From Anthoceros angustus (Eukaryota; Plantae; Anthocerotophyta): DNA of 64,000 nucleotides. The translations under genes were made by a program, and so were the position numbers. Below are positions 1 through 64,000 of this stretch, one piece after another. A model generated the notes under the pieces. The model was given only the letters and a program-made list of their open reading frames with translations, was not told where the DNA came from and did no database searches. Position 1 is the first letter of the stretch; every line of letters starts with the position of its first letter. The stretch lies in assembly GCA_010909165.1 (NCBI GenBank), contig MU008205.1, positions 310,001 to 374,000 of the forward strand, written 5' to 3'.

Positions 1-45
1 GTGGAAGGGCAGGAGACCTGGTCGGCAGTGGGCAAGGCAGGGGCT

Positions 46-1307
46 ATGTCGTCGGCGGACGGGAAGCTCCTGCCGGGCCTGCCGGACGACCTCGCCTGCC
101 TGTGCCTGGCCGGGGTCCCGCTATGGCAGCAGGCGCGGCTCAAGGGCGTGTCCAAGGCGTGGCGGGAATGTCTGAGCGCGCGCTTCCTGCTGGAAGTGCG
201 CGCCCGGACCGGGAAGCAGGAGGAGTTCCTTTGCGTGTTCCGGGACGCTCTAGCGCAGGGTGAGCTGTGGGATCCCAGAGCCAGGCTATGGCGCTCCCTG
301 CCGCCCATGCCCTGCGACCCATACAGCTACGGGCTCACCAACTTCGAGTGCGTGGCCGTGGGGTCGGCGCTGCTGGTGATCGGGGGAGCCCGCTTCGACG
401 CGCGCTCCTACCCGATGGAGCGGCCTCTGGCCTCCGCCGCCTGTTTCCGCCTCGACACGCTCACGCGTTGGCAGCGGGTAGCGGACATGCCCACCCCGAG
501 GGGATCCTTCGCCTGCGCCGCCGCCCAGGACCAGCAGTCCGTGCTGGTGGCGGGCGGAGGGGATCGCCATGCGCAGTTTGCGGCGGGCGGATCCCGCACC
601 ACCGCAGTCGAGAGGTACCTGGTGCGGGAGGATCGCTGGCAGCGGCTCTCCGGGCTCAGCCGCATCCGGGCCGGGTGCTCGGATTCTTCCTCCGAGGCCG
701 CTTCTACGTCATGGGCGGGTACGGGACTCCAAGACCATCGCCGGGGTGCTGCCCGTGGACGAGTTCTACTCCGATGGCGAGGTGCTGGATCCCGGGACCG
801 GGACCTGGACGCCCCTGGAGCCCATGTGGGAGGAGGGCGAGAGAACGCGGTTGGGGAAGCTTGCCCTGCTCCGGGACCAGCTCTACATGCTGGACGGTGC
901 GGCCATCTTCAGGTTCCATCCCTTCCTGATGCTGCACCGATGCCATTTGCACTCCGCCCACCACCCAATTCGATTCCTGTGCTGACCCCATCTTTTCCTC
1001 TTCTTCTTGGCACGCAGGTACGATGTGGACGACAACAGATGGTTCTTGAGTCCAGGCTGCCCGACAGCATGCTGCTAGCGGACGGGAGTCGGAGGCTGGT
1101 GGCCTTGGATGGGGAGCTGTATGTCATCCCCGGGAGCGCGCCCATGTACAGGGAAGGGGCCGGCAGGAAGAAGGGGTGATGGTGTTTCAGGTTTACGATC
1201 CCAGGAGCCGGAGCTGGAGGATGGTGCCTACCAGAAGGCCTCTGGCGCATTCGCAGGGCACCAACAGCAGCGCGCCCTTGGGAGCCATGTGCGCCATTCG
1301 ACTCTGA
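46..1307 (+). CDS. OR23: F-box/kelch-repeat protein, OR23 (At4g03030)-like, copy A; one intron 913-1017; apparent single-base frameshifts near 685 and 1135
   Basis: F-box start LLPGLPDDLACLCLAGVP. Motifs PCDPYSYGLTNFECVAVG, FDARSYPMERP, PRGSFACAA, VAGGGDRHAQFAAGGSR, RIRAGC, MWEEGERTRLGKL and C-terminal MCAIRL* match the OR23 family as recalled. The GT..AG intron 913-1017 joins AIFR|YDVDDNRWF. Copy B supplies the correct frame (YVMGGYGDSKTIAGVLPVDEFYSD). Confidence 0.9.
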
Positions 1308-1589
1308 CCTAACCCACCACCTGTTTCTGCTTCTTCACCGCAACTACTGCTCTCGTTCTTGCTGCTTGCACTAGGGACCACATTGCCAGTCTCCATATGC
1401 GGCGGGCATGGATTGGGCATGCTGGATGTGGTGTGTGTGTATGTTCTGTGGCCTCCTTCCTCCTCCTGCTTTGTACATAGGGTGTGACCGATATTAGTTT
1501 CTGGCAGCAGGCTAGCTATTGCTACCGCTTCCCCAAGAATGACTCTTGCCATGTTGTACATTATAGCCACCTTCATCTCAACCTGTCTC

Positions 1590-1865
1590 CAAACTTTGGA
1601 GGGAAAAGCAAATGTGGCTTGTGCTTGTGTTCCACATCAACCTATATCTCCGAGCTCTGGAGCGAAAACAAGGGAGGTTGTGCTTGTGTGGAACTCAAAG
1701 TGGTGCCTGTGTGGAACCCAAACTCTGGAGGAAATGAAAGGAGGCTGTGCTTGTGTGGAACCCAAACTCTGGAGAGAAAAGGAAGGGGCTGTGCTTGTGT
1801 TCCACATCGACCTGTATCTCCGAAATCTGGAGGGAAAACAAGGGAGGCTGTGCTTGTGTTTCACA
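1590..1865. repeat. Composite minisatellite downstream of OR23 copy A (core gctgtgcttgtgt, about 5 units, 44-66 bp spacing)
   Basis: Recurring ggaggctgtgcttgtgt, ggaacccaaactctggag and ttccacatc(a/g)acct(a/g)tatctccga blocks. Confidence 0.85.
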
Positions 1866-1899
1866 CACAGCCTTGACAACGCCTACAGTCTACTGTCTA

Positions 1900-3600
1900 C
1901 AATTGGCTCTGCACCTCTGGTGTCTCTTTTGCAACCAAAATGTATCCAATTCCAGCTCGAATCCTATGGATGCCATTCGATAACATGACTCCGAGCTCGA
2001 CCGGTGGGTCGAACAAATTCTTCGCTATTCCCTTTCCCGACAAGGACTTGACACATCTGCCATGCATCTGCCCGCACTCAAACAGTGGCAGACAGACCGT
2101 GTGGTAACAGGTCCTTGTTTGACAGTCTGGTGGAAGTCTTATTATTAGCCAGTGACTGGGCCGGGCCTCGGTTGGATGGGAACAGAACCCTACTGACAAG
2201 AACACCAAATGTACCATAGTGATGTCAGCCTGTTCCGCATCAACAGGACAGGCTCACGCCTGTGAAACCGCCTATGACATATGTATGTAGAAATCGCGTA
2301 TGCCGCATATGTATGTATATATGTCCGTCTACGGGTGCGAGTAATCACACGACTTCCGAGGAGAGGAGATATTTGCAAGGTGCAAGTGAGCCGCGAGCCG
2401 CAGTTGCCATCCTCTTTTGCACATTTGGCCCCTCGCGCTCGCAGGCTCGCACCTTCTAGGCCAAAATGGACACATACTTATAATAAGAAGGCCGCTGTTA
2501 AGCATCCGTCGCTTAGATCCGTACTTGGCATGGGGCGCCTGAAAGGGAGTGGAAGTAGCTTAGGCACACCAGGGTGCAAGTTGTCAAGTACCAAGTCCCA
2601 TAACTGAAATTCCGTCCAAGTGGAATTCTTATTTCCTTCTTCTAACGCGGCTCGATGGATTTGGTCCCCGGATCCATACATGGTGTATGCACCTGCGTAC
2701 AGCATGAGTGTAGAATGGATACAAACGCCTACTCGACGCGTAATTTCTACGTAGGACACCCAGCGGCCTTGCCACTTTCTGCCCACATGTACATACTTGC
2801 TCGGCAACAGAATCTGTGGGCGGCGGATCACTCACAAATTTCTGCGCGCAGCCAGCGAGTCCCGGTCTCCCAAGCACCATCGACATCTGTAGGAGATGCA
2901 TCCGCTGGGCACCTCGAGCGCGCTCCTCTACAGTCTACACTCCATGGCCAGCGCTTACCCTCAGTATGTACGCTGCAGGTCACGATCGAATCATTCGTTG
3001 TCTCTGAAAATATTCAGGGCATGCCCACCCGATTGTGTGCAATGCACATTAACATTGTACTTGAAGAGGTGCCGACATAAAGACGTTGAAGTGACAGCGG
3101 CGAGACGTCCGCGATCGCGAAGCAGCTTCCCTTCATGCATCTGCCTGAAGTCGGGTCCTTCAGCTTGGACTTTCACACGGGCTGGGCAGGGAGTAAATTA
3201 TAGCCAAGGAACGGGCGATGCGAACCGCATTCACTACGGTATTGCCAGCTGGTGAGTGATCACTTGTCAGGAGACAGTAAAGCGAATTCCCACGTCATAT
3301 GTATGCTACAACCTCAGGGCATCGGCAGGCGGCAGCTGTAGCCAGGGACAAAGCTAGAAGACTGCAGTCTCAAAGCACGGCCATGTCAAGACAAGGCAAG
3401 GGTAGGTTCGATGAGCTCTCGCTCCAAGCTGGCACCCCAAAGCTGTGCGCGATTGCTCGCTGCATTGCTAACATAAGTGCAGACCCATGACCATTGCTCT
3501 AGCCTGTACATGTACGGCCGATCGCATTCCAGTGGTGTGGTCAGCACTTGCTTCAATGTATGGCAACAAAACATAAACAGATATATGCAGAGCTTGAGCT
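1900..3600 (-). pseudogene. Highly degenerate PPR-like remnant
   Basis: Scattered minus-strand fragments (AKNLFD, MYGSGDQIHRAAL, VHCTQSGGHALNIFR, FRQMHEG) resemble PLS-PPR motifs. No continuous ORF. About 2990-3600 is homologous, in inverted orientation, to 50350-51000. Confidence 0.4.
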
Positions 3601-3893
3601 CATGAGGTTCTCTACAGCTTCTCTTGCTGAAATTCTCTCTGAACAGCGGTTAGTGCAACATCAAATCTGTGAAACACATTGGTACCACAGCTGATAAATG
3701 TACAGGACCAGGGAATACATATCTCGGCCATGGCACAAACACTTCGAGACATGGACAAGTCGTCACCTAGGGATCTTGCACTAGGGGTCATACATCATTT
3801 GTAATGTAATGTAAGACATAACTGCCACATACATTTGTAATGGAAACTGCACGGTGCTGCACGGTGGCTACATATGGCCAGCCACCTAGCTGC

Positions 3894-4971
3894 TCAAAAA
3901 CAAGAGGCATTGCAGGGTAGGGCAGGATACACAGCAGCTGGATTAAGCTGACGCAGTTTTTCCTTGCACTCCTCTAATTCCTTTTCCAGGACATCCAGCT
4001 CGATCTCTTCGAGGTCCTCCTCATCAGCACCAGCCATGGTGCACGCACTTGTTTCTCGAGCGGCAGCCTCCTCCTCGAGCTCATCAGCAGCAGGCCTTAT
4101 GGAACCAACTGCTCGTCGAGCGCCAGCCTCATCGACCTCGCACTCACCACAACCTTGCCGCTGGGGAAGAACTTGTAGCAGATCTGCTGGGTACAGAGGA
4201 CCGTGTCTGCCGTTGGACTCTTGGCTGCGGATGTCATTCTGCTGGGATTGATTCCTTCGGCGGACCCGGCGTCTCTGCTTCGCAGCTGACTTGCTGCACT
4301 CTCCCGTCTCAGCTGCGGGAGCGCTGGTGCCCTCCACGTACGCAACCAAGGCATCCACGTCCCGCTCATCGTTCACACCTTGCATGGCCATCACCCTCTC
4401 CGACAGCCACTCGTTGTAGTCCATGATGGTCTGTGCCGCCTGTGGGTTCTCGAGGGGCAACCAAGCTTCCTCCTCGGTCGCAGGAGCCGGCAGGTTCAAC
4501 TCCTCCCTGATCTCCTGGGGTGAGCACCGCCTCCAAAAATCGTTCCCGGCCTCGGTTGCTTGGTACACGAGCTCCCGGAGGTTAAGAAGCTCAGCCGCAA
4601 CAGCTACCTGGAGTAGTTGGATCCCCTTGACCGATTGGCAGAATCTGCGGACGTTGGCCTGCCGCTCGAGCTCCCTTCTGTTACCTGCGTAGGAGGAGCA
4701 ATACCACATCACCCCGCGGAGTGCAGCCAGGGAAGTCAATCTGGCCGGCAGCTGCGTTGGAGGAAGACTTTGGGCAAGGGGCAGAGTCTCGTGGAAGGGG
4801 CCGAGAGGTCGCAGGACGCCGTCCGCGGCACTCCTTGGCACCGTAAACACGCCTTCTGCCCCAGCTCTCCGGATCCGGATTGGATGCAGTGCAACCTGAC
4901 GAACTGCACCTCAAGGAGTTCCGCCTCCACTACCAGCTCCTTGGCACTCCCCTCTTGGCCCACCAAGCCAT
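3894..4971 (-). CDS. Divergent intronless SKP1-like protein, type II (ASK20/ASK21-like), paralog a, copy A; ATG at 4971 with apparent indels in the 5' part
   Basis: YCSSYAGNRRELERQ...LLQVAVAAELLNLRELVYQATEAGNDFWRRCSPQEIREELNLPAPATEEEAWLPLEN aligns with the SKP1 dimerisation region of ASK21 as recalled (LCELTSAADSLQLKPLVDLTSRALARIIEGKTPEEIREIFHLPDDLTEEEKLEPLKN). Also has the type-II motif DERDVDALVAYVEG (cf. DERSVDDLLSFING), a basic stretch, and an acidic C-terminal helix LEKELEECKEKLR. Confidence 0.8.
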
Positions 4972-5607
4972 TGGCTGCTTAGGCTTTAAGACACACCAAC
5001 CTGATGGAGATAAGCAAACACAATCGAGGCCTTAGCCTCCACCTCCCAAGCAAGATGCCAAGCCCTCGTCTGGACGTCGTTCCCTCGTCTTCGTGCTTCC
5101 CTGTCGATACGAGAGCAGCTTGACGAATGCGGGCCCTTAAAACTCTAACACCACCTTAAGCTTGTTCTAGAATGAAAGAGGATTGCTGGCTATGCAAGGG
5201 CACCCGTGTATCGTGTAGGCTTAGGCTTAAGTTGAGGATGTTTGAGTTCCCCTAAAATTAATCTACTTCACATTATCTCCTTAGCTACTAAGGCTAATAT
5301 TCTATACTCAGACTCAGTGCTTGATAGGGCTATAGTAGGTTATTTTCTTATTTGATCAAGATATATGAGTTCCTCCCAAAAATAATACATAATATGGATT
5401 TGCGAGTATCGAGATCACCAACATAGTTAACATCAGCATAAGCTGTTAATGTTAATTTTTCTATGTCGGGTATATACTTGAACATCAGTCTTATGCATAG
5501 TCCCTTCAAATATGTAACATGTGCTTAATTGATGTTCAATGCTCACGTCGTGGTTCTCCAAGAATTGTGAGCAGGAGCTAACTTCAAAAGCAATATCTGA
5601 TCTAGTA

Positions 5608-6329
5608 TATAATCCACTCCCCTAATTTGGGATTGGTTCGGAGTGCCTTTAGAGGTCCCATTAAGGGAGGTGTCCCGATTAGATTTTTTCCCATTTAAAA
5701 ATAAAAATATAATAAATTCAAAAAATAAAAAATACTCAAAAAAAGGAAAATTCAAATTTTGATTGATAGGTTTCACTAAAAATAATTTTTACCACTTCTC
5801 TACATAGTTGCTTGAAAACTAGCACTCTTTTAAAGCAACATTAAAAAATCTCTACCTATCATAAAGGAAAAAGCTTAGCTTAGGAGTCTTCAATCACACC
5901 TAAAAGTCTATTGTGTTATGAAATAATTGACAATACTCCTTTGCACCCGCCATACTTTGAGATGATGACTAATCAGTGTTTCCGAAAGGCATTAAGCAAC
6001 GCCATAGAGTCTAATTGGTAGTATCTCAAGCATTATAACTTATTCTCGATTGTCATGTGCTTATATTATATTGATAGAATACGAAGTCTATTCGATACCT
6101 ATTGTATACCTATTCGATTCCTTTTTCTTTTCTTTTTTTAAATTTTTTTAGTAAAAAAATAAAAAATCCCATTTAGGGAGGTGAAACTAATATGAATGTA
6201 TGTTTCAAAGGTCCCAATTTAGGGAAAAGTGTCGTTTTTTACACTGTAAACTAAAGGGAGTAGGATCGGAGGTCCCATTTGGAGAGGAATCGCATTTATA
6301 GAGTTCCCATTTCGGGGGAGCTGACTGTA
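5608..6329. mobile_element. Putative degenerate non-autonomous TIR element (MITE-like)
   Basis: AT-rich block. Left end tataatccactcccctaatttggga resembles the reverse complement of the right end (tacagtcagctcccccgaaatggga). Repeated (g)gtcccatt/tcccatt motifs near both ends. No coding capacity. Confidence 0.35.
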
Positions 6330-6339
6330 GTTACCTAAA

Positions 6340-6396
6340 TATATAAGAGTGCCAATAGTATATAAGAGTGCCAATAGTATATAAGAGTGCCAATAG
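6340..6396. repeat. 19-bp tandem repeat tatataagagtgccaatag x3 (also near 6984-7040 and 22436-22492)
   Basis: Direct reading; period 19. Confidence 0.95.
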
Positions 6397-6767
6397 CATG
6401 TCGATATGGAACTGGTGTATTGGGACTCATGTCAGAGGTAAGCTTAACACCATTAGCAAAAGGTGTAGGGGCTAGCTTAGCGTCCTCAAGACCAAACTTA
6501 GCTAAACATTCCTTATTATACTTAGTTTGTACAATACTTAAAGTCTTATCACCACGATTTCTAATGATATTAACCCATAACGATATGTCATCTCTCCTAA
6601 AACAGACATTTCATAAAAAGTCCTTAACCACGCCTTTGTTTCTACTAGAGAGTAGGCGATGATGTAGCCATAAAACATCATCAACGTAAAGTAGGAGATG
6701 AAATATATTTTTACCGGATATCGAATGTAAAACAAGCGTCGACCTTACTTTGCGTAAATCCTGTACC

Positions 6768-6855
6768 GACAAGTTGTACATCAATAGTTAAGTTCCGACA
6801 AGTTGTACATCAATAGTTAAGTTCCGACAAGTTGTACATGAATAGTTAAGTTTCA
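6768..6855. repeat. 29-bp tandem repeat gacaagttgtacatcaatagttaagttcc x3 (also near 7413-7495 and 22860-22945)
   Basis: Direct reading; period 29. Confidence 0.95.
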
Positions 6856-7624
6856 ATTCTTGCCCTGATTGCTCGAGGCCATGTAGGCCTTGAATGAGTC
6901 GGCATACCCAATCCTCTTTGCCTTTAACTTCGTAACCCTCATGTTGTCTCATGTATATTTGTTCTTTCAAATACCTATATAAATATATAAGAGTGCCAAT
7001 AGTATATAAGAGTGCCAATAGTATATAAGAGTGCCAATAGCATGTCGATATGGAACTGGTGTATTGGGACTCATGTCGAGGTAAGCTTAACACCATTAGC
7101 AAAAGGTGTAGGGGCTAGCTTAGCGTCCTCAAGACCAAACTTAGCTAAACATTCCTTATTATACTTAGTTTGTACAATACTTAAAGTCTTATCACCACGA
7201 TTTCTAATGATATTAACCCATAACGCATATGTCATCTCTCCTAAAACAGACATTTCATAAAAAGTCCTTAACCACGCCTTTGTTTCTACTAGGAGAGTAG
7301 GCGATGATGTGGCCATAAAAACATCATCAACGTAAAGTAGGAGATGAAATATATTTTTACCAGATATCAGAATGTAAAAACAAGCGTCGACCTTACTTTG
7401 CGTAAATCCACCGACAAGTTGTACATCAATAGTTAAGTTCCAAGTTGTACATCAATAGTTAAGTTCCGGCAAGTTGTACATGAATAGTTAAGTTTCAATT
7501 CTTGCCTCGATTGCTCGAGGCCATGTAGGCCTTGAATGAGTCATACCCAATCCTCTTGCCTTTAACTTCAGAACCCTCATGTTGTCTCATGTATATTTGT
7601 TCTTTCAAATACCTATATAAATAT

Positions 7625-7835
7625 GCTGTCTTTATATCCGTCGTGTGGAGTTCAAGATCATGTCTTTATATCCATCGTGTGGAGTTCAAGATCATGTCTT
7701 TATATCTATCATTGTGAAGTTCAAGATCATGTCTTTATATCCATCATGTGGAGTTCAAGATCATGTCTTTATATCCATCATATGGAGGTCAAGATCATGT
7801 CTTGATATCCATCATGTGGAGTTCAAGATCATGTT
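7625..7835. repeat. 34-bp minisatellite atcatgtctttatatccatcatgtggagttcaag x about 6 (also 23076-23286)
   Basis: Direct reading; period 34. The reverse complement encodes the copia RT LELHxMDIKT motif. Confidence 0.95.
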
Positions 7836-8299
7836 GGGATGACAAGGTAAATATTATTCCCATAGTGACAAATTTGGCTACAAAGGCTTATGTAGCCCAA
7901 GGTATGTAATCCAAACCGAGAATTTGGGTAAAGACTGGCTACTAGTCGTACCTTATATCTCTCAATAGAACTATTCTTTTTCTTAATCTTAAATACCCAT
8001 TTGCTGGTAATTATCTTCCTTGATTAGGTGGTTTGATCAATTCTCATGTAGAATTATTAACTAAAGAATTATATTCAGAATAATCTATATCTACCTTTCA
8101 TAAGTCTTTTTAGGAGAAGAGAAAACTTGTTTTAAGATAAATGGTTCTTCTAGGTCAAGAGTAGCAATATATACAACTTGTACATAAATAGATAAAGGAG
8201 AGAGATGATCATCCAAATGATCAAGATACAAAACGAGGTTCCTTCCAACCTCAAGGCTAAGAATGGCGGGGCGTGACCGAGGTTGTACCTAGACTTGTA

Positions 8300-9900
8300 G
8301 GAAACTCCATCGCAGACATCGAGCCCACCGACCCACCCACGAGACTGGGCCTCGTAAGACAAAGGCTCTACATTGCATGACAAGAGTCGGTGGCATTCTT
8401 GAGTCCAAGTCGCACACAAAAGGTTATTCAAATGCGCACTCACCGGGGCACCGGGAGGTAGTCAGATTGTCTAGGCGAATCGCGGACGGTGATGCCGCTT
8501 CTTCAACAAGAGGTGCAAACAATGCAGCAATTGAAGGTGACGCAACTCTTTGTGGGACAAGTTGTAGGCATGGATACAAGTTAGGGCCATCTCTTGTGTC
8601 AATGACCCGATTTCACGCACCGGAATGGCAAATGCACAAAAGGCACTACTACTTGCTATGAGATCGATCCAATGCAAACAATTACACCGTGGATCTCAAT
8701 TTGCATTTGCAAAGGAACGGATGACAAATCTCCAGCAGATATGTGTTGTAAATATGTCATCCGTCGATTCACCGCTTCTCACATACTTAATTCAAGAAAT
8801 TGAGTACCTAGCACATGGGCAGCTACAACAATGGCAAGATTCAAGAAATATCTCACCTTCCAACAGTCCCGCCATTCAACTCGTTCCTTTGTCACAAAGA
8901 ATTGTAGACTTGCCAAACATTGTTGCCGACAAACACGTATATTGTATATTGACAAAGTTGGTCTCAAACTTAGTTGGGAAACAAGAGGAATGGTGCGTGG
9001 GTATTTATCGGCATTCACATCCCACTTCCTCATCTTTCCAAGCATCCAAATCAGCAAGCTTCTTCATAATTAACATCCCAGCTGGTTGTTCTCAAGTGTT
9101 GACCTCTACACAAGAGTGAATCGATGGTCGATCGCAAGGCCACCATACCCATCCTTAGAGTCACATTTTATCACTCCTGCTCATCCTATTTCAGCCCGGC
9201 AAAATCCCAACAAACCCCGTGATCCGCACAACAACGGAAAATGAGCATCCTTCCATACCTCAAATTTCATCAAATTTAGCAGCACCGTAAGCTTGACTGA
9301 GGTAGGTCCGAACACTTCATCCCACTCCAACCTAGGTTCAAATGCGATTTCACCTCCTTCTCCTTCGCATCTTCGAACTCTCTACAAGATGCCATCTCCC
9401 AGCCCTTGTTAACCTCACCACGGGTAAGCTCGATCCCGCAGTAAGCTGTGAATATGGACTTTCTCGAAAAGAAATAATTGAGTTCCTAGGAATTGTCCGG
9501 TTTAAGCTATCGTGTCTTTGGTTTCTGGCAACGACGTCTAGCTACCTATTTGTTTGCGAGTTTGGTGGATTGCAGAGCAGTGGCGGAGCTGCAAAGAAAC
9601 ATATTGCCCGGAGAGCAATCTGTTTTGCTGAATTCTATGAGGTGATCAATTGCTGATTTTGCATGAAAAAGAGTACTAGTGTGATTTGGCTCCATTTCAC
9701 GATGTTATACCCTATGGAGGGGGATGGCAATTTCGACTTGCCTTAGCTTCCCTGCTGCCTCGGCCAAGGTCTTCCGGTGTTTGCGAGATCGGCTGTGTCC
9801 CGGAGCACACCATTCCGTTCTGCCTGCTACCGAGGTGCAGAGAGCGCAAATTTTGTTAGGCTGGAGGGATGGGACTGGAGGGACAGCGCAATGAGCAAGC
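8300..9900 (+). mobile_element. Probable degenerate L1-like LINE 3' portion
   Basis: Weak residual motifs in LINE order: YKLGPSL (RT YLG-like), LPNIVADKHVYCILTKLVSNLVGKQEEW (post-RT region), TTSSYLFVCEF (zf-RVT-like) and VIWLH..DVI (W..RN..F-like). No intact ORF. Confidence 0.35.
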
Positions 9901-10149
9901 CCTGGACACACTCCATCCCGAGTTGTAGCTTATTTCCAGGTAAGTGATCAGTGACAGGTGGGCACGCTCTCTAGATCTAAGTCTCGAGCAGTGCTTTGTG
10001 CTATAATATGCTCCTGCATTCTGCTGGAAACGGTCTGCAAGTTTTAATGTGAAATCCAAGAAGATGGAAGTTACCGGCGTCGTCCCCTGAGCCCAGAAAA
10101 GATCAAAACTGCTCACGTTTTACATCACAGGGATCAATATATTGAAGGA

Positions 10150-12130
10150 CAAAGGATTTCTGCGGTATGCATTCTGAGCAGTACTTTGCGATGCTAGGAA
10201 GGCCATAACTGCGGGATGTTAACGGATCAGATTTTCTCAAGGCTAGCAAGGTCGGTGACAAGTAGATCTCAACGAATTTTCCATCTTTTATGCCTGTGTG
10301 AGGCAGAGGCGTATCCCGGGCGCTTTATTACAAACCTAACCGTGTTCTTTGGAGCTGCAATGAAGTTCAAGACTACAAGATTTCTTACGCAAGGATGCAA
10401 CAACTCCATGGTGGAACAAGAGAATTGAACCAATATACCGCAGCAGAAGCAGCCATTTGTGTCTCCCGGCATTTGGGCTTAGGGAAGCATCTGTAGGTGT
10501 AAATCGAGAACAGGCACACCACGATGTGTTTGTCACTGTGGGTTGGTGAAAATGTAAAAGCGGTGCAGCATGCAATTCAAGGCATCGGGCTTGGAAAGGA
10601 AGGTGATTAGGCTTGGAAAGTGTTTGCCGGGCTTGGTGACGATTATATGGTGGCATGGACTTACATGATGGCAGGTATTCCCATGACCAGCAGGGCATGG
10701 GGCCGGAAGCTCTTCATGTGTACAGTACTAGGCAAGAAGAAGGTCCCATTGCTGTACCTCATTTTATGACATTTTTCTGCGTCCTAAAAGCATGTGCACA
10801 TTTGCTAGCTTGTCTCTGCATAGAAAGGCAGCTGCATATGTACACAGATTGTAGAAGAAGACCTTGGTATTCTCTGCGCGCGCGTCCTGCAGTTTGGCAC
10901 TCTCTTGGAAGCAGTGGAGTTAGACAAAACAGTTCCTGCGGCATAAGTGTTGATGTCGACGAGATACGCGCACGACGCCATTGGTCCCACGGTGCTATGC
11001 AAGAAGGTGCGAGCATGTAAGATAGAGGCGAGGAGGCGGGGTGGGGTATGGAAGCAGCGGATCGAGCTAGTGGCAGTCGTGTACAACATATACACTAGAG
11101 AAGACGCCGGAGAGAACCCAAATGTTCATCATGAAAACTTGTGGGCCTTCGCTACCACTAATGAGATATCGGTGAGAACAGATAGGAGCCGGGTAATTAT
11201 CTGCAAAGGCTGGAAGACCTTGTACAACATATCTCCTTGCGATCCCAGGCTGGTGGTGCCATAATCGAGAGCACATAGCAGCCTGTTCTTTGCAATTAAG
11301 ATATAGAAATATAACTAGGGACGGGGCGCCATTGGTCCCCACGGTGCTATGCAAGAAGAAGGCCTGCCTGTACCTGATTCTGTGACATTTGTGTGCCTCC
11401 TGCAGGCATGTACAGCTGTGGGCAACCCCAGCTTTGAGGAAGGCGAGGCAACTTTATGAGAGAGGGTATCCAGCTGGAAGTTTGGTGAAAATGTATGAAA
11501 ATTGTGGCAGCCTCCAGTGGACCACGAGTGTGTTTGATGGACTTGCTCAAAATACGTGTTGACGTGCACGACTGCCATGATAGCAGGGGCATGGTATTTT
11601 CAGCAGTACTCCCGCAGGGAATGGGTCTTGCACTAGTATACAGGGGCAGGGTATTCTCAGCTCGTATTTCCAGCAAGGAATGGGCCAGCGGGAAGCCCTT
11701 TTGTCTCTACAGCAATATGCAAGAAGGTGCAGGCATGTGCACGTGTACATGTTTGGCATGACCTGGATTAGGCTACTCGAAAATGTTTAATGGACTGATC
11801 AAAAGATATGGTGACATGGAATGCGGTGATACAGGCACTTTTCGCAGGTAGGGTGCAGGCCGCCTTCATCTTCACATTGATATGAGAAGAGAAGGTAATC
11901 TGCACTGATTCTGCGACATTTTTGTCTCTCCTGCAGTATGTGCAATCGTGGCCTCCGGCGTTGGAGAAGGGGAAGCATCTGCATCCGCAAATCGAGAACA
12001 GGAACACCGGCTGATGTTTTAGCCGGTTTGGTGGAAATGTACGCCAACCGTGGCGTGGAAGATGCTCAGGCCGTGTTTGACCGACTTGGTCAAAAAGATG
12101 TGGTGCTCTGGTTTCTGATAAAGTTTTAAG
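10150..12130 (+). pseudogene. Degenerate PLS-class PPR pseudogene, copy A
   Basis: Fragments such as MTFFCVLKAC, LVKMYENCGSLQ, GSICIRKSRTGTPADVLAGLVEMYANRGVEDAQAVFDRLGQKDVVLW are typical PPR P/L/S motifs. Many stops and frameshifts. Confidence 0.8.
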
Positions 12131-12269
12131 CTGATATTACCAGCTAGCCATGAATGAACAACATGTCCAAATCATGCAAGGAAACACCTGCTGCACGGGT
12201 GGCTCGGGCTAACCTACCTAGCTAGCTACCTCAAGACAAGAAGGCATTGCAGCGTCCGATAAACACAGA

Positions 12270-13290
12270 TTAAAGATCAAAATGGAGTCTTTTCTCGAAC
12301 TCAGCTACTTCCTCATTCAGAGCAGCCCTCGTCACAGGGTCCAGGCCATTCTCATAGAGGTCGCTCTCCTCACCGCCATCATGTAAGCAATTGCTTGCCT
12401 AACTTCAGCCTCATCCACCTTAAGACCATGTGCTTGCGCGTGAAGAATTTGTAGAACAAATTGGATCCGAGGAACGTCGAAGGAGCTGGGCAGCATCCAT
12501 ATCATCGGCGGATCGAGCCCGTGCGAGATCCGGCAGATGCACCGGACCGGACCCTTGATCGTGGGTGGAATCAGCTTGGCCTTCCGCTTAGCTTGCTTCC
12601 CACGGCGGCCCTGGCTTCCCGACTTGGAGCGGTCAGATGACCTGCTGCACCCAGCGCTGGTGCCCTCGACGTACGCAGCCAAGGCATCCACGTCCCGCTC
12701 ATCCACACCTTGCATGGTCTTCAGTGTTCGCGACAACCAGCTGTTGTAGAGGAGGATCGCGGTGCTCACCGTCAGGTTCGGGAAGGGCAACCACACCTCC
12801 TTCTCGCTGGCAGGCGCCGGCAGGCCCAGCTCTAGCCTCATCTCCTGGGGCGAAGTCGTATCCCTCTCGAAAGCATTCCAGGCCTCGGCTGCTTGGTTTG
12901 AGAGGTCCTTGATCTTGAGCAACTCGGCAGTGATAGCCACTTCGCGGAGCTGCCTCCTCGGATGGTTTGGAGCGAGGTCCGGATGTTCTCCACCGGTCCT
13001 CCTTTCTGTTACGCAAGGAAGCGAATGCGCTACCACCACCTTGACTGCTGCAAGGCTAGCAAACCCGGCCGGCAGGTGCCGAGGAGGAAGTATGTTGGCA
13101 AGTTCCAGAGTGTTGTGGAATGGGCCCAGACGGCGTAGAACGCCCTCCGCCACACTCCTTGGCACCACAAACGTGCATACCTCCTCCTCTCCTTCTTTGG
13201 ACATCCTCAAGTACTGCTGCTCAGCGCCTTCCCGAGCCCCTCCAATACCTCCTTCGCACTCCTCATCTTGGACCTCTCTTTACAAGCCAT
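12270..13290 (-). CDS. Divergent intronless type-II SKP1-like paralog b, copy A (several frameshifts; gene or pseudogene)
   Basis: MACKERSKMRSAKEV start. Then FVVPRSVAEGVLRRLGPFHNTLELA, LREVAITAELLKIKDLSNQAAEAWNAFERDTTSPQEMRLELGLPAPASEKEVWLP and DERDVDALAAYVEG. The shifted-frame C-terminus LDPVTRAALNEEVAEFEKRLHFDL* parallels ASK21 IDPALKELLDREVEDFARRL as recalled. Confidence 0.75.
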
Positions 13291-13623
13291 GGTCACGCCT
13301 TAAGCAAACGGACGCAAGGCGGACAGGAATCGCCGGAGCGCGACACCGAGATTGTCGGAAACGACACCACAAGTTGGGAGGATGGGAAGATCTTTTAAAC
13401 TCCCACTCCATAAATATATGAACCTCTAGGGAGACCTCCCTCCCGCGACTATTTATTGAGGACTTTGACCTAAGCCTCTTTCACAATGTTTTTTTACCGT
13501 TATTTTTATTTTTTTTACTTCTACGTATGTTATACAAACATAGGTCTCGTTGCTTACAAAGAAGACCCTAGGTCGGTAATGGCTTGGACCCGGCCGAGTC
13601 CCCACCCCAGCACACGAACATAC

Positions 13624-14515
13624 CATGCACTCCGAAATCCTTCCCGCTGATGATAAGTCGAGCGTACACAATGGCATGCGTTGCTGACTTGCCAAGCCCT
13701 CCTGGCCACCACTGCCCACCAGACCAAAGAAGCAACCGTTAACCCACCTCTGGATTGGCCTAACCACTGACACCCCAGGCAAGCACAAAAAGCAAATCCC
13801 GACCTTGTAAGCTGTAAAGGTGGGAGTGTGCAACACGAACTCATCCGTGGACAAATCGAAGGTGGCAGTCGTCTCCAGGCCCTGCACATTGGAGCCATGC
13901 CCCAGCTCTGTCTGGGCATAACAGCCTATAATTGCCATCTTGTAGGCAAGCGGGATCCACTTGCGCTGCTGCTCCTCCGTGGCCTGGCCCTTGATGGCTG
14001 GAATGAACATGCCCTGCGCGGCCAGGACGAGAATGAGCGACAGCAGCCCACCATGGTGGGTGGGTGGGTGCTGAGGAGCAGCCTTTTCAATTCTTACCCA
14101 ATGGAGATCCGTGTAAGCCGGCTGATCCAATTGCGAGCGCAGCTTGAATGACTCCTCCTCTGCAACAAGACGGGCAAGCCCAAGAAATTCTCAGCCCAAT
14201 ACGAGCCAATCCAAGCTCGAAGCCAAGCCAAGCCTTGCCTTGCTTGGTGCTGGTGGGTGGTCTTGGGTATTATCACCCACCTGAGAGCTGCTTCTCCAGA
14301 ATGATGGTCCATACATGCTTGGCCTTGCGCAGCGTGTCATCATAGAGGGCCTTGCGGTCCAGCGAGACCCGGGCCGACTTGTCGAGGACGGGATCGGCTG
14401 CCACCAAATCCGCCATGCGCTGGTCCAGCCGCAGGGCCTCCTCCCCGCCGGCCAGCAGCACCTTCATGGCGTGCACATCGAAGCGCGCGTTGCGCCGCTC
14501 CGCCTCCAGCGCCAT
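13624..14515 (-). pseudogene. ACX1: 5' fragment of peroxisomal acyl-CoA oxidase ACX1: exons 14515-14281, 14159-14098, 14013-13804, 13711-13624; rest of gene absent
   Basis: The spliced product reads MALEAERRNARFDVHAMK...QPAYTDLHW|[19 protein letters not shown]...[26 protein letters not shown]...AYK|[26 protein letters not shown]. All introns are GT-AG and the 198 codons are open. No further ACX exons appear downstream. Confidence 0.9.
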
Positions 14516-14757
14516 GGCCTTCTAACGCTGCTGCTGCTGCTGTTTGTGGGACAAGGAGCCGGAGAGGAGGAGCAAGGAAGGCGAATTTATGTGAGGCCCG
14601 GACACACCCTTTTGTGGGCGATTGTGAGAATGTGGGTTTTGGCAGGTAGCCAAGTGGCATCTGTGATCGGTTTCCGGAACCACCAACCAAACGCAAAGCA
14701 GAGAAGCAGGAAGTGGAAGGGCAGGAGACCTGGTCGGCAGTGGGCAAGGCAGGGGCT
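14516..14757. promoter_or_regulatory. Short divergent intergenic region (242 bp ATG-to-ATG) between ACX1 and OR23; probable bidirectional promoter
   Basis: Head-to-head ATGs at 14515 (-) and 14758 (+). Confidence 0.55.
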
Positions 14758-16011
14758 ATGTCGTCGGCGGACGGGAAGCTCCTGCCGGGCCTGCCGGACG
14801 ACCTCGCCTGCCTGTGCCTGGCCGGGGTCCCGCTGGCAGCAGGCGCGGCTCAAGGGCGTGTCCAAGGCGTGGCGGGAATGTCTGAGCGCGCGCTTCCTGC
14901 TGGAAGTGCGCGCCCGGACCGGAAGCAGGAGGAGTTCCTTTGCGTGTTCCGGGACGCTCTAGCGCAGGGTGAGCTGTGGGATCCCAGAGCCAGGCTATGG
15001 CGCTCCTGCCGCCCATGCCCTGCGACCCATACAGCTACGGGCTCACCAACTTCGAGTGCGTGGCCGTGGGGTCGGCGCTGCTGGTGATCGGGGAGCCCGC
15101 TTCGACGCGCGCTCCTACCTGATGGAGCGGCCTCTGGCCTCCGCCGCCTGTTTCCGCCTCGACACGCTCACGCGTTGGCAGCGGGTAGCGGACATGCCCA
15201 CCCCGAGGGGATCCTTCGCCTGCGCCGCCGCCCAGGACCAGCAGTCCGTGCTGGTGGCGGGCGGAGGATCGCCATGCGCAGTTTGCGGCGGCGGATCCCG
15301 CACCACCGCAGTCGAGAGGTACCTGGTGCGGGAGGATCGCTGGCAGCGGCTCTCCGGGCTCAGCCGCATCCGGGCCGGGTGCTCGGGATTCTTCCTCCGA
15401 GGCCGCTTCTACGTCATGGGCGGGTACGGGGACTCCAAGACCATCGCCGGGGTGCTGCCCGTGGACGAGTTCTACTCCGATGGCGAGGTGCTGGATCCCG
15501 GGACCGGGACCTGGACGCCCCTGGAGCCCATGTGGGAGGAGGGCGAGAGAACGCGGTTGGGGAAGCTTGCCCTGCTCCGGGACCAGCTCTACATGCTGGA
15601 CGGTGCGGCCATCTTCAGGTTCCATCCCTTCCTGATGCTGCACCGATGCCATTTGCACTCCGCCCACCACCCAATTCGATTCCTGTGCTGACCCCATCTT
15701 TTCCTCTTCTTCTTGGCACGCAGGTACGATGTGGACGACAACAGATGGTTCTTGAGTCCAGGCTGCCCGACAGCATGCTGCTAGCGGACGGAGTCGGAGG
15801 CTGGTGGCCTTGGATGGGGAGCTGTATGTCATCCCGGGAGCGCGCCCATGTACAGGGAAGGGGCCGGCAGGAAGAAGGGGTGATGGTGTTTCAGGTTTAC
15901 GATCCCAGGAGCCGGAGCTGGAGGATGGTGCCTACCAGAAGGCCTCTGGCGCATTCGCAGGGCACCAACAGCAGCGCGCCCTTGGGAGCCATGTGCGCCA
16001 TTCGACTCTGA
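14758..16011 (+). CDS. OR23: F-box/kelch-repeat protein OR23-like, copy B; intron 15619-15723; several apparent indel frameshifts
   Basis: Near-identical to 46-1307; ends MCAIRL* at 16011. Confidence 0.88.
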
Positions 16012-16319
16012 CCTAACCCACCACCTGTTTCTGCTTCTTCACCGCAACTACTGCTCTCGTTCTTGCTGCTTGCACTAGGGACCACATTGCCAGTCTCCAT
16101 ATGCGGCGGGCATGGATTGGGCATGCTGGATGTGGTGTGTGTGTATGTTCTGTGGCCTCCTTCCTCCTCCTGCTTTGTACATAGGTGTGACCGATATTAG
16201 TTTCTGGCAGCAGGCTAGCTATTGCTACCGCTTCCCAAGAATGACTCTTGCCATGTTGTACATTATAGCCGCCTTCATCTCAACCTGTCTCCAAACTTTG
16301 GACGGAAAACAAATGTGGC

Positions 16320-19150
16320 TTGTGCTTGTGTTCCACATCAACCTATATCTCCGAGCTCTGGAGGGAAAACAAGGAGGCTGTGCTTGTGTGGAACTCAAAG
16401 TGGTGCCTGTGTGGAACCCAAACTCTGGAGGGAAATGAAAGGAGGCTGTGCTTGTGTGGAACCCAAACTCTGGAGGGAAAAGGAAGGGGCTGTGCTTGTG
16501 TTCCACATCGACCTGTATCTCCGAAATCTGGAGGGAAAACAAAGATGCTGTGCTTGTGTTTCACACACAGCCTTGACAACGCCTACGGTCTACTGTCTAC
16601 AATTGGCTCTGCACCTCTGGTGTCTCTTTGCAACAAAATGTATCCAATTCCAGCTCGAATCCTATGGATGCCATTCGATAACATGACTCCGAGCTCGACC
16701 GGTGGGTCGAACAAATTCTTCGCTATTCCCTTTCCCGACAAGGACTTGACACATCTGCCATGCATCTGCCCGCACTCAAACAGTGGCAGACAGACCGTGT
16801 GGGTAACAGGTCCTTGTTTGACAGTCTGGTGGAAGTCTTATTATTAGCCAGTGACTGGGCCGGGCCTCAGTTGGATGGGAACAGAACCCTACTGACAAGA
16901 ACACCAAATGTACCATAGTGATGTCAGCCTGTTCCGCATCAACAGGACAGGCTCACGCCTGTGAAACCGCCTATGACATATGTATGTAGAAATCGCGTAT
17001 GCCGCATATGTATGTATATATGTCCGTCTACGGGTGCGAGTAATCACACGAGTCCCGAGGACGGGAGATGTTTGCAAGGTGCAAGTGAGCCGCGGGCCGC
17101 AGTTGCCATCTTGTTTGCACATTTGGCCCCTCGCTCTCCCAAAATGGACACATATTTATAAAAAAGAAGGTCGCTCTTAAGCATCCTGCGCTTAGATCCG
17201 TACTTGCATGGGGCGCCTGAAAGGGAGTGGAAGTAGCTTAGGCACACCAGGGTTCAAGTTGTGAAGTACCAAGTCCCAGAACTGAAATTCCGTCCAAGTG
17301 GAATTCTTATTTCCTTCTTCTAACGCGGCTCGATGGATTTGGTCCCCGGATCCATACATGGTGTATGCACCTGCGTACAGCATGAGTGTAGAATGGATAC
17401 AAACGCCTACTCGACGCGTAATTTCTACGTAGGACACCCAGCGGCCTTGCCACTTTCTGCCCACATGTACATACTTGCTCGGCAACAGAATCTGTGGGCG
17501 GCGGATCACTCACAAATTTCTGCGCGCAGCCAGCGAGTCCCGGTCTCCCAAGCACCATCGACATCTGTAGGAGATGCATCCGCTGGGCACCTCGAGCGCG
17601 CTCCTCTACAGTCTACACTCCATGGCCAGCGCTTACCCTCAGTATGTACGCTGCAGGTCACGATGGAATCATTCGTTGTCTCTGAAAATTTTCAGGGCAT
17701 GCCCACCCGATTGTGTGCAATGCACATTAACATTGTGCTTGTGTTCCACATCAACCTATATCTCCGAGCTCTGGAGGGAAAACAAGGAGGCTGTGCTTGT
17801 GTGGAACTCAAAGTGGTGCCTGTGTGGAACCCAAACTCTGGAGGAAATGAAAGGAGGCTGTGCTTGTGTGGAACCCAAACTCTGGAGAGAAAAGGAAGGG
17901 GCTGTGCTTGTGTTCCACATCGACCTGTATCTCCGAAATCTGGAGGGAAACAAAGATGCTGTGCTTGTGTTTCACACACAGCCTTGACAACGCCTACGGT
18001 CTACTGTCTACAATTGGCTCTGCACCTCTGGTGTCTCTTTGCAACCAAATGTATCCAATTCCAGCTCGAATCCTATGGATGCCATTCGATAACATGACTC
18101 CGAGCTCGACCGGTGGGTCGAACAAATTCTTCGCTATTCCCTTTCCCGACAAGGACTTGACACATCTGCCATGCATCTGCCCGCACTCAAACAGTGGCAG
18201 ACAGACCGTGTGGGTAACAGGTCCTTGTTTGACAGTCTGGTGGAAGTCTTATTATTAGCCAGTGACTGGGCCGGGCCTCGGTTGGATGGGAACAGAACCC
18301 TACTGACAAGAACACCAAATGTACCATAGTGATGTCAGCCTGTTCCGCATCAACAGGACAGGCTCACGCCTGTGAAACCGCCTATGACATATGTAGAAAT
18401 CGCGTATGCCGCATATGTATGTATATATGTCCGTCTACGGGTGCGAGTAATCACACGACTTCCGAGGAGAGGAGATATTTGCAAGGTGCAAGTGAGCCGC
18501 GAGCCGCAGTTGCCATCCTCTTTTGCACATTTGGCCCTCGCGCTCGCAGGCTCGCACCTTCTAGGCCAAAATGGACACATACTTATAATAAGAAGGCCGC
18601 TGTTAAGCATCCGTCGCTTAGATCCGTACTTGGCATGGGGCGCCTGAAAGGGAGTGGAAGTAGCTTAGGCACACCAGGGTGCAAGTTGTCAAGTACCAAG
18701 TCCCATAACTGAAATTCCGTCCAAGTGGAATTCTTATTTCTTCTAACGCGGCTCGATGGATTTGGTCCCCGGATCCATACATGGTGCACCTGCGTACAGC
18801 ATGAGTGTAGAATGGATACAAACGCCTACTCGACGCGTAATTTCTACGTAGGACACCCAGCGGCCTTGCCACTTTCTGCCCACATGTACATACTTGCTCG
18901 GCAACAGAATCTGTGGGCGGCGGATCACTCACAAATTTCTGCGCGCAGCCAGCGAGTCCCGGTCTCCCAAGCACCATCGACATCTGTAGGAGATGCATCC
19001 GCTGGGCACCTCGAGCGCGCTCCTCTACAGTCTACACTCCATGGCCAGCGCTTACCCTCAGTATGTACGCTGCAGGTCACGATGGAATCATTCGTTGTCT
19101 CTGAAAATTTTCAGGGCATGCCCACCGATTGTGTGCAATGCACATTAACA
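16320..19150. repeat. Direct tandem duplication of about 1.41 kb (16320-17732 / 17733-19150) within unit B, including the OR23-downstream minisatellite
   Basis: At 17733, cacattaacattgt continues into gcttgtgttccacatcaacc instead of acttgaag. Unit A has only one copy. Confidence 0.9.
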
Positions 19151-19989
19151 TTGTACTTGAAGAGGTCTCGACATAAAGACGTTGAAGTGACAAAGCGGAG
19201 AGACGTCCGCGATCGCGAACCAGCTTCCTTCATGCATCTGCCTGAAGTCGGGTCCTTCAGCTTGGACTTTCACACGGGCTGGGCAGGGAGTAAATTATAG
19301 CCAAGGAACGGGCGATACGAGCCGCATTCACGTACGGTATTGCCAGCTGGTGAGTGATCACTTGTCAGGAGACAGCAAAGCGAATTCCACGTCATATGTA
19401 TGCTACAACCTCGGGGCATCGGCAGGCGGCAGCTGTAGCCAGGGACAAAGCTAGAAGACTGCAGTCTCAAAGCACGGCCATGTCAAGACAAGGCAAGGGT
19501 AGGTTCAATGAGCTCTCGCTCCAAGCTGGCACCCCAAAGCTGTGCGCGATTGCTCGCTGCATTGCTAACATAAGTGCAGACCCATGACCATTGCTCTAGC
19601 CTGTACATGTACGGCCGATCGCATTCCAGTGGTGTGGTCAGCACTTGCTTCAATGTATGGCAACAAAACCCTAAACAGATATATGCAGAGCTTGAGCTCA
19701 TGAGGTTCTCTACAGCTTCTCTTGCTGAAATTCTCTCTGGACAGCGGTTAGTGCAACATCAAATCTGTGAAACACATTGGTACCACAGCTGATAAATGTA
19801 CAGGACCAGGGAATACATATCTCGGCCATGGCACAAACACTTCGAGACATGGACAAGTCGTCACCTAGGGATCTTGCACTAGGGTCATACATCATTTGTA
19901 ATGTAATGTAAGACATAACTGCCACATACATTTGTAATGGAAACTGCACGTGCTGCACGGTGGCTACATATGGCCAGCCACCTAGCTGC

Positions 19990-21065
19990 TCAAAAACAAG
20001 AGGCATTGCAGGGTAGGGCAGGATACACAGCAGCTGGATTAAGCTGACGCAGTTTTCCTTGCACTCCTCTAATTCCTTTCCAGGACATCCAGCTCGATCT
20101 CTTCGAGGTCCTCCTCATCAGCACCAGCCATGGTGCACGCACTTGTTTCTCGAGCGGCAGCCTCCTCCTCTAGCTCATCAGCAGCAGGCCTTATGGAACC
20201 AACTGCTCGTCGAGCGCCAGCCTCATCGACCTCGCACTCACCACAACCTTGCCGCTGGGGAAGAACTTGTAGCAGATCTGCTGGGTACAGAGGACCGTGT
20301 CTGCCGTTGGACTCTTGGCTGCGGATGTCATTCTGCTGGGATTGATTCCTTCGGCGGACCCGGCGTCTCTGCTTCGCAGCTGACTTGCTGCACTCTCCCT
20401 TCTCAGCTGCGGGAGCGCTGGTGCCCTCCACGTACGCAACCAAGGCATCCACGTCCCGCTCATCGTTCACACCTTGCATGGCCATCACCCTCTCCGACAG
20501 CCACTCGTTGTAGTCCATGATGGTCTGTGCCGCCTGTGGGTTCTCGAGGGGCAACCAAGCTTCCTCCTCGGTCGCAGGAGCCGGCAGGTTCAACTCCTCC
20601 CTGATCTCCTGGGGTGAGCACCGCCTCCAAAAATCGTTCCCGGCCTCGGTTGCTTGGTAAACGAGCTCCCGGAGGTTAAGAAGCTCAGCCGCAACAGCTA
20701 CCTGGAGTAGTTGGATCCCCTTGACCGATTGGCAGAATCTGCGGACGTTGGCCTGCCGCTCGAGCTCCCTTCTGTTACCTGCGTAGGAGGAGCAATACCA
20801 CATCACCCCGCGGAGTGCAGCCAGGAAGTCAATCTGGCCGGCAGCTGCGTTGGAGGAAGACTTTGGGCAAGGGGCAGAGTCTCGTGGAAGGGGCCGAGAG
20901 GTCGCAGGACGCCGTCCGCGGCACTCCTTGGCACCGTAAACACGCCTTTCTGCCCCAGCTCTCGGATCCGGATTGGATGCAGTGCAACCTGACGAACCGC
21001 ACCTCAAGGAGTTCCGCCTCCACTACCAGCTCCTTGGCACTCCCACTCTTGGCCCACCAAGCCAT
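19990..21065 (-). CDS. Type-II SKP1-like paralog a, copy B
   Basis: Near-identical to 3894-4971. MAWWAKSGSAKELVVE start; intact core YCSSYAGN...CSPQEIREELNLP...DERDVDALVAYVEG. Confidence 0.8.
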
Positions 21066-21707
21066 TGGCTGCTTAGGCTTTTAAGACACACCAACCTGAT
21101 GGAGATAAGCAAACACAATCGAGGCCTTAGCCTCCACCTCCCAAGCAAGATGCCAAGCCCTCGTCTGGACGTCGTTCCCTCGTCTTCGTGCTTCCCTGTC
21201 GAGACGAGAGCAGCTTGACGAATGCGGGCCCTTAAAACTCTAACACCACCTTAAGCTTGTTCTAGAATGAAAGATAGGATTGCTGGCTATGCAAGGGCAC
21301 CCGTGTATGTGTAGGCTTAGGCTTAAGTTGAGGATGTTTGAGTTCCCCTAAAATTAATCTACTTCATATTATCTCCTTAGCTACTGAGGTTAATATTCTA
21401 TACTCACACTCAGTGCTTGATAGAGCTATAGTAGGTTATTTTCTTATTTGTTCAAGATATATGAGTTCCTCCCAAAAATAATACATAATATGGATTTGCG
21501 AGTATCGAGATCACCAACATAGTTAACATCAGCATAAGCTGTTAATGTTAATTTTTCTATGTCGGGTATATACTTGAACATCAGTCTTGTCTACATAGTC
21601 CCCTTCAAATATGTAACATGTGCTTAATTGATGTTCAATGCTCACGTCCAGGGTTCTCCAAGAATTGTGAGCAGGAGCTAACTTCAAAAGCAATATCTGA
21701 TCTAGTA

Positions 21708-22425
21708 TATAATCCACTCCCCTAATTTGGGATTGGTTCGGAGTGCCTTTAGAAGTCCCATTAAGGGAGGTGTCCCGATTGAATTTTTTCCCATTTAAAA
21801 ATAAAAATATGATAAATTCAAAAAATAAAAAATACTCGAAAAAAGGAAAATTCAAATTTTGATTGATAGGTTTCACTAAAAATAACTTTTACCACTTCTC
21901 TACATAGTTGCTTGAAAACTAGCACTCTTTTAAAACAACATTAAAAAATCTCTACCTATCATAAAGGAAAAAGCTTAGCTTAGGAGTCTTCAATCACACC
22001 TAAAAGTCTATTGTGTTATGAAATAATTGACAATACTCCTTTGCACCCGCCATACTTTGAGATGATGACTAATCAGTGTTTCCGAAAGGCATTAAGCAAC
22101 GCCATAGAGTCTGATTGGTAGTATCTCAAGCATTATAACTTATTCTCGATTGTCATGTGCTTATATTATATTGATAGAATACGAAGTCTATTCGATACCT
22201 ATTTTATACCTATTCGATTCCTTTTTCTTTTTTTTAATTTTTTTAGTAAAAAATAAAAAATCCCATTTAGGGAGGTGAAACTAATATGAATGTATGTTTC
22301 AAAAGGTCCCAATTTAGGGAAAAGTCTCGTTTTTTACACTGTAAACTAAAGGGAGTAGGATCGGAGGTCCCATTTGGAGAGGAATCGCATTTATAGAGTT
22401 CTCATTTCGGGGGGTGCCGACTGTA
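21708..22425. mobile_element. Putative MITE-like element, copy B
   Basis: Duplicate of 5608-6329. Confidence 0.35.
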
Positions 22426-22426
22426 G

Positions 22427-23290
22427 TTACCTAAATATATAAGAGTGCCAATAGTATATAAGAGTGCCAATAGTATATAAGAGTGCCAATAGCATGTCGA
22501 TATGGGCGTGTATTGGGACTCATGTCGAGGTAAGCTTAACACCACTAGCAAAAGGTGTAGGTGCTAACAGCTCTCAAGACCAAACTTAGCTAAACATTCC
22601 TTATTATACTTAGTTTGTAAAATACTTAAAGTCTTATCACCACGATTTCTAATGATATTAACCCATAACGCATATGTCATCTCTCCTAAAACAGACATTT
22701 CATAAAAAGTCCTTAACCACACCTTTGTTTCTGCTAGGAGAGTAGGCGATGATGTGGCCATAAAAACATCATCAACGTAAAGTAGGAGATGAAATATATT
22801 TTTACCAGATATCAGAATGTAAAAACAAGCGTCGACCTTACTTTGCGTAAATCACATCACAAGTTGTACATCAATAGTTAAGTTCCGACAAGTTGTACAT
22901 CAATAGTTAAGTTCCGACAAGTTGTACATGAATAGTTAAGTTTCAATTCTTGCCTGATTGCTCGAGGCCATGTAGGCCTTGAATGAGTCGGCATACCCAA
23001 CCCTCTTTGCCTTTAACTTCGTAACCCTCATGTTGTCTCATGTATATTTGTTCTTTCAAATACCTATATAAATATGCTGTCTTTATATCCGTCGTGTGGA
23101 GTTCAAGATCATGTCTTTATATCCATCATGTGGAGTTCAAGATCATGTCTTTATATCTATCATTGTGAAGTTCAAGATCATGTCTTTATATCCATCATGT
23201 GGAGTTCAAGATCATGTCTTTATATCCATCATGTGGAGGTCAAGATCATGTCTTGATATCCATCATGTGGAGTTCAAGATCATGTTGGGA
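22427..23290 (-). mobile_element. Dead copia RT fragment, copy B (single copy, with the same 19/29/34-bp repeats)
   Basis: Duplicate of 6331-7835 without the 644-bp internal duplication. Confidence 0.85.
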
Positions 23291-23769
23291 TGACAAGGTA
23301 AATATTATTCTATAGTGACAAATTTGGCTACAAAGGCTTATGTAGCCCAAGGTATGTAATCCAAACCGAGAATTTGGGTAAAGACTGGCTACTAGTCGTA
23401 CTTTATATCTCTCAATAGAACTATTCTTTTTTCTTAATCTTAAATACCCATTTGCTGGTAATTATCTTCCTTCGATTAGGTGGTTTGATCAATTCTCATG
23501 TAGAATTATTAACTAAAGAATTATATTCAGAATAATCTATATCTACCTTTCATAAGTCTTTTTAGGAGAAGAGAAAACTTGTTTTAAGATAAATGGTTCT
23601 TCTAGGTCAAGAGTAGCAATATATACAACTTGTACATAAATAGATAAAGGAGAGAGATGATCATCCAAATGACGATACAAAACGAGGTTCCTTCCAACCT
23701 CCAAGGCTAAGAATGGCGGGGCGTGACCGAGGTTGTACCTAGACTTGTAGGAAACTCCATCCGGACATC

Positions 23770-26700
23770 GAGCCCACCGACCCACCCACGAGACTGGGCC
23801 TCGTAAAGTGCCTACATTGCATGACAAGAGTCGGTGGCATTCTGAGTCCAAGTCGCACACAAAGGTTATTCAAAGAATGCGCACTCACCGGGCACCGTGG
23901 GAGGTAGTGCTTTGTCTAGGCGAATCGCGGACGGTGATCGCTTCTTCAACAAGAGGTGCAAACAATGCGAGCAATTGAAGGTGACGCAACTCGTGGGACA
24001 AGTTGTAGGCATGGATACAAGTTAGGGCCATCTCTTGTGTCAATGACCGATTTCACGCACTTTGGAATGGCAAATGCACAAAGGCACTACTACTTGCTAT
24101 GAGATCGATCCAATGCAAACAATTACCTGTGGATCCGTCAATTTGCATTTGCAAAGACGGATGACAAATCTCCAGCAGATATGTGTTGTAAATATGTCAT
24201 CCCCGATTCACTGCTTCTCACATACTTAATTCAAGAAATTGAGTACCTAGCACATGGGCAGCTACAACAATGGCAAGATTCTCAAGAAATATCTCACCTT
24301 CCAACGATCACGCCATTCAACTCGTTCCTTTGTCCAGCAATTGTAGACTTGCCAAACATTGTTGCCGACAAACACGTATATTGTATATTGACAAGTTGGT
24401 CTCCAAACTTAGTTGGGAAACAAGAGGAATGGTGCGTGGGTATTTATCGGCATTCACATCCCACTTCCTCATCTTTCCAAGCATCCAAATCAGCAAGCTT
24501 CTTCATAATTAACATCCCGGTTGTTCTCAAGTGTTGACCTCTACACAAGAGTGAATCGATGGTCGCAAGGCCATCATACCCATCCTTAGAGTCACATTTT
24601 ATCACTCCTTTCCCGTTCATCCTATTTCAGCCCGGCAAAATCCCAACGAAACCCCATGATCCGCACAACAACGGAAAATGAGCATCCTTCCATACCTCAA
24701 ATTTCATCAAATTTAGCAGACCGTAAGCTTGATCGAGGTAGGTCCGAACACTTCATCCCACTCCAACCTAGGTTCAAATGCGCATTTCACCTCCTTCTCC
24801 TTCGCATCTTCGAACTCTCTACAAGCATACCCATCTCCCAAATTTTGTTAACCTCACCAGGTAAGCTCGATCCCGCAGTAAGCCGTGAATATGGACTTTC
24901 TCGAAAAGAAATAATTGAGTTCCTAGGAATTGTCCAGTTTCGCTATCGGCTGTGTCTTTGGTTTCTGGCAACGACGTCTAGCTACCTATTTGTTTGCGAG
25001 TTTGGTGGATTGCAGAGCAGTAGCGGAGCTGCAAAGAAACATATTGCCCGGAGAGCAATCTGTTTTGCTGAATTCTCTGAGGTGATCAATTGCTGATTTT
25101 GCATGAAAAAGAGTACTAGTGTGATTTGGCTCCATTTCACGATGTTATACCCTATGGAGGGGGATGGCAATTTCGACTTGCCTTAGCTTCCCTGCTGCCT
25201 CGGCCAAGGTCTTCCGGTGTTTGCGAGATCGGCTGTGTCCCGGAGCACACCATTCCGCTCTCGCCTACCGAGGTGCAGAGAGCGCAAATTTTGTTAGGCT
25301 GGAGGGATGGACCGGAGGGACAGTATGAGCAAGCCTGGACACACTCCATCCCGAGTAGCTTATTTCCGTGTAAGTGACCATGATGTGGGCACGCCTCTAG
25401 ATCTAAGTCTCGGCGGTGCTTTGTGCTATAATATGCTCCTGCATTACCGAAACGGTCTTCAAGTTTTAATGTGAAATCCAAGAAGATGGAAGTTAACGTC
25501 CCCTCTGTGAGTCCTACATTTGGCTGCCTCACGTTACAATCGAGCCCACCGACCCACCCACGAGACTGGGCCTCGTAAGACGTCTACATTGCATGACAAG
25601 AGTCGGTGGCATTCTTGAGTCCAAGTCGCACAAAGGTTATTCAAAAATGCGCACTCACCGGGCACCGTGGGAGGTAGTCGATTTGTCTAGGCGAATCACG
25701 ATGTTGATGTGCTTCTTCAACAAGAGGTGCAAACAATGCGAGCAATTGAAGGTGAAACTCTTGTGGACAAGTTGTAGGCATGGATACAAGTTAGGGCCAT
25801 CTCTTGTGTCAATGACCGATTTCACGCACCTTTGGAATGGCAAATGCACAAAAGGCACTACTACTTGCTATGAGATCGATCCAATGCAAACAATTACCTG
25901 TGGATCCGTCAATTTGCATTTGCGGAACGGATGACAAATCTCCAGCAGATATGTGTTGTAAATATGTCATCCGATCAACGCTTCTCACATACTTAATTCA
26001 AGAAATTGAGTACCTAGCACATGGCAGCTACAACAATGGCAAGATTCAAGAAATATCTCACCTTCCAACAGCCCCGCCATTCAACTCGTTCCTTTGTCCA
26101 GCAATTGTAGACTTGCCAAACATTGTTGCCGACAAACACGATATTGTATATTGACAAAGTTGGTCTCCAAACTTAGTTGGGAAGCAAGAGGAATGGTGCG
26201 GTATTTATCGGCATTCACATCCCACTTCCTCATCTTTCCAAGCATCCAAATCAGCAAGCTTCTTCATAATTAACATCCCGGGTTGTTCTCAAGTGTTGAC
26301 CTCTACACAAGAGTGAATCGATGGTCATCGCAAGGCCATACCCATCCTTAGAGTCACATTTTATCACTCCGCCGTTCATCCTATTTCAGCCCGGCAAAAT
26401 CCCAACGAAACCCCATGATCCGCACAACAACGGAAAATGAGCATCCTTCCATACCTCAAATTTCATCAAATTTAGCAGACCGTAAGCTTGATCGAGGTGG
26501 TAGGTCCAACACTTCATCCCACTCCAACCTAGGTTCAAATGCGCATTTCACCTCCTTCTCCTTCTCGCATCTTCGCAACTCTCTGATACCCATCTCCCAT
26601 TTATTAACCTCACCAGGTAAGCTCGATCCAGAGTAAGCCGTGAATATGGACTTTCTTTGAAGAAATAATTGAGTTCCTAGGAATTGTCCGGTTTAAGCTA

Positions 26701-27276
26701 TCTGTCTTTGGTTTCGCAACGACGCCTCTAGCTACCTATTTGTTTGCGAGTTTGGTGGATTGCGAGCGATGGCGCAAAGAAACATATTGCCGGAGAGCAA
26801 CTGCTTTGAATTCTCTGAGGTGATCAATTGCTGATTTTGCATGAAAAGAGTACTAGTGTGATTTGGCTCCATTTCACGATGTTATACCCTATGGAGGGAT
26901 GGCAATTTCGACTTGCCTTAGCTTCCCCGCCTCGGCCAAGGTCTTAGGTGTTTGCGAGATCGGTGTCCGGAGCACACCATTCGCTCGCCTACCGAGGTGC
27001 AGAGCGCAAATTTTGTTAGGCTGGAGGGATGGACCGGAGGGACAGCAATGAGCAAGCCTGGACACACTCCATCCCGAAAGCTGTAGCTTATTTCCGTGTA
27101 AGTGACGGTGGCACGCTCTCTAGATCTAAGTCTCGAGCAGTGCTTTGTGCTATAATATGCTCCTGCATTCTGCTGGAAACGGTCTTCAAGTTTTAATGTG
27201 AAATCCAAGAAGATGGAAGTTACCGGCGACGTCCCCTCTGTGAGTCCTCTGTTTGGCTGCCTCGTTACAATCAACT
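23770..27276 (+). mobile_element. LINE-like remnant, copy B, tandemly duplicated (23770-25541 / 25542-27276)
   Basis: Homologous to about 8325-10085. At 25542 the sequence jumps back to gagcccaccgacccaccc. Confidence 0.5.
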
Positions 27277-27329
27277 GAGCCCAGAAAAGATCAAAACTGC
27301 TCACGTTTTACATCACAGGGATCAATATA

Positions 27330-29280
27330 TTGAAGGACAAAGGATTTCTGCGGTATGCATTCAGCCTACCGAACAGAGTACTTTGCAGTTTGCTAGGAAG
27401 GCCATAACCGTGGGATGTTAACGGGACTGTATTTTCTCTGAAGGCTAGCAAGGTCAGTGACAAGTAGATCTCAACAGTAAATTTTCCATCTTTTATGCCT
27501 GTGAGGCAGAGTCGTATCCGCGCGTTGTCTAAAACCTAACCGTGTTGCTGGAGCTGCAATGAAGTTCAAGACTACAAGATTTCTTCGCAAGGATGCAACA
27601 ACTCCATGGTGGAACAAGAGAATTGAACCAATATACGGCAGCAAGCCATTTGTGTCTCCCAGTGGCATTTGGGCTTAGGGAAGCATCTCAGAGGTGTAAA
27701 TCGAGAACGGCACACCACGATGTGTTTGTCACGGGGTTGGTGAAAATGTAAATAGCGATGCGGCATGCAATTGGCTCAGCTTGGAAAGGAAGGTGATTAG
27801 GCTTGGAAAGTGTTTGCCGGGCTTGGTGACGATTATATGGTGGCATGGACTTACATGATGGCAGGTATTCCCATGACTAGCAGGGCATGGGGCCGGAAGC
27901 TCTTCATGTGTATAGTACTAGACAAGAAGAAGGTCCCATTGCTGTACCTGATTTTATGACATTTTTCTGCATCCTAAAAGCATGTGCACATTTGCTAGCT
28001 TGTCTCTGCATAGAAAGGCAGCTGCATATGTACACAGATTGTAGAAGAAGACCTTGGTATTCTCTGCGCGCGCATCCTGCAGTTTGGCACTCTCTTGGAA
28101 GCAGTGGAGTTAGACAAAACAGTTCCTGCGGCATAAGTGTTGATGTCGAACAGATACACGCATGGGCACGGACGTGCGGTAGCAGGCACAGAAGATAGAG
28201 GCGAGGAGAGCAGAATTGGGGTATGGAAGCAGCGGATCGAGCTAGTGATGTGTACGTACAACATATACACTAGAGAAGACGCCAGAGAACCCAAATGTTC
28301 ATCATGAAAACTTGTGGGCCCTTCGCTACACGAATGAGATATCGTGATGAGAACAGAGATAGGAGGGTAATTATCTGCAAAGGCTGGAAGACCTTGTACA
28401 ACATATCTCCTTGCGATCCACCGGGGGCTGTGGTGCCATAATCGAGAGCACATAGCAGCTGTTTTTGCAATTAAGATATAGAAATATAACTAGGGACAGA
28501 CGCCATTGGTCCCCACGGTGCTATGCAAGAAGAAGGCCTGCACTGCGATTCTGTGACATTTGTGTGCCTCCCGGGCATGTCTGGTTGGGCAAGCTTTGAG
28601 GAAGGCGAGGCAACTTCATGAGAGAGGGTATCCAGCTGGAAGTTTGGTGAAAATGTATGAAAATTGTGGCAGCCTCCGTGGACCACGAGTGTGTTGATGG
28701 ACTTGCTCAAAATCACGTGTTGGCGTGCCGCCATGATAAGCGAGGCATGGTATTTTCAGCAAGTACTCCAGGAATGGGCTGTAGTATCACAGGCGGTATT
28801 CTCGGCCGTGTTCCAGCAAGGAATGGGCCAGCGGGAAGCCCTTTTGTCTCTACAGCAATATGCAAGAAGGTGCAGGCATGTGCAAGTGTACATGTTTGGC
28901 ACCCCAGCTTGTGACAGTTGGAAGCGCTATGCTCAAAAAATGTTTAATGGACCTGATCAAAAAGATATGGTGACATGGAATGCAGTGATACCAGGGCACT
29001 CGCAGCAGGGTAGGGTGCAGGCCGCCCTTCATCTTCACATTGATATGAGAAGAGAAGGTAATCTTTGTGCGATTCTCGCGACATTTTTGTCTCTCCGCAT
29101 GTAAGCTGTGGGCCTCCCGTTGGAAGGGAAGCATCTGCATCCGCATCCGCAAATCGAGAACAGAACACCGGCTGATGTTTTAGCCGTTTGGTGGAAATGT
29201 CGCCAACCGTGGTAGCGTGGAAGATGCTCGGGCCGTGTTTGACCGACTTGGTCAAAAGATGTGGTGCTCGTTTCGATAAA
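27330..29280 (+). pseudogene. Degenerate PLS-class PPR pseudogene, copy B
   Basis: Duplicate of 10150-12130; includes MFNGPDQKDMVTWNAVIPGHSQQGRVQAALHLHIDMRREG. Confidence 0.8.
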
Positions 29281-29414
29281 GTTTTAAGTCGATATTACCC
29301 TAGCCATGAATGAACAACATGTCCAAATCATGCAAGGAAACACTGCGACGGGTGGCTAACCTACCTAGCTAGCTACCTCAAAGACAAGAAGGCATTACGT
29401 CCGATAAACACAGA

Positions 29415-30359
29415 TTAAAGATCAAAATGGAGTCTTTTCTCGAACTCGGCTACTTCCTCATTGAGGCACCCTCGTCACGAGGTCCGAGCCATTCTCATAG
29501 AGGTCGCTCTCCTCACGCCATCATGTAAGCAATTGCTTGCCTTCTTGACCTCATCCACCTTAAGACCATGTGCTTGCGCGTCCGAAGAATTTGTAGAACA
29601 GTGGATCCAGAGCGTCGAAGGAGCCGGCATCCATATCATCGGCGGATCGAGCCCAGGATCCAGATGCACCGGACCGGACCCTTGATGGGTGGAATCCAGC
29701 TTGGCCTTCCGCAGCTTGCTTTCAGCGGCCACAGCTTCCCGACTTGGAGCGGTCGGATGACCTGCACTGTGGCGTGCCCTCGACGTACGCAGCCAAGGCA
29801 TCCACATCCCGCTCATCCACACCTTGCATGGTCTCCAGTGTTCGCGACAACCAGCTGCTGTAGAGGAGGATCGCGGTGCTCACCGTCAAGTTCGGGAAGG
29901 GCAACCACACCTCCTTCTCGGCCGGCAGTATTCTAGCCTCATCTCACAAAGTCGTATCCCTCGAAAGCATTCCGTGCCTACCGCTTGGTTTGAGAGGTCC
30001 TTGATCTTGAGCAACTCGGCGGTGATAGCCGCCCGGAGCTGCCTCCTCGGATGGTTTGGGCGAGGTCCGGATGTTCTCCAGCCGGTCCTCCTTTCTGTTA
30101 CACAAGGAAGCGGCAATGCGCTTCTACCTTGCTGCAAGGCTAGCAAACCCGGCCGGCGGTGCCGAGGAGGAAGTATGTTGGCAAGTTCAGTGTTGTGGAA
30201 TGGGCCGCAACAGTAGAGAACGCCCTCCGCCACACTCCTTGGCACCACAAACGTGCATACCTCCTCCTCTCCTTCTTTGGACATCCTCACGCCGCCTTCC
30301 TCGAGCCCCTCCAATACCTCCTTCGCACTCCTCATCTTGGACCTCCCTTTACAAGCCAT
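29415..30359 (-). pseudogene. Type-II SKP1-like paralog b, copy B (many indels)
   Basis: Duplicate of 12270-13290: MACK start, FVVPRSVAEGV, ITAELLKIKDLSNQA, WLPFPNLTVSTAILLY, DERDVDALAAYVEG. Confidence 0.7.
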
Positions 30360-31779
30360 GGTCACGCCTCAAGCAAACGGACGCAGTGGGGCGAATCGCC
30401 GGAGCGACACCCAGATTATCGACACCACAAGTTGGGAGGATGGGAAGATCTTTTAAACTCCCACTCCATATATATATGAACCTCTAGGGAGACCTCCCTC
30501 CCGCGACTATTTATTGAGGACTTTGACCTAAGCCTCTTTCACAATGTTTTTTACCGTTATTTTATTTTTTGTTTACTTCACATGTTATACAAACATAGGT
30601 CTCGTTGCTTACAAAGAAGACCCTAGGTTGGTAATGGCTTGGACCCGGCCGAGTCCCGATAGCTCACACCCCTTGACCTTACCGTGAAAGCATGCACATG
30701 GCAGCCACAACAAGATCTCTCGTCACCAAACATTTCTTCGAATTTTCCATACCTCACCATTCAATAGGTAATGTGGATTGGGGAATCCTTCACGTTCTAA
30801 CCTCTTCCTCCCATGTGCTCTTCGCCATCTCCTGCCAGCTCGCCTACCAGCAGATATTGATGCTGTGGCCGCAGCCCTATATTCAACTTGATTTGCAAAA
30901 CTGACTTCTCCCTGCAATGTCGACGCTGCAGGTATCTGTGCCTGCAGTCCATCGGCGTGCTCTCCTTGTGACGACGTCCCGTCCTTTCACCTCCTACCTT
31001 CCTAGTCTCATGACCAGGTCTAGATCGCGCTCCCACGGCAATCTTCTCACCTTGCTGCACCTCCGTGACAACAACTTCAGTTGTCGCCCATGAATTCATC
31101 GACTCCCTTTCTTGCAGCTATTCTGCAAGCTCACCTTGGGATGTGGTTTCTCCACCACCCTCTCCTGCACATGCTGTCATAGAGCCATCCCCGCTCCTGA
31201 GCTTCATCGTACATGCTTCCTTCACACACCATTTTCGTGTGTCCCTCCTATTTCTTGAAAACAGTGGTTTCTTCTCCGTTTCTCCTCCTTCTTCTGCCAA
31301 CAACGTCGCCTCCACTTGCAGCCCTCCTGATTGCTCACCCTCAAGGAGCACTCTGGTCTCCTCCTCGCGCTCATGCTGCTGCTCCTTTTCCTCCCCTTGA
31401 ATTTCTAAATCATCTTACTGCAGCATTTCCTGCACAAAAGGCAACCCCCCTCTTGTACTGCTTCTAAGGCAGTGCCTTTATTACATCCCCAAGACTGGCC
31501 CTACCGCTAGCTACCTACACATGCACGAGTGATGCCGGATCCTTGCGCGTGACTTCCTATGTCTACGACGGTGGGGCTGCTGTTGACTTCAGCTGACTCC
31601 TGCATCCGGCAGCCCAATCCCCAACCCTTGCGCCTGAGGGGCGCCCAGCCTGATTATTCTTGGCCCCTGCATTCCCGCAGAGGCTCGGCCCCCCCTCGAA
31701 CCCGGTTAGGCCTTCCTACCGGAGGTGCGCTAACAACCACTGTCACCACCAAGTCCTCCTCGCTCAGATGGATAACCCA

Positions 31780-33290
31780 GAGTGGAGTTTCAAGATCACC
31801 CTCTGCACTCGTGGGTCCCTTCTCTAGTCTCTGGAAGGGACCGAAGTCCGTTCGCTCTGGGCTGTTGGGCCTGTCCTTTGGGCGCTAATAGGTTCCTCCT
31901 TGGCTCCGAAGGCCGGACCTCTGGGTCCGTCCTTCACTCCGGAGGCCGGACTTCTGGGTCCGTCCTTGACTCCGGAGGCCGGACCTCTAGGTCCGTCCTT
32001 GACTCCGAAGGTCGGGCCTCTGGGTTTGTCCTTACACTTTGGGGGCGGACCTCTACACCCCCCTCCACAGGCCTATCCTCCAGTCCTAGCCCTCCTTCCA
32101 CTGGAGTACTCCCTTCTACGCCCCCCAACCCGGGTGCCGAGTCTGGGAAGCCTACCTCTTGGTCCGCCGGGGATTCGTCGCCCGGCTAACGTCTTCCCTT
32201 CGAGGGTCTCGCCTCGCTGCTGCTCTCATCTCTTAATAGGGCGCCTAGGTTCCCTGTCGCCGCATTCTTTTCCAGCCCTTCCTCTCTCCAGGCTCCCTTC
32301 GACGCCTCTGGTGGCCCTATTGCCTCAACCGACTGGTGCACCGCACTCACGGCCTTTAGGAGCTCCGCATGGTAGTAGGCAAAGTCCGAGTCCACCTGCT
32401 GAATGGCTTCTTCCACGTGAGCCCGTAGGACCTGGTACTCCCACCTCCACTGGTGCTCCGGCAATCGGGCGTGTTCCCCCGCACGATGGGCCGTCTCCTC
32501 TCCTAAACCTTCCAACCGGGCCTTAGCGGCATCTCGGGAGGCCGTTAGGGTAGCCTCGGCAAGCTCCTGAAGCGGCTGCTTCTCGTTGGCGTGCTCCTTC
32601 TCCCGTTCCCTCCTAAGAGCTCCCAGTTGGCTTGTCATTGACTGGATCTCTCCTTCTGCCTGGCGCAGACAGACCAGCAGTTTCTGTTCTTCCTACTTCC
32701 ACTGGTGCTGGTCCATCACCTGCAGGCTCAAGAGCTCCATCTCCCTCTTGAGTCGTTCCCGTAGGTGCATCAGGCGGGTGGCCTCGGCGAGTTCCTTCTT
32801 AAGCTCGTCAATGTCCAGTTGCTTGCTTCTCCGGTGAGTTTTCTCCACCCGAAGGCAGAGCTGGAGTCGATCCACCTCTCGCTCAAAGCCCTCGATCCGG
32901 CCTTGGAGAAGCCCGTTCCTTTACTCCACCACCTAGCGCCGTAGCTTTAGGGTCTCCTTCTCCCCCTCCACCTGCTTCCGCTCAGTGCCCCAGAGCTACG
33001 ACCAGAGGTTCGTCATCTCGCCCAGCCGCTCTTGCATTTCCGCCTTGCGGGCAGCTCGAGCTTGCTCCCATGTCGCCTAGTCTTCCTTCAGGCGGGCGAG
33101 CTCCTGGTCCCGCTCCTTCAAATTGGTTGTGGCTACTCCGGCTGCCTCCCTCCAGCAATTCTGGTCCCTGCGATAGTGGTCCCGGTCCGTCCTGGTGTTG
33201 GCTTCCGCGTGCCGCACCTCCTTCAGTTGAGACTCTAGGGCTTGGTGCTCCTCCTACTGAGCAGACTCCGCTGACAACCTGTAAACGATT
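31780..33290 (-). mobile_element. TE-associated coiled-coil ORF (frameshifted), paralogous to the ORF at 36800-38200
   Basis: E/K/R-rich heptad-like sequence (DIDELKKELAEATRLMHLRERLKRE; LRAHVEEAIQQVDSDFAYYHAELLKAV) shared with the 36.8-37.4 kb ORF. A minus-strand TATAAATA lies near 33390. Confidence 0.5.
31902..32034. repeat. 33-bp tandem repeat x4 (gactccggaggccggacctctgggtccgtcctt)
   Basis: ctccg recurs at 31904, 31937, 31970 and 32003. The minus strand reads KDGPRGPASGV repeats. Confidence 0.9.
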
Positions 33291-35380
33291 TAGACTCAGA
33301 AACCCCCTGTTGAAATGTGCTTGAAGTAGTTTTTTTTTTTTTTGGGTCAAGTGTGGTGTGAAAATAAGTCAGGTTCACAGTAGGCAAAGGTATTTATAAA
33401 AGAAACGTCCTTGGCCTATGGTTTTTTTGTTTTTATTAGATTAGATAATAAAGGGTCCGGGAACTCAATGTTCCTTGGCCCATGGACCTAGGATGTCCAC
33501 TAAAAGGTCTATATATGTGAGGTAGAGGATTGGTATAAGTAGGGAGTGATGGTCTATAGGTTTGGAGCCAACCAAGTGGGCGGTAGCTGAATGAGTGTGG
33601 GGTTGTGGATTGGGGAGTGGAGCGGCAATGAGAAGCCGACAGGTAGGGAACCGGGGACTTAACCCTAGGGACGGTCCGCTCGGACAACGGAGCGTATGCT
33701 GACGGCCGGAGCGCAACGACGGCCGGAGCGCAACGACGGCCGGAGCGCAACGACGGCCGGAGCGCAAGTCGAGGAGCTGGCGCGACTTTCCGACGGCCGG
33801 CGCACAATCCGTGTCGTTGTAGTAAGGAGTCCGCTTCCCAAGAGAATGATAAGCTCCGCTGCCGCTGCTTTGACCGATTCTCACCTTACTTTGCGACCGC
33901 TCAACTTTAACACACGCAATCGCTGCTTTGCGCCTAACTACTCATAACGCTCACCGAACAGCCCGTGTGGCCAAAGCGTTTGAGACCCGTTTGCATCCAT
34001 ATCGCTCGTTCCACGTCACTCGTTCCTTTAGTCCGTTCCTCTCATCACTCTCACTCGCTCATCAACCTTGGAAAAGAACGCATAGCTAGTCCGGACCTCC
34101 TCCGTTGCTCAACCGGGCCTCTTTGTCCAGCTGTTGCTTGCTTCTCCGGTGAGTTTTCTCCACCCGAAGGCAGAGCTGGAGTCGATCCACCTCTCGCTCA
34201 AAGCCCTCGATCCGGCCTTGGAGAAGCCCGTTCCTTTACTCCACCACCTAGCTACCGTAGCTTTAGGGTCTCCTTCTCCCCTCCACTGCCCGCTCGCCCT
34301 AGCTACGACCGAGGTTCGTCATCTCGCCCGGCCGCTCTTGCATTTCCGGCAGCTCGAGCTTGCTCCCATGTCGCCTAGTCCTTCAAAGGTGGCGAGCCCC
34401 GGTCCCCGCTCCTTCAAATTGGTTGTGGCTACTCAGTGCCTCCTCCAGCAATTTCGTCCCTGCGATAGTGGTCCCGGTCTGGCCCCGGTGTTGGCTGTGC
34501 CGCACCTCCTTGATTGAGACTCTAGGGCTTGGTGCTCCTCCTCACCGAGGCACTCACGACAACCAGAACGATTTAGACTCGAAACCCCTGTTGAAATGTG
34601 CTTGAAGTAGTTTTTTTTTTTGGGTCAAGTGTGGTGTGAAAATAAGTCGTTCCACGGTAGGCAAAGGTATTTATAAAAGAAACGCCCTTGGCCTATGGTT
34701 TTTTGTTTTTATTAGATTAGATAATAAAGGGTCCCGGAACTCAATGTTCCTTGGCCCATGGACCTAGGATGTCCACTAAAAGGTCTATATATGTGAGGTA
34801 GAGGATTGGTATAAGTAGGGAGTGATGGTCTATAGGTTTGGAGCCAACCAAGTGGGCGGTGAATGAGTGTGGGGTTGTGGATTGGGGAGTGGAGTCGAGA
34901 AGCCGACAGGTAGGGAACCGGGGACTTAACCCTAGGAAATGAAAGTCCGTTCGATAACGGGAGCATTGGGGACGGAGGCCGGCGGAGCGCCGACGACGGT
35001 GGAGCGCAACGAGGAGCGCCGACAAAGTCGAGGAGCCGTGGCGCGACTTTCGGCCACCGGCGCACAATCCGTGTCGTTGTAGTAAGGAGTCCGCTCCCAA
35101 GAGAATGATAAGCTCCGCTGCCGCTGCTTCGACCGATTCTCACCTTACTTTGCACCGCTCAACTTTAACACACGCAATCGCTGCTTTGCGCCTAACTACT
35201 CATAACGCTCACCGAACACGGCAGGCCAAACGCTTAAGGACCCGCTTGCATCCATCGCTCACGCACGCCACTGCTCCTTTAGTCCGCTCCTCTCATCACT
35301 CACTACGCCATCAACCTTGGAAAAGAACGCAAGTGGCTACACCCGACCTCCGTTGCTCAACCGGGCCTCCGTGCTCAGAC
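32813..35380. repeat. About 1.3-kb direct tandem duplication (32813-34125 / 34125-35380); second copy noisier
   Basis: At about 34125 the sequence returns to tgtccag..ttgcttgcttctccggtgag; the polyT-gggtcaagtgtgg block appears twice. Confidence 0.85.
33701..33767. repeat. 17-bp tandem repeat gacggccggagcgcaac x4
   Basis: Direct reading. Confidence 0.95.
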
Positions 35381-35459
35381 GCCTCCCGAGTTCCTCCGGC
35401 TCACGTTCGTCGCTCGAGCCTGGGCGAACCCAGTCGCTCTTCCTGCACACACCACCACA

Positions 35460-35700
35460 CGTTAGGGTCCGTCACGGGACCTTGATCGATCTCCTCGTGC
35501 ACCTTTCGATGACTCAGGACTCACGTTAGCATGAAGACACACAAGGTCTGCAAGAAACGCAGCATCAACACCAAGAGAAGATGATTTATTCAGAGCAGCC
35601 TCAGCCCTCTTATACTACGCCCAAGTCGGCGTCTTTATTACACCCTATTACGGTGGTGGCCATTCGATCATGTCGCCCTACCATCCTATTCCTTCCCTCC
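35460..35700 (-). mobile_element. Possible LTR segment (U3/R/U5 end) on the minus strand
   Basis: Minus-strand TATAAGAGGG (35614-35605) followed by AATAAA (35590-35585) and a U5-like stretch. No partner LTR or recognisable PBS found. Confidence 0.25.
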
Positions 35701-35929
35701 TATCTCCTTCGTCGGCGGTGGGCCTGGGAAGGTCCTGGGTTCCGTCTCGGTATTGGTGGTCCAATCTCCCGTCACGATTGCGGCGCGCAATCGGATGATC
35801 CGCGAGGCGGACCCCTTCCTCTTCCGGAATCACATCGGGTTGGGCTCGTGGCGGCGGCCTTACCAACGTCTTCCCCCAGCCCCAGTGGTCCCCTCGGTAG
35901 AATACCGTGGCCTCCCCAGCGTAAGTCGG

Positions 35930-37300
35930 AGGGACTCCTCCTTGCTTCCCGAGTCCGGCCTCACGGGTCCGGCCTCGACTCCAGTCGGGAGTGCCTTATT
36001 CCAGTCAGTGCTGGTCGGTCTCATCTCTCGGGTTCGGACCTCGGGGTCCGAACTTATCTGGTCCGGCCTCGACCCCGAGTCCGAACTGAGTCCGCTTTAT
36101 TTCCCGAGTCCGGCCCGGTCCGTCTCATCTCGGGTTCGACCTCGTGGTCCGACTTACACGGGTCCGTCCCCAAGCTCCGGACCCCTTATCTGCGGACCAC
36201 CTACTGCTAGGCCCTCATCCCTACCCACCGACCCTTGTCTTGGGTCGGGTTGGTTTCTCCTTCCGCGCCCCTTTCAGGGCCCCCATCTCTATCCTCCCGG
36301 ACAGGTTGCGGTGGACTTACCCCGAGGTCCGTTGTATTGGCCGCGTCCTGCTCCTCCTGAGGCTCTTCTCCCCCGCTGCCGTCGTCTCCAAACAGGGCCA
36401 CCGACCGATCGCCTCCCCAACAAGCCTGAGGGACTCCTCCAGCTCGAGTCCGGACTGGTCCGGCCTCGACCCCGAGTCCGAACTCGGAGTCTCGCTTTAT
36501 TTCCCGAGTCCCGAGTCCGGCCTCACGGGTCCGTCTCATCTCGGGTTCGACCTCGGTCCGAACTTACGGGTCCGTCCCCAAGCTCCGGACTTTATCTCGG
36601 ACCACCCATCGCTAGGCCTCATCTCACCCACCGACCCTTGTCTTGGGTCGGGTTGATTTTCTCCTTCCGCGCCTTTCGTGGCCCCCATCTCTATCCTCCC
36701 GACAAAGGCGTGGACTTACCCCGAGGTCCGCTGGCAAGGGGCCCCGCCTCCTCCCGAGGCTCTTCTCCCCGCCGCTGCCTCCAAACAGGCCACTAGGGTC
36801 CGTCTTTGTCCCCATGTCCTTCATCCCTTGAGCCTTGGGGTCCATTTGTGGCGGGGAGGCTTCAATGCCTTAAGGAGCTCGGCGTGGTAAGGCAAAATCC
36901 GAGTCAATTTCTTTGGATTGCCTCTTCCACATGTGCCCGAGCACCCGATACTCCTTTCGCCATTGGTGCTCGGGGAGGCGTCTTTGTCCGGCTTGGACCA
37001 TCTCCCTGCCGGGTTTTCGGTGGGCGGGCGAATCTCGAGGCCACAAGGGGCCTCGGTCACCTCACACACTTGGCCGCTGCTTCCGCCTTCCTCCTCGCCT
37101 CTGCTGCTTCCGCCTTCGCCATAACGCGCCCCTTCCGCCGCCTTTCGTGGCCCCCATCTCTATCCTCCCGACAGTTGCGGGACTTACCCCGAGGTCCGCT
37201 GTATTGGCTGGCCCCGCCTCCTCCCGAGGCTCTTCTCCCGCTGCCGCTCAGGCCACTAGGGTCCCTGTGTCCCCATGTCCTTCATCCCTTCTCGAGCCTT
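35930..37300. repeat. GC-rich complex repeat (ccgagtccggcctc units) with 350-450 bp higher-order duplications
   Basis: The blocks cccgagtccgaact.., gacttaccccgaggtccg and cctcccgaggctcttctccc recur 2-3 times. Confidence 0.75.
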
Positions 37301-40130
37301 CCGGGTCCGTCTGCTTGTAGCGCGCCGAGGCTTCCAATGCCTTAAGGAGCTCGTGGTAGTAGGCAAAACCGAGTCAATTTGCCGGATTGCCTCTTCCACA
37401 TGTGCCCGAGCACCCGACTCCGCCGAGCGTGGCCCCGGCTTGGACCATCTCCCCGCCAGTTTGATACCGGGCAATCTCGAGGCCACAAGGGACGCCCACC
37501 TCTCCCCGCCGCCCGCCCGCCCAGCCTGCTGCTTCCGCCTCGCTGCCGCCTTCGCCATAACGCAGCCCCTTCCGCCTTCCTTAATCGGACCAGCGGCTTC
37601 TTTTGCGTCCGGTGCTCTCGCTCCCGTTCATCACGGCCTTTAGCTCCGCCATCTCCTCTCTCGGGCAGTCGGGCAACTCTTTCGTGCGTGCTCCAGTCCT
37701 TCTCCATTTCGGCGGCGTCTGCTCCTTGTTCCATCGCCTTACCTCCTCCGTCCGCCAGCAGTGGAGCCGCTCTCGTTCGTGATCGTGATCACGCCTGATG
37801 CCATTCCGCTCAATGGTAACTTGGGCTGCGGCTCGAGGTCTCCTGCGGTCTTCCATCTCGCCGCTGTTGCTCCACCTCGCGCATGGCGAGTCAGGACCTC
37901 CATCTCCTTGTCGCGGGCTTCCTTCTCCTCGGCATGGCTGGCCCTGCTCCGCCGCCTCCTGCTCCGTCTTCAGGTTAGCCGCAGCCTGTCTCCCTCCACC
38001 GGTTCGATCACGCCGATAGTGATCGCGGTCGGTCTTAGCAGCGGCTTCCGCCTCCCTCGCCGCCTTCACAGGCGACTTGTCTTTGGTCGGCCGGGCCGCC
38101 TCGGCCAGTCGCGAGCCTTCTGCTTGCGCGGGCCTCCTGCCTCCTTCGCGCTACCCCTCTCCGCTGCAGGTCTTGACCGCTTGGGCCTCCTGTGCTGCTT
38201 GTGCTCACCCGGTGAAGGAATTTAGTCGTCTGTCGAATGGACGGACTTCTCTTCGGCCTCCCGGCGTTTCCCTTGATGCGGAGGCTTACGCCTTCCTCCT
38301 CGCCTCTGGGCCGCCTCCAATTGCTCCTCGGAGGAGCACCATCGCCTCCTTGTGGCTTCCACTTCACAGGTCTTCTCGGCATGCGAGACCCCAGGCATCT
38401 GATCCATGTGGCGGTAGCAGGACCCGCCGTGTCTCTTCCACGGCCGCCATTGGTGAGGCCCCAAAAGTCCGTAGTGGGGGCGGGCATCTCACGGTCCGCC
38501 AAGGACCTCCATACCCATGATCGGGAGGAGTCGGGGCTCTCGGACCTAATCGGGTCCCTTAGGTCTGAGTCAAGTGGGAGCTTCACCTCCTTGGCCCTCT
38601 TGGCCGCCAATTCCTTATTCGCCTCTTCGTCACAGGGCTCGGAGGGTGAGGGGTTCGAGCCGACCCCTTGCCTCTCCCGGTCGGCAGGCCCGGCTCAGGT
38701 GGGGTTGCCCGGTGACCTCCTCCTTGGCGTCTCTTGCCCTTCTCACGCCTCTTGACCTCTTGCCACTCCGTGGCGGGGGCAAGAACGAGCGCCGTCAGGA
38801 GTCTGCGTTGGCGGGTGGCACCGTCTTCCGCCTCTTGATTGCCCGGAGTTCGTCGGGGCTCATCGGCCGCTGTGGTCGGGCCGGGGCCGTCTCTGCCTTG
38901 CTCCGGTGGGGGCACCAAGAGGAGGAAGCGGGGATATCTTCCACACTTCCCTAGGTGGTGAGGGGTCCGTTCAGGGCGTATGGAGTCCTGATCCTCCCGC
39001 CTCCTCGCCTCCTCCGGACCCGTTTGGCCCTAGGGGTCGGGCCTCTACCTCGGGCGCCTTGCCGCTGCCTTCAGTAGGGCCGCCAACCCTTCCGGGCGCC
39101 GCTCTTCTTCCCCATCCTTCAGGAGGTCGTAATGTCCCCACACATGGATCAGGTATGGGGATAGTCCTGACGGAGGTGGCTTCTCCTCAGCTTGTGGGCC
39201 TCCTGGTGAACTGGCGAAGATGATCCTTCCCGCCGCCTCTTGCCCGTGCGCATGCAGGAACACCAATAAATTATCACCAAGGTGATCCACCTTGGTGAGC
39301 AAGTTCCGATGGACAATGATCCGGCCACGCCTCACCAGGGCCTCTCCCGGTCGGCATCAACGGCCGTTGGTTGTTCGCTGCGTTAAGACTTCGCCGCCGC
39401 GCCGCCTCTATCTTTCCCTCGCCTTGAGGGGGTTGGGACTCGCCCCCAATCTCCTCCTTGGGCGGTTGTAAGCCGCCCTGGACCTCAAGGTCCACCTCAC
39501 AGGATCCTCCGGAGGTTCTTGGATCGAACCTCCTTGTTGGCCGCCAACATCTTCGGCGAACTCCGGACTAGGTGACATCACAAATGTCCGACGGCTGGAA
39601 CACGTCTAGTGCCACTCTTGACCAATCCTCCGCCTCCTCCGGCCGGCCCAAAGTCCGGATAGCGCGGGTGACAATGTTGCGCTCTACCGGGTTCCATGGC
39701 TCCCATACCTCCATGACCTTCTTGGGTCCCATCGCCTTCTTCTCCTTACTCCGTGGCGATTGTCGAGATCGGCGGCACGATCGCCCTCTGCGTTGTGCTC
39801 CAACCCCAAAGGTGAGCCGCGGATGCTGGCGTTCGGAGATAGCGCCAGAGGGCGGTGGTTGCGGAGCGCAAGAGACCGCGAGAATTGTCTCGGTCGCCGA
39901 GAAATGACCCTCCTCGTCGGCGGGGTAATGCTGGGCGGGAGGTGCCCTTCCTCGTCTGTAATCGCCAGGTCCGCATGGCTTACTCTCACCTTACGCCCGC
40001 TTACTGCCTTACGCCCGCTTACTGCCTTACGCCGCGCCGCTGGGCGTGAATACCCTGCCTGGCAATCGGTCTGGCTGCTGCATGCCGACCTCCATTCGGG
40101 GCCGTCCGGGCGCCGCTCGGTCGACTTCAC
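36800..40130 (-). mobile_element. Frameshifted Ty3/gypsy (Athila/Tat-like) accessory ORF: putative plant-transposon domain, low-complexity linker, coiled coil
   Basis: KVDHLGDNLLVFLH...GRIIFA...LSPYLIHVWGHY resembles the plus-strand ORF at 41.8-42.1 kb. The downstream coiled coil contains RAHVEEAIRQIDS and YHAELLKAL. Confidence 0.5.
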
Positions 40131-40364
40131 GACTCAACTTCTAAATTACTTTCCTGGCGTACTTATCTGTTTTGAGTGGGGTCCGGACTTATCCGATACC
40201 CGGTCGCGATCCGTAGCTCGTCGGTAGTGCAGTCATTACCCTCCAGTCCGATACTCGAACCGTCCAGTGTCCGTGCTTATTCCTCCTTTTCCGCCTTATT
40301 TTACCCGGACCTCACGAAAAAACAAAACCCAACTTATTTCCTAGCCCAAGGGAAGTCCGCAGCC

Positions 40365-41755
40365 CACAAGGCTGCGTCGGGGACATTGCGTCTGCAGGCG
40401 CGGGCGCACCCACGAAGGGAAGGAGCTCGAACTTCCATCGGTGACATCATGTGGTCGCTGGGAGGAGGTAGGAACCACAGGCCCGCCAGAAATTCGCAGT
40501 GTCGCTGATTCGGCGCGAGACTCGAAGGCTGCTGTGGAGGATGGCGCCCAAGGTCACAACGGTGAGATTGTGCTTGCCAATGGCCAAATATGGATCATTG
40601 GAAAGTCCGAAGGAATTGGTGAAGGAGGCTGGGCTTCATGGAGAAGCGCTGAATTATGTGAACCTAGGATGTGCAGTGCGCCCGCCATCGAAGGCAAGCA
40701 ATCGGGCGAAGGGATTAGGCGAAGCCCGATTGGGATCCGAATTGGTTAGAAGGGTGTATGGGCGCAGCAAGGAGGAGGCAGTGGTTCGGTGATGGAACCT
40801 TCCGGAAGGAACAGCAAGCGGCGGCGGCGGCGGGGCCACAAGGCTGCGTCCGGGGACATTGCGTCTGCAGGCGCGGGCGCACCCACGAAGGGAAGGAGCT
40901 CCGAACTTCCACATCGGTGACATCATGATGCTGAGCTAGAGGAGGTAGGAACCACAGGCCCGCCAGAAATTCGCAGCAGGTATTCGGGGCGCGAGACTCG
41001 AAGACCGTGGAGGGATGGCGCCCAAGGTCACGGTGAGATTGTGCTGCCCAATGGCCAAATATGGATCATTGGAAAGTCCGAGCTGGGAATTGGTGAAGGA
41101 GCCTGGGCTTCATGGAGAAGCGCTGAATTATGTGAACCTAGGATCAGCAGTGCGCCCGCCATCGAAGGCAAGCAATCGGCGAAGGGATTAGGCGAAGCCC
41201 GATTGGGATCCGAATTGGTTAGAAGGGTGTATGGGCGCAAGGAGGAGGCAGTGGTTCGGTGATGGAACCTTCCGGAAGGAACAGCAAGCGGCGGCGGCGG
41301 CGGGGCCACAAGGCTGCGTCCGGGGACATTGCGTCTGCAGGCGCGGGCGCACCCACGAAGGGAAGGAGCTCCGAACTTCCACATCGGTGACATCATGATG
41401 CTGAGCTAGAGGAGGTAGGAACCACAGGCCCGCCAGAAATTCGCAGCAGGTATTCGGGGCGCGAGACTCGAAGACCGTGGAGGGATGGCGCCCAAGGTCA
41501 CGAGATTGTGCTGCCCAATGGCCAAATATGGATCATTGGAAAGTCCGAGCTGGGGAATTGGTGAAGGAGCTGGGGCTGGGCTTCATGGAGAAGCGCTGGA
41601 ATTATGTGAACCTAGGATCAGCAGAGTGCGCCGCCATCCGAAGGCAAGCAATCGGGCGAAGGGATTAGAGCGAAGCCCCGTGATTGGGATCCGAATCGTT
41701 AAGGGTGTATGGGCGCAGGAAGGAGGAGGCAGTGGTTCGGTGATGGAACCTTCCT
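40365..41755. repeat. About 472-bp unit repeated three times in tandem
   Basis: cacaaggctgcgtc..ggacattgcgtctgcagg occurs at about 40365, 40837 and 41308. Confidence 0.9.
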
Positions 41756-43000
41756 AAGAGGAGCAGCAAAGAAGAAGCAGCCCGCCTCGTTAAGGCGGGC
41801 GTAATCAAGAACACGGCTAATCGCGACTTGGCAACAACACAGTTGATGGGTCTGGCCAGATGGCTTCTGTGTTTCCTACAGCACAAGAAGCAGGATTATT
41901 TGTCTGACCACTTGCTGCTGTTCCTCCATGAAGTTGTCAAGGGGGCGAAAATCGATTGGGGACGGATTCTCTTCGACAAATTGTGTGAAGAGAGGTTGAA
42001 CCTGATTGCTCCTACCCCTCGGCCCTCTCTAATTTCACCTTTCCTGGTCCATCTTTGCGCTACGCGCCCGAGGTAGAAATTGTGGCCTCCCTTCACATGT
42101 GGAAGCCGGTTAGGGAGGTGAAGTGGAAGGCGGAGGAGCCCAAGGAGGAAATCGAGGTGGAATCGGGGCGGCCGGAGTGTGGCGGCAGGCTACGAGAGAA
42201 AGAAATTTCCACCAGCAAGAAGAGGAAGACCGGGGGTGGCAAACGGGCCTCAGCGAAAAAGGTGAAGGTGGACGCGCGCGTCACCAGGTCGAAGGCGGGC
42301 GCCGCGCTGCAGAAAGTAAAGGCCAATCGGCAGGTTGAGGTGGCGGAAGAAGAGGCGCGGTCGGAGGAAGACCAGTGTGCTGACCTGGATGCAGATGGCG
42401 AACCAACCCCGGAGAATTAGGGCTGACCTCGGAAGCGGACCTCTCCTCAGCATGGGAGGAGATTTTCAAAGGGACTCCACTGGCAACAGAAGTGGATGCC
42501 GAATTGGTGAGGGTGCGCACCTTGCTGGGAAGGAAAGTGCTCGACAGGGGGATGGCGTCTGGCGCGGGGCCGCCACAACAGGTGGATTTGCGGGGAGCGG
42601 CCACGCCGATGATCCGGGCCCAAGCGGATTTGTTAGATCAAGCGGCCTTGGCTCTCACATGGCTCAGTGTGCAAGGCGGCGGAGGAAGTAGTAAAGGCCG
42701 GGTTTGGCGAGGCCAAGCGCAAGCAGCGGAGGAAGACAAGCGAGACCTAGAGGAAAAAGGGCCAAGATTCGGAGGATTTGTGCAGGCTCGGGAGAAGTTA
42801 CGAGGCCATGAGGCGCTCATGGCTCAAATTAAGGATGCCCATGAGACGAACCAGGAGATGCAGGGAGAGCTGTTGCGAGCCCATGAGCAAGAGGCGGCCT
42901 CTGTGGAAGGAAAGGCTGGCGGAGCAGTATAAGCAGGCGGGATGAGGCACGTGGCCGAGCCAGAAAGGATAAGGGAAAGGGGAAGCGAGGTAGCAGGACC
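40540..43000 (+). mobile_element. Ty3/gypsy (Athila/Tat-like) accessory ('env-like'/plant transposon protein) ORF, frameshifted
   Basis: KQDYLSDHLLLFLHEVVKGAKIDWGRILFDKLCEERLNLIAPTPRPSLISPFLVHLC fits the pattern of putative plant transposon protein domains. It is followed by a K/R-rich NLS-like stretch and a coiled coil, and lies just upstream of an LTR. Confidence 0.55.
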
Positions 43001-43265
43001 ACGACTGGGGTAGTGGAAGGAACTACCGAAGGAAAGGATGCAACATGATGGCGAAACACCTCGGGGTTCTTGAGCAGGGCACAGTCGTGGAGTCCACCAC
43101 CGCGGTAGCGGAAGCTGCTACCGGCATTGGCGAGCCCAACTCTGAAGCGGCCATGAGCGGAGCGACAGGATGCGACGCGGCACCTCGCGAGGACATGGGC
43201 CAAGCAACCAGGTGTAGCCCACGGGAGGAGGGGTAAGCACCTCAGCTACAGCAGGAGGTCCTATT

Positions 43266-43733
43266 ATGTTGCGGCACATGGATGAGGAAACTTATGTTCC
43301 TGGTCTATATGTGAATGGGGAACGCGTGCTTAACTTCACTGTCCATGTGCGTGTGGAAATAGGAGGGATCAGGGCCTACCTACTGCAAGTGAGGACTCGA
43401 AGTGCATACTTCTACCACTGCGCCCGAGTGTGGGGGTTGGCCCCCTATTATGCGGAGGCGACTTTGGAGGAGTTAAGTGAGGAGGAGGTCCAGGCTTGGG
43501 TGGACGAGGAACCGGTAATAATCCTCAGCAATAGGCGGCAAGCGGAAGACGCGGAAGCTCCAGGGCAGGGTACACCTCAAATTAGGACGTCCAGTAGTGA
43601 CAGTGATGTGGAAGTATTGTGGAAAACCTGTCAGATCAGCGGCGTGGAAGGAGGGCTCGTGGCGGCAGCGATGGAGGACGAAGTGCCAGGCGGCCAAGTC
43701 GAGGGAGGGCGCGCAGATAGCGTAGACAGATAG
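43266..43733 (+). CDS. Uninterrupted 155-aa ORF of unknown function in the retroelement 3' region
   Basis: ATG-initiated; mixed hydrophobic/aromatic N-half and acidic C-half; no recognised family. Confidence 0.35.
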   Translation: MLRHMDEETYVPGLYVNGERVLNFTVHVRVEIGGIRAYLLQVRTRSAYFYHCARVWGLAPYYAEATLEELSEEEVQAWVDEEPVIILSNRRQAEDAEAPGQGTPQIRTSSSDSDVEVLWKTCQISGVEGGLVAAAMEDEVPGGQVEGGRADSVDR

Positions 43734-43739
43734 GTGATA

Positions 43740-45316
43740 GCATCCTAAGGATAGATTTGGTTAGGATGCTGCACTGGACCTAAGATCGCTCCGAATTGTG
43801 GGTGCGTCCCTTCATGATGGCCATCTTGGGACCTAAAAATCTGGGGCATGGCATCCCATCCGATGTATAAGAGGGGCGAATTATGCCCCTCCTGGCAGAT
43901 AATTTCTGGTTGAGATCCCCACGCTGCCTGTGGCTGGTTGGAGACGTCCGATTGAGGTAGGGTGTGCGAGACGCTCCTAGGGGTGGTCGAGCTTGCTCCA
44001 GAGGCAGGCGGAGGGGTGAGTGAGCTCCTGACGAGGAGGGGAAATCGAGGGATTGGCGCGGGGCGGGTCTGAGCTTGCAACGCCTGTGTGGCCGAGAATT
44101 CTTCCTCCCCTCACCCTTCCTTCTGCTGGCTGTGTTCCAAAATTAAGAGTGTATGTGGTGTGTGTGAATGAAAGCCTGAGGGCGTGTCGAAAGAGGGAGA
44201 GAAGTGGAAGAAGTGAATCAAGGAGGAGAAGAAAGGGTGGCTGAGCACTGTACGCGACGCGAGGTGTAAGGCAGTGTGGTGAAGTTGGGGAGGTGAACTA
44301 ACTAAGCGACTAACAGTGGAAATTGCGCAGATCAGAGAAGATCCCAGAACGGTGCTGTTCGTGAAGGTGAGTACAAGTGGAAATATCATTCCTTCCGAAT
44401 TGTGTGGCAAGTGTGTGTGTGTGTGTGAAGCGATTGAGAGGGATCTAGACGTGGGCCCCTAGGAGTCGATGTGTGTGAGTATGGAGTGGGGTGCATAATA
44501 GAACGACCATGAGCATTGGTAGCCGCGTATCAGGTCCGGCGCGCGGAGATGAGTCGCTAGGGTTTGGTGTGGGACCCACCTCGGTGGGCGTAGCAACTAC
44601 CAGCTGGTGAGAGCCACCGGTAGTAACTCGGAGAAAGGTGGAATAAGCTTTGTGGTCGTGGAACCGGATGGTAGTTAGATAAGTTGGGGAGGTGAACTAA
44701 CTAAGCGACTAACGGTGGAAATTGCGAGATCGAGAAGATCCCAGCGGTCTCGTGAAGGTGAGTACAAGTGGAAATATCATTCCTTCCAGAATTGTGTGAA
44801 GGCGGCCCTGTGTGTGTGTGTGTGTGAAGCGATTGAGAGGGATCTGCGGAACGTGGGCCCCTAGGAGTCGATGTGTGTGTGAGTATGGAGTGTGGGGTGC
44901 ATAATAGAACCTGACCTGTGAGCATTGGTAGCCGCCCGTAACAGGGTCCCGCGGCGCCGTGCGCCAGAGATGAGTCGCTAGGGTTTGGTGTGGGACCCAC
45001 CTCAGTAGGCGTAGCAACTACCCGGCAGTGGTGAGCCACCGCGGTAGTAACTCGGGAACGGAGGTCGTGGAATAAGCTTTGTGGTCGTGGAACCAGATCT
45101 GTGGTAGTTAGATAAGTTGGGAGGTAGTAGTAGACGAACAGATAGACGAGAGGGGGAATAGCAGGAAAAGTCCTAACTTAGGTGAAGGTCAGAAACAATA
45201 GAAGTTAGCGTTTCTTGGCACAAATCATTCCCTTAGGAACGAATCCCAAGACTACAACGACATTGAGGGTAAATGTGGACCTCACGGTGTCCCCGGACAC
45301 CAGGTTACACTCCACA
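43740..45316 (+). mobile_element. Ty3/gypsy LTR (5' boundary approximate) with about 400-bp internal duplication (44281-44681 / 44682-45110)
   Basis: Ends in ...ctccaCA at 45316, three nt before a canonical PBS. TATA-like tataagagggg at 43866. Confidence 0.6.
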
Positions 45317-45319
45317 TTT

Positions 45320-45337
45320 TGGCGCCGTTGCCGGGGA
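45320..45337 (+). promoter_or_regulatory. Primer-binding site complementary to the 3' end of tRNA-Asp (TGGCGCCGTTGCCGGGGA)
   Basis: Exact 18-mer typical of Athila-type plant gypsy elements, located between the LTR end and gag. Confidence 0.9.
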
Positions 45338-45414
45338 ATGAAATCGCTGTCAAGGACGTAGGAAGGACTAACCCTAGCTTACGTAGAGTCTAGCATTACT
45401 AGATTGATAGATGG

Positions 45415-46080
45415 ATGCCTCGGGTGAAGACGAGCGACTCTGGGTCTGACTTTGGGGAAACGCCTTTGGTAAAGCAACAACGCCAAGCAGCAGAAAGGTT
45501 GCAGAGAGTTACGAGGAGGGCGCAGGTCACAACTACTGGACAAGGGAGAGGAGCGGGGACTCGACTCGGAATCAGGGATCGGACCTTATCCGACACAGAT
45601 TCCCAACTATCGGCTACGGAAACGGTAGAAGGGGCCAGGTACCCCGATTCCACCTTGCCCTTTGATCTCTGTTCCAGGTTGCCTAGATCAGCTACGGTCC
45701 AGTCGAACTTCGTGGATGTGGAGGTCAGTCCAGACGTAGTGGCCATGTCAACTACTGCAGTCGTTGAAAGTGCTACCACGGTAGTTATGGCCAGTACTCC
45801 GGTGCTTGTTACTACTAAGCAATCTTACCCGTTGTATGGAGAAAAGAAGGGCCATGAGGATCCTGACAAGTTCGTCGAGCGTTTTGAGCAGCTAACGCTT
45901 GCCAATCAGGAGGATGCGCAACGTGCCCAGCTGTTTTATGGGGTCTTACGCGGAGCGGCGGCCAAGTGGTACAAGTGGGAGTACATAGCTTCTTCCACAC
46001 CCCCAGCCACCTTTGGGGCCTTGAAGAGAGCTTTTTGCGAAAGGTTTAGAGGAGTCGGTGTCGAAGGATATGTCCTGAAT
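45415..46080 (+). mobile_element. Ty3/gypsy gag N-terminal part, truncated
   Basis: EDPDKFVERFEQL...AQLFYGVLRGAAAKWY...TFGALKRAFCERF is a Retrotrans_gag-like signature. The sequence changes abruptly to a different repeat at about 46080. Confidence 0.85.
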
Positions 46081-46081
46081 T

Positions 46082-46290
46082 CGGGCCTATACATTCAAGC
46101 TTGATTACAGGCCTAAAGTATCAGGCCTGAGTACAGGTCTGAAAGTTCAGACCTGAATTTTCAGGCCTGATACTTCAGGCCTGGAGTTACAGGCCTGAAA
46201 AAATAGGTGTAGTGTGTCAGGCCTGTAATTACAGGCTTGTAACTCCATGGCCTATTAATTTAGGCCTGAGGCCTGTTACTATAGGCCAGA
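46082..46290. repeat. Cluster of about 13 palindromic caggcctg(a)-type motifs
   Basis: tcaggcctga, acaggcctga, acaggtctga, tcagacctga etc. every 10-20 bp. Confidence 0.9.
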
Positions 46291-46369
46291 AAGCGTGGCT
46301 TTCAGTCGTGAGGTTTTGTAGGACAGAATATACTAAAGCACAATTGTCTATGTGTTTTTGTATGTGCAG

Positions 46370-47157
46370 GTTACATACTACGTGACTCACCTTCTTGGTT
46401 TCGACTGAAGGATAGGGTGCACTACACTATCCGACACATGTGCAACCCACTGCTGTCTGATTTTTGGGCGCACTCTGATGTTGATGTGCTTCTTATTGAA
46501 AGCACCTTACGTCAAACAATTTCAGGTCCATGGAGCTTTCATTGTGTTGTAGCTCAGTTAGTGGCACCCGGATTGAGGCATTGGAAGAATAAGTTGAGGA
46601 AGGAGGCTAGGCACTTCTTACATGGGAAGAAATTAAGTGACAAGTATGTGCCCAAGAGCCTGAAGAAGGAGTATTGGGATGTTCTTCTGAAACAGGAGAC
46701 AGAGAAGCTAGATGGTGTTGTTGCACCCAGTCAACATAAGATTGCTGCAGTGCAGAGAGGGAAAAACGTCGCTGCTAAGCCCTATTCTTGCTTTGGGTTT
46801 GGAGTTCAAAAGCAATTCATAGACAGGTTCATTTCCAAGTTTGATAAGCAAGCAACTTTTGAAGAGATCAAGGCTGTGGGATCTAGGCATCGAAATTGGG
46901 TGAACAAGCTGAGAGCGCATTGGAAAGAGACTGAAACCACAATTCCATCCTTGGGTCCTCAAGTGGATTCTGAAGGGAAAATCGATAAGGCTGTGAATGT
47001 CTGGAATCTATTGCATGAAGCAGGATATGAGAGTGTAGAGTGTGATGAACAGGTAATGGAGGCCATTCTGAAGAAGAGGGTCCAGGATGAAGGTTTCATG
47101 GTGGAACATCTTCTTCCCCGAACAGTTGCGAAAAAGGCTAAGAAAGCCTCATCATAG
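46370..47157 (+). CDS. CACTA TnpA-like (Ptta/En/Spm) last exon
   Basis: Acceptor tatgtgcag| at 46369 with an open frame from there. LRHWKNKLRK...VPKSLKKEYWDVLLK...SQHKIAAVQRGKN follows the TnpA pattern. Confidence 0.55.
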
Positions 47158-48758
47158 TTCAAGTCAGTCAATAGAGCTTGCACTTCCACTGTAATTTCCT
47201 GTTAGCTTCAGCCGTAATTGTTTAAGCTCATCTCGTTATGTGGGCTTTGTTCATGTAGTTGAATGTTTGTGAAGGAGTGTTGGCGAAGTTGCTGTCAAAT
47301 GGAGGCCGCAGGTGACAAACTAGTCTACTACCGATTGTAGAATGCATGGTGTAGTAGGCTTTGCCAGTATAGCGTTAGTGGAGTTTTTTACAACAAGCCT
47401 CTGTAGATTTTACAACAAACTTGTTTCATTGCAACGCATTAAGTTTACAACGGACCCCTATCTCTACTCCCGAAACTTTACAACGAGGGCCTTTTACAAC
47501 GGGCTTCGTTGTAAATGCCTAGCTACTTTTAAACGAACCCTGTATAACATGGTTCATTTACAACAAGGTCCATTGTAAAAGTGCACACTTATTACAACAG
47601 GGCTCGTGCGAAAGGTACGCACGATTACGACGGCCATTCAGTTAGGTTAATCATGGTTAAGTAACCCCAACTAGTTTGTGGTGATTGGAATCCAGTTACT
47701 TAATCCCAGTTAATAAACTGCGGTCAATTTACCATAGTACTTAACTCTAGTATATTAACCATGGTTATTGAAGTTGTAAAATGCGTTGTAAGTGTATCGT
47801 AGTAATGTCCGCTGTAAAGGGGTTCCGTTGTAAAGTTTAACCAGTGTACGGAGCACCAGTCAAGCCATACACCGGATGAAATGGACAATACCGTATTCAA
47901 TACATGATATAGCCCTCGGATATGCGTATATACTTCTACTACGGATATTACTAAGATGTGTTTAATACGAGGATTTTTACTACAGACTTAGTAAAGCCGT
48001 TGTAATGCCCGTTGTAATTTAAAAGGCCCGTTTTCCTAGTAGTGAATTTCCATAACTCTGTAGAAAGTGCTGGCTAACGCTGTTTATAGGATGGCTACGT
48101 GCGCAAGACTAGCGGCTTCTTCGGCACCGGTGATAGGTAGGCCCTTTATTATCCCTGATCACGATATCATTGGTGCAGTAGGTAGTTACGGGAAAGGCAT
48201 TGGAGGGGACTAGGACTTCCCCTTTTACTATTAGCCCTTTTTGGTAGTTCCTCCTCGGACTTCAGGGTAAATGGGATTTCTTATCTCGTCTATTAATAAC
48301 GTCTACTCTACTATGTTGGAATTTGATCAATTTGAAGATTTTATACATATTTTAAATTATACATCCAAATCCTGCACTAAAATTTCTACATAAATCCCAA
48401 AAATTACATTAGAATTTGATTAGAGTAACCTTGTAAGCCAAGATGTAACCTCATATTCCACTACATGATGTTTATAGCTGACATAATGGTACCCCATTTA
48501 AGTACTGATCCGTAGGATCGCTTAAGTGTGGATGTCACTCCTTGAACGGCACCACTCTGCTCGCGTTCTTGCTAGGTTTCTATATCATGGTGTAAGAGTT
48601 GTAAGATGCTTATTTTCGTTCTTCAAGCCTCCCATTGTCTTCGTGCTTTGCGTGCTCACATTCGTGGCGCTCCAAAGAACCCTCCGCATCTTCTTGCGCG
48701 TGGTGGCCAGGGCCCTTGATTGTGTTCGCTATTGTTAAGGTGCATGTCAGGTGTGAGC

Positions 48759-49924
48759 ATGGCTGGTAAGGAGGAGTCCAAGAGGGAGAGTGCAAAGGAA
48801 GTAGTGGAGGAGGGACGCGCTGAGCTGCGGTTCTTGAGGTTCCAATCAACTAGACCCGGAGAGCTGGTGGAGGAGTGCCTGATTTCAGTGCCCAAGAGTG
48901 CAGCAGAGGGCATGCTGCAGTTACTTGGGCCGTTCCAAGAGACGTCGCACCTTGCCGAAATTGACGCTCCTCGGCAGCTGCCTGTAGCCGGGATTTCTAC
49001 TGTGGCTGCACTCCTGGTGGTGGAAAAGTATTGCTGGATCTACGCAGGAAACAGCATAATGGAACAGCGGCAGGCCAAGATCCGGGCACTGCTCCAACCG
49101 GTTCAAGGAGGCGTGTTCCTCGAGTTGGCTAAAGCTTGTCATCAGCTTAAACTCCGGGAGCTGTATGACGAAGTAGCCAAGGCCTGGGATGATTGGAAGT
49201 TGCGCTGCTCACCCCAGGAGATGAGGGAGCTGTTGAAGCTGCCGGCTCCTGCCACCGCGGAGGATGCGTGGCTGCCTCTGCCAGACTCACAGGCGACGAA
49301 CGGGCCCATCTGCAACTACAACGATTGGTTGTGGGACAGGGTGAAGGCCATGGCAGGTGGGGAAGATGAGCGGGACGTGGATGCCTTGGTTGGGTACATG
49401 AAGGGCACCAGCACTGCTTCCACCGGAAAGGGTGAGTGCAGCAAGTCAGCTCCTAACTCCAAGCAGCGACGCCGGGTCCGCCGCCGGAATCAAGCGCCTC
49501 AGCGGAATGTCAACCGTGGCCAAGGGTCCGGATCTTCACCCGCATCCGCTGCCGGGTCCTTCTCGGAGCCCAATCCGTCAGACGATCACGTGGATGCCGG
49601 CTCCAGCTCCTCCAGCCTCGTTCCTCTGGAACCAACTCTGCTACAAGCTCTTCGCCAGCGGCAAGCTTGCGGTGAGTGCGAGCTCGATGAGGCTGTTTAT
49701 AGCAATTGGTTTCATAAGGGCTGCTGTTGATGAGCTCGAGGAGCTAGGAGGCTGCCGTTCGAGAGACAAGTGCGTGCAGGATGGCTGGTGCTGATGAGGA
49801 CTTCGACAAGGTCCAGGCTGCTCTAGAAAAGGAAGTAGCGGGGTGGGAGAAAAACTGCGTCTTTACTCCAGCTCCTGTGTATCCTGTCCTAGCCTGCAAT
49901 GCCTTCTTGTCTTTGAGCAGCTAG
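48759..49924 (+). CDS. Divergent intronless type-II SKP1-like paralog c (apparent frameshifts near the 3' end)
   Basis: MAGKEESKRESAKEV start; ISVPKSAAEGMLQLLGPFQET; YCWIYAGN; FLELAKACHQLKLRELYDEVAKAWDDWKLRCSPQEMRELLKLPAPATAEDAWLPL; DERDVDALVGYMKG; shifted-frame AGADEDFDKVQAALEKEV. Confidence 0.8.
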
Positions 49925-50169
49925 CTGGCTAGCCATAGCCACCCGTCCAGCAGGGTATTTCCATTAGATATGTATGTGGCATGTGGCAGCTATGTATGAT
50001 GGCTAGCTGTAGACTTGTCCAAGTCTCTAATTAAGTATTTGTGTGGCCGGGCATTTATGCTCCTGCAAAATCTGTGGTGTGTTTCACAGATAGATGTTGC
50101 AATATTTGTTGGAGAGAATTGGAGCAAATCCGCAAAGTTGTGTTCCACTGCTCATGAGCTGCTCATGCC

Positions 50170-50330
50170 CTCAAGCTTGAGAAACTCATAAGCTCAAGAG
50201 CTCAAGCTCGAGAAACTCATAAGCTCAAGACCTCAAGCTCGAGAAGCTCATGAGCTCAAGCTCGAGAAACTCATAAGCTCAAGAGCTAAAGCTCGAGAAG
50301 CTCATGAGCTCAAGCGCTCAAGCTCGAGCA
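50170..50330. repeat. 31/23-bp minisatellite (ctcaagctcgagaaactcataagctcaagag) x about 5
   Basis: gagaa(a/g)ctcat at 50179, 50210, 50241, 50264 and 50295. Confidence 0.9.
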
Positions 50331-50349
50331 GATCTCATGATGTGCAGAG

Positions 50350-51000
50350 CTCATGATCGCTCTTCACGGTATCATATCTATGTATGTTCTGTTACCATAT
50401 GGATTCAAGCTTGTGCTGACCACTGGAATGCGGCTGGCTCTACAGGCTAGAGCAGTGGTCATGGGTGTGCAGTTCTGGGAGCAATTCAGGGAGCAATTGC
50501 TTACAGCTTTCGAAAGCAAGATTGCAACGAGAGGTCATGGAACCTACCCTTGCATTGTCGTTACAAGGTGCTTTGACACTGCGTCTTCTAGCTACATTGT
50601 CCCTGGCTATAGCTACCGCCTGCAGAAGCCCCGAGGTTGCAGCATACAACTGTGGGAAGCTTTTCGCTCTTCTCACAAGTGATCAGTTACCAGCTGGCAA
50701 TACCGTAAGTGAATCTCGCTCGTTTCGCCAGGTGCTTGGAAAGAGTTTCACTGCCAACCCAGCCGCGTGAAGTTCAAACTTAAGGACCGGAAGGCAGATG
50801 CTTGAAGGGGGAAGCTGGTCCGCGATCGTGTACGTTTCCGCATTGTCGCTTCGACGTCTTTACGTACATACCGTCTTCCATCGCCTTCATGTGTATGTAC
50901 ATATGTACAATTACATGCCGAGCTTCGGGTGGATGGAAGAAAGAGCTCGTCATCCCGTTTCGTCGCTTGGAACGTTTCGTCGCTTGGAAGACCACAAGCC
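50350..51000 (+). other. 3' flank of SKP1-like c, inverted homolog of the 3' flank of paralog a (about 2990-3600)
   Basis: For example gttaccagctggcaataccgtaagtgaat is the reverse complement of the attcactacggtattgccagctggt block; gggtaggttc and ctagaagac blocks are shared. Confidence 0.8.
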
Positions 51001-51579
51001 AGTGCCAGGGGTGTCGCGTTGGAGATAATGGAGGTTATAACTCTATGGACATGGTCATTTCCTCTTTCACCACTTCCGCAATCCGGATTTGTTGATGAGG
51101 TACTGCTTGCACGACACTCTCCTGCATCTGGTTGCTGATCTACTGACTGTTGTCAGTCATACGTGGTGCAGTGTGTCGGTCTCCCAGGATTGCAACAGCG
51201 ACGAGGGATGGGAAATATATCCCTTGTGGAGCTCCCAACAGCTCGGTTATATGGAGCTACATCATATGGTTTTTATGCGCCAATCCATCGTATCAGATGC
51301 CTCACTTCTATACCCGTCCTGTATGTGCTGCAATTATTACTGTTGAATACAGCGCTGTCCAGCGTTTGGTGCTCCCGATGGTCAACCTGAAGTTTAGGTG
51401 ATCTGCTTGGTCTGTTTTGTTAACCCGCCCTCGTGCTTTCGGTGGATTATGTGATTCATGCGCCTCCAGAACTGGTTGTCCAGCCACAGGAGCATATCTG
51501 CAGAACATCTGTCTATCTTGACCTCACCGGCTAGCACTGAAGCTGATTAATGTTGACAAGGACCTGAATCTGTACCCTG

Positions 51580-53400
51580 TGATGGGTCAGAAGCTACTGC
51601 TTGGACGTCCTACTGCAGTCGGTGTGCTTCTGCATAGAACAATCGCATTAGATGAGAGCAACAGAGCACTCGTTTCGCTGTTCCACTTGTTCTTGTTCAA
51701 CAACAAAAGAGAGGGAGAGAGAAAACCCAACAACAAAACCTGTTCAGCCTGCTCGCCAGGGCATATGCTTGTGGGCGAGTGGGCTCCTTGAACTGTCTGC
51801 TGCTTATGTCTCGTTACTGAGGAGATGAGAACTACCAGCCCCATGCCCTGCTTTGAGTACCCTGCCATCATATGTATCAGTCCGTGTCCCACATCGTTTT
51901 GACCACGTCGGTCAAACACTTCTTGAGCATCTTCCATGCTGCCACAGTTGGCACACATTTTCACAAAACCGGTGGCTACAAAAACACCAGCTTGATGTTC
52001 CCATTCTCTGATTTGCTGATCCAGAATCGGGTACAGCGCTCACTGCCTTCTTCTTTCATATCATTGTAAGGGAGAGGGCTGCACGCGTTGACACGCCATT
52101 ATGTGCCTGGTTGGGACTGCCCTACTATCATTGCATTCCACGTCACCACATCTTTTTGACCAAGCCCATCAAACAGCTGTTCCTGAGCATCTTCTAAACT
52201 ACTGCCACGCTTTGCATCCATGTGCACCAAACTGTCTGTTTGCTATAGAAACATCACCTGGGTATCCTTGTTTGTTCTCTTATCTTTGTGTGAAGTTGCC
52301 TTCGGTTCTCCAACGCTGGGGTGCCAACAATTGCACATCTGCGCCTTCTTGCATATCGCTGTAGAGATGAAGGGCTTCCAGGCTCACTCCCTGCTGGGAA
52401 TACCCTGCTATCATGGCACATCACCACTTGTTTTGAGCAAGTCCAACAAACAGTACCTAGGCGTGCTCCAGGCTGCCACATTATTTTGCACACATTTTCA
52501 CCAAACTGCTGGCTACAAACACATCAGCACATCAGCCTGGTACCCTCTCTCTCTCTCTACAACGAACCTAGTGGTCATTATAATGGACGATCTAAGTCAG
52601 GTCATGTCTATTTCACTAAAGAACCTCTACGCTCGGAGAACGAGGAGGAGGGAAGGAAAGTTCAAGCGCTCTTGGCAGAAGAAAATTTTCTTCAGGCGCT
52701 ACCTTATTCTCTTACGATAGGAGGGCATTCCACTTTTCCAACCTGGCACATATTTGACCAAACCGGTGGCTACAAACACATCAGCTTGATGCCAGGGAGT
52801 TTTCTAATTGACTTGAACACGAGGGTGCATACCTCACGATCCAAGGCCAGGGGGCCGACAGTTCCACATGCCTGCAGGAGGCAGACGACTGTCAACACGC
52901 AATGGGGCATAGCTATGCCTTCCTCTTGCTTATATCACAGCATAGCTGAAGGGCATCCTACCCCAGCCTCCTCCCCTCAACATCCTGCGGCCATGAAGGT
53001 TTGGATGAGCGAAGTGCGATGCCTTTCGTGGCCTTTAGCTTGGGCGACAAGCAATTGTCAGCCTTGGCCTTCCGCTTCCATGCTGAGATGCAGCTCACCT
53101 TCTCAGCACGTGAGCTGGTTCCAAGAAGAGAAGCGGAAGGCCAAGGGCCTCGAGGCCAAGGCCGAGGCCCTTGGTCTTCCCCCAGCGGCTAGGTCGTGAG
53201 GCTGTATGAGGACAATTGCTGGCATGTATATGATGGCTGCTCATGAAGAGGACCTCGACGCATATGCACAACCCTGTGACCACGGCCGGTGCAGGTAAGG
53301 AAGTAGCAGAGCCGGAGGAAAAGCTCCTTTGTATCTGATGTGTATCATGCCCTAGCTGTGCGTCACAGCCGCTTTGGTTTTCTGTCCGAGGGGGCACATC
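51580..53400 (-). pseudogene. Degenerate PLS-class PPR pseudogene, inverted paralog of 10150-12130
   Basis: MKMCANCGSMEDAQEVFDRRGQNDV; VVCLLQACGTVGPL; ADVFVATGLVK motifs; many stops. Confidence 0.8.
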
Positions 53401-53906
53401 ACCAGAAACAAAGAGAACGTAAACAAATAGACTTTATAGATGGGACTTTGATTTGGACTAACCGCGTAAGGCACTACCTAACAATTCGGAGTAACGGGAA
53501 GGCACTAACAACTGGGAGTAACACTAAATTTTGGAGGCCCCGCGCAAACTACGCATTCTCCACAAACAAGCAGTAACAAAGGCTTCCTTCCTCCGAGTGG
53601 TGAGCGCGGCGTCGCAAGCGTGCTCCTGAGGTGGGACGGGCGCGGCGGGCATTCTGGGCGAGGCGCGGCTACGAGGAGGCCAGCGGCTACCAACATCTGT
53701 TCACAGCACCCATCAGGGAAGAACGGCTAAGAATTGTGTGTTTTGTGCCTCTCACCATCCCTCCTCCCCATCCTCCCCATCCTCCCTCTCCCCCACACTT
53801 CTTTGGACTGCTGCTCGCTCTGCACCCGCCCTATACCTCTGATCTGCATTTCATCTGTGCCAGTGCTGCCCATCTTCCCCCCCCTCTTTTCTAGTCCTCT
53901 CCCCCA

Positions 53907-54155
53907 TGTTCATACAGCCTTTCACCAGCATTAAAGAGGAGGCAAGAGCGATGCGAAGGATTATTCTATTGATGATTTGGAACATATTTATAGAGTGTTT
54001 TATGCGGTTATAGCTCATCATCCTCTTAGTATGATAACCGCGGTAAATGGTTAATGGCGGTGGGTTACATTTACCACGTCTAATTAATTCTAAACCTCTG
54101 CACGAGCGAAGCGTGCCCTAATGCACCGGTGTAGGCAGAGCCCAGGACTCCAACA
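53907..54155 (-). mobile_element. 3' LTR of the Ty1/copia element (about 249 bp; distal boundary inferred)
   Basis: On the minus strand, PPT gcgagggggag (54166-54156) is immediately followed by TGTTGG. TATA-like ctataaata inside; ends ...gaACA at 53907. Confidence 0.65.
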
Positions 54156-54531
54156 CTCCCCCTCGCTGCAAACTGGGTGCATCAAGAGATTGAGTGATGT
54201 CGAAGATGGCTTCAATCCCCTATGCCCGCAATCGATCCCGAGCATCCGCCGGCAATCACGGTGGCTTCTTCAGCTCGGGTCCTACGTCGTCGATGCCATA
54301 ACTGACAGAGTGACGAGGATGGTGGAGACAGAAGTACCCAATCACAGAAAACAGAAGGAGAGCTCACAACATCTGAAGCGTAGGCGCAAAGCTTCAAAAT
54401 CCGAAAGCAGTTCGGTTAGTGCAGAGCAGTTCTGGATGGCGGTGAAACAACCTCTTCCTGAAGACAAAGATGATGCTGCACTCCATTGAGCAGCTAGCTG
54501 GATGAAGACTCCAGCAACTTGAGTGATGTCT

Positions 54532-57500
54532 TTAGTGTCCCTTCCCAGGAGCTTCGCTCCCCCTCCATAATAAGTTTCCCTCGCTGTCAACCCGATTGCT
54601 TGAGCATTGAGCGTGTGGTGTCTTCGATAAGCCCTTGGTGAGAAGATCGGCTGTGTTCTCTTCCGTGGTGACGTAGCTGAGGGTGACCTGTTTGTTGCTC
54701 ACAACTTGCCGAATGAAATGGTGCTGTATCTCCACGTGCTTTGTCCTGGCGTGGAGCACGAGGTTCAGGGTCATGGCAATTGCGGATTGATTGTCGCACT
54801 TAAGCTCCGTAGGCTGATGCTGCTCCTCATTGATGTCCTTCAGGAATTGGCGTATCCACAGGATCTCCTTAGCTGCCAATGAGGTTGCTGCGTGCTCCGC
54901 TTCGGTGGATGAGAGGCAAACAGTTGGCATCTTCTTGCATGCCCAGGAGACTGTTGAGCTGTTGATCATAGTGCAATAAGCTGCTGTGGATTTTCTGGCG
55001 TCAGGATCTCCGGCCCAGTCCGCGTTTGAGAAGCATGTGAGTACAAGTTTGCTACTACCAACTGACCTGTAGACGAGGCCTAGGGATCTGGTTCCTTTTA
55101 AGTACCTAAGAATTCGTTTGACGCATGTCCAGTGAGCTTTACCGGGGTTGGAAAGATACCTAGATGCTATATTGACAGCCTGAGATATGTCTGGACGTGT
55201 CCAGATTGCTAAGTACAGGAGGCTGCCTACGGCTTCGCTATAAGGTACTTGCTTCATCTCTTCTACTTCTTCAGGTGTAGTTGGGGAATCTTCTGCAGAC
55301 ACTTTTTCACCTGCTGCTATGGGTGTGGTGACAGGTCTGGCATCTTTGAGGTTGAACCTATCCGACTGGTCTACATAGTCTTTGGTGAATGAAGAAGGAA
55401 TGTTACATTGTACTTCTCTCGAACTGGACACCTAGGGCGTACTTCAGAGGGCCTATGTCTACAATCTCGTACTCCTTGGCAAGTAGGTCTTTTACATACT
55501 GGATAATTTGAGGGGAAGTGCCAAAAATGAAATTGTCGACAACGTACAAGGTAACTACTGCGAAATTCTTTTTCTGTCTAAGGAGGTAGACACTAGAATC
55601 TGCAGGTAGGGGTGAGAAACCAGATTTCTTTAAATACAGGTCCACTGTTTCGTTCCATACGTGAGCGGACTGTTTTAGTCCATAGAGGGACTTCACCAGC
55701 TTACAAACCTTCTTGCTGTCCTTGATGTAGCCAGGGGGTTGAAGCATGTAGATATCTTCACTCAGAGTGCCGTATAGGAAAGCCTTTTTCGTCGACTTGA
55801 TGGATGTCGAGATGATGATGAGCTGCCGCCAAGAGTATCCTCATGGATGTTGACTTCACTACGGGTCAGAGTCGGTTTTCCTCGTAATCAAAACCGGAAC
55901 TTGGTGAAGCCACAGCGACTAGCCTTGCTTTGTGTCTTGCTGCCGTGCAGGTTGACTTCCTCCGAATGTCCACTTACGGGATATAGGCTACGGCACAGGT
56001 GTCGATCGATATCCAGTCTTGTTGGCGATGAGTGAGTCGTACTCGATTTTGGCGGCGGTCCATTCGGTCTTGAATGCTTCTTCAATTGGCGAGGCACGCC
56101 CCGCATCTCGATGGTGACATAGCTTGGTGTAGAGCAAGGTTGACGATGTCCAAGTGAGCTTTACCGGGGTTGGAAAGATACCTAGATGCTATATTGACTG
56201 AGATATGTCCGACGTGTCCAGATTGCTCATGTGAGGCGCCTACCGCTATAAGGTACTTGCTTCATCTCTTCTACTTCTTGGTGTAGTTGGGGAATCTTAC
56301 ACTTTTCACTGCCGCTATGGGTGTGTGGTGACAGTCCGCATCTTTGAGGTTGAACCTATCCAAGAATCGGTCTACATAGTGCTGGTGAATGAAGAAGGAA
56401 TGTTCTGTACTTCTCTCGACACCTAGGGCGCATTGAGGGCCTATGTCTACAATCTCGTACTCCTTGGCAAGTAGGTCTTTTACATACCGGATAATTTGAG
56501 GAAGTGCCAAAATGAAATTGTCGACAACGACAAGGTAACTCACAAATTCTTTTTCCTGCCTAAGGAGGTAGACACTAGAATCTGTAGGGGTGAGAAGCAT
56601 TTCTTTAAATCTGTGTCCACTGCTTGCTCCATACGTGAGCGGACTGTTTTAGTCCATAGAGGGACTTCACCAGCTTACAAACCTTCTTGCTGTCCTTGAT
56701 GTAGCCAGGGGGTTGAAGCATGTAGATATCTTCACTCAGAGTGCCGTATAGGAAAGCAGTTTTTACGTCGACTTGATGGATGTCGAGATGATGATGAGCT
56801 GCCAGCGCCAAGAGTATCCTCATGGATGTTGACTTCACTACGGGTCAGAGTCCCTCGTAATCAAAACCGGAACTTGGCTCGGCACTAGCCTTGCTTTGTG
56901 TCTTGCAACTGCGCTGTCACCCGCCTCCCGAATGTCCACTTACGGGATATAGGCTACGGCCCGAGGTAAGTCACAAGATCAGTCTTGTTGGCGATGAGTG
57001 AGTCAGACCGATTTTGCGCAGCATCATCTGTGGGTCTTGAATGCTTCTTCAATTGATCGAGGCACGCCCCGCATCTCGGTGACATAGCTTGGTGTAGAGC
57101 AAGGTTGACTGATGAGCTTCTTGCATTGTTGTTAATCGTCCTCGGAGCTGGGCTGGGGTTTTGCCTGTGGATGTGGCCCCAGCGATGTGTATCCTTCCAT
57201 TTGGATCGAGGAGGCGCCAGGTAGAGCGTCTGAGTGAGAGCTCGGAGTTCGGGGTAAAAGTTGCTCATGTCTTTGGTCTTTGGTGGTGGTGAGGTAGGTT
57301 AAGTTCTGAAATTCGAGTTGAGACGGTGGCTGACCTATGGCTTGTGGCATCTTCTTGCATGCCTGTGGAGACCGCTGAGTCATGGATAAGTGCGCTTTGT
57401 GGATTTTCCGGGATCTCCGGCCCGATCCGCGTTTGAGAAGCATGAGTACAAGTTTGCTACTACCAATCGACCAGACGAGGCCTAGGGATCCGGTTCCTTT

Positions 57501-60500
57501 TAAGTACCTAAGAATTGCTTGACGATGTCCGTGAGCTTTACCGGGGTTGGAAAGATACCTAGATGCTATATTGACTGAGATATGTCCGACGTGTCCGGAT
57601 TGCTGGCAGAGGCGCCTACCGCTATAAGGTACTTGCTTCATCTCTTCTACTTCTTCAGGTGTAGTTGGGGAATCTTCTGCAGACACTTTTTCACCTGCTG
57701 CTATGGGTGTGGTGACAGGTCTGGCATCTTTGAGGTTGAACCTATCCAGCAACTGGTCTACATAGTGCTGCTGGTGAATGAAGAAGGAATGTTCTGTTGT
57801 ACTTCTCTCGAACTGGACACCTAGGGCGTACTTCAGAGGGCCTATGTCTACAATCTCGTACTCCTTGGCAAGTAGGTCTTTTACATACTGGATAATTTGA
57901 GGGGAAGTGCCAAAAATGAAATTGTCGACAACGTACAAGGTAACTACTGCGAAATTCTTTTTCTGTCTAAGGAGGTAGACACTAGAATCTGCAGGTAGGG
58001 GTGAGAAACCGATTTCTTTAAACATGTGTCCACTGCTTGCTCCATACGTGAGCGGACGCTTTAGTCCATAGAGGGACTTCACCACCACAAACCTTCTGTC
58101 TCCTTGATGTAGCCAGGGGTTGAAGCATGTAGATATCTTCACCAGTGCCGTATAGGAAAGCGCTTTTTACGTCGACTTGATGGATGTCGAGATGATGATG
58201 AGCTGCCAAGAGTATCCTCATGGATGTTGACTTCACTACGGGTCAGAGTCGGTTTTCCTCGTAATCAAAACCGGAACTTGGAAGCCCACAGCGACTAGCC
58301 TTGCTTTGTGTCGCAACTGCCACCGGGGTTCGCCTCCCGAATGTCCACTTACGGGATATAGGCTACGGCCCGAGGTAAGTCGATCGATATCCAGTCTTGT
58401 TGGCGATGAGTGAGTCGTACTCGATTTTGGCGGTCCATTGGGGTCTTGAATGCTTCTTCAATTGATCGAGGCACGCCCCGCATCTCGATGGTCATAGCTT
58501 GGTGTAGAGCAAGGTTGACTGATGAGCTTCGCATTGTTGGCGCATCGTCCTCCGGAGCCGGAGCTGGGGTTTTGCCTGTGGATGTGGCCCCGCCGGTAAT
58601 GCCCTTCCACTGGATCGAGGAGGGCGTGACGGTAGAGCGTCGAGTGAGAGCTCGCAGTTCCGGGTAAAAGTTGCTCATGTGGCCGGGTGCGCGAGGTAGG
58701 TTAAGTTCGCACTGTTGAGACGGTGGCTGACCCATGGCTTGTGGTCAGGCCGAGCAGTGCATTGCGGCCGGTGCCGAGGCGGTGGTGAACTATGGCTTGT
58801 CTTTGGCGGTTTGTTGAGCGGCTGGTTACTGTCTTGCAAGCTGTGCCGTGCAGGTTGACTTCCTCCCGAATGTCCACTTACGGGATATAGGCTACGGCGG
58901 AAGTCAAGTCGATCGATTCAGTCTTGTTGGCGATGAGTGAGTCGTACTCGATTTTGGCGGTCCATTCGGTCTTGAATGCTTCTTCAATTGGTGAGGCACG
59001 TCGCATCTCGATGGGGACATAGCTTGGTGTAGAGCAAGGTTGACTGATGAGCTTCTTCTTTGATGCGCGCATCGTCCTCTGGAGGTGAGGTTTTGCGGGG
59101 ATGTAGCCCCAGCGATGTGTATCCTTCCATTTGGATCGAGGGGTAGAGCGTCGAGTGAGAGCTCGGAGTTAATTATAAAGTTGCTCATGTCTTTGGTCTT
59201 TGGTGGTCTGGTGTAGGTTAAGTAATTCGAGTTGAGACGGTGGCTGACCTATGGCTTGTGGTCTTTGGCGGTGCAGTTATTGAGTCTTGGAGGCATTTGA
59301 ACTATGGCTTGTCTTTGGCGGTTTGTTGAGCGGCTGGTTACTGTCGACCTTGCAGTTCAATGATTTGTTAACATGTCTGTGGGTTAGATGTGTCCCCCTC
59401 AAGGTCAGAGAGGGAAGAAGGGGAGAAACCGTGCAGGCTAGGAGCAGGCAGAGGGGTTTGGGATTGTACAGACTGCAGATAAGTGTTGAGCAGTGTTGCT
59501 TCATGAAAATGGACACTGCGTGATAGAGTTACCTGACGGGTGAAAGGGTCAAGCAGTCTATATGCCTTGGATTGGTCAGAATAGCCGATGAATAAGAGCT
59601 TCTTACCCTTATCGTCCCATTTCTTACGCAGGTCATCAGGAATATGAGCAAATGCAGGGCTGCCGAATATCCTGAAGTGAGATATGCGGGGCTTATGTCC
59701 CGTCCAGCGTTCGTATGGTGTGATGTTGGGGAGCTCCTTCGTTGGCAGTCGGTTTTTAAGATAGTTGGCGTGAAGCGGCTTCTTCGATATCCTTGTGTGA
59801 GCCACGGCGGCAGTAGGGCAGAGATTTCCGGCAATGATCTATTCAGCCTTTACTGAAGGGATTTTTGGGCTGGTGTGTAGGGGACGGTGAGCTGCTTGAT
59901 TCCCTTGGTTGTGCAATATTCACGGAAGGAGTGACTCGGTATTCTCCAACATTGTCGGTTCAAGGGTCTTGAATGCTTCTTCAATTGATCGAGGCACGCC
60001 CCGCATCTCGATGGTCATAGCTTGGTGTAGAGCAAGGTTGACTGATGAGCTTCGCATTGTTGGCGCATCGTCCTCCGGAGCCGGAGCTGGGGTTTTGCCT
60101 GTGGATGTGGCCCCGCCGGTAATGCCCTTCCACTGGATCGAGGAGGGCGTGACGGTAGAGCGTCGAGTGAGAGCTCGCAGTTCCGGGTAAAAGTTGCTCA
60201 TGTGGCCGGGTGCGCGAGGTAGGTTAAGTTCGCACTGTTGAGACGGTGGCTGACCTATGGCTTGTGGTCAGGCCGAGCAGTGCATTGCGGCCGGTGCCGA
60301 GGCGGTGGTCGAACTATGGCTTGTCTTTGGAGCGGTTTGTTGAGCGGTTGCCTGTCGACCTTGCAATGATTTGTTCGTAACTGAGGGTTAGATGTGTCCC
60401 CTCAAGGTCGAGAGGGAAGAAGGGAGAAACCGCAGGCTAGAGCAGTGAGGGGTTTGGGATTGTATGCATGCAGATAAGTGTTGAGCAATGTTGCTTCATG

Positions 60501-63500
60501 AAAATGGACAACTGCGAGATAGAGTTACGGTGAAAGGGTCAAGCCTATATGCCTTGGATTGGTCGAATAGCCGATGAATAAGAGCTTCTTACCCTTATCG
60601 TCCCATTTCTTACGCAGTCATCGGAATATGAGCAAATGCGTGCCGAATATCTGAAGTGAGATATCGGGCTTATGTCCCGTCCAGCGTGTATGGTGTGATG
60701 TTGGGGAGCTCCTTCGTTTGGCGGTCGGTTTTAAGATAGTTGGCGTGAAGCGGCTTCTTCGATATCCTTGTGTGAGCCACGGCGGCAGTAGGGCAGAGAT
60801 TTCCAGCAATGATCTATTCAGCCTTTACTGAAGGGATTTTTGGGCTGGTGTGTAGGGGACGGTGAGCTGCTTGATTCCCTTGGTTGTGCAATATTCACGG
60901 AAGGAGTGACTCGGTATTCTCCAACATTGTCCGTTCAAGGGTCTTGAATGCTTCTTCAATTGATCGAGGCACGCCCCGCATCTCGATGGTGGCATAGCTT
61001 GGTGTAGAGCAAGGTTGACTGATGAGCTTGGCTGTTGTTGTTGCGCATCGCCTCCGAGCCGGAGCTGGGTTTTGCCTGGATGTGGCCCCGCCGATGGTAA
61101 TCGCCCTTCCACTGGATCGAGGGCGCCGACGGTAGAGCGTCGAGTGAGAGCTCGGTTCGGCCGGTAAAAGTTGCCGCGCTGGCCGTTGGTGCAGGAGGTA
61201 GGTTAAGTTCGATAATTCGTGCTGAGACGGTACCTATGGCTTGTGGTCAGGCCGGAGCAGTATTAGCCAGGCCGGAGGCGGTGGTCAACTATGGCTTGTG
61301 GCCGGAGCGGTTTGTTGAGCGGCCTGGTTGCCTGTCTGACCTTGCAGTTCAATGATTTGTTCGTAATCTGTAGGGTTAGATGTGTCCCCCTCAAGGTCAG
61401 AGAGGGAAGAAGGGGAGAAACCGTGCAAAGGAGCAGTGAGGGGTTTGGGATTGTACAGACTGCAGATAAGTGTTGAGCAATGTTGCTTCATGAAAATGGA
61501 CAACTGCGAGATAGAGTTACTGACGTGAAAGGGTCAAGCCTATATGCCTTGGATTGGTCGAATAGCCGGCGAATAAGAGCTTACCCTTATCGTCCCATTT
61601 CTACGCAGGTCATCGGAATATGAGCAAATGCGTGCCAATATCCCAAGTGAGATATGCGGGCTTATGTCCCGCCCTCGTATGGTGTGATGTTGGGGAGCTC
61701 CTTCGCGGTCGGTTTTAAGATAGTTGGCCGTGGAAACGCCGCCAAAGATCCTTGTGTGAGCCCTGACAGCTTGAGTAGGGAACGAGAGATTTCCAGCAAT
61801 GATCTATTCAGCCTTTCTGCGAAGGGATTTTGAGCTGGTGTGTAGGGGACGGTGAGCTGCCGTTTGATTCCCTTGGTTGTGCAATATTCCTGGAAGGAGT
61901 GACTCAGGTATTCTCCAGCATTGTCCGTTCGAAGGGTGCTGACCTGAAGTCCTGTGTGCCGTTCTGCTAGTACCACAAACTCTTGAAAACATTGAAAGGC
62001 CTGGTCCTTGTGCTTGAGAAAGTATGTGTAGCAATAGCGGCTCCATTCGTCGAGGAATGTCAAGAAGTAGGAATGACCACCAAAAGAGGATGTGCTCATG
62101 GGTCCGCAGATGTCTGAATGGACGACTTCGAGCAGACGCGTTGCTCTTGTAGGTAAGGGGTCATTAAAAGGTAGCTGGTTCAGCTTGGTGTATTGGCAGG
62201 TCTCACAGTGCAGGTCTGGGGAGATTCTTCCTGAGATGGGGTCTCGGTACATGGTTGGGCTGGACAGGGAGTTCAAGTAGAGTCTTGAGATGGCCAAGCT
62301 CGATGCCATAAGAGGGACTTGGACAAGGTTCTGGTTGCTGACTTCTGAGCGTCGACCAACAAGGAAGTGGACTGAATGTTTAGGAGGTAAAGGTCGTTAT
62401 ACGGCAGACCATGTGCTAAAGTGGTTTTTGAAAGATCAGCATAATTGTAGATGAGACAGTGATTACCCTGAAAGGTGATGGTGAGATTGTGCTCAGTTGC
62501 TAACTTTCGTACTGACAGTAGGTTCTTTGTCATACATGGTACGTGCAAGACTCCGGTGATGAGAAGGGTTTCTCTGTTGGAGAGCTGCAATGAGACGTTG
62601 CCGGTACCTGCTATTGCCAGGGCGCTGTCGTCTCCTAAGAGGACATGCTGATCCGCAGGGGAATCGTGGTAGGATTCAAAAGCTTCCTTGCTGCTGCATA
62701 TGTGAGTGGTTGCGCCGGAGTCCAGGAACCATCTGTTCGCGTCTATCCTGGTGAGTGTTAGGCATACGGCCAATACTGAGGTAGGAGAGGCAGACTTTGA
62801 GCTTGTGTAGTGTGACTCGTTGCGGGGTGATCCGCGACGAGGTTCGCCAGCCAACTTCTTTCGGCACTCATTTTCGTAGTGCCCAGGAATGCGGCACCAA
62901 TTGCACGAGCCCTTTGTTCTTCGATCGGACTGTCTGTCGCTGCCGGAGGATGGCTGAGAGGGAGGCCTACGCATACCAAAATTGCCGCGGCCGCGTCCTC
63001 TTCTGGTGCCGCCTCCTCTTGCCGTAAATGTGAGTGCCGAGTTACCGCCTGCCGTGGATCTCGGATTCCTCCTCCAAAAGGGCTGCGACTATCAAAGGAG
63101 GGTATAGGTGGATGTTTGCCTCACGCCGTTGTTCCGAATCGCCGTACGCCGCGTAATTTTGGCACCGATGAAGGTCCCGTATGCAGGTTGAGGGAGGGCA
63201 ACCGCACCGTAATTCGGAGATAACGGTACCTCCCGAGGCGAGCTTTGCTCTGAGTGACCTGAACACATTTACATGCTGCTCAACAGTGTCGGAGTCCTTC
63301 ATTCTGAGGGAATAAAATTGTCTTGTTGCGTTGACCAGGGACATGCTGCTTTGGGATTGGAACATGTCCTTGAATGTCTTCCAGATAGCGTGGGAGGTGG
63401 CTTGGCCGTTTGTGTGCTGCAACATGCTCTTATCGATGGCAGAAATGAGTATGCTTCTTGCTCGCTTGTCCTTCTTGGTCCAAGCGGCAATCTGATCAGG

Positions 63501-63773
63501 GGTGGCAGGAGGGACAGATGAGGCTGATGGTATGGTAACTGTACCGTCCACTACGCCCATGAGGTCATGTTCCACCAGGAGCGCGGTGATTCGCATCTCC
63601 CAGATGTCGTAGTCGCTTCCTGTGAAGCGATCTCGATCCCTGAATCCTACCTTGGTGGTGTTCACTATGCTGGTGGCCATGGCTGAGCGCTTTGCGAGAC
63701 GGGTGAGCTCTTTTGCAATCAATTTAGTTGTGTGCTGACCTAATGGGTCGTATCGAGGCATTCGCCTCTTCAA
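54532..63773 (-). mobile_element. Ty1/copia gag-pol: gag 63773-63042, zinc knuckle/protease 62974-62273, integrase 62309-61662, RT about 58240-55000, RNase H about 55000-54560
   Basis: FTGSDYDIWEMRI...AWTKKDKRARSIL (gag); CNWCRIPGHYENEC; WFLDSGATTHIC; VHSDICGP, RTDNAGEY, PYTPAQNPFAERLNR; HQVDVKTAFLYG, LVKSLYGLKQSA, TLYVVDNFI, YSEAVGSLLYL, TRPDIS; SSTEAE, KCDNQSAI, RTKHVEIQHHFIR. Confidence 0.97.
55750..61660 (-). repeat. Multiple noisy reiterated copies of the copia integrase C-terminus/linker/RT N-terminus
   Basis: The blocks gatgagcttcgcattgtt.., ggcacgccccgcatctcgatgg and MKSTSMRILLA each occur several times, with heavy indels. Confidence 0.85.
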
Positions 63774-63861
63774 AACGCCTTTGATTCATTGTGCGTGTTC
63801 AGAGGTAGGTTGGATATGGCAACAAGGAGTGCCTCCATCTGCGATTTAATCAAGATTAGTT

Positions 63862-63869
63862 GGCTCTGA
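63862..63869 (-). promoter_or_regulatory. Partial tRNA-iMet PBS remnant (tcagagcc of TGGTATCAGAGCC); 5' LTR absent
   Basis: Positioned upstream of gag. The sequence beyond 63870 does not match the 3' LTR end. Confidence 0.5.
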
Positions 63870-64000
63870 AGGTGGTCCCCGGGGAAAATGGCAGAGGTGC
63901 GAGGAGCCAGTAAGGTTGTGCTGCATGTAAGCGTGCGATGGTGTGCCACAATGGAATCTCATGATGCTTCTTGCTTAGGAGATAGTTTGGCATGATGGCA

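Follow-up and report, generated by a model that had tools for sequence, protein, structure and literature searches.

Damaged, strongly diverged type-II SKP1-like copies in a tandem cluster of Anthoceros angustus, probably in birth-and-death turnover

The window analysed here, a stretch of 64,000 nt of Anthoceros angustus contig MU008205.1, contains exactly five related loci when searched by tblastn with the a1, b1, and c ORFs as queries, and these are the same five loci of three types that a first-pass annotation had listed, with all of its shared motifs (VPRS and the others) found as well (Table 1). The types a, b, and c are three diverged paralogues, all lying within 46 kb, with protein identities of ~49% for a/b, 48% for a/c, and 40% for b/c, while a1 and a2 share 97% of their amino acids, and b2 is 89% identical to b1 in nucleotides with many indels. 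In the DNA alignment of a1, b1, and c, the longest invariant run by far is a 25-nt block encoding DERDVDAL, which is the same in all five copies except for one C/T. Similarity between types also reaches ~100 nt upstream of the ATG and 150–300 nt downstream of the stop. As the annotation had claimed, no intron is needed, given that a1 reads in a single frame from the VPRS motif to the stop.

Table 1. Positions of the SKP1-like copies and associated features in the window.
Feature	Position	Strand	Description
Copy a1	3894-4971	-	Conserved ATG-GCT start to ancestral stop
Open frame of a1	3897-4910	-	338 codons; begins upstream of the VPRS motif and ends at the ancestral stop
Copy a2	19990-21065	-	Conserved ATG-GCT start to ancestral stop; segmental duplicate of a1
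Copy b1	12270-13290	-	Conserved ATG-GCT start to ancestral stop
Core ORF of b1	12335-13210	-	
Copy b2	29415-30359	-	Conserved ATG-GCT start to ancestral stop; counterpart of b1 in duplication unit 2
Copy c	48759-49924	+	Conserved ATG-GCT start to ancestral stop
DERDVDAL-encoding 25-nt block	4346-4370, 20440-20464, 12679-12703, 29793-29817	-	Copies a1, a2, b1, b2
DERDVDAL-encoding 25-nt block	49365-49389	+	Copy c
Duplication unit 1	1-13602		F-box/Kelch gene, a1, b1, acyl-CoA oxidase fragment
Duplication unit 2	14713-30657		Contains a2 and b2
F-box/Kelch ORF	46-1176	+	Head of unit 1; Kelch motifs by Pfam

The count of five copies stands, but not as five independent events, since a2 and b2 are tandem duplicates of a1 and b1 that came from a segmental duplication of 14–16 kb. 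Substitutions between the two units climb along their length (1.1%, 1.8%, 3.3%, and 8.4% in four successive blocks) and are accompanied by many small indels, with 0.28–0.65 indel events per substitution over the entire duplication and, in its distal block, 87.8% identity with 460 gap positions. Over 1.6 kb, a1 and a2 differ by 11 indel events and 19 counted substitutions, of which 11 form one cluster at 4856–4869 that is in fact two compensating indels, leaving ~8 true substitutions. The ORF at the head of unit 1 has an N-terminus that is F-box-like by eye only (LPGLPDDLA...), and its copy in unit 2 (~14758–16008) is split over three frames; as a neighbour of the SKP1-like copies, it might be a candidate partner at most.

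Type-II SKP1 is an old, slow-evolving, and low-copy branch of poorly known function, with a range that extends from green algae to flowering plants. The kinship of the copies with this branch is beyond the reach of Pfam: in the profile check that the annotation had proposed, none rose above the curated cut-off of Skp1 (PF01466) or Skp1_POZ (PF03931), the best match being Skp1 at E=0.39, where 19 residues of a2 scored 11 bits and the cut-off is 22.3, with no Skp1_POZ match in any copy. A word-index search of 5.8 billion proteins also gave no match. By means of a profile of the family itself, 31 of 33 matches in the PDB were SKP1 chains, all colinear (E 0.036–0.4 or weaker), and 18 matches at E<=1e-3 were obtained among 1.84 billion representative proteins, 17 of which (E 5e-12 to 8e-4) exceed the Pfam cut-off for Skp1; these 17 are long proteins named SKP1-like 20/21 by NCBI or their source, including those of Marchantia, Spirogloea, and chlorophytes, and no type-I SKP1 reached E<=1e-3 in that search. 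In the reverse direction, a profile built from 16 type-II proteins and run on the window scored 61.5 bits on a1 (aligned over positions 80–334 of 399), 53 on a2, 30 on c, and 20 on the b1 core, besides 13 bits on an out-of-frame C-terminal piece of b1, and nothing else in the window was matched. When the family profile was split, the core alone gave 18–37 bits per stretch on type II and the tail alone 3–15 bits, compared with ~16 bits when the unsplit profile is run on type-I SKP1 chains of the PDB. Judged by these profile scores, the copies appear nearer to type-II than to type-I SKP1.

The best reciprocal matches are thus type-II proteins (Arabidopsis ASK20/ASK21, the angiosperm "SKP1-like protein 20/21", and Marchantia MARPO_0006s0066, P0010), in agreement with the SKP1 homology of the long, ASK20/21-like form that the annotation had claimed, and the motifs that it had named for this form (DERxVDxL and DP..L..EV..F..RL) are indeed present in the retrieved SKP1-like 20/21 proteins. 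Colinearity with type-II SKP1 extends over ~250 residues and includes three separate tail motifs. It runs from the last POZ helices through the region equivalent to the F-box-binding helices of SKP1 into the tail, where DER-x-VD-x-L, the basic run, and the acidic C-terminal helix follow one another in the same order as in SKP1-like 20/21. In detail, the copies share with type II an N-terminal and core order of LP strand, Y-C helix, E-L-x-S-A-A-type helix, SP(E/Q)E(I/M)R, and LP..TEEE..P, followed in the tail by DER(S/D)VD.L..(F/Y)(I/V).G, a basic run, an acidic stretch, and the DP..L..EV..F..RL-type helix. The DER(S/D)VD.L..(F/Y)(I/V).G hallmark and its basic run are present in a1, a2, b1, b2, and c. 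Only in a1 does the acidic C-terminal helix share the frame of the core; in b1 and c it is recognisable but out of frame.

The distance from canonical type II is nevertheless large: the copies are ~20% identical to it, on a branch of ~6 substitutions per site, whereas canonical proteins from chlorophytes to angiosperms lie within ~1.5. Their N-terminal beta-hairpin and first helix are barely alignable, an 8-residue insertion follows the first helix, a K/R/E-rich segment of ~20 residues that precedes the DER motif has been lost, and the type-II LPDDLTEEEKLEPL is replaced by LPAPATEEEAWLPL. The remodelling of the POZ half proposed earlier is supported by an N-terminus far more diverged than the helical half, a type-II profile whose alignment begins only at position 80, and a low-confidence N-terminus in AlphaFold2. 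In that prediction, the helical core (pLDDT ~90) superposes on SKP1 residues 40–130 with Z 7–9 and rmsd 2.1–3.0, while the N-terminal hairpin has pLDDT 45–73 and the N-terminal sheet is poorly modelled. An unbiased structure search, not based on Foldseek, placed SKP1 (Z 5.9–7.9) below THA8 helical-repeat proteins (9.1–9.5), at Z values that common helical arrangements also attain, and BTB domains (KLHL26, gigaxonin, KCTD9) were also among the matches (Z 5.8–7.0). Language-model features led to Skp1/Elongin C clusters. Elongin C and the BTB-POZ domains are distant structural kin, without a sequence-profile match and unlike the copies, which have SKP1-specific C-terminal helices and the type-II tail.

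The word "genes" in the annotation is unconfirmed, because in none of the five spans does a single intact ORF connect the conserved ATG with the ancestral stop, and each copy has at least one frame-breaking lesion. The open frame of a1 takes in the core and the DERDVDAL motif together with the basic run and the acidic helix of the C-terminus, but two frameshifts between the conserved ATG (4960–4971) and the core put this ATG out of frame. Copy a2 is split over three frames by private 1-nt indels, mostly in homopolymers (e.g., near 20825, 20079, and 20056) and including 1-nt deletions in such runs, and at one 5' position it retains the frame lost in a1. In b1, an 11-nt insertion cuts the conserved ATG (13278–13290) off from the core frame, although an internal ATG is still there, and several frameshifts in the tail leave the C-terminal motif (12273–12398) out of frame with the core; b2 is broken into short ORFs by numerous indels and is a pseudogene, unless the assembly is noisy there. 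Copy c has its conserved ATG at 48759, a second in-frame ATG at 48744, and an intact N-terminus and SKP1-like core in an ORF that runs to 49730, but the ancestral frame of its tail is lost twice near 49690–49760, leaving the C-terminal motif out of frame. The region 48303–50500 around c is matched by DNA contigs of a public sequencing run (X1) that cover both tail frameshifts, the only exceptions being short breaks between contigs and a single variant of 1 nt at 49084, and since c is a unique copy matched base for base by these contigs, its tail lesions are real. A further run, which we guess to be RNA, gave no contig on c.

In the core, dN/dS between types is 0.59–0.83 at dS 0.45–0.62. In neutral simulations with drift of 0.1–0.3 substitutions per site per lineage, a stop-free ORF survived in <=8% of cases per copy, and in <=2% from 0.2 substitutions per site upward, so that ORFs of ~300 codons are too long to have outlasted neutral drift, and selection probably held the reading frames open over most of the a/b/c divergence, with amino-acid change apparently nearly unconstrained (dN/dS 0.6–0.8). 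Given a lesion in each copy, the cluster seems to be in birth-and-death turnover, with most or all of its copies in the window dying or dead. Probably, then, the copies are a lineage-specific and very fast-evolving offshoot of type-II (ASK20/21-like) SKP1 that undergoes birth and death. What had been put forward as a candidate undescribed system is a real family, new in detail, that looks like ordinary gene birth-and-death rather than a new system.

Several other explanations were weighed against this one. That the SKP1 resemblance is due to chance or convergence among unrelated orphan ORFs or repeat-borne sequence would agree with the absence of a Pfam match, the empty word-index search, and the middling structure matches, yet it is extremely improbable in view of reciprocal profile searches that are significant and exclusive to type-II SKP1, a ~250-residue colinearity with three separate tail motifs, and the lack of any transposon termini found. 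The annotation had proposed instead that a retroposed type-II SKP1 seeded the cluster; in a fuller form of this reading, a processed-mRNA retrocopy of a multi-intron gene was the founder, with its descendants now functional and specialised as SCF adaptors or decoys. The coding regions without introns speak for it, together with the several introns of angiosperm type-II genes (PMC6463862, PMC3576659), the retention of ORFs as a sign of past function, and the F-box/Kelch gene within the same duplicated unit. Type II is even defined by more than one intron (Kong et al. 2007, as quoted in PMC3576659 and PMC6463862), a definition from which the continuous ORFs of the copies depart. The type-II gene of Marchantia polymorpha (MARPO_0006s0066), however, is also a single uninterrupted ORF of 437 codons in the genome, so the statement that type II is normally multi-intron holds for angiosperms and not for Marchantia, an intronless coding sequence is nothing special among bryophytes, and retroposition is not needed. 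Given that the Marchantia protein has all the type-II sequence features, the intron criterion does not work beyond angiosperms and is no basis for deciding membership here. Moreover, no run of six or more A was present within 800 nt downstream of any copy as a poly(A) remnant, no flanking repeats were found around the copies in the window, the visible amplification is tandem and segmental, and the flank similarity between types fits DNA-level duplication equally well; the adaptor or decoy part has against it the lesion in each copy, the dN/dS of 0.6–0.8, and the lack of a contig on c in the presumed RNA run. We therefore regard retroposed, working adaptors as quite unlikely.

A more direct challenge to decay is that the genes are intact and working, three to five good ones in truth, with the frameshifts, at least those of a and b, being assembly errors and unit 2 perhaps wholly or partly a false or poorly polished duplication. 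The 11 indels against ~8 true substitutions between a1 and a2, mostly single homopolymer bases, and the indel-to-substitution ratio across the duplication are typical of unpolished long-read consensus in near-identical repeats, and the identity and gaps of the distal block resemble raw long-read error. Also, the lesions of a1 and a2 are at different sites, and wherever the two differ, at the three 5' lesions as well as at additional 1-nt indels, one copy is intact, for which reason the a-type gene may be intact in reality. Against this, at least the tail frameshifts of c are real, the b1 lesions include the 11-nt insertion and multi-base indels, and homopolymer slippage is the commonest natural indel too, so that we hold error as the general explanation to be unlikely, if well worth bearing in mind. 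The high dN/dS, on the other hand, could reflect positive selection on a working family and not decay. There is a slim chance that both apply and the family is alive, with a and b frameshifts as assembly noise, near-neutral dN/dS as diversifying selection, and its members as cullin-blind decoys or private adaptors co-evolving with particular F-box proteins, e.g., that of the co-duplicated Kelch F-box gene; if true, this would be a lineage-specific control layer for SCF ligases that might act, for example, in immunity or self-recognition.

Under the preferred reading of a type-II offshoot in turnover, copy c is the best candidate for a translated product. If still made, this product would have an ATG, a complete core, and a truncated tail, and most likely would be a non-canonical SKP1-like protein gripping F-box proteins via its retained helical half, while its remodelled POZ half might bind cullin weakly or not at all, making it an adaptor variant or a decoy.

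To our knowledge, the explosive SKP1 expansions known so far are of type I. Like the intronless type-Ib genes (Arabidopsis ASK5-19, rice OSKs), the copies are amplified locally in tandem, show rapid birth-and-death, and are weakly constrained and often pseudogenised, but type-Ib expansions came from type-I ASK1-like genes by retroposition, and Pfam still recognises the Skp1 domain of ~160 aa in their proteins, which lack the long tail, whereas the copies described here came from the long type-II form. According to PMC6463862, 64% of intronless ASK genes are under neutral change, and Arabidopsis species have just 2–4 type-II genes. The copies here are several, local, and damaged. The practical weight of the finding is modest, since the copies are damaged, are without orthologues in public data, and show no expression signal on c in the presumed RNA run. 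Still, a type-II-derived tandem family beyond the reach of Pfam means that the type-II branch can also enter rapid birth-and-death, and the intronless Marchantia gene corrects the intron-based definition of the subfamily. The cluster is also a natural variant series, in which the POZ half and the helices matching the F-box-binding surface of SKP1 were remodelled and the tail motifs kept, and which suggests that the still unexplained DER-x-VD-x-L block is the part of type-II SKP1 under the tightest constraint.

Long open frames are present at all five SKP1-like sites, as seen in the ORF listing and its translation, and tblastn with a1, b1 and c as queries returned exactly these five loci in the window and no others. 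In each copy the span opens at a conserved ATG-GCT and closes with the ancestral stop. The motifs listed by the first-pass annotation are present in the copies, and its observation of five copies is real. The three diverged paralogue types (a1/a2, b1/b2 and c) share 40–50% protein identity with each other, while a1 and a2 are 97% identical. The five copies did not each arise independently: a tandem segmental duplication lies in the window (1-13602 vs 14713-30657, here units 1 and 2), each unit holding an F-box/Kelch ORF, one a copy, one b copy and an acyl-CoA oxidase gene fragment. Given that the F-box/Kelch ORF heads each unit, the F-box gene and the SKP1-like genes were duplicated together. 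The acyl-CoA oxidase fragment of the table probably represents a single exon, from a gene lying between the two units.

Substitutions between the units climb along their length (1.1%, 1.8%, 3.3% and 8.4%), and indel events per substitution are unusually high (0.28–0.65), many of them being single-base changes in homopolymer runs. This gradient and this indel excess could be the product of gene conversion at one end, of uneven assembly polishing, or of a false duplication. At 16534-19084, a segment of about 1.4 kb is present in an additional local tandem copy in unit 2 (17366/18785, 16534/17945), whereas it is single in unit 1. By far the longest invariant run of the DNA alignment is a 25-nt block of the codons of DERDVDAL, the same in all five copies bar one C/T. 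Its silent sites are invariant too, though the paralogues are otherwise 30–45% diverged in DNA; this invariance may stem from codon bias, from gene conversion over short tracts, or from a signal at the nucleotide level, e.g., a small-RNA target.

Coordinates of the SKP1-like copies and other features (window positions unless another record is named)
Feature	Position	Strand	Remarks
F-box/Kelch ORF	46-1176	+	head of unit 1; Kelch_1, Kelch_6 (Pfam); N-terminus F-box-like by eye
a1	3894-4971	-	unit 1
b1	12270-13290	-	unit 1
Acyl-CoA oxidase gene fragment	13456-14190	-	end of Acyl-CoA_ox_N domain; directly upstream of b1
F-box/Kelch copy	about 14758-16008	+	head of unit 2; split over three frames
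a2	19990-21065	-	unit 2
Short PPR-repeat-like ORF	28661-29101	+	Pfam PPR_2/PPR, weak, both under curated cut-offs
b2	29415-30359	-	unit 2
GC-rich (56-64%), strongly strand-skewed block	31000-46000		many long overlapping ORFs without Pfam match
470-bp tandem repeat	40364-41769		3 copies; in GC-rich block
399-bp repeat	44282-45125		in GC-rich block
c	48759-49924	+	
1-nt deletion in GGG run	49084		c core; in two X1 (public DNA run) contigs, depth 10.9 of 36.2; main contigs break there
25-nt invariant block	49365-49389	+	in c; four homologous sites in other copies
Short PPR-repeat-like ORF	51590-52039	-	without Pfam match
Copia-type LTR retrotransposon	54535-63785	-	Retrotran_gag_2 gag, integrase core, SH3-like domain, RVT_2, in pieces
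Liverwort type-II SKP1 gene, intronless coding sequence	L001 2001-3314		Marchantia polymorpha AP019868.1

Among the other features, the GC-rich block is probably repeat or satellite DNA, and the two short PPR-like ORFs are likely degenerate PPR gene fragments. The Copia-type element shows internal direct repeats (58441/59964 and 59713/60688).

The kinship of the cluster to type-II SKP1, the long ASK20/21-like form, is well supported by profile searches in both directions, thus upholding the first-pass assignment even though Pfam found nothing above cut-off in the five ORFs. Searching the PDB with the c sequence alone gave a chance nanobody match only, and no match came from word-index searches in which c and the family alignment were each compared with 5.8 billion proteins. 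When the family profile was run against PDB sequences, 31 of the 33 matches were SKP1 chains, from human, yeast, Arabidopsis and other species; these were all colinear, and family positions 56-140 corresponded to SKP1 49-135 (E 0.036–0.4, a few weaker). An exhaustive family-profile search of 1.84 billion representatives returned 18 matches at E<=1e-3; in every one of the 17 non-spurious ones Pfam Skp1 was above its cut-off, and these were long proteins named SKP1-like 20 or 21 by their sources, taking in Marchantia, Spirogloea and chlorophyte homologues, with the match covering family positions 43-220 and extending beyond the Skp1 domain into the tail. In the reverse direction, the window's 1350 ORF segments were all scanned with a profile from 16 of these type-II proteins, which scored a1 at 61.5 bits (over positions 80-334 of the 399 in the profile), a2 at 53, c at 30 and b1 at 20, together with the out-of-frame C-terminal piece of b1 (13 bits), and no other segment scored. 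Both core and tail contributed to the score, and the elements of the alignments, among them the DER(S/D)VD.L motif, basic run and C-terminal acidic helix, come in the type-II order; the type-II motifs named in the first-pass annotation were indeed found in the retrieved SKP1-like 20/21 sequences. Language-model neighbours were the Skp1 and Elongin C clusters, which we take as a lead only. The remaining match of the 18, the ENA protein P0001 (6790 aa, E 9e-35), was rejected as a relative: it consists of 17 identical repeats of 344 aa, and its score is the sum of their separate matches, each limited to profile positions 171-214 and worth 9.8 bits. In every repeat, a basic run comes after the stretch E-D-V-D-x-L-V-x-Y-I-E-G, an arrangement resembling the tail motif of type-II SKP1; seen in an unrelated giant protein, this may hint that the motif is a portable short module.

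The homology case is made by these reciprocal profile searches, with the fold evidence being compatible but not decisive. With the family plus type-II rows as input, AlphaFold2 modelled the helical core confidently (pLDDT about 90) and the N-terminal hairpin and first helix at low confidence. The best PDB matches by Foldseek were ASK1/SKP1, weak (E 0.026–0.14), and a second-look aligner placed model residues 75-155 onto SKP1 40-130 (Z 7–9, rmsd 2.1–3.0), while a Foldseek-independent search ranked helical THA8 proteins at the top (Z 9.1–9.5), then SKP1 (Z 5.9–7.9) and BTB domains (Z 5.1–7.0). In a tree of type-II proteins with no type-I outgroup, which alone does not test type II vs type I nor fix the family's attachment among type-II proteins, types a, b and c group as a single clade whose branch is very long (about 6 substitutions per site), whereas canonical type II lies within about 1.5 across chlorophytes to angiosperms. 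No relatives closer than canonical type II were found in the 1.84 billion representatives, nor any relatives in metagenome contigs searched with the 25-nt invariant block and the family alignment.

In angiosperms, the definition of type II was based on its multiple introns, and the intronless type-I SKP1 genes have been attributed to retroposition (PMC3576659, PMC6463862). The first-pass annotation proposed that a retroposed type-II gene seeded the cluster. This proposal is weakened by P0010, a Marchantia polymorpha type-II protein of 437 aa with all tail motifs, whose coding sequence is a single unbroken ORF in the chromosome record; an intronless coding sequence is therefore no mark of retroposition in bryophytes, and the Marchantia gene also conflicts with the intron-based definition used for angiosperms. 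Also against retroposition, there is no poly(A) remnant within 800 nt downstream of any copy and there are no flanking repeats around any copy, and the similarity between types continues past the coding span, for roughly 100 nt before the ATG and 150–300 nt after the stop. Transposon capture was rejected, terminal inverted repeats being absent around every copy. The visible amplification of the family is tandem, and the retroposition proposal is not supported.

Protein change between the types is almost as fast as change at silent sites, with a dN/dS of 0.59–0.83 in the core (dS 0.45–0.62) and up to 1.1 in the C-terminal half (a1/c). Under simulated neutral drift of 0.1–0.3 substitutions per site per lineage, the share of runs in which an ORF of 290–330 codons stayed stop-free was no more than 8% per copy, and no more than 2% once drift reached 0.2 substitutions per site; such rare survival means that the frames were protected for most of the divergence. 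Nevertheless, all five copies now depart from the inferred full-length frame, which speaks against present function: a1 has two frameshifts between ATG and core, a2 additional 1-nt deletions, b1 an insertion of 11 nt after its ATG as well as a scrambled tail, b2 a frame broken throughout, and c has lost its tail frame twice, so that its predicted product would stop short of the C-terminal helix. The c lesions are real, since X1 contigs reproduce c over 48303-50500 with no differences save short contig breaks and one 1-nt variant, and one contig of 1143 nt spans both tail frameshifts. That 1-nt difference, at 49084, may come from another, nearly identical c-type gene copy elsewhere, from a variant, or from read error. 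The a1/a2 lesions are less secure and resemble the product of poor polishing of near-identical repeats: where the two differ by indels, one copy of the pair retains the intact frame, and most differences are homopolymer-length changes. No contig for c was found in X2, the only candidate RNA run (its RNA status being guessed), which is not proof of silence.

The residues common with type II (L-P, Y-C, E-L..A-A, the (E/Q)E(I/M)R turn, L-P, T-E-E-E, P and N, with D-R-V-L-G in the tail) are core hydrophobics and helix-capping motifs, which suggests that the scaffold was kept while surface positions were replaced. In SKP1 structures, helices H5-H7 grip the F-box and the POZ half grips CUL1, and Arabidopsis ASK20 reportedly binds F-box proteins and not CUL1. 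BiFC signals of ASK20A/B with some F-box proteins have been published, showing no more than that (PMC3499479). Most plausibly, the c product, if made, would be an F-box-binding, cullin-poor SKP1 variant. A complex prediction of c residues 20-235 with the F-box region (70 residues) of the Kelch protein nearby scored 0.24, under the mark and run without controls, and is evidence neither way.

In summary, what had been put forward as a candidate undescribed system, possibly of specialised SCF adaptors or decoys, reduces to an offshoot of the known SKP1 family that is lineage-specific, evolves fast and is largely decaying, and is of moderate-to-low interest unless the a- or c-type genes prove intact and expressed.
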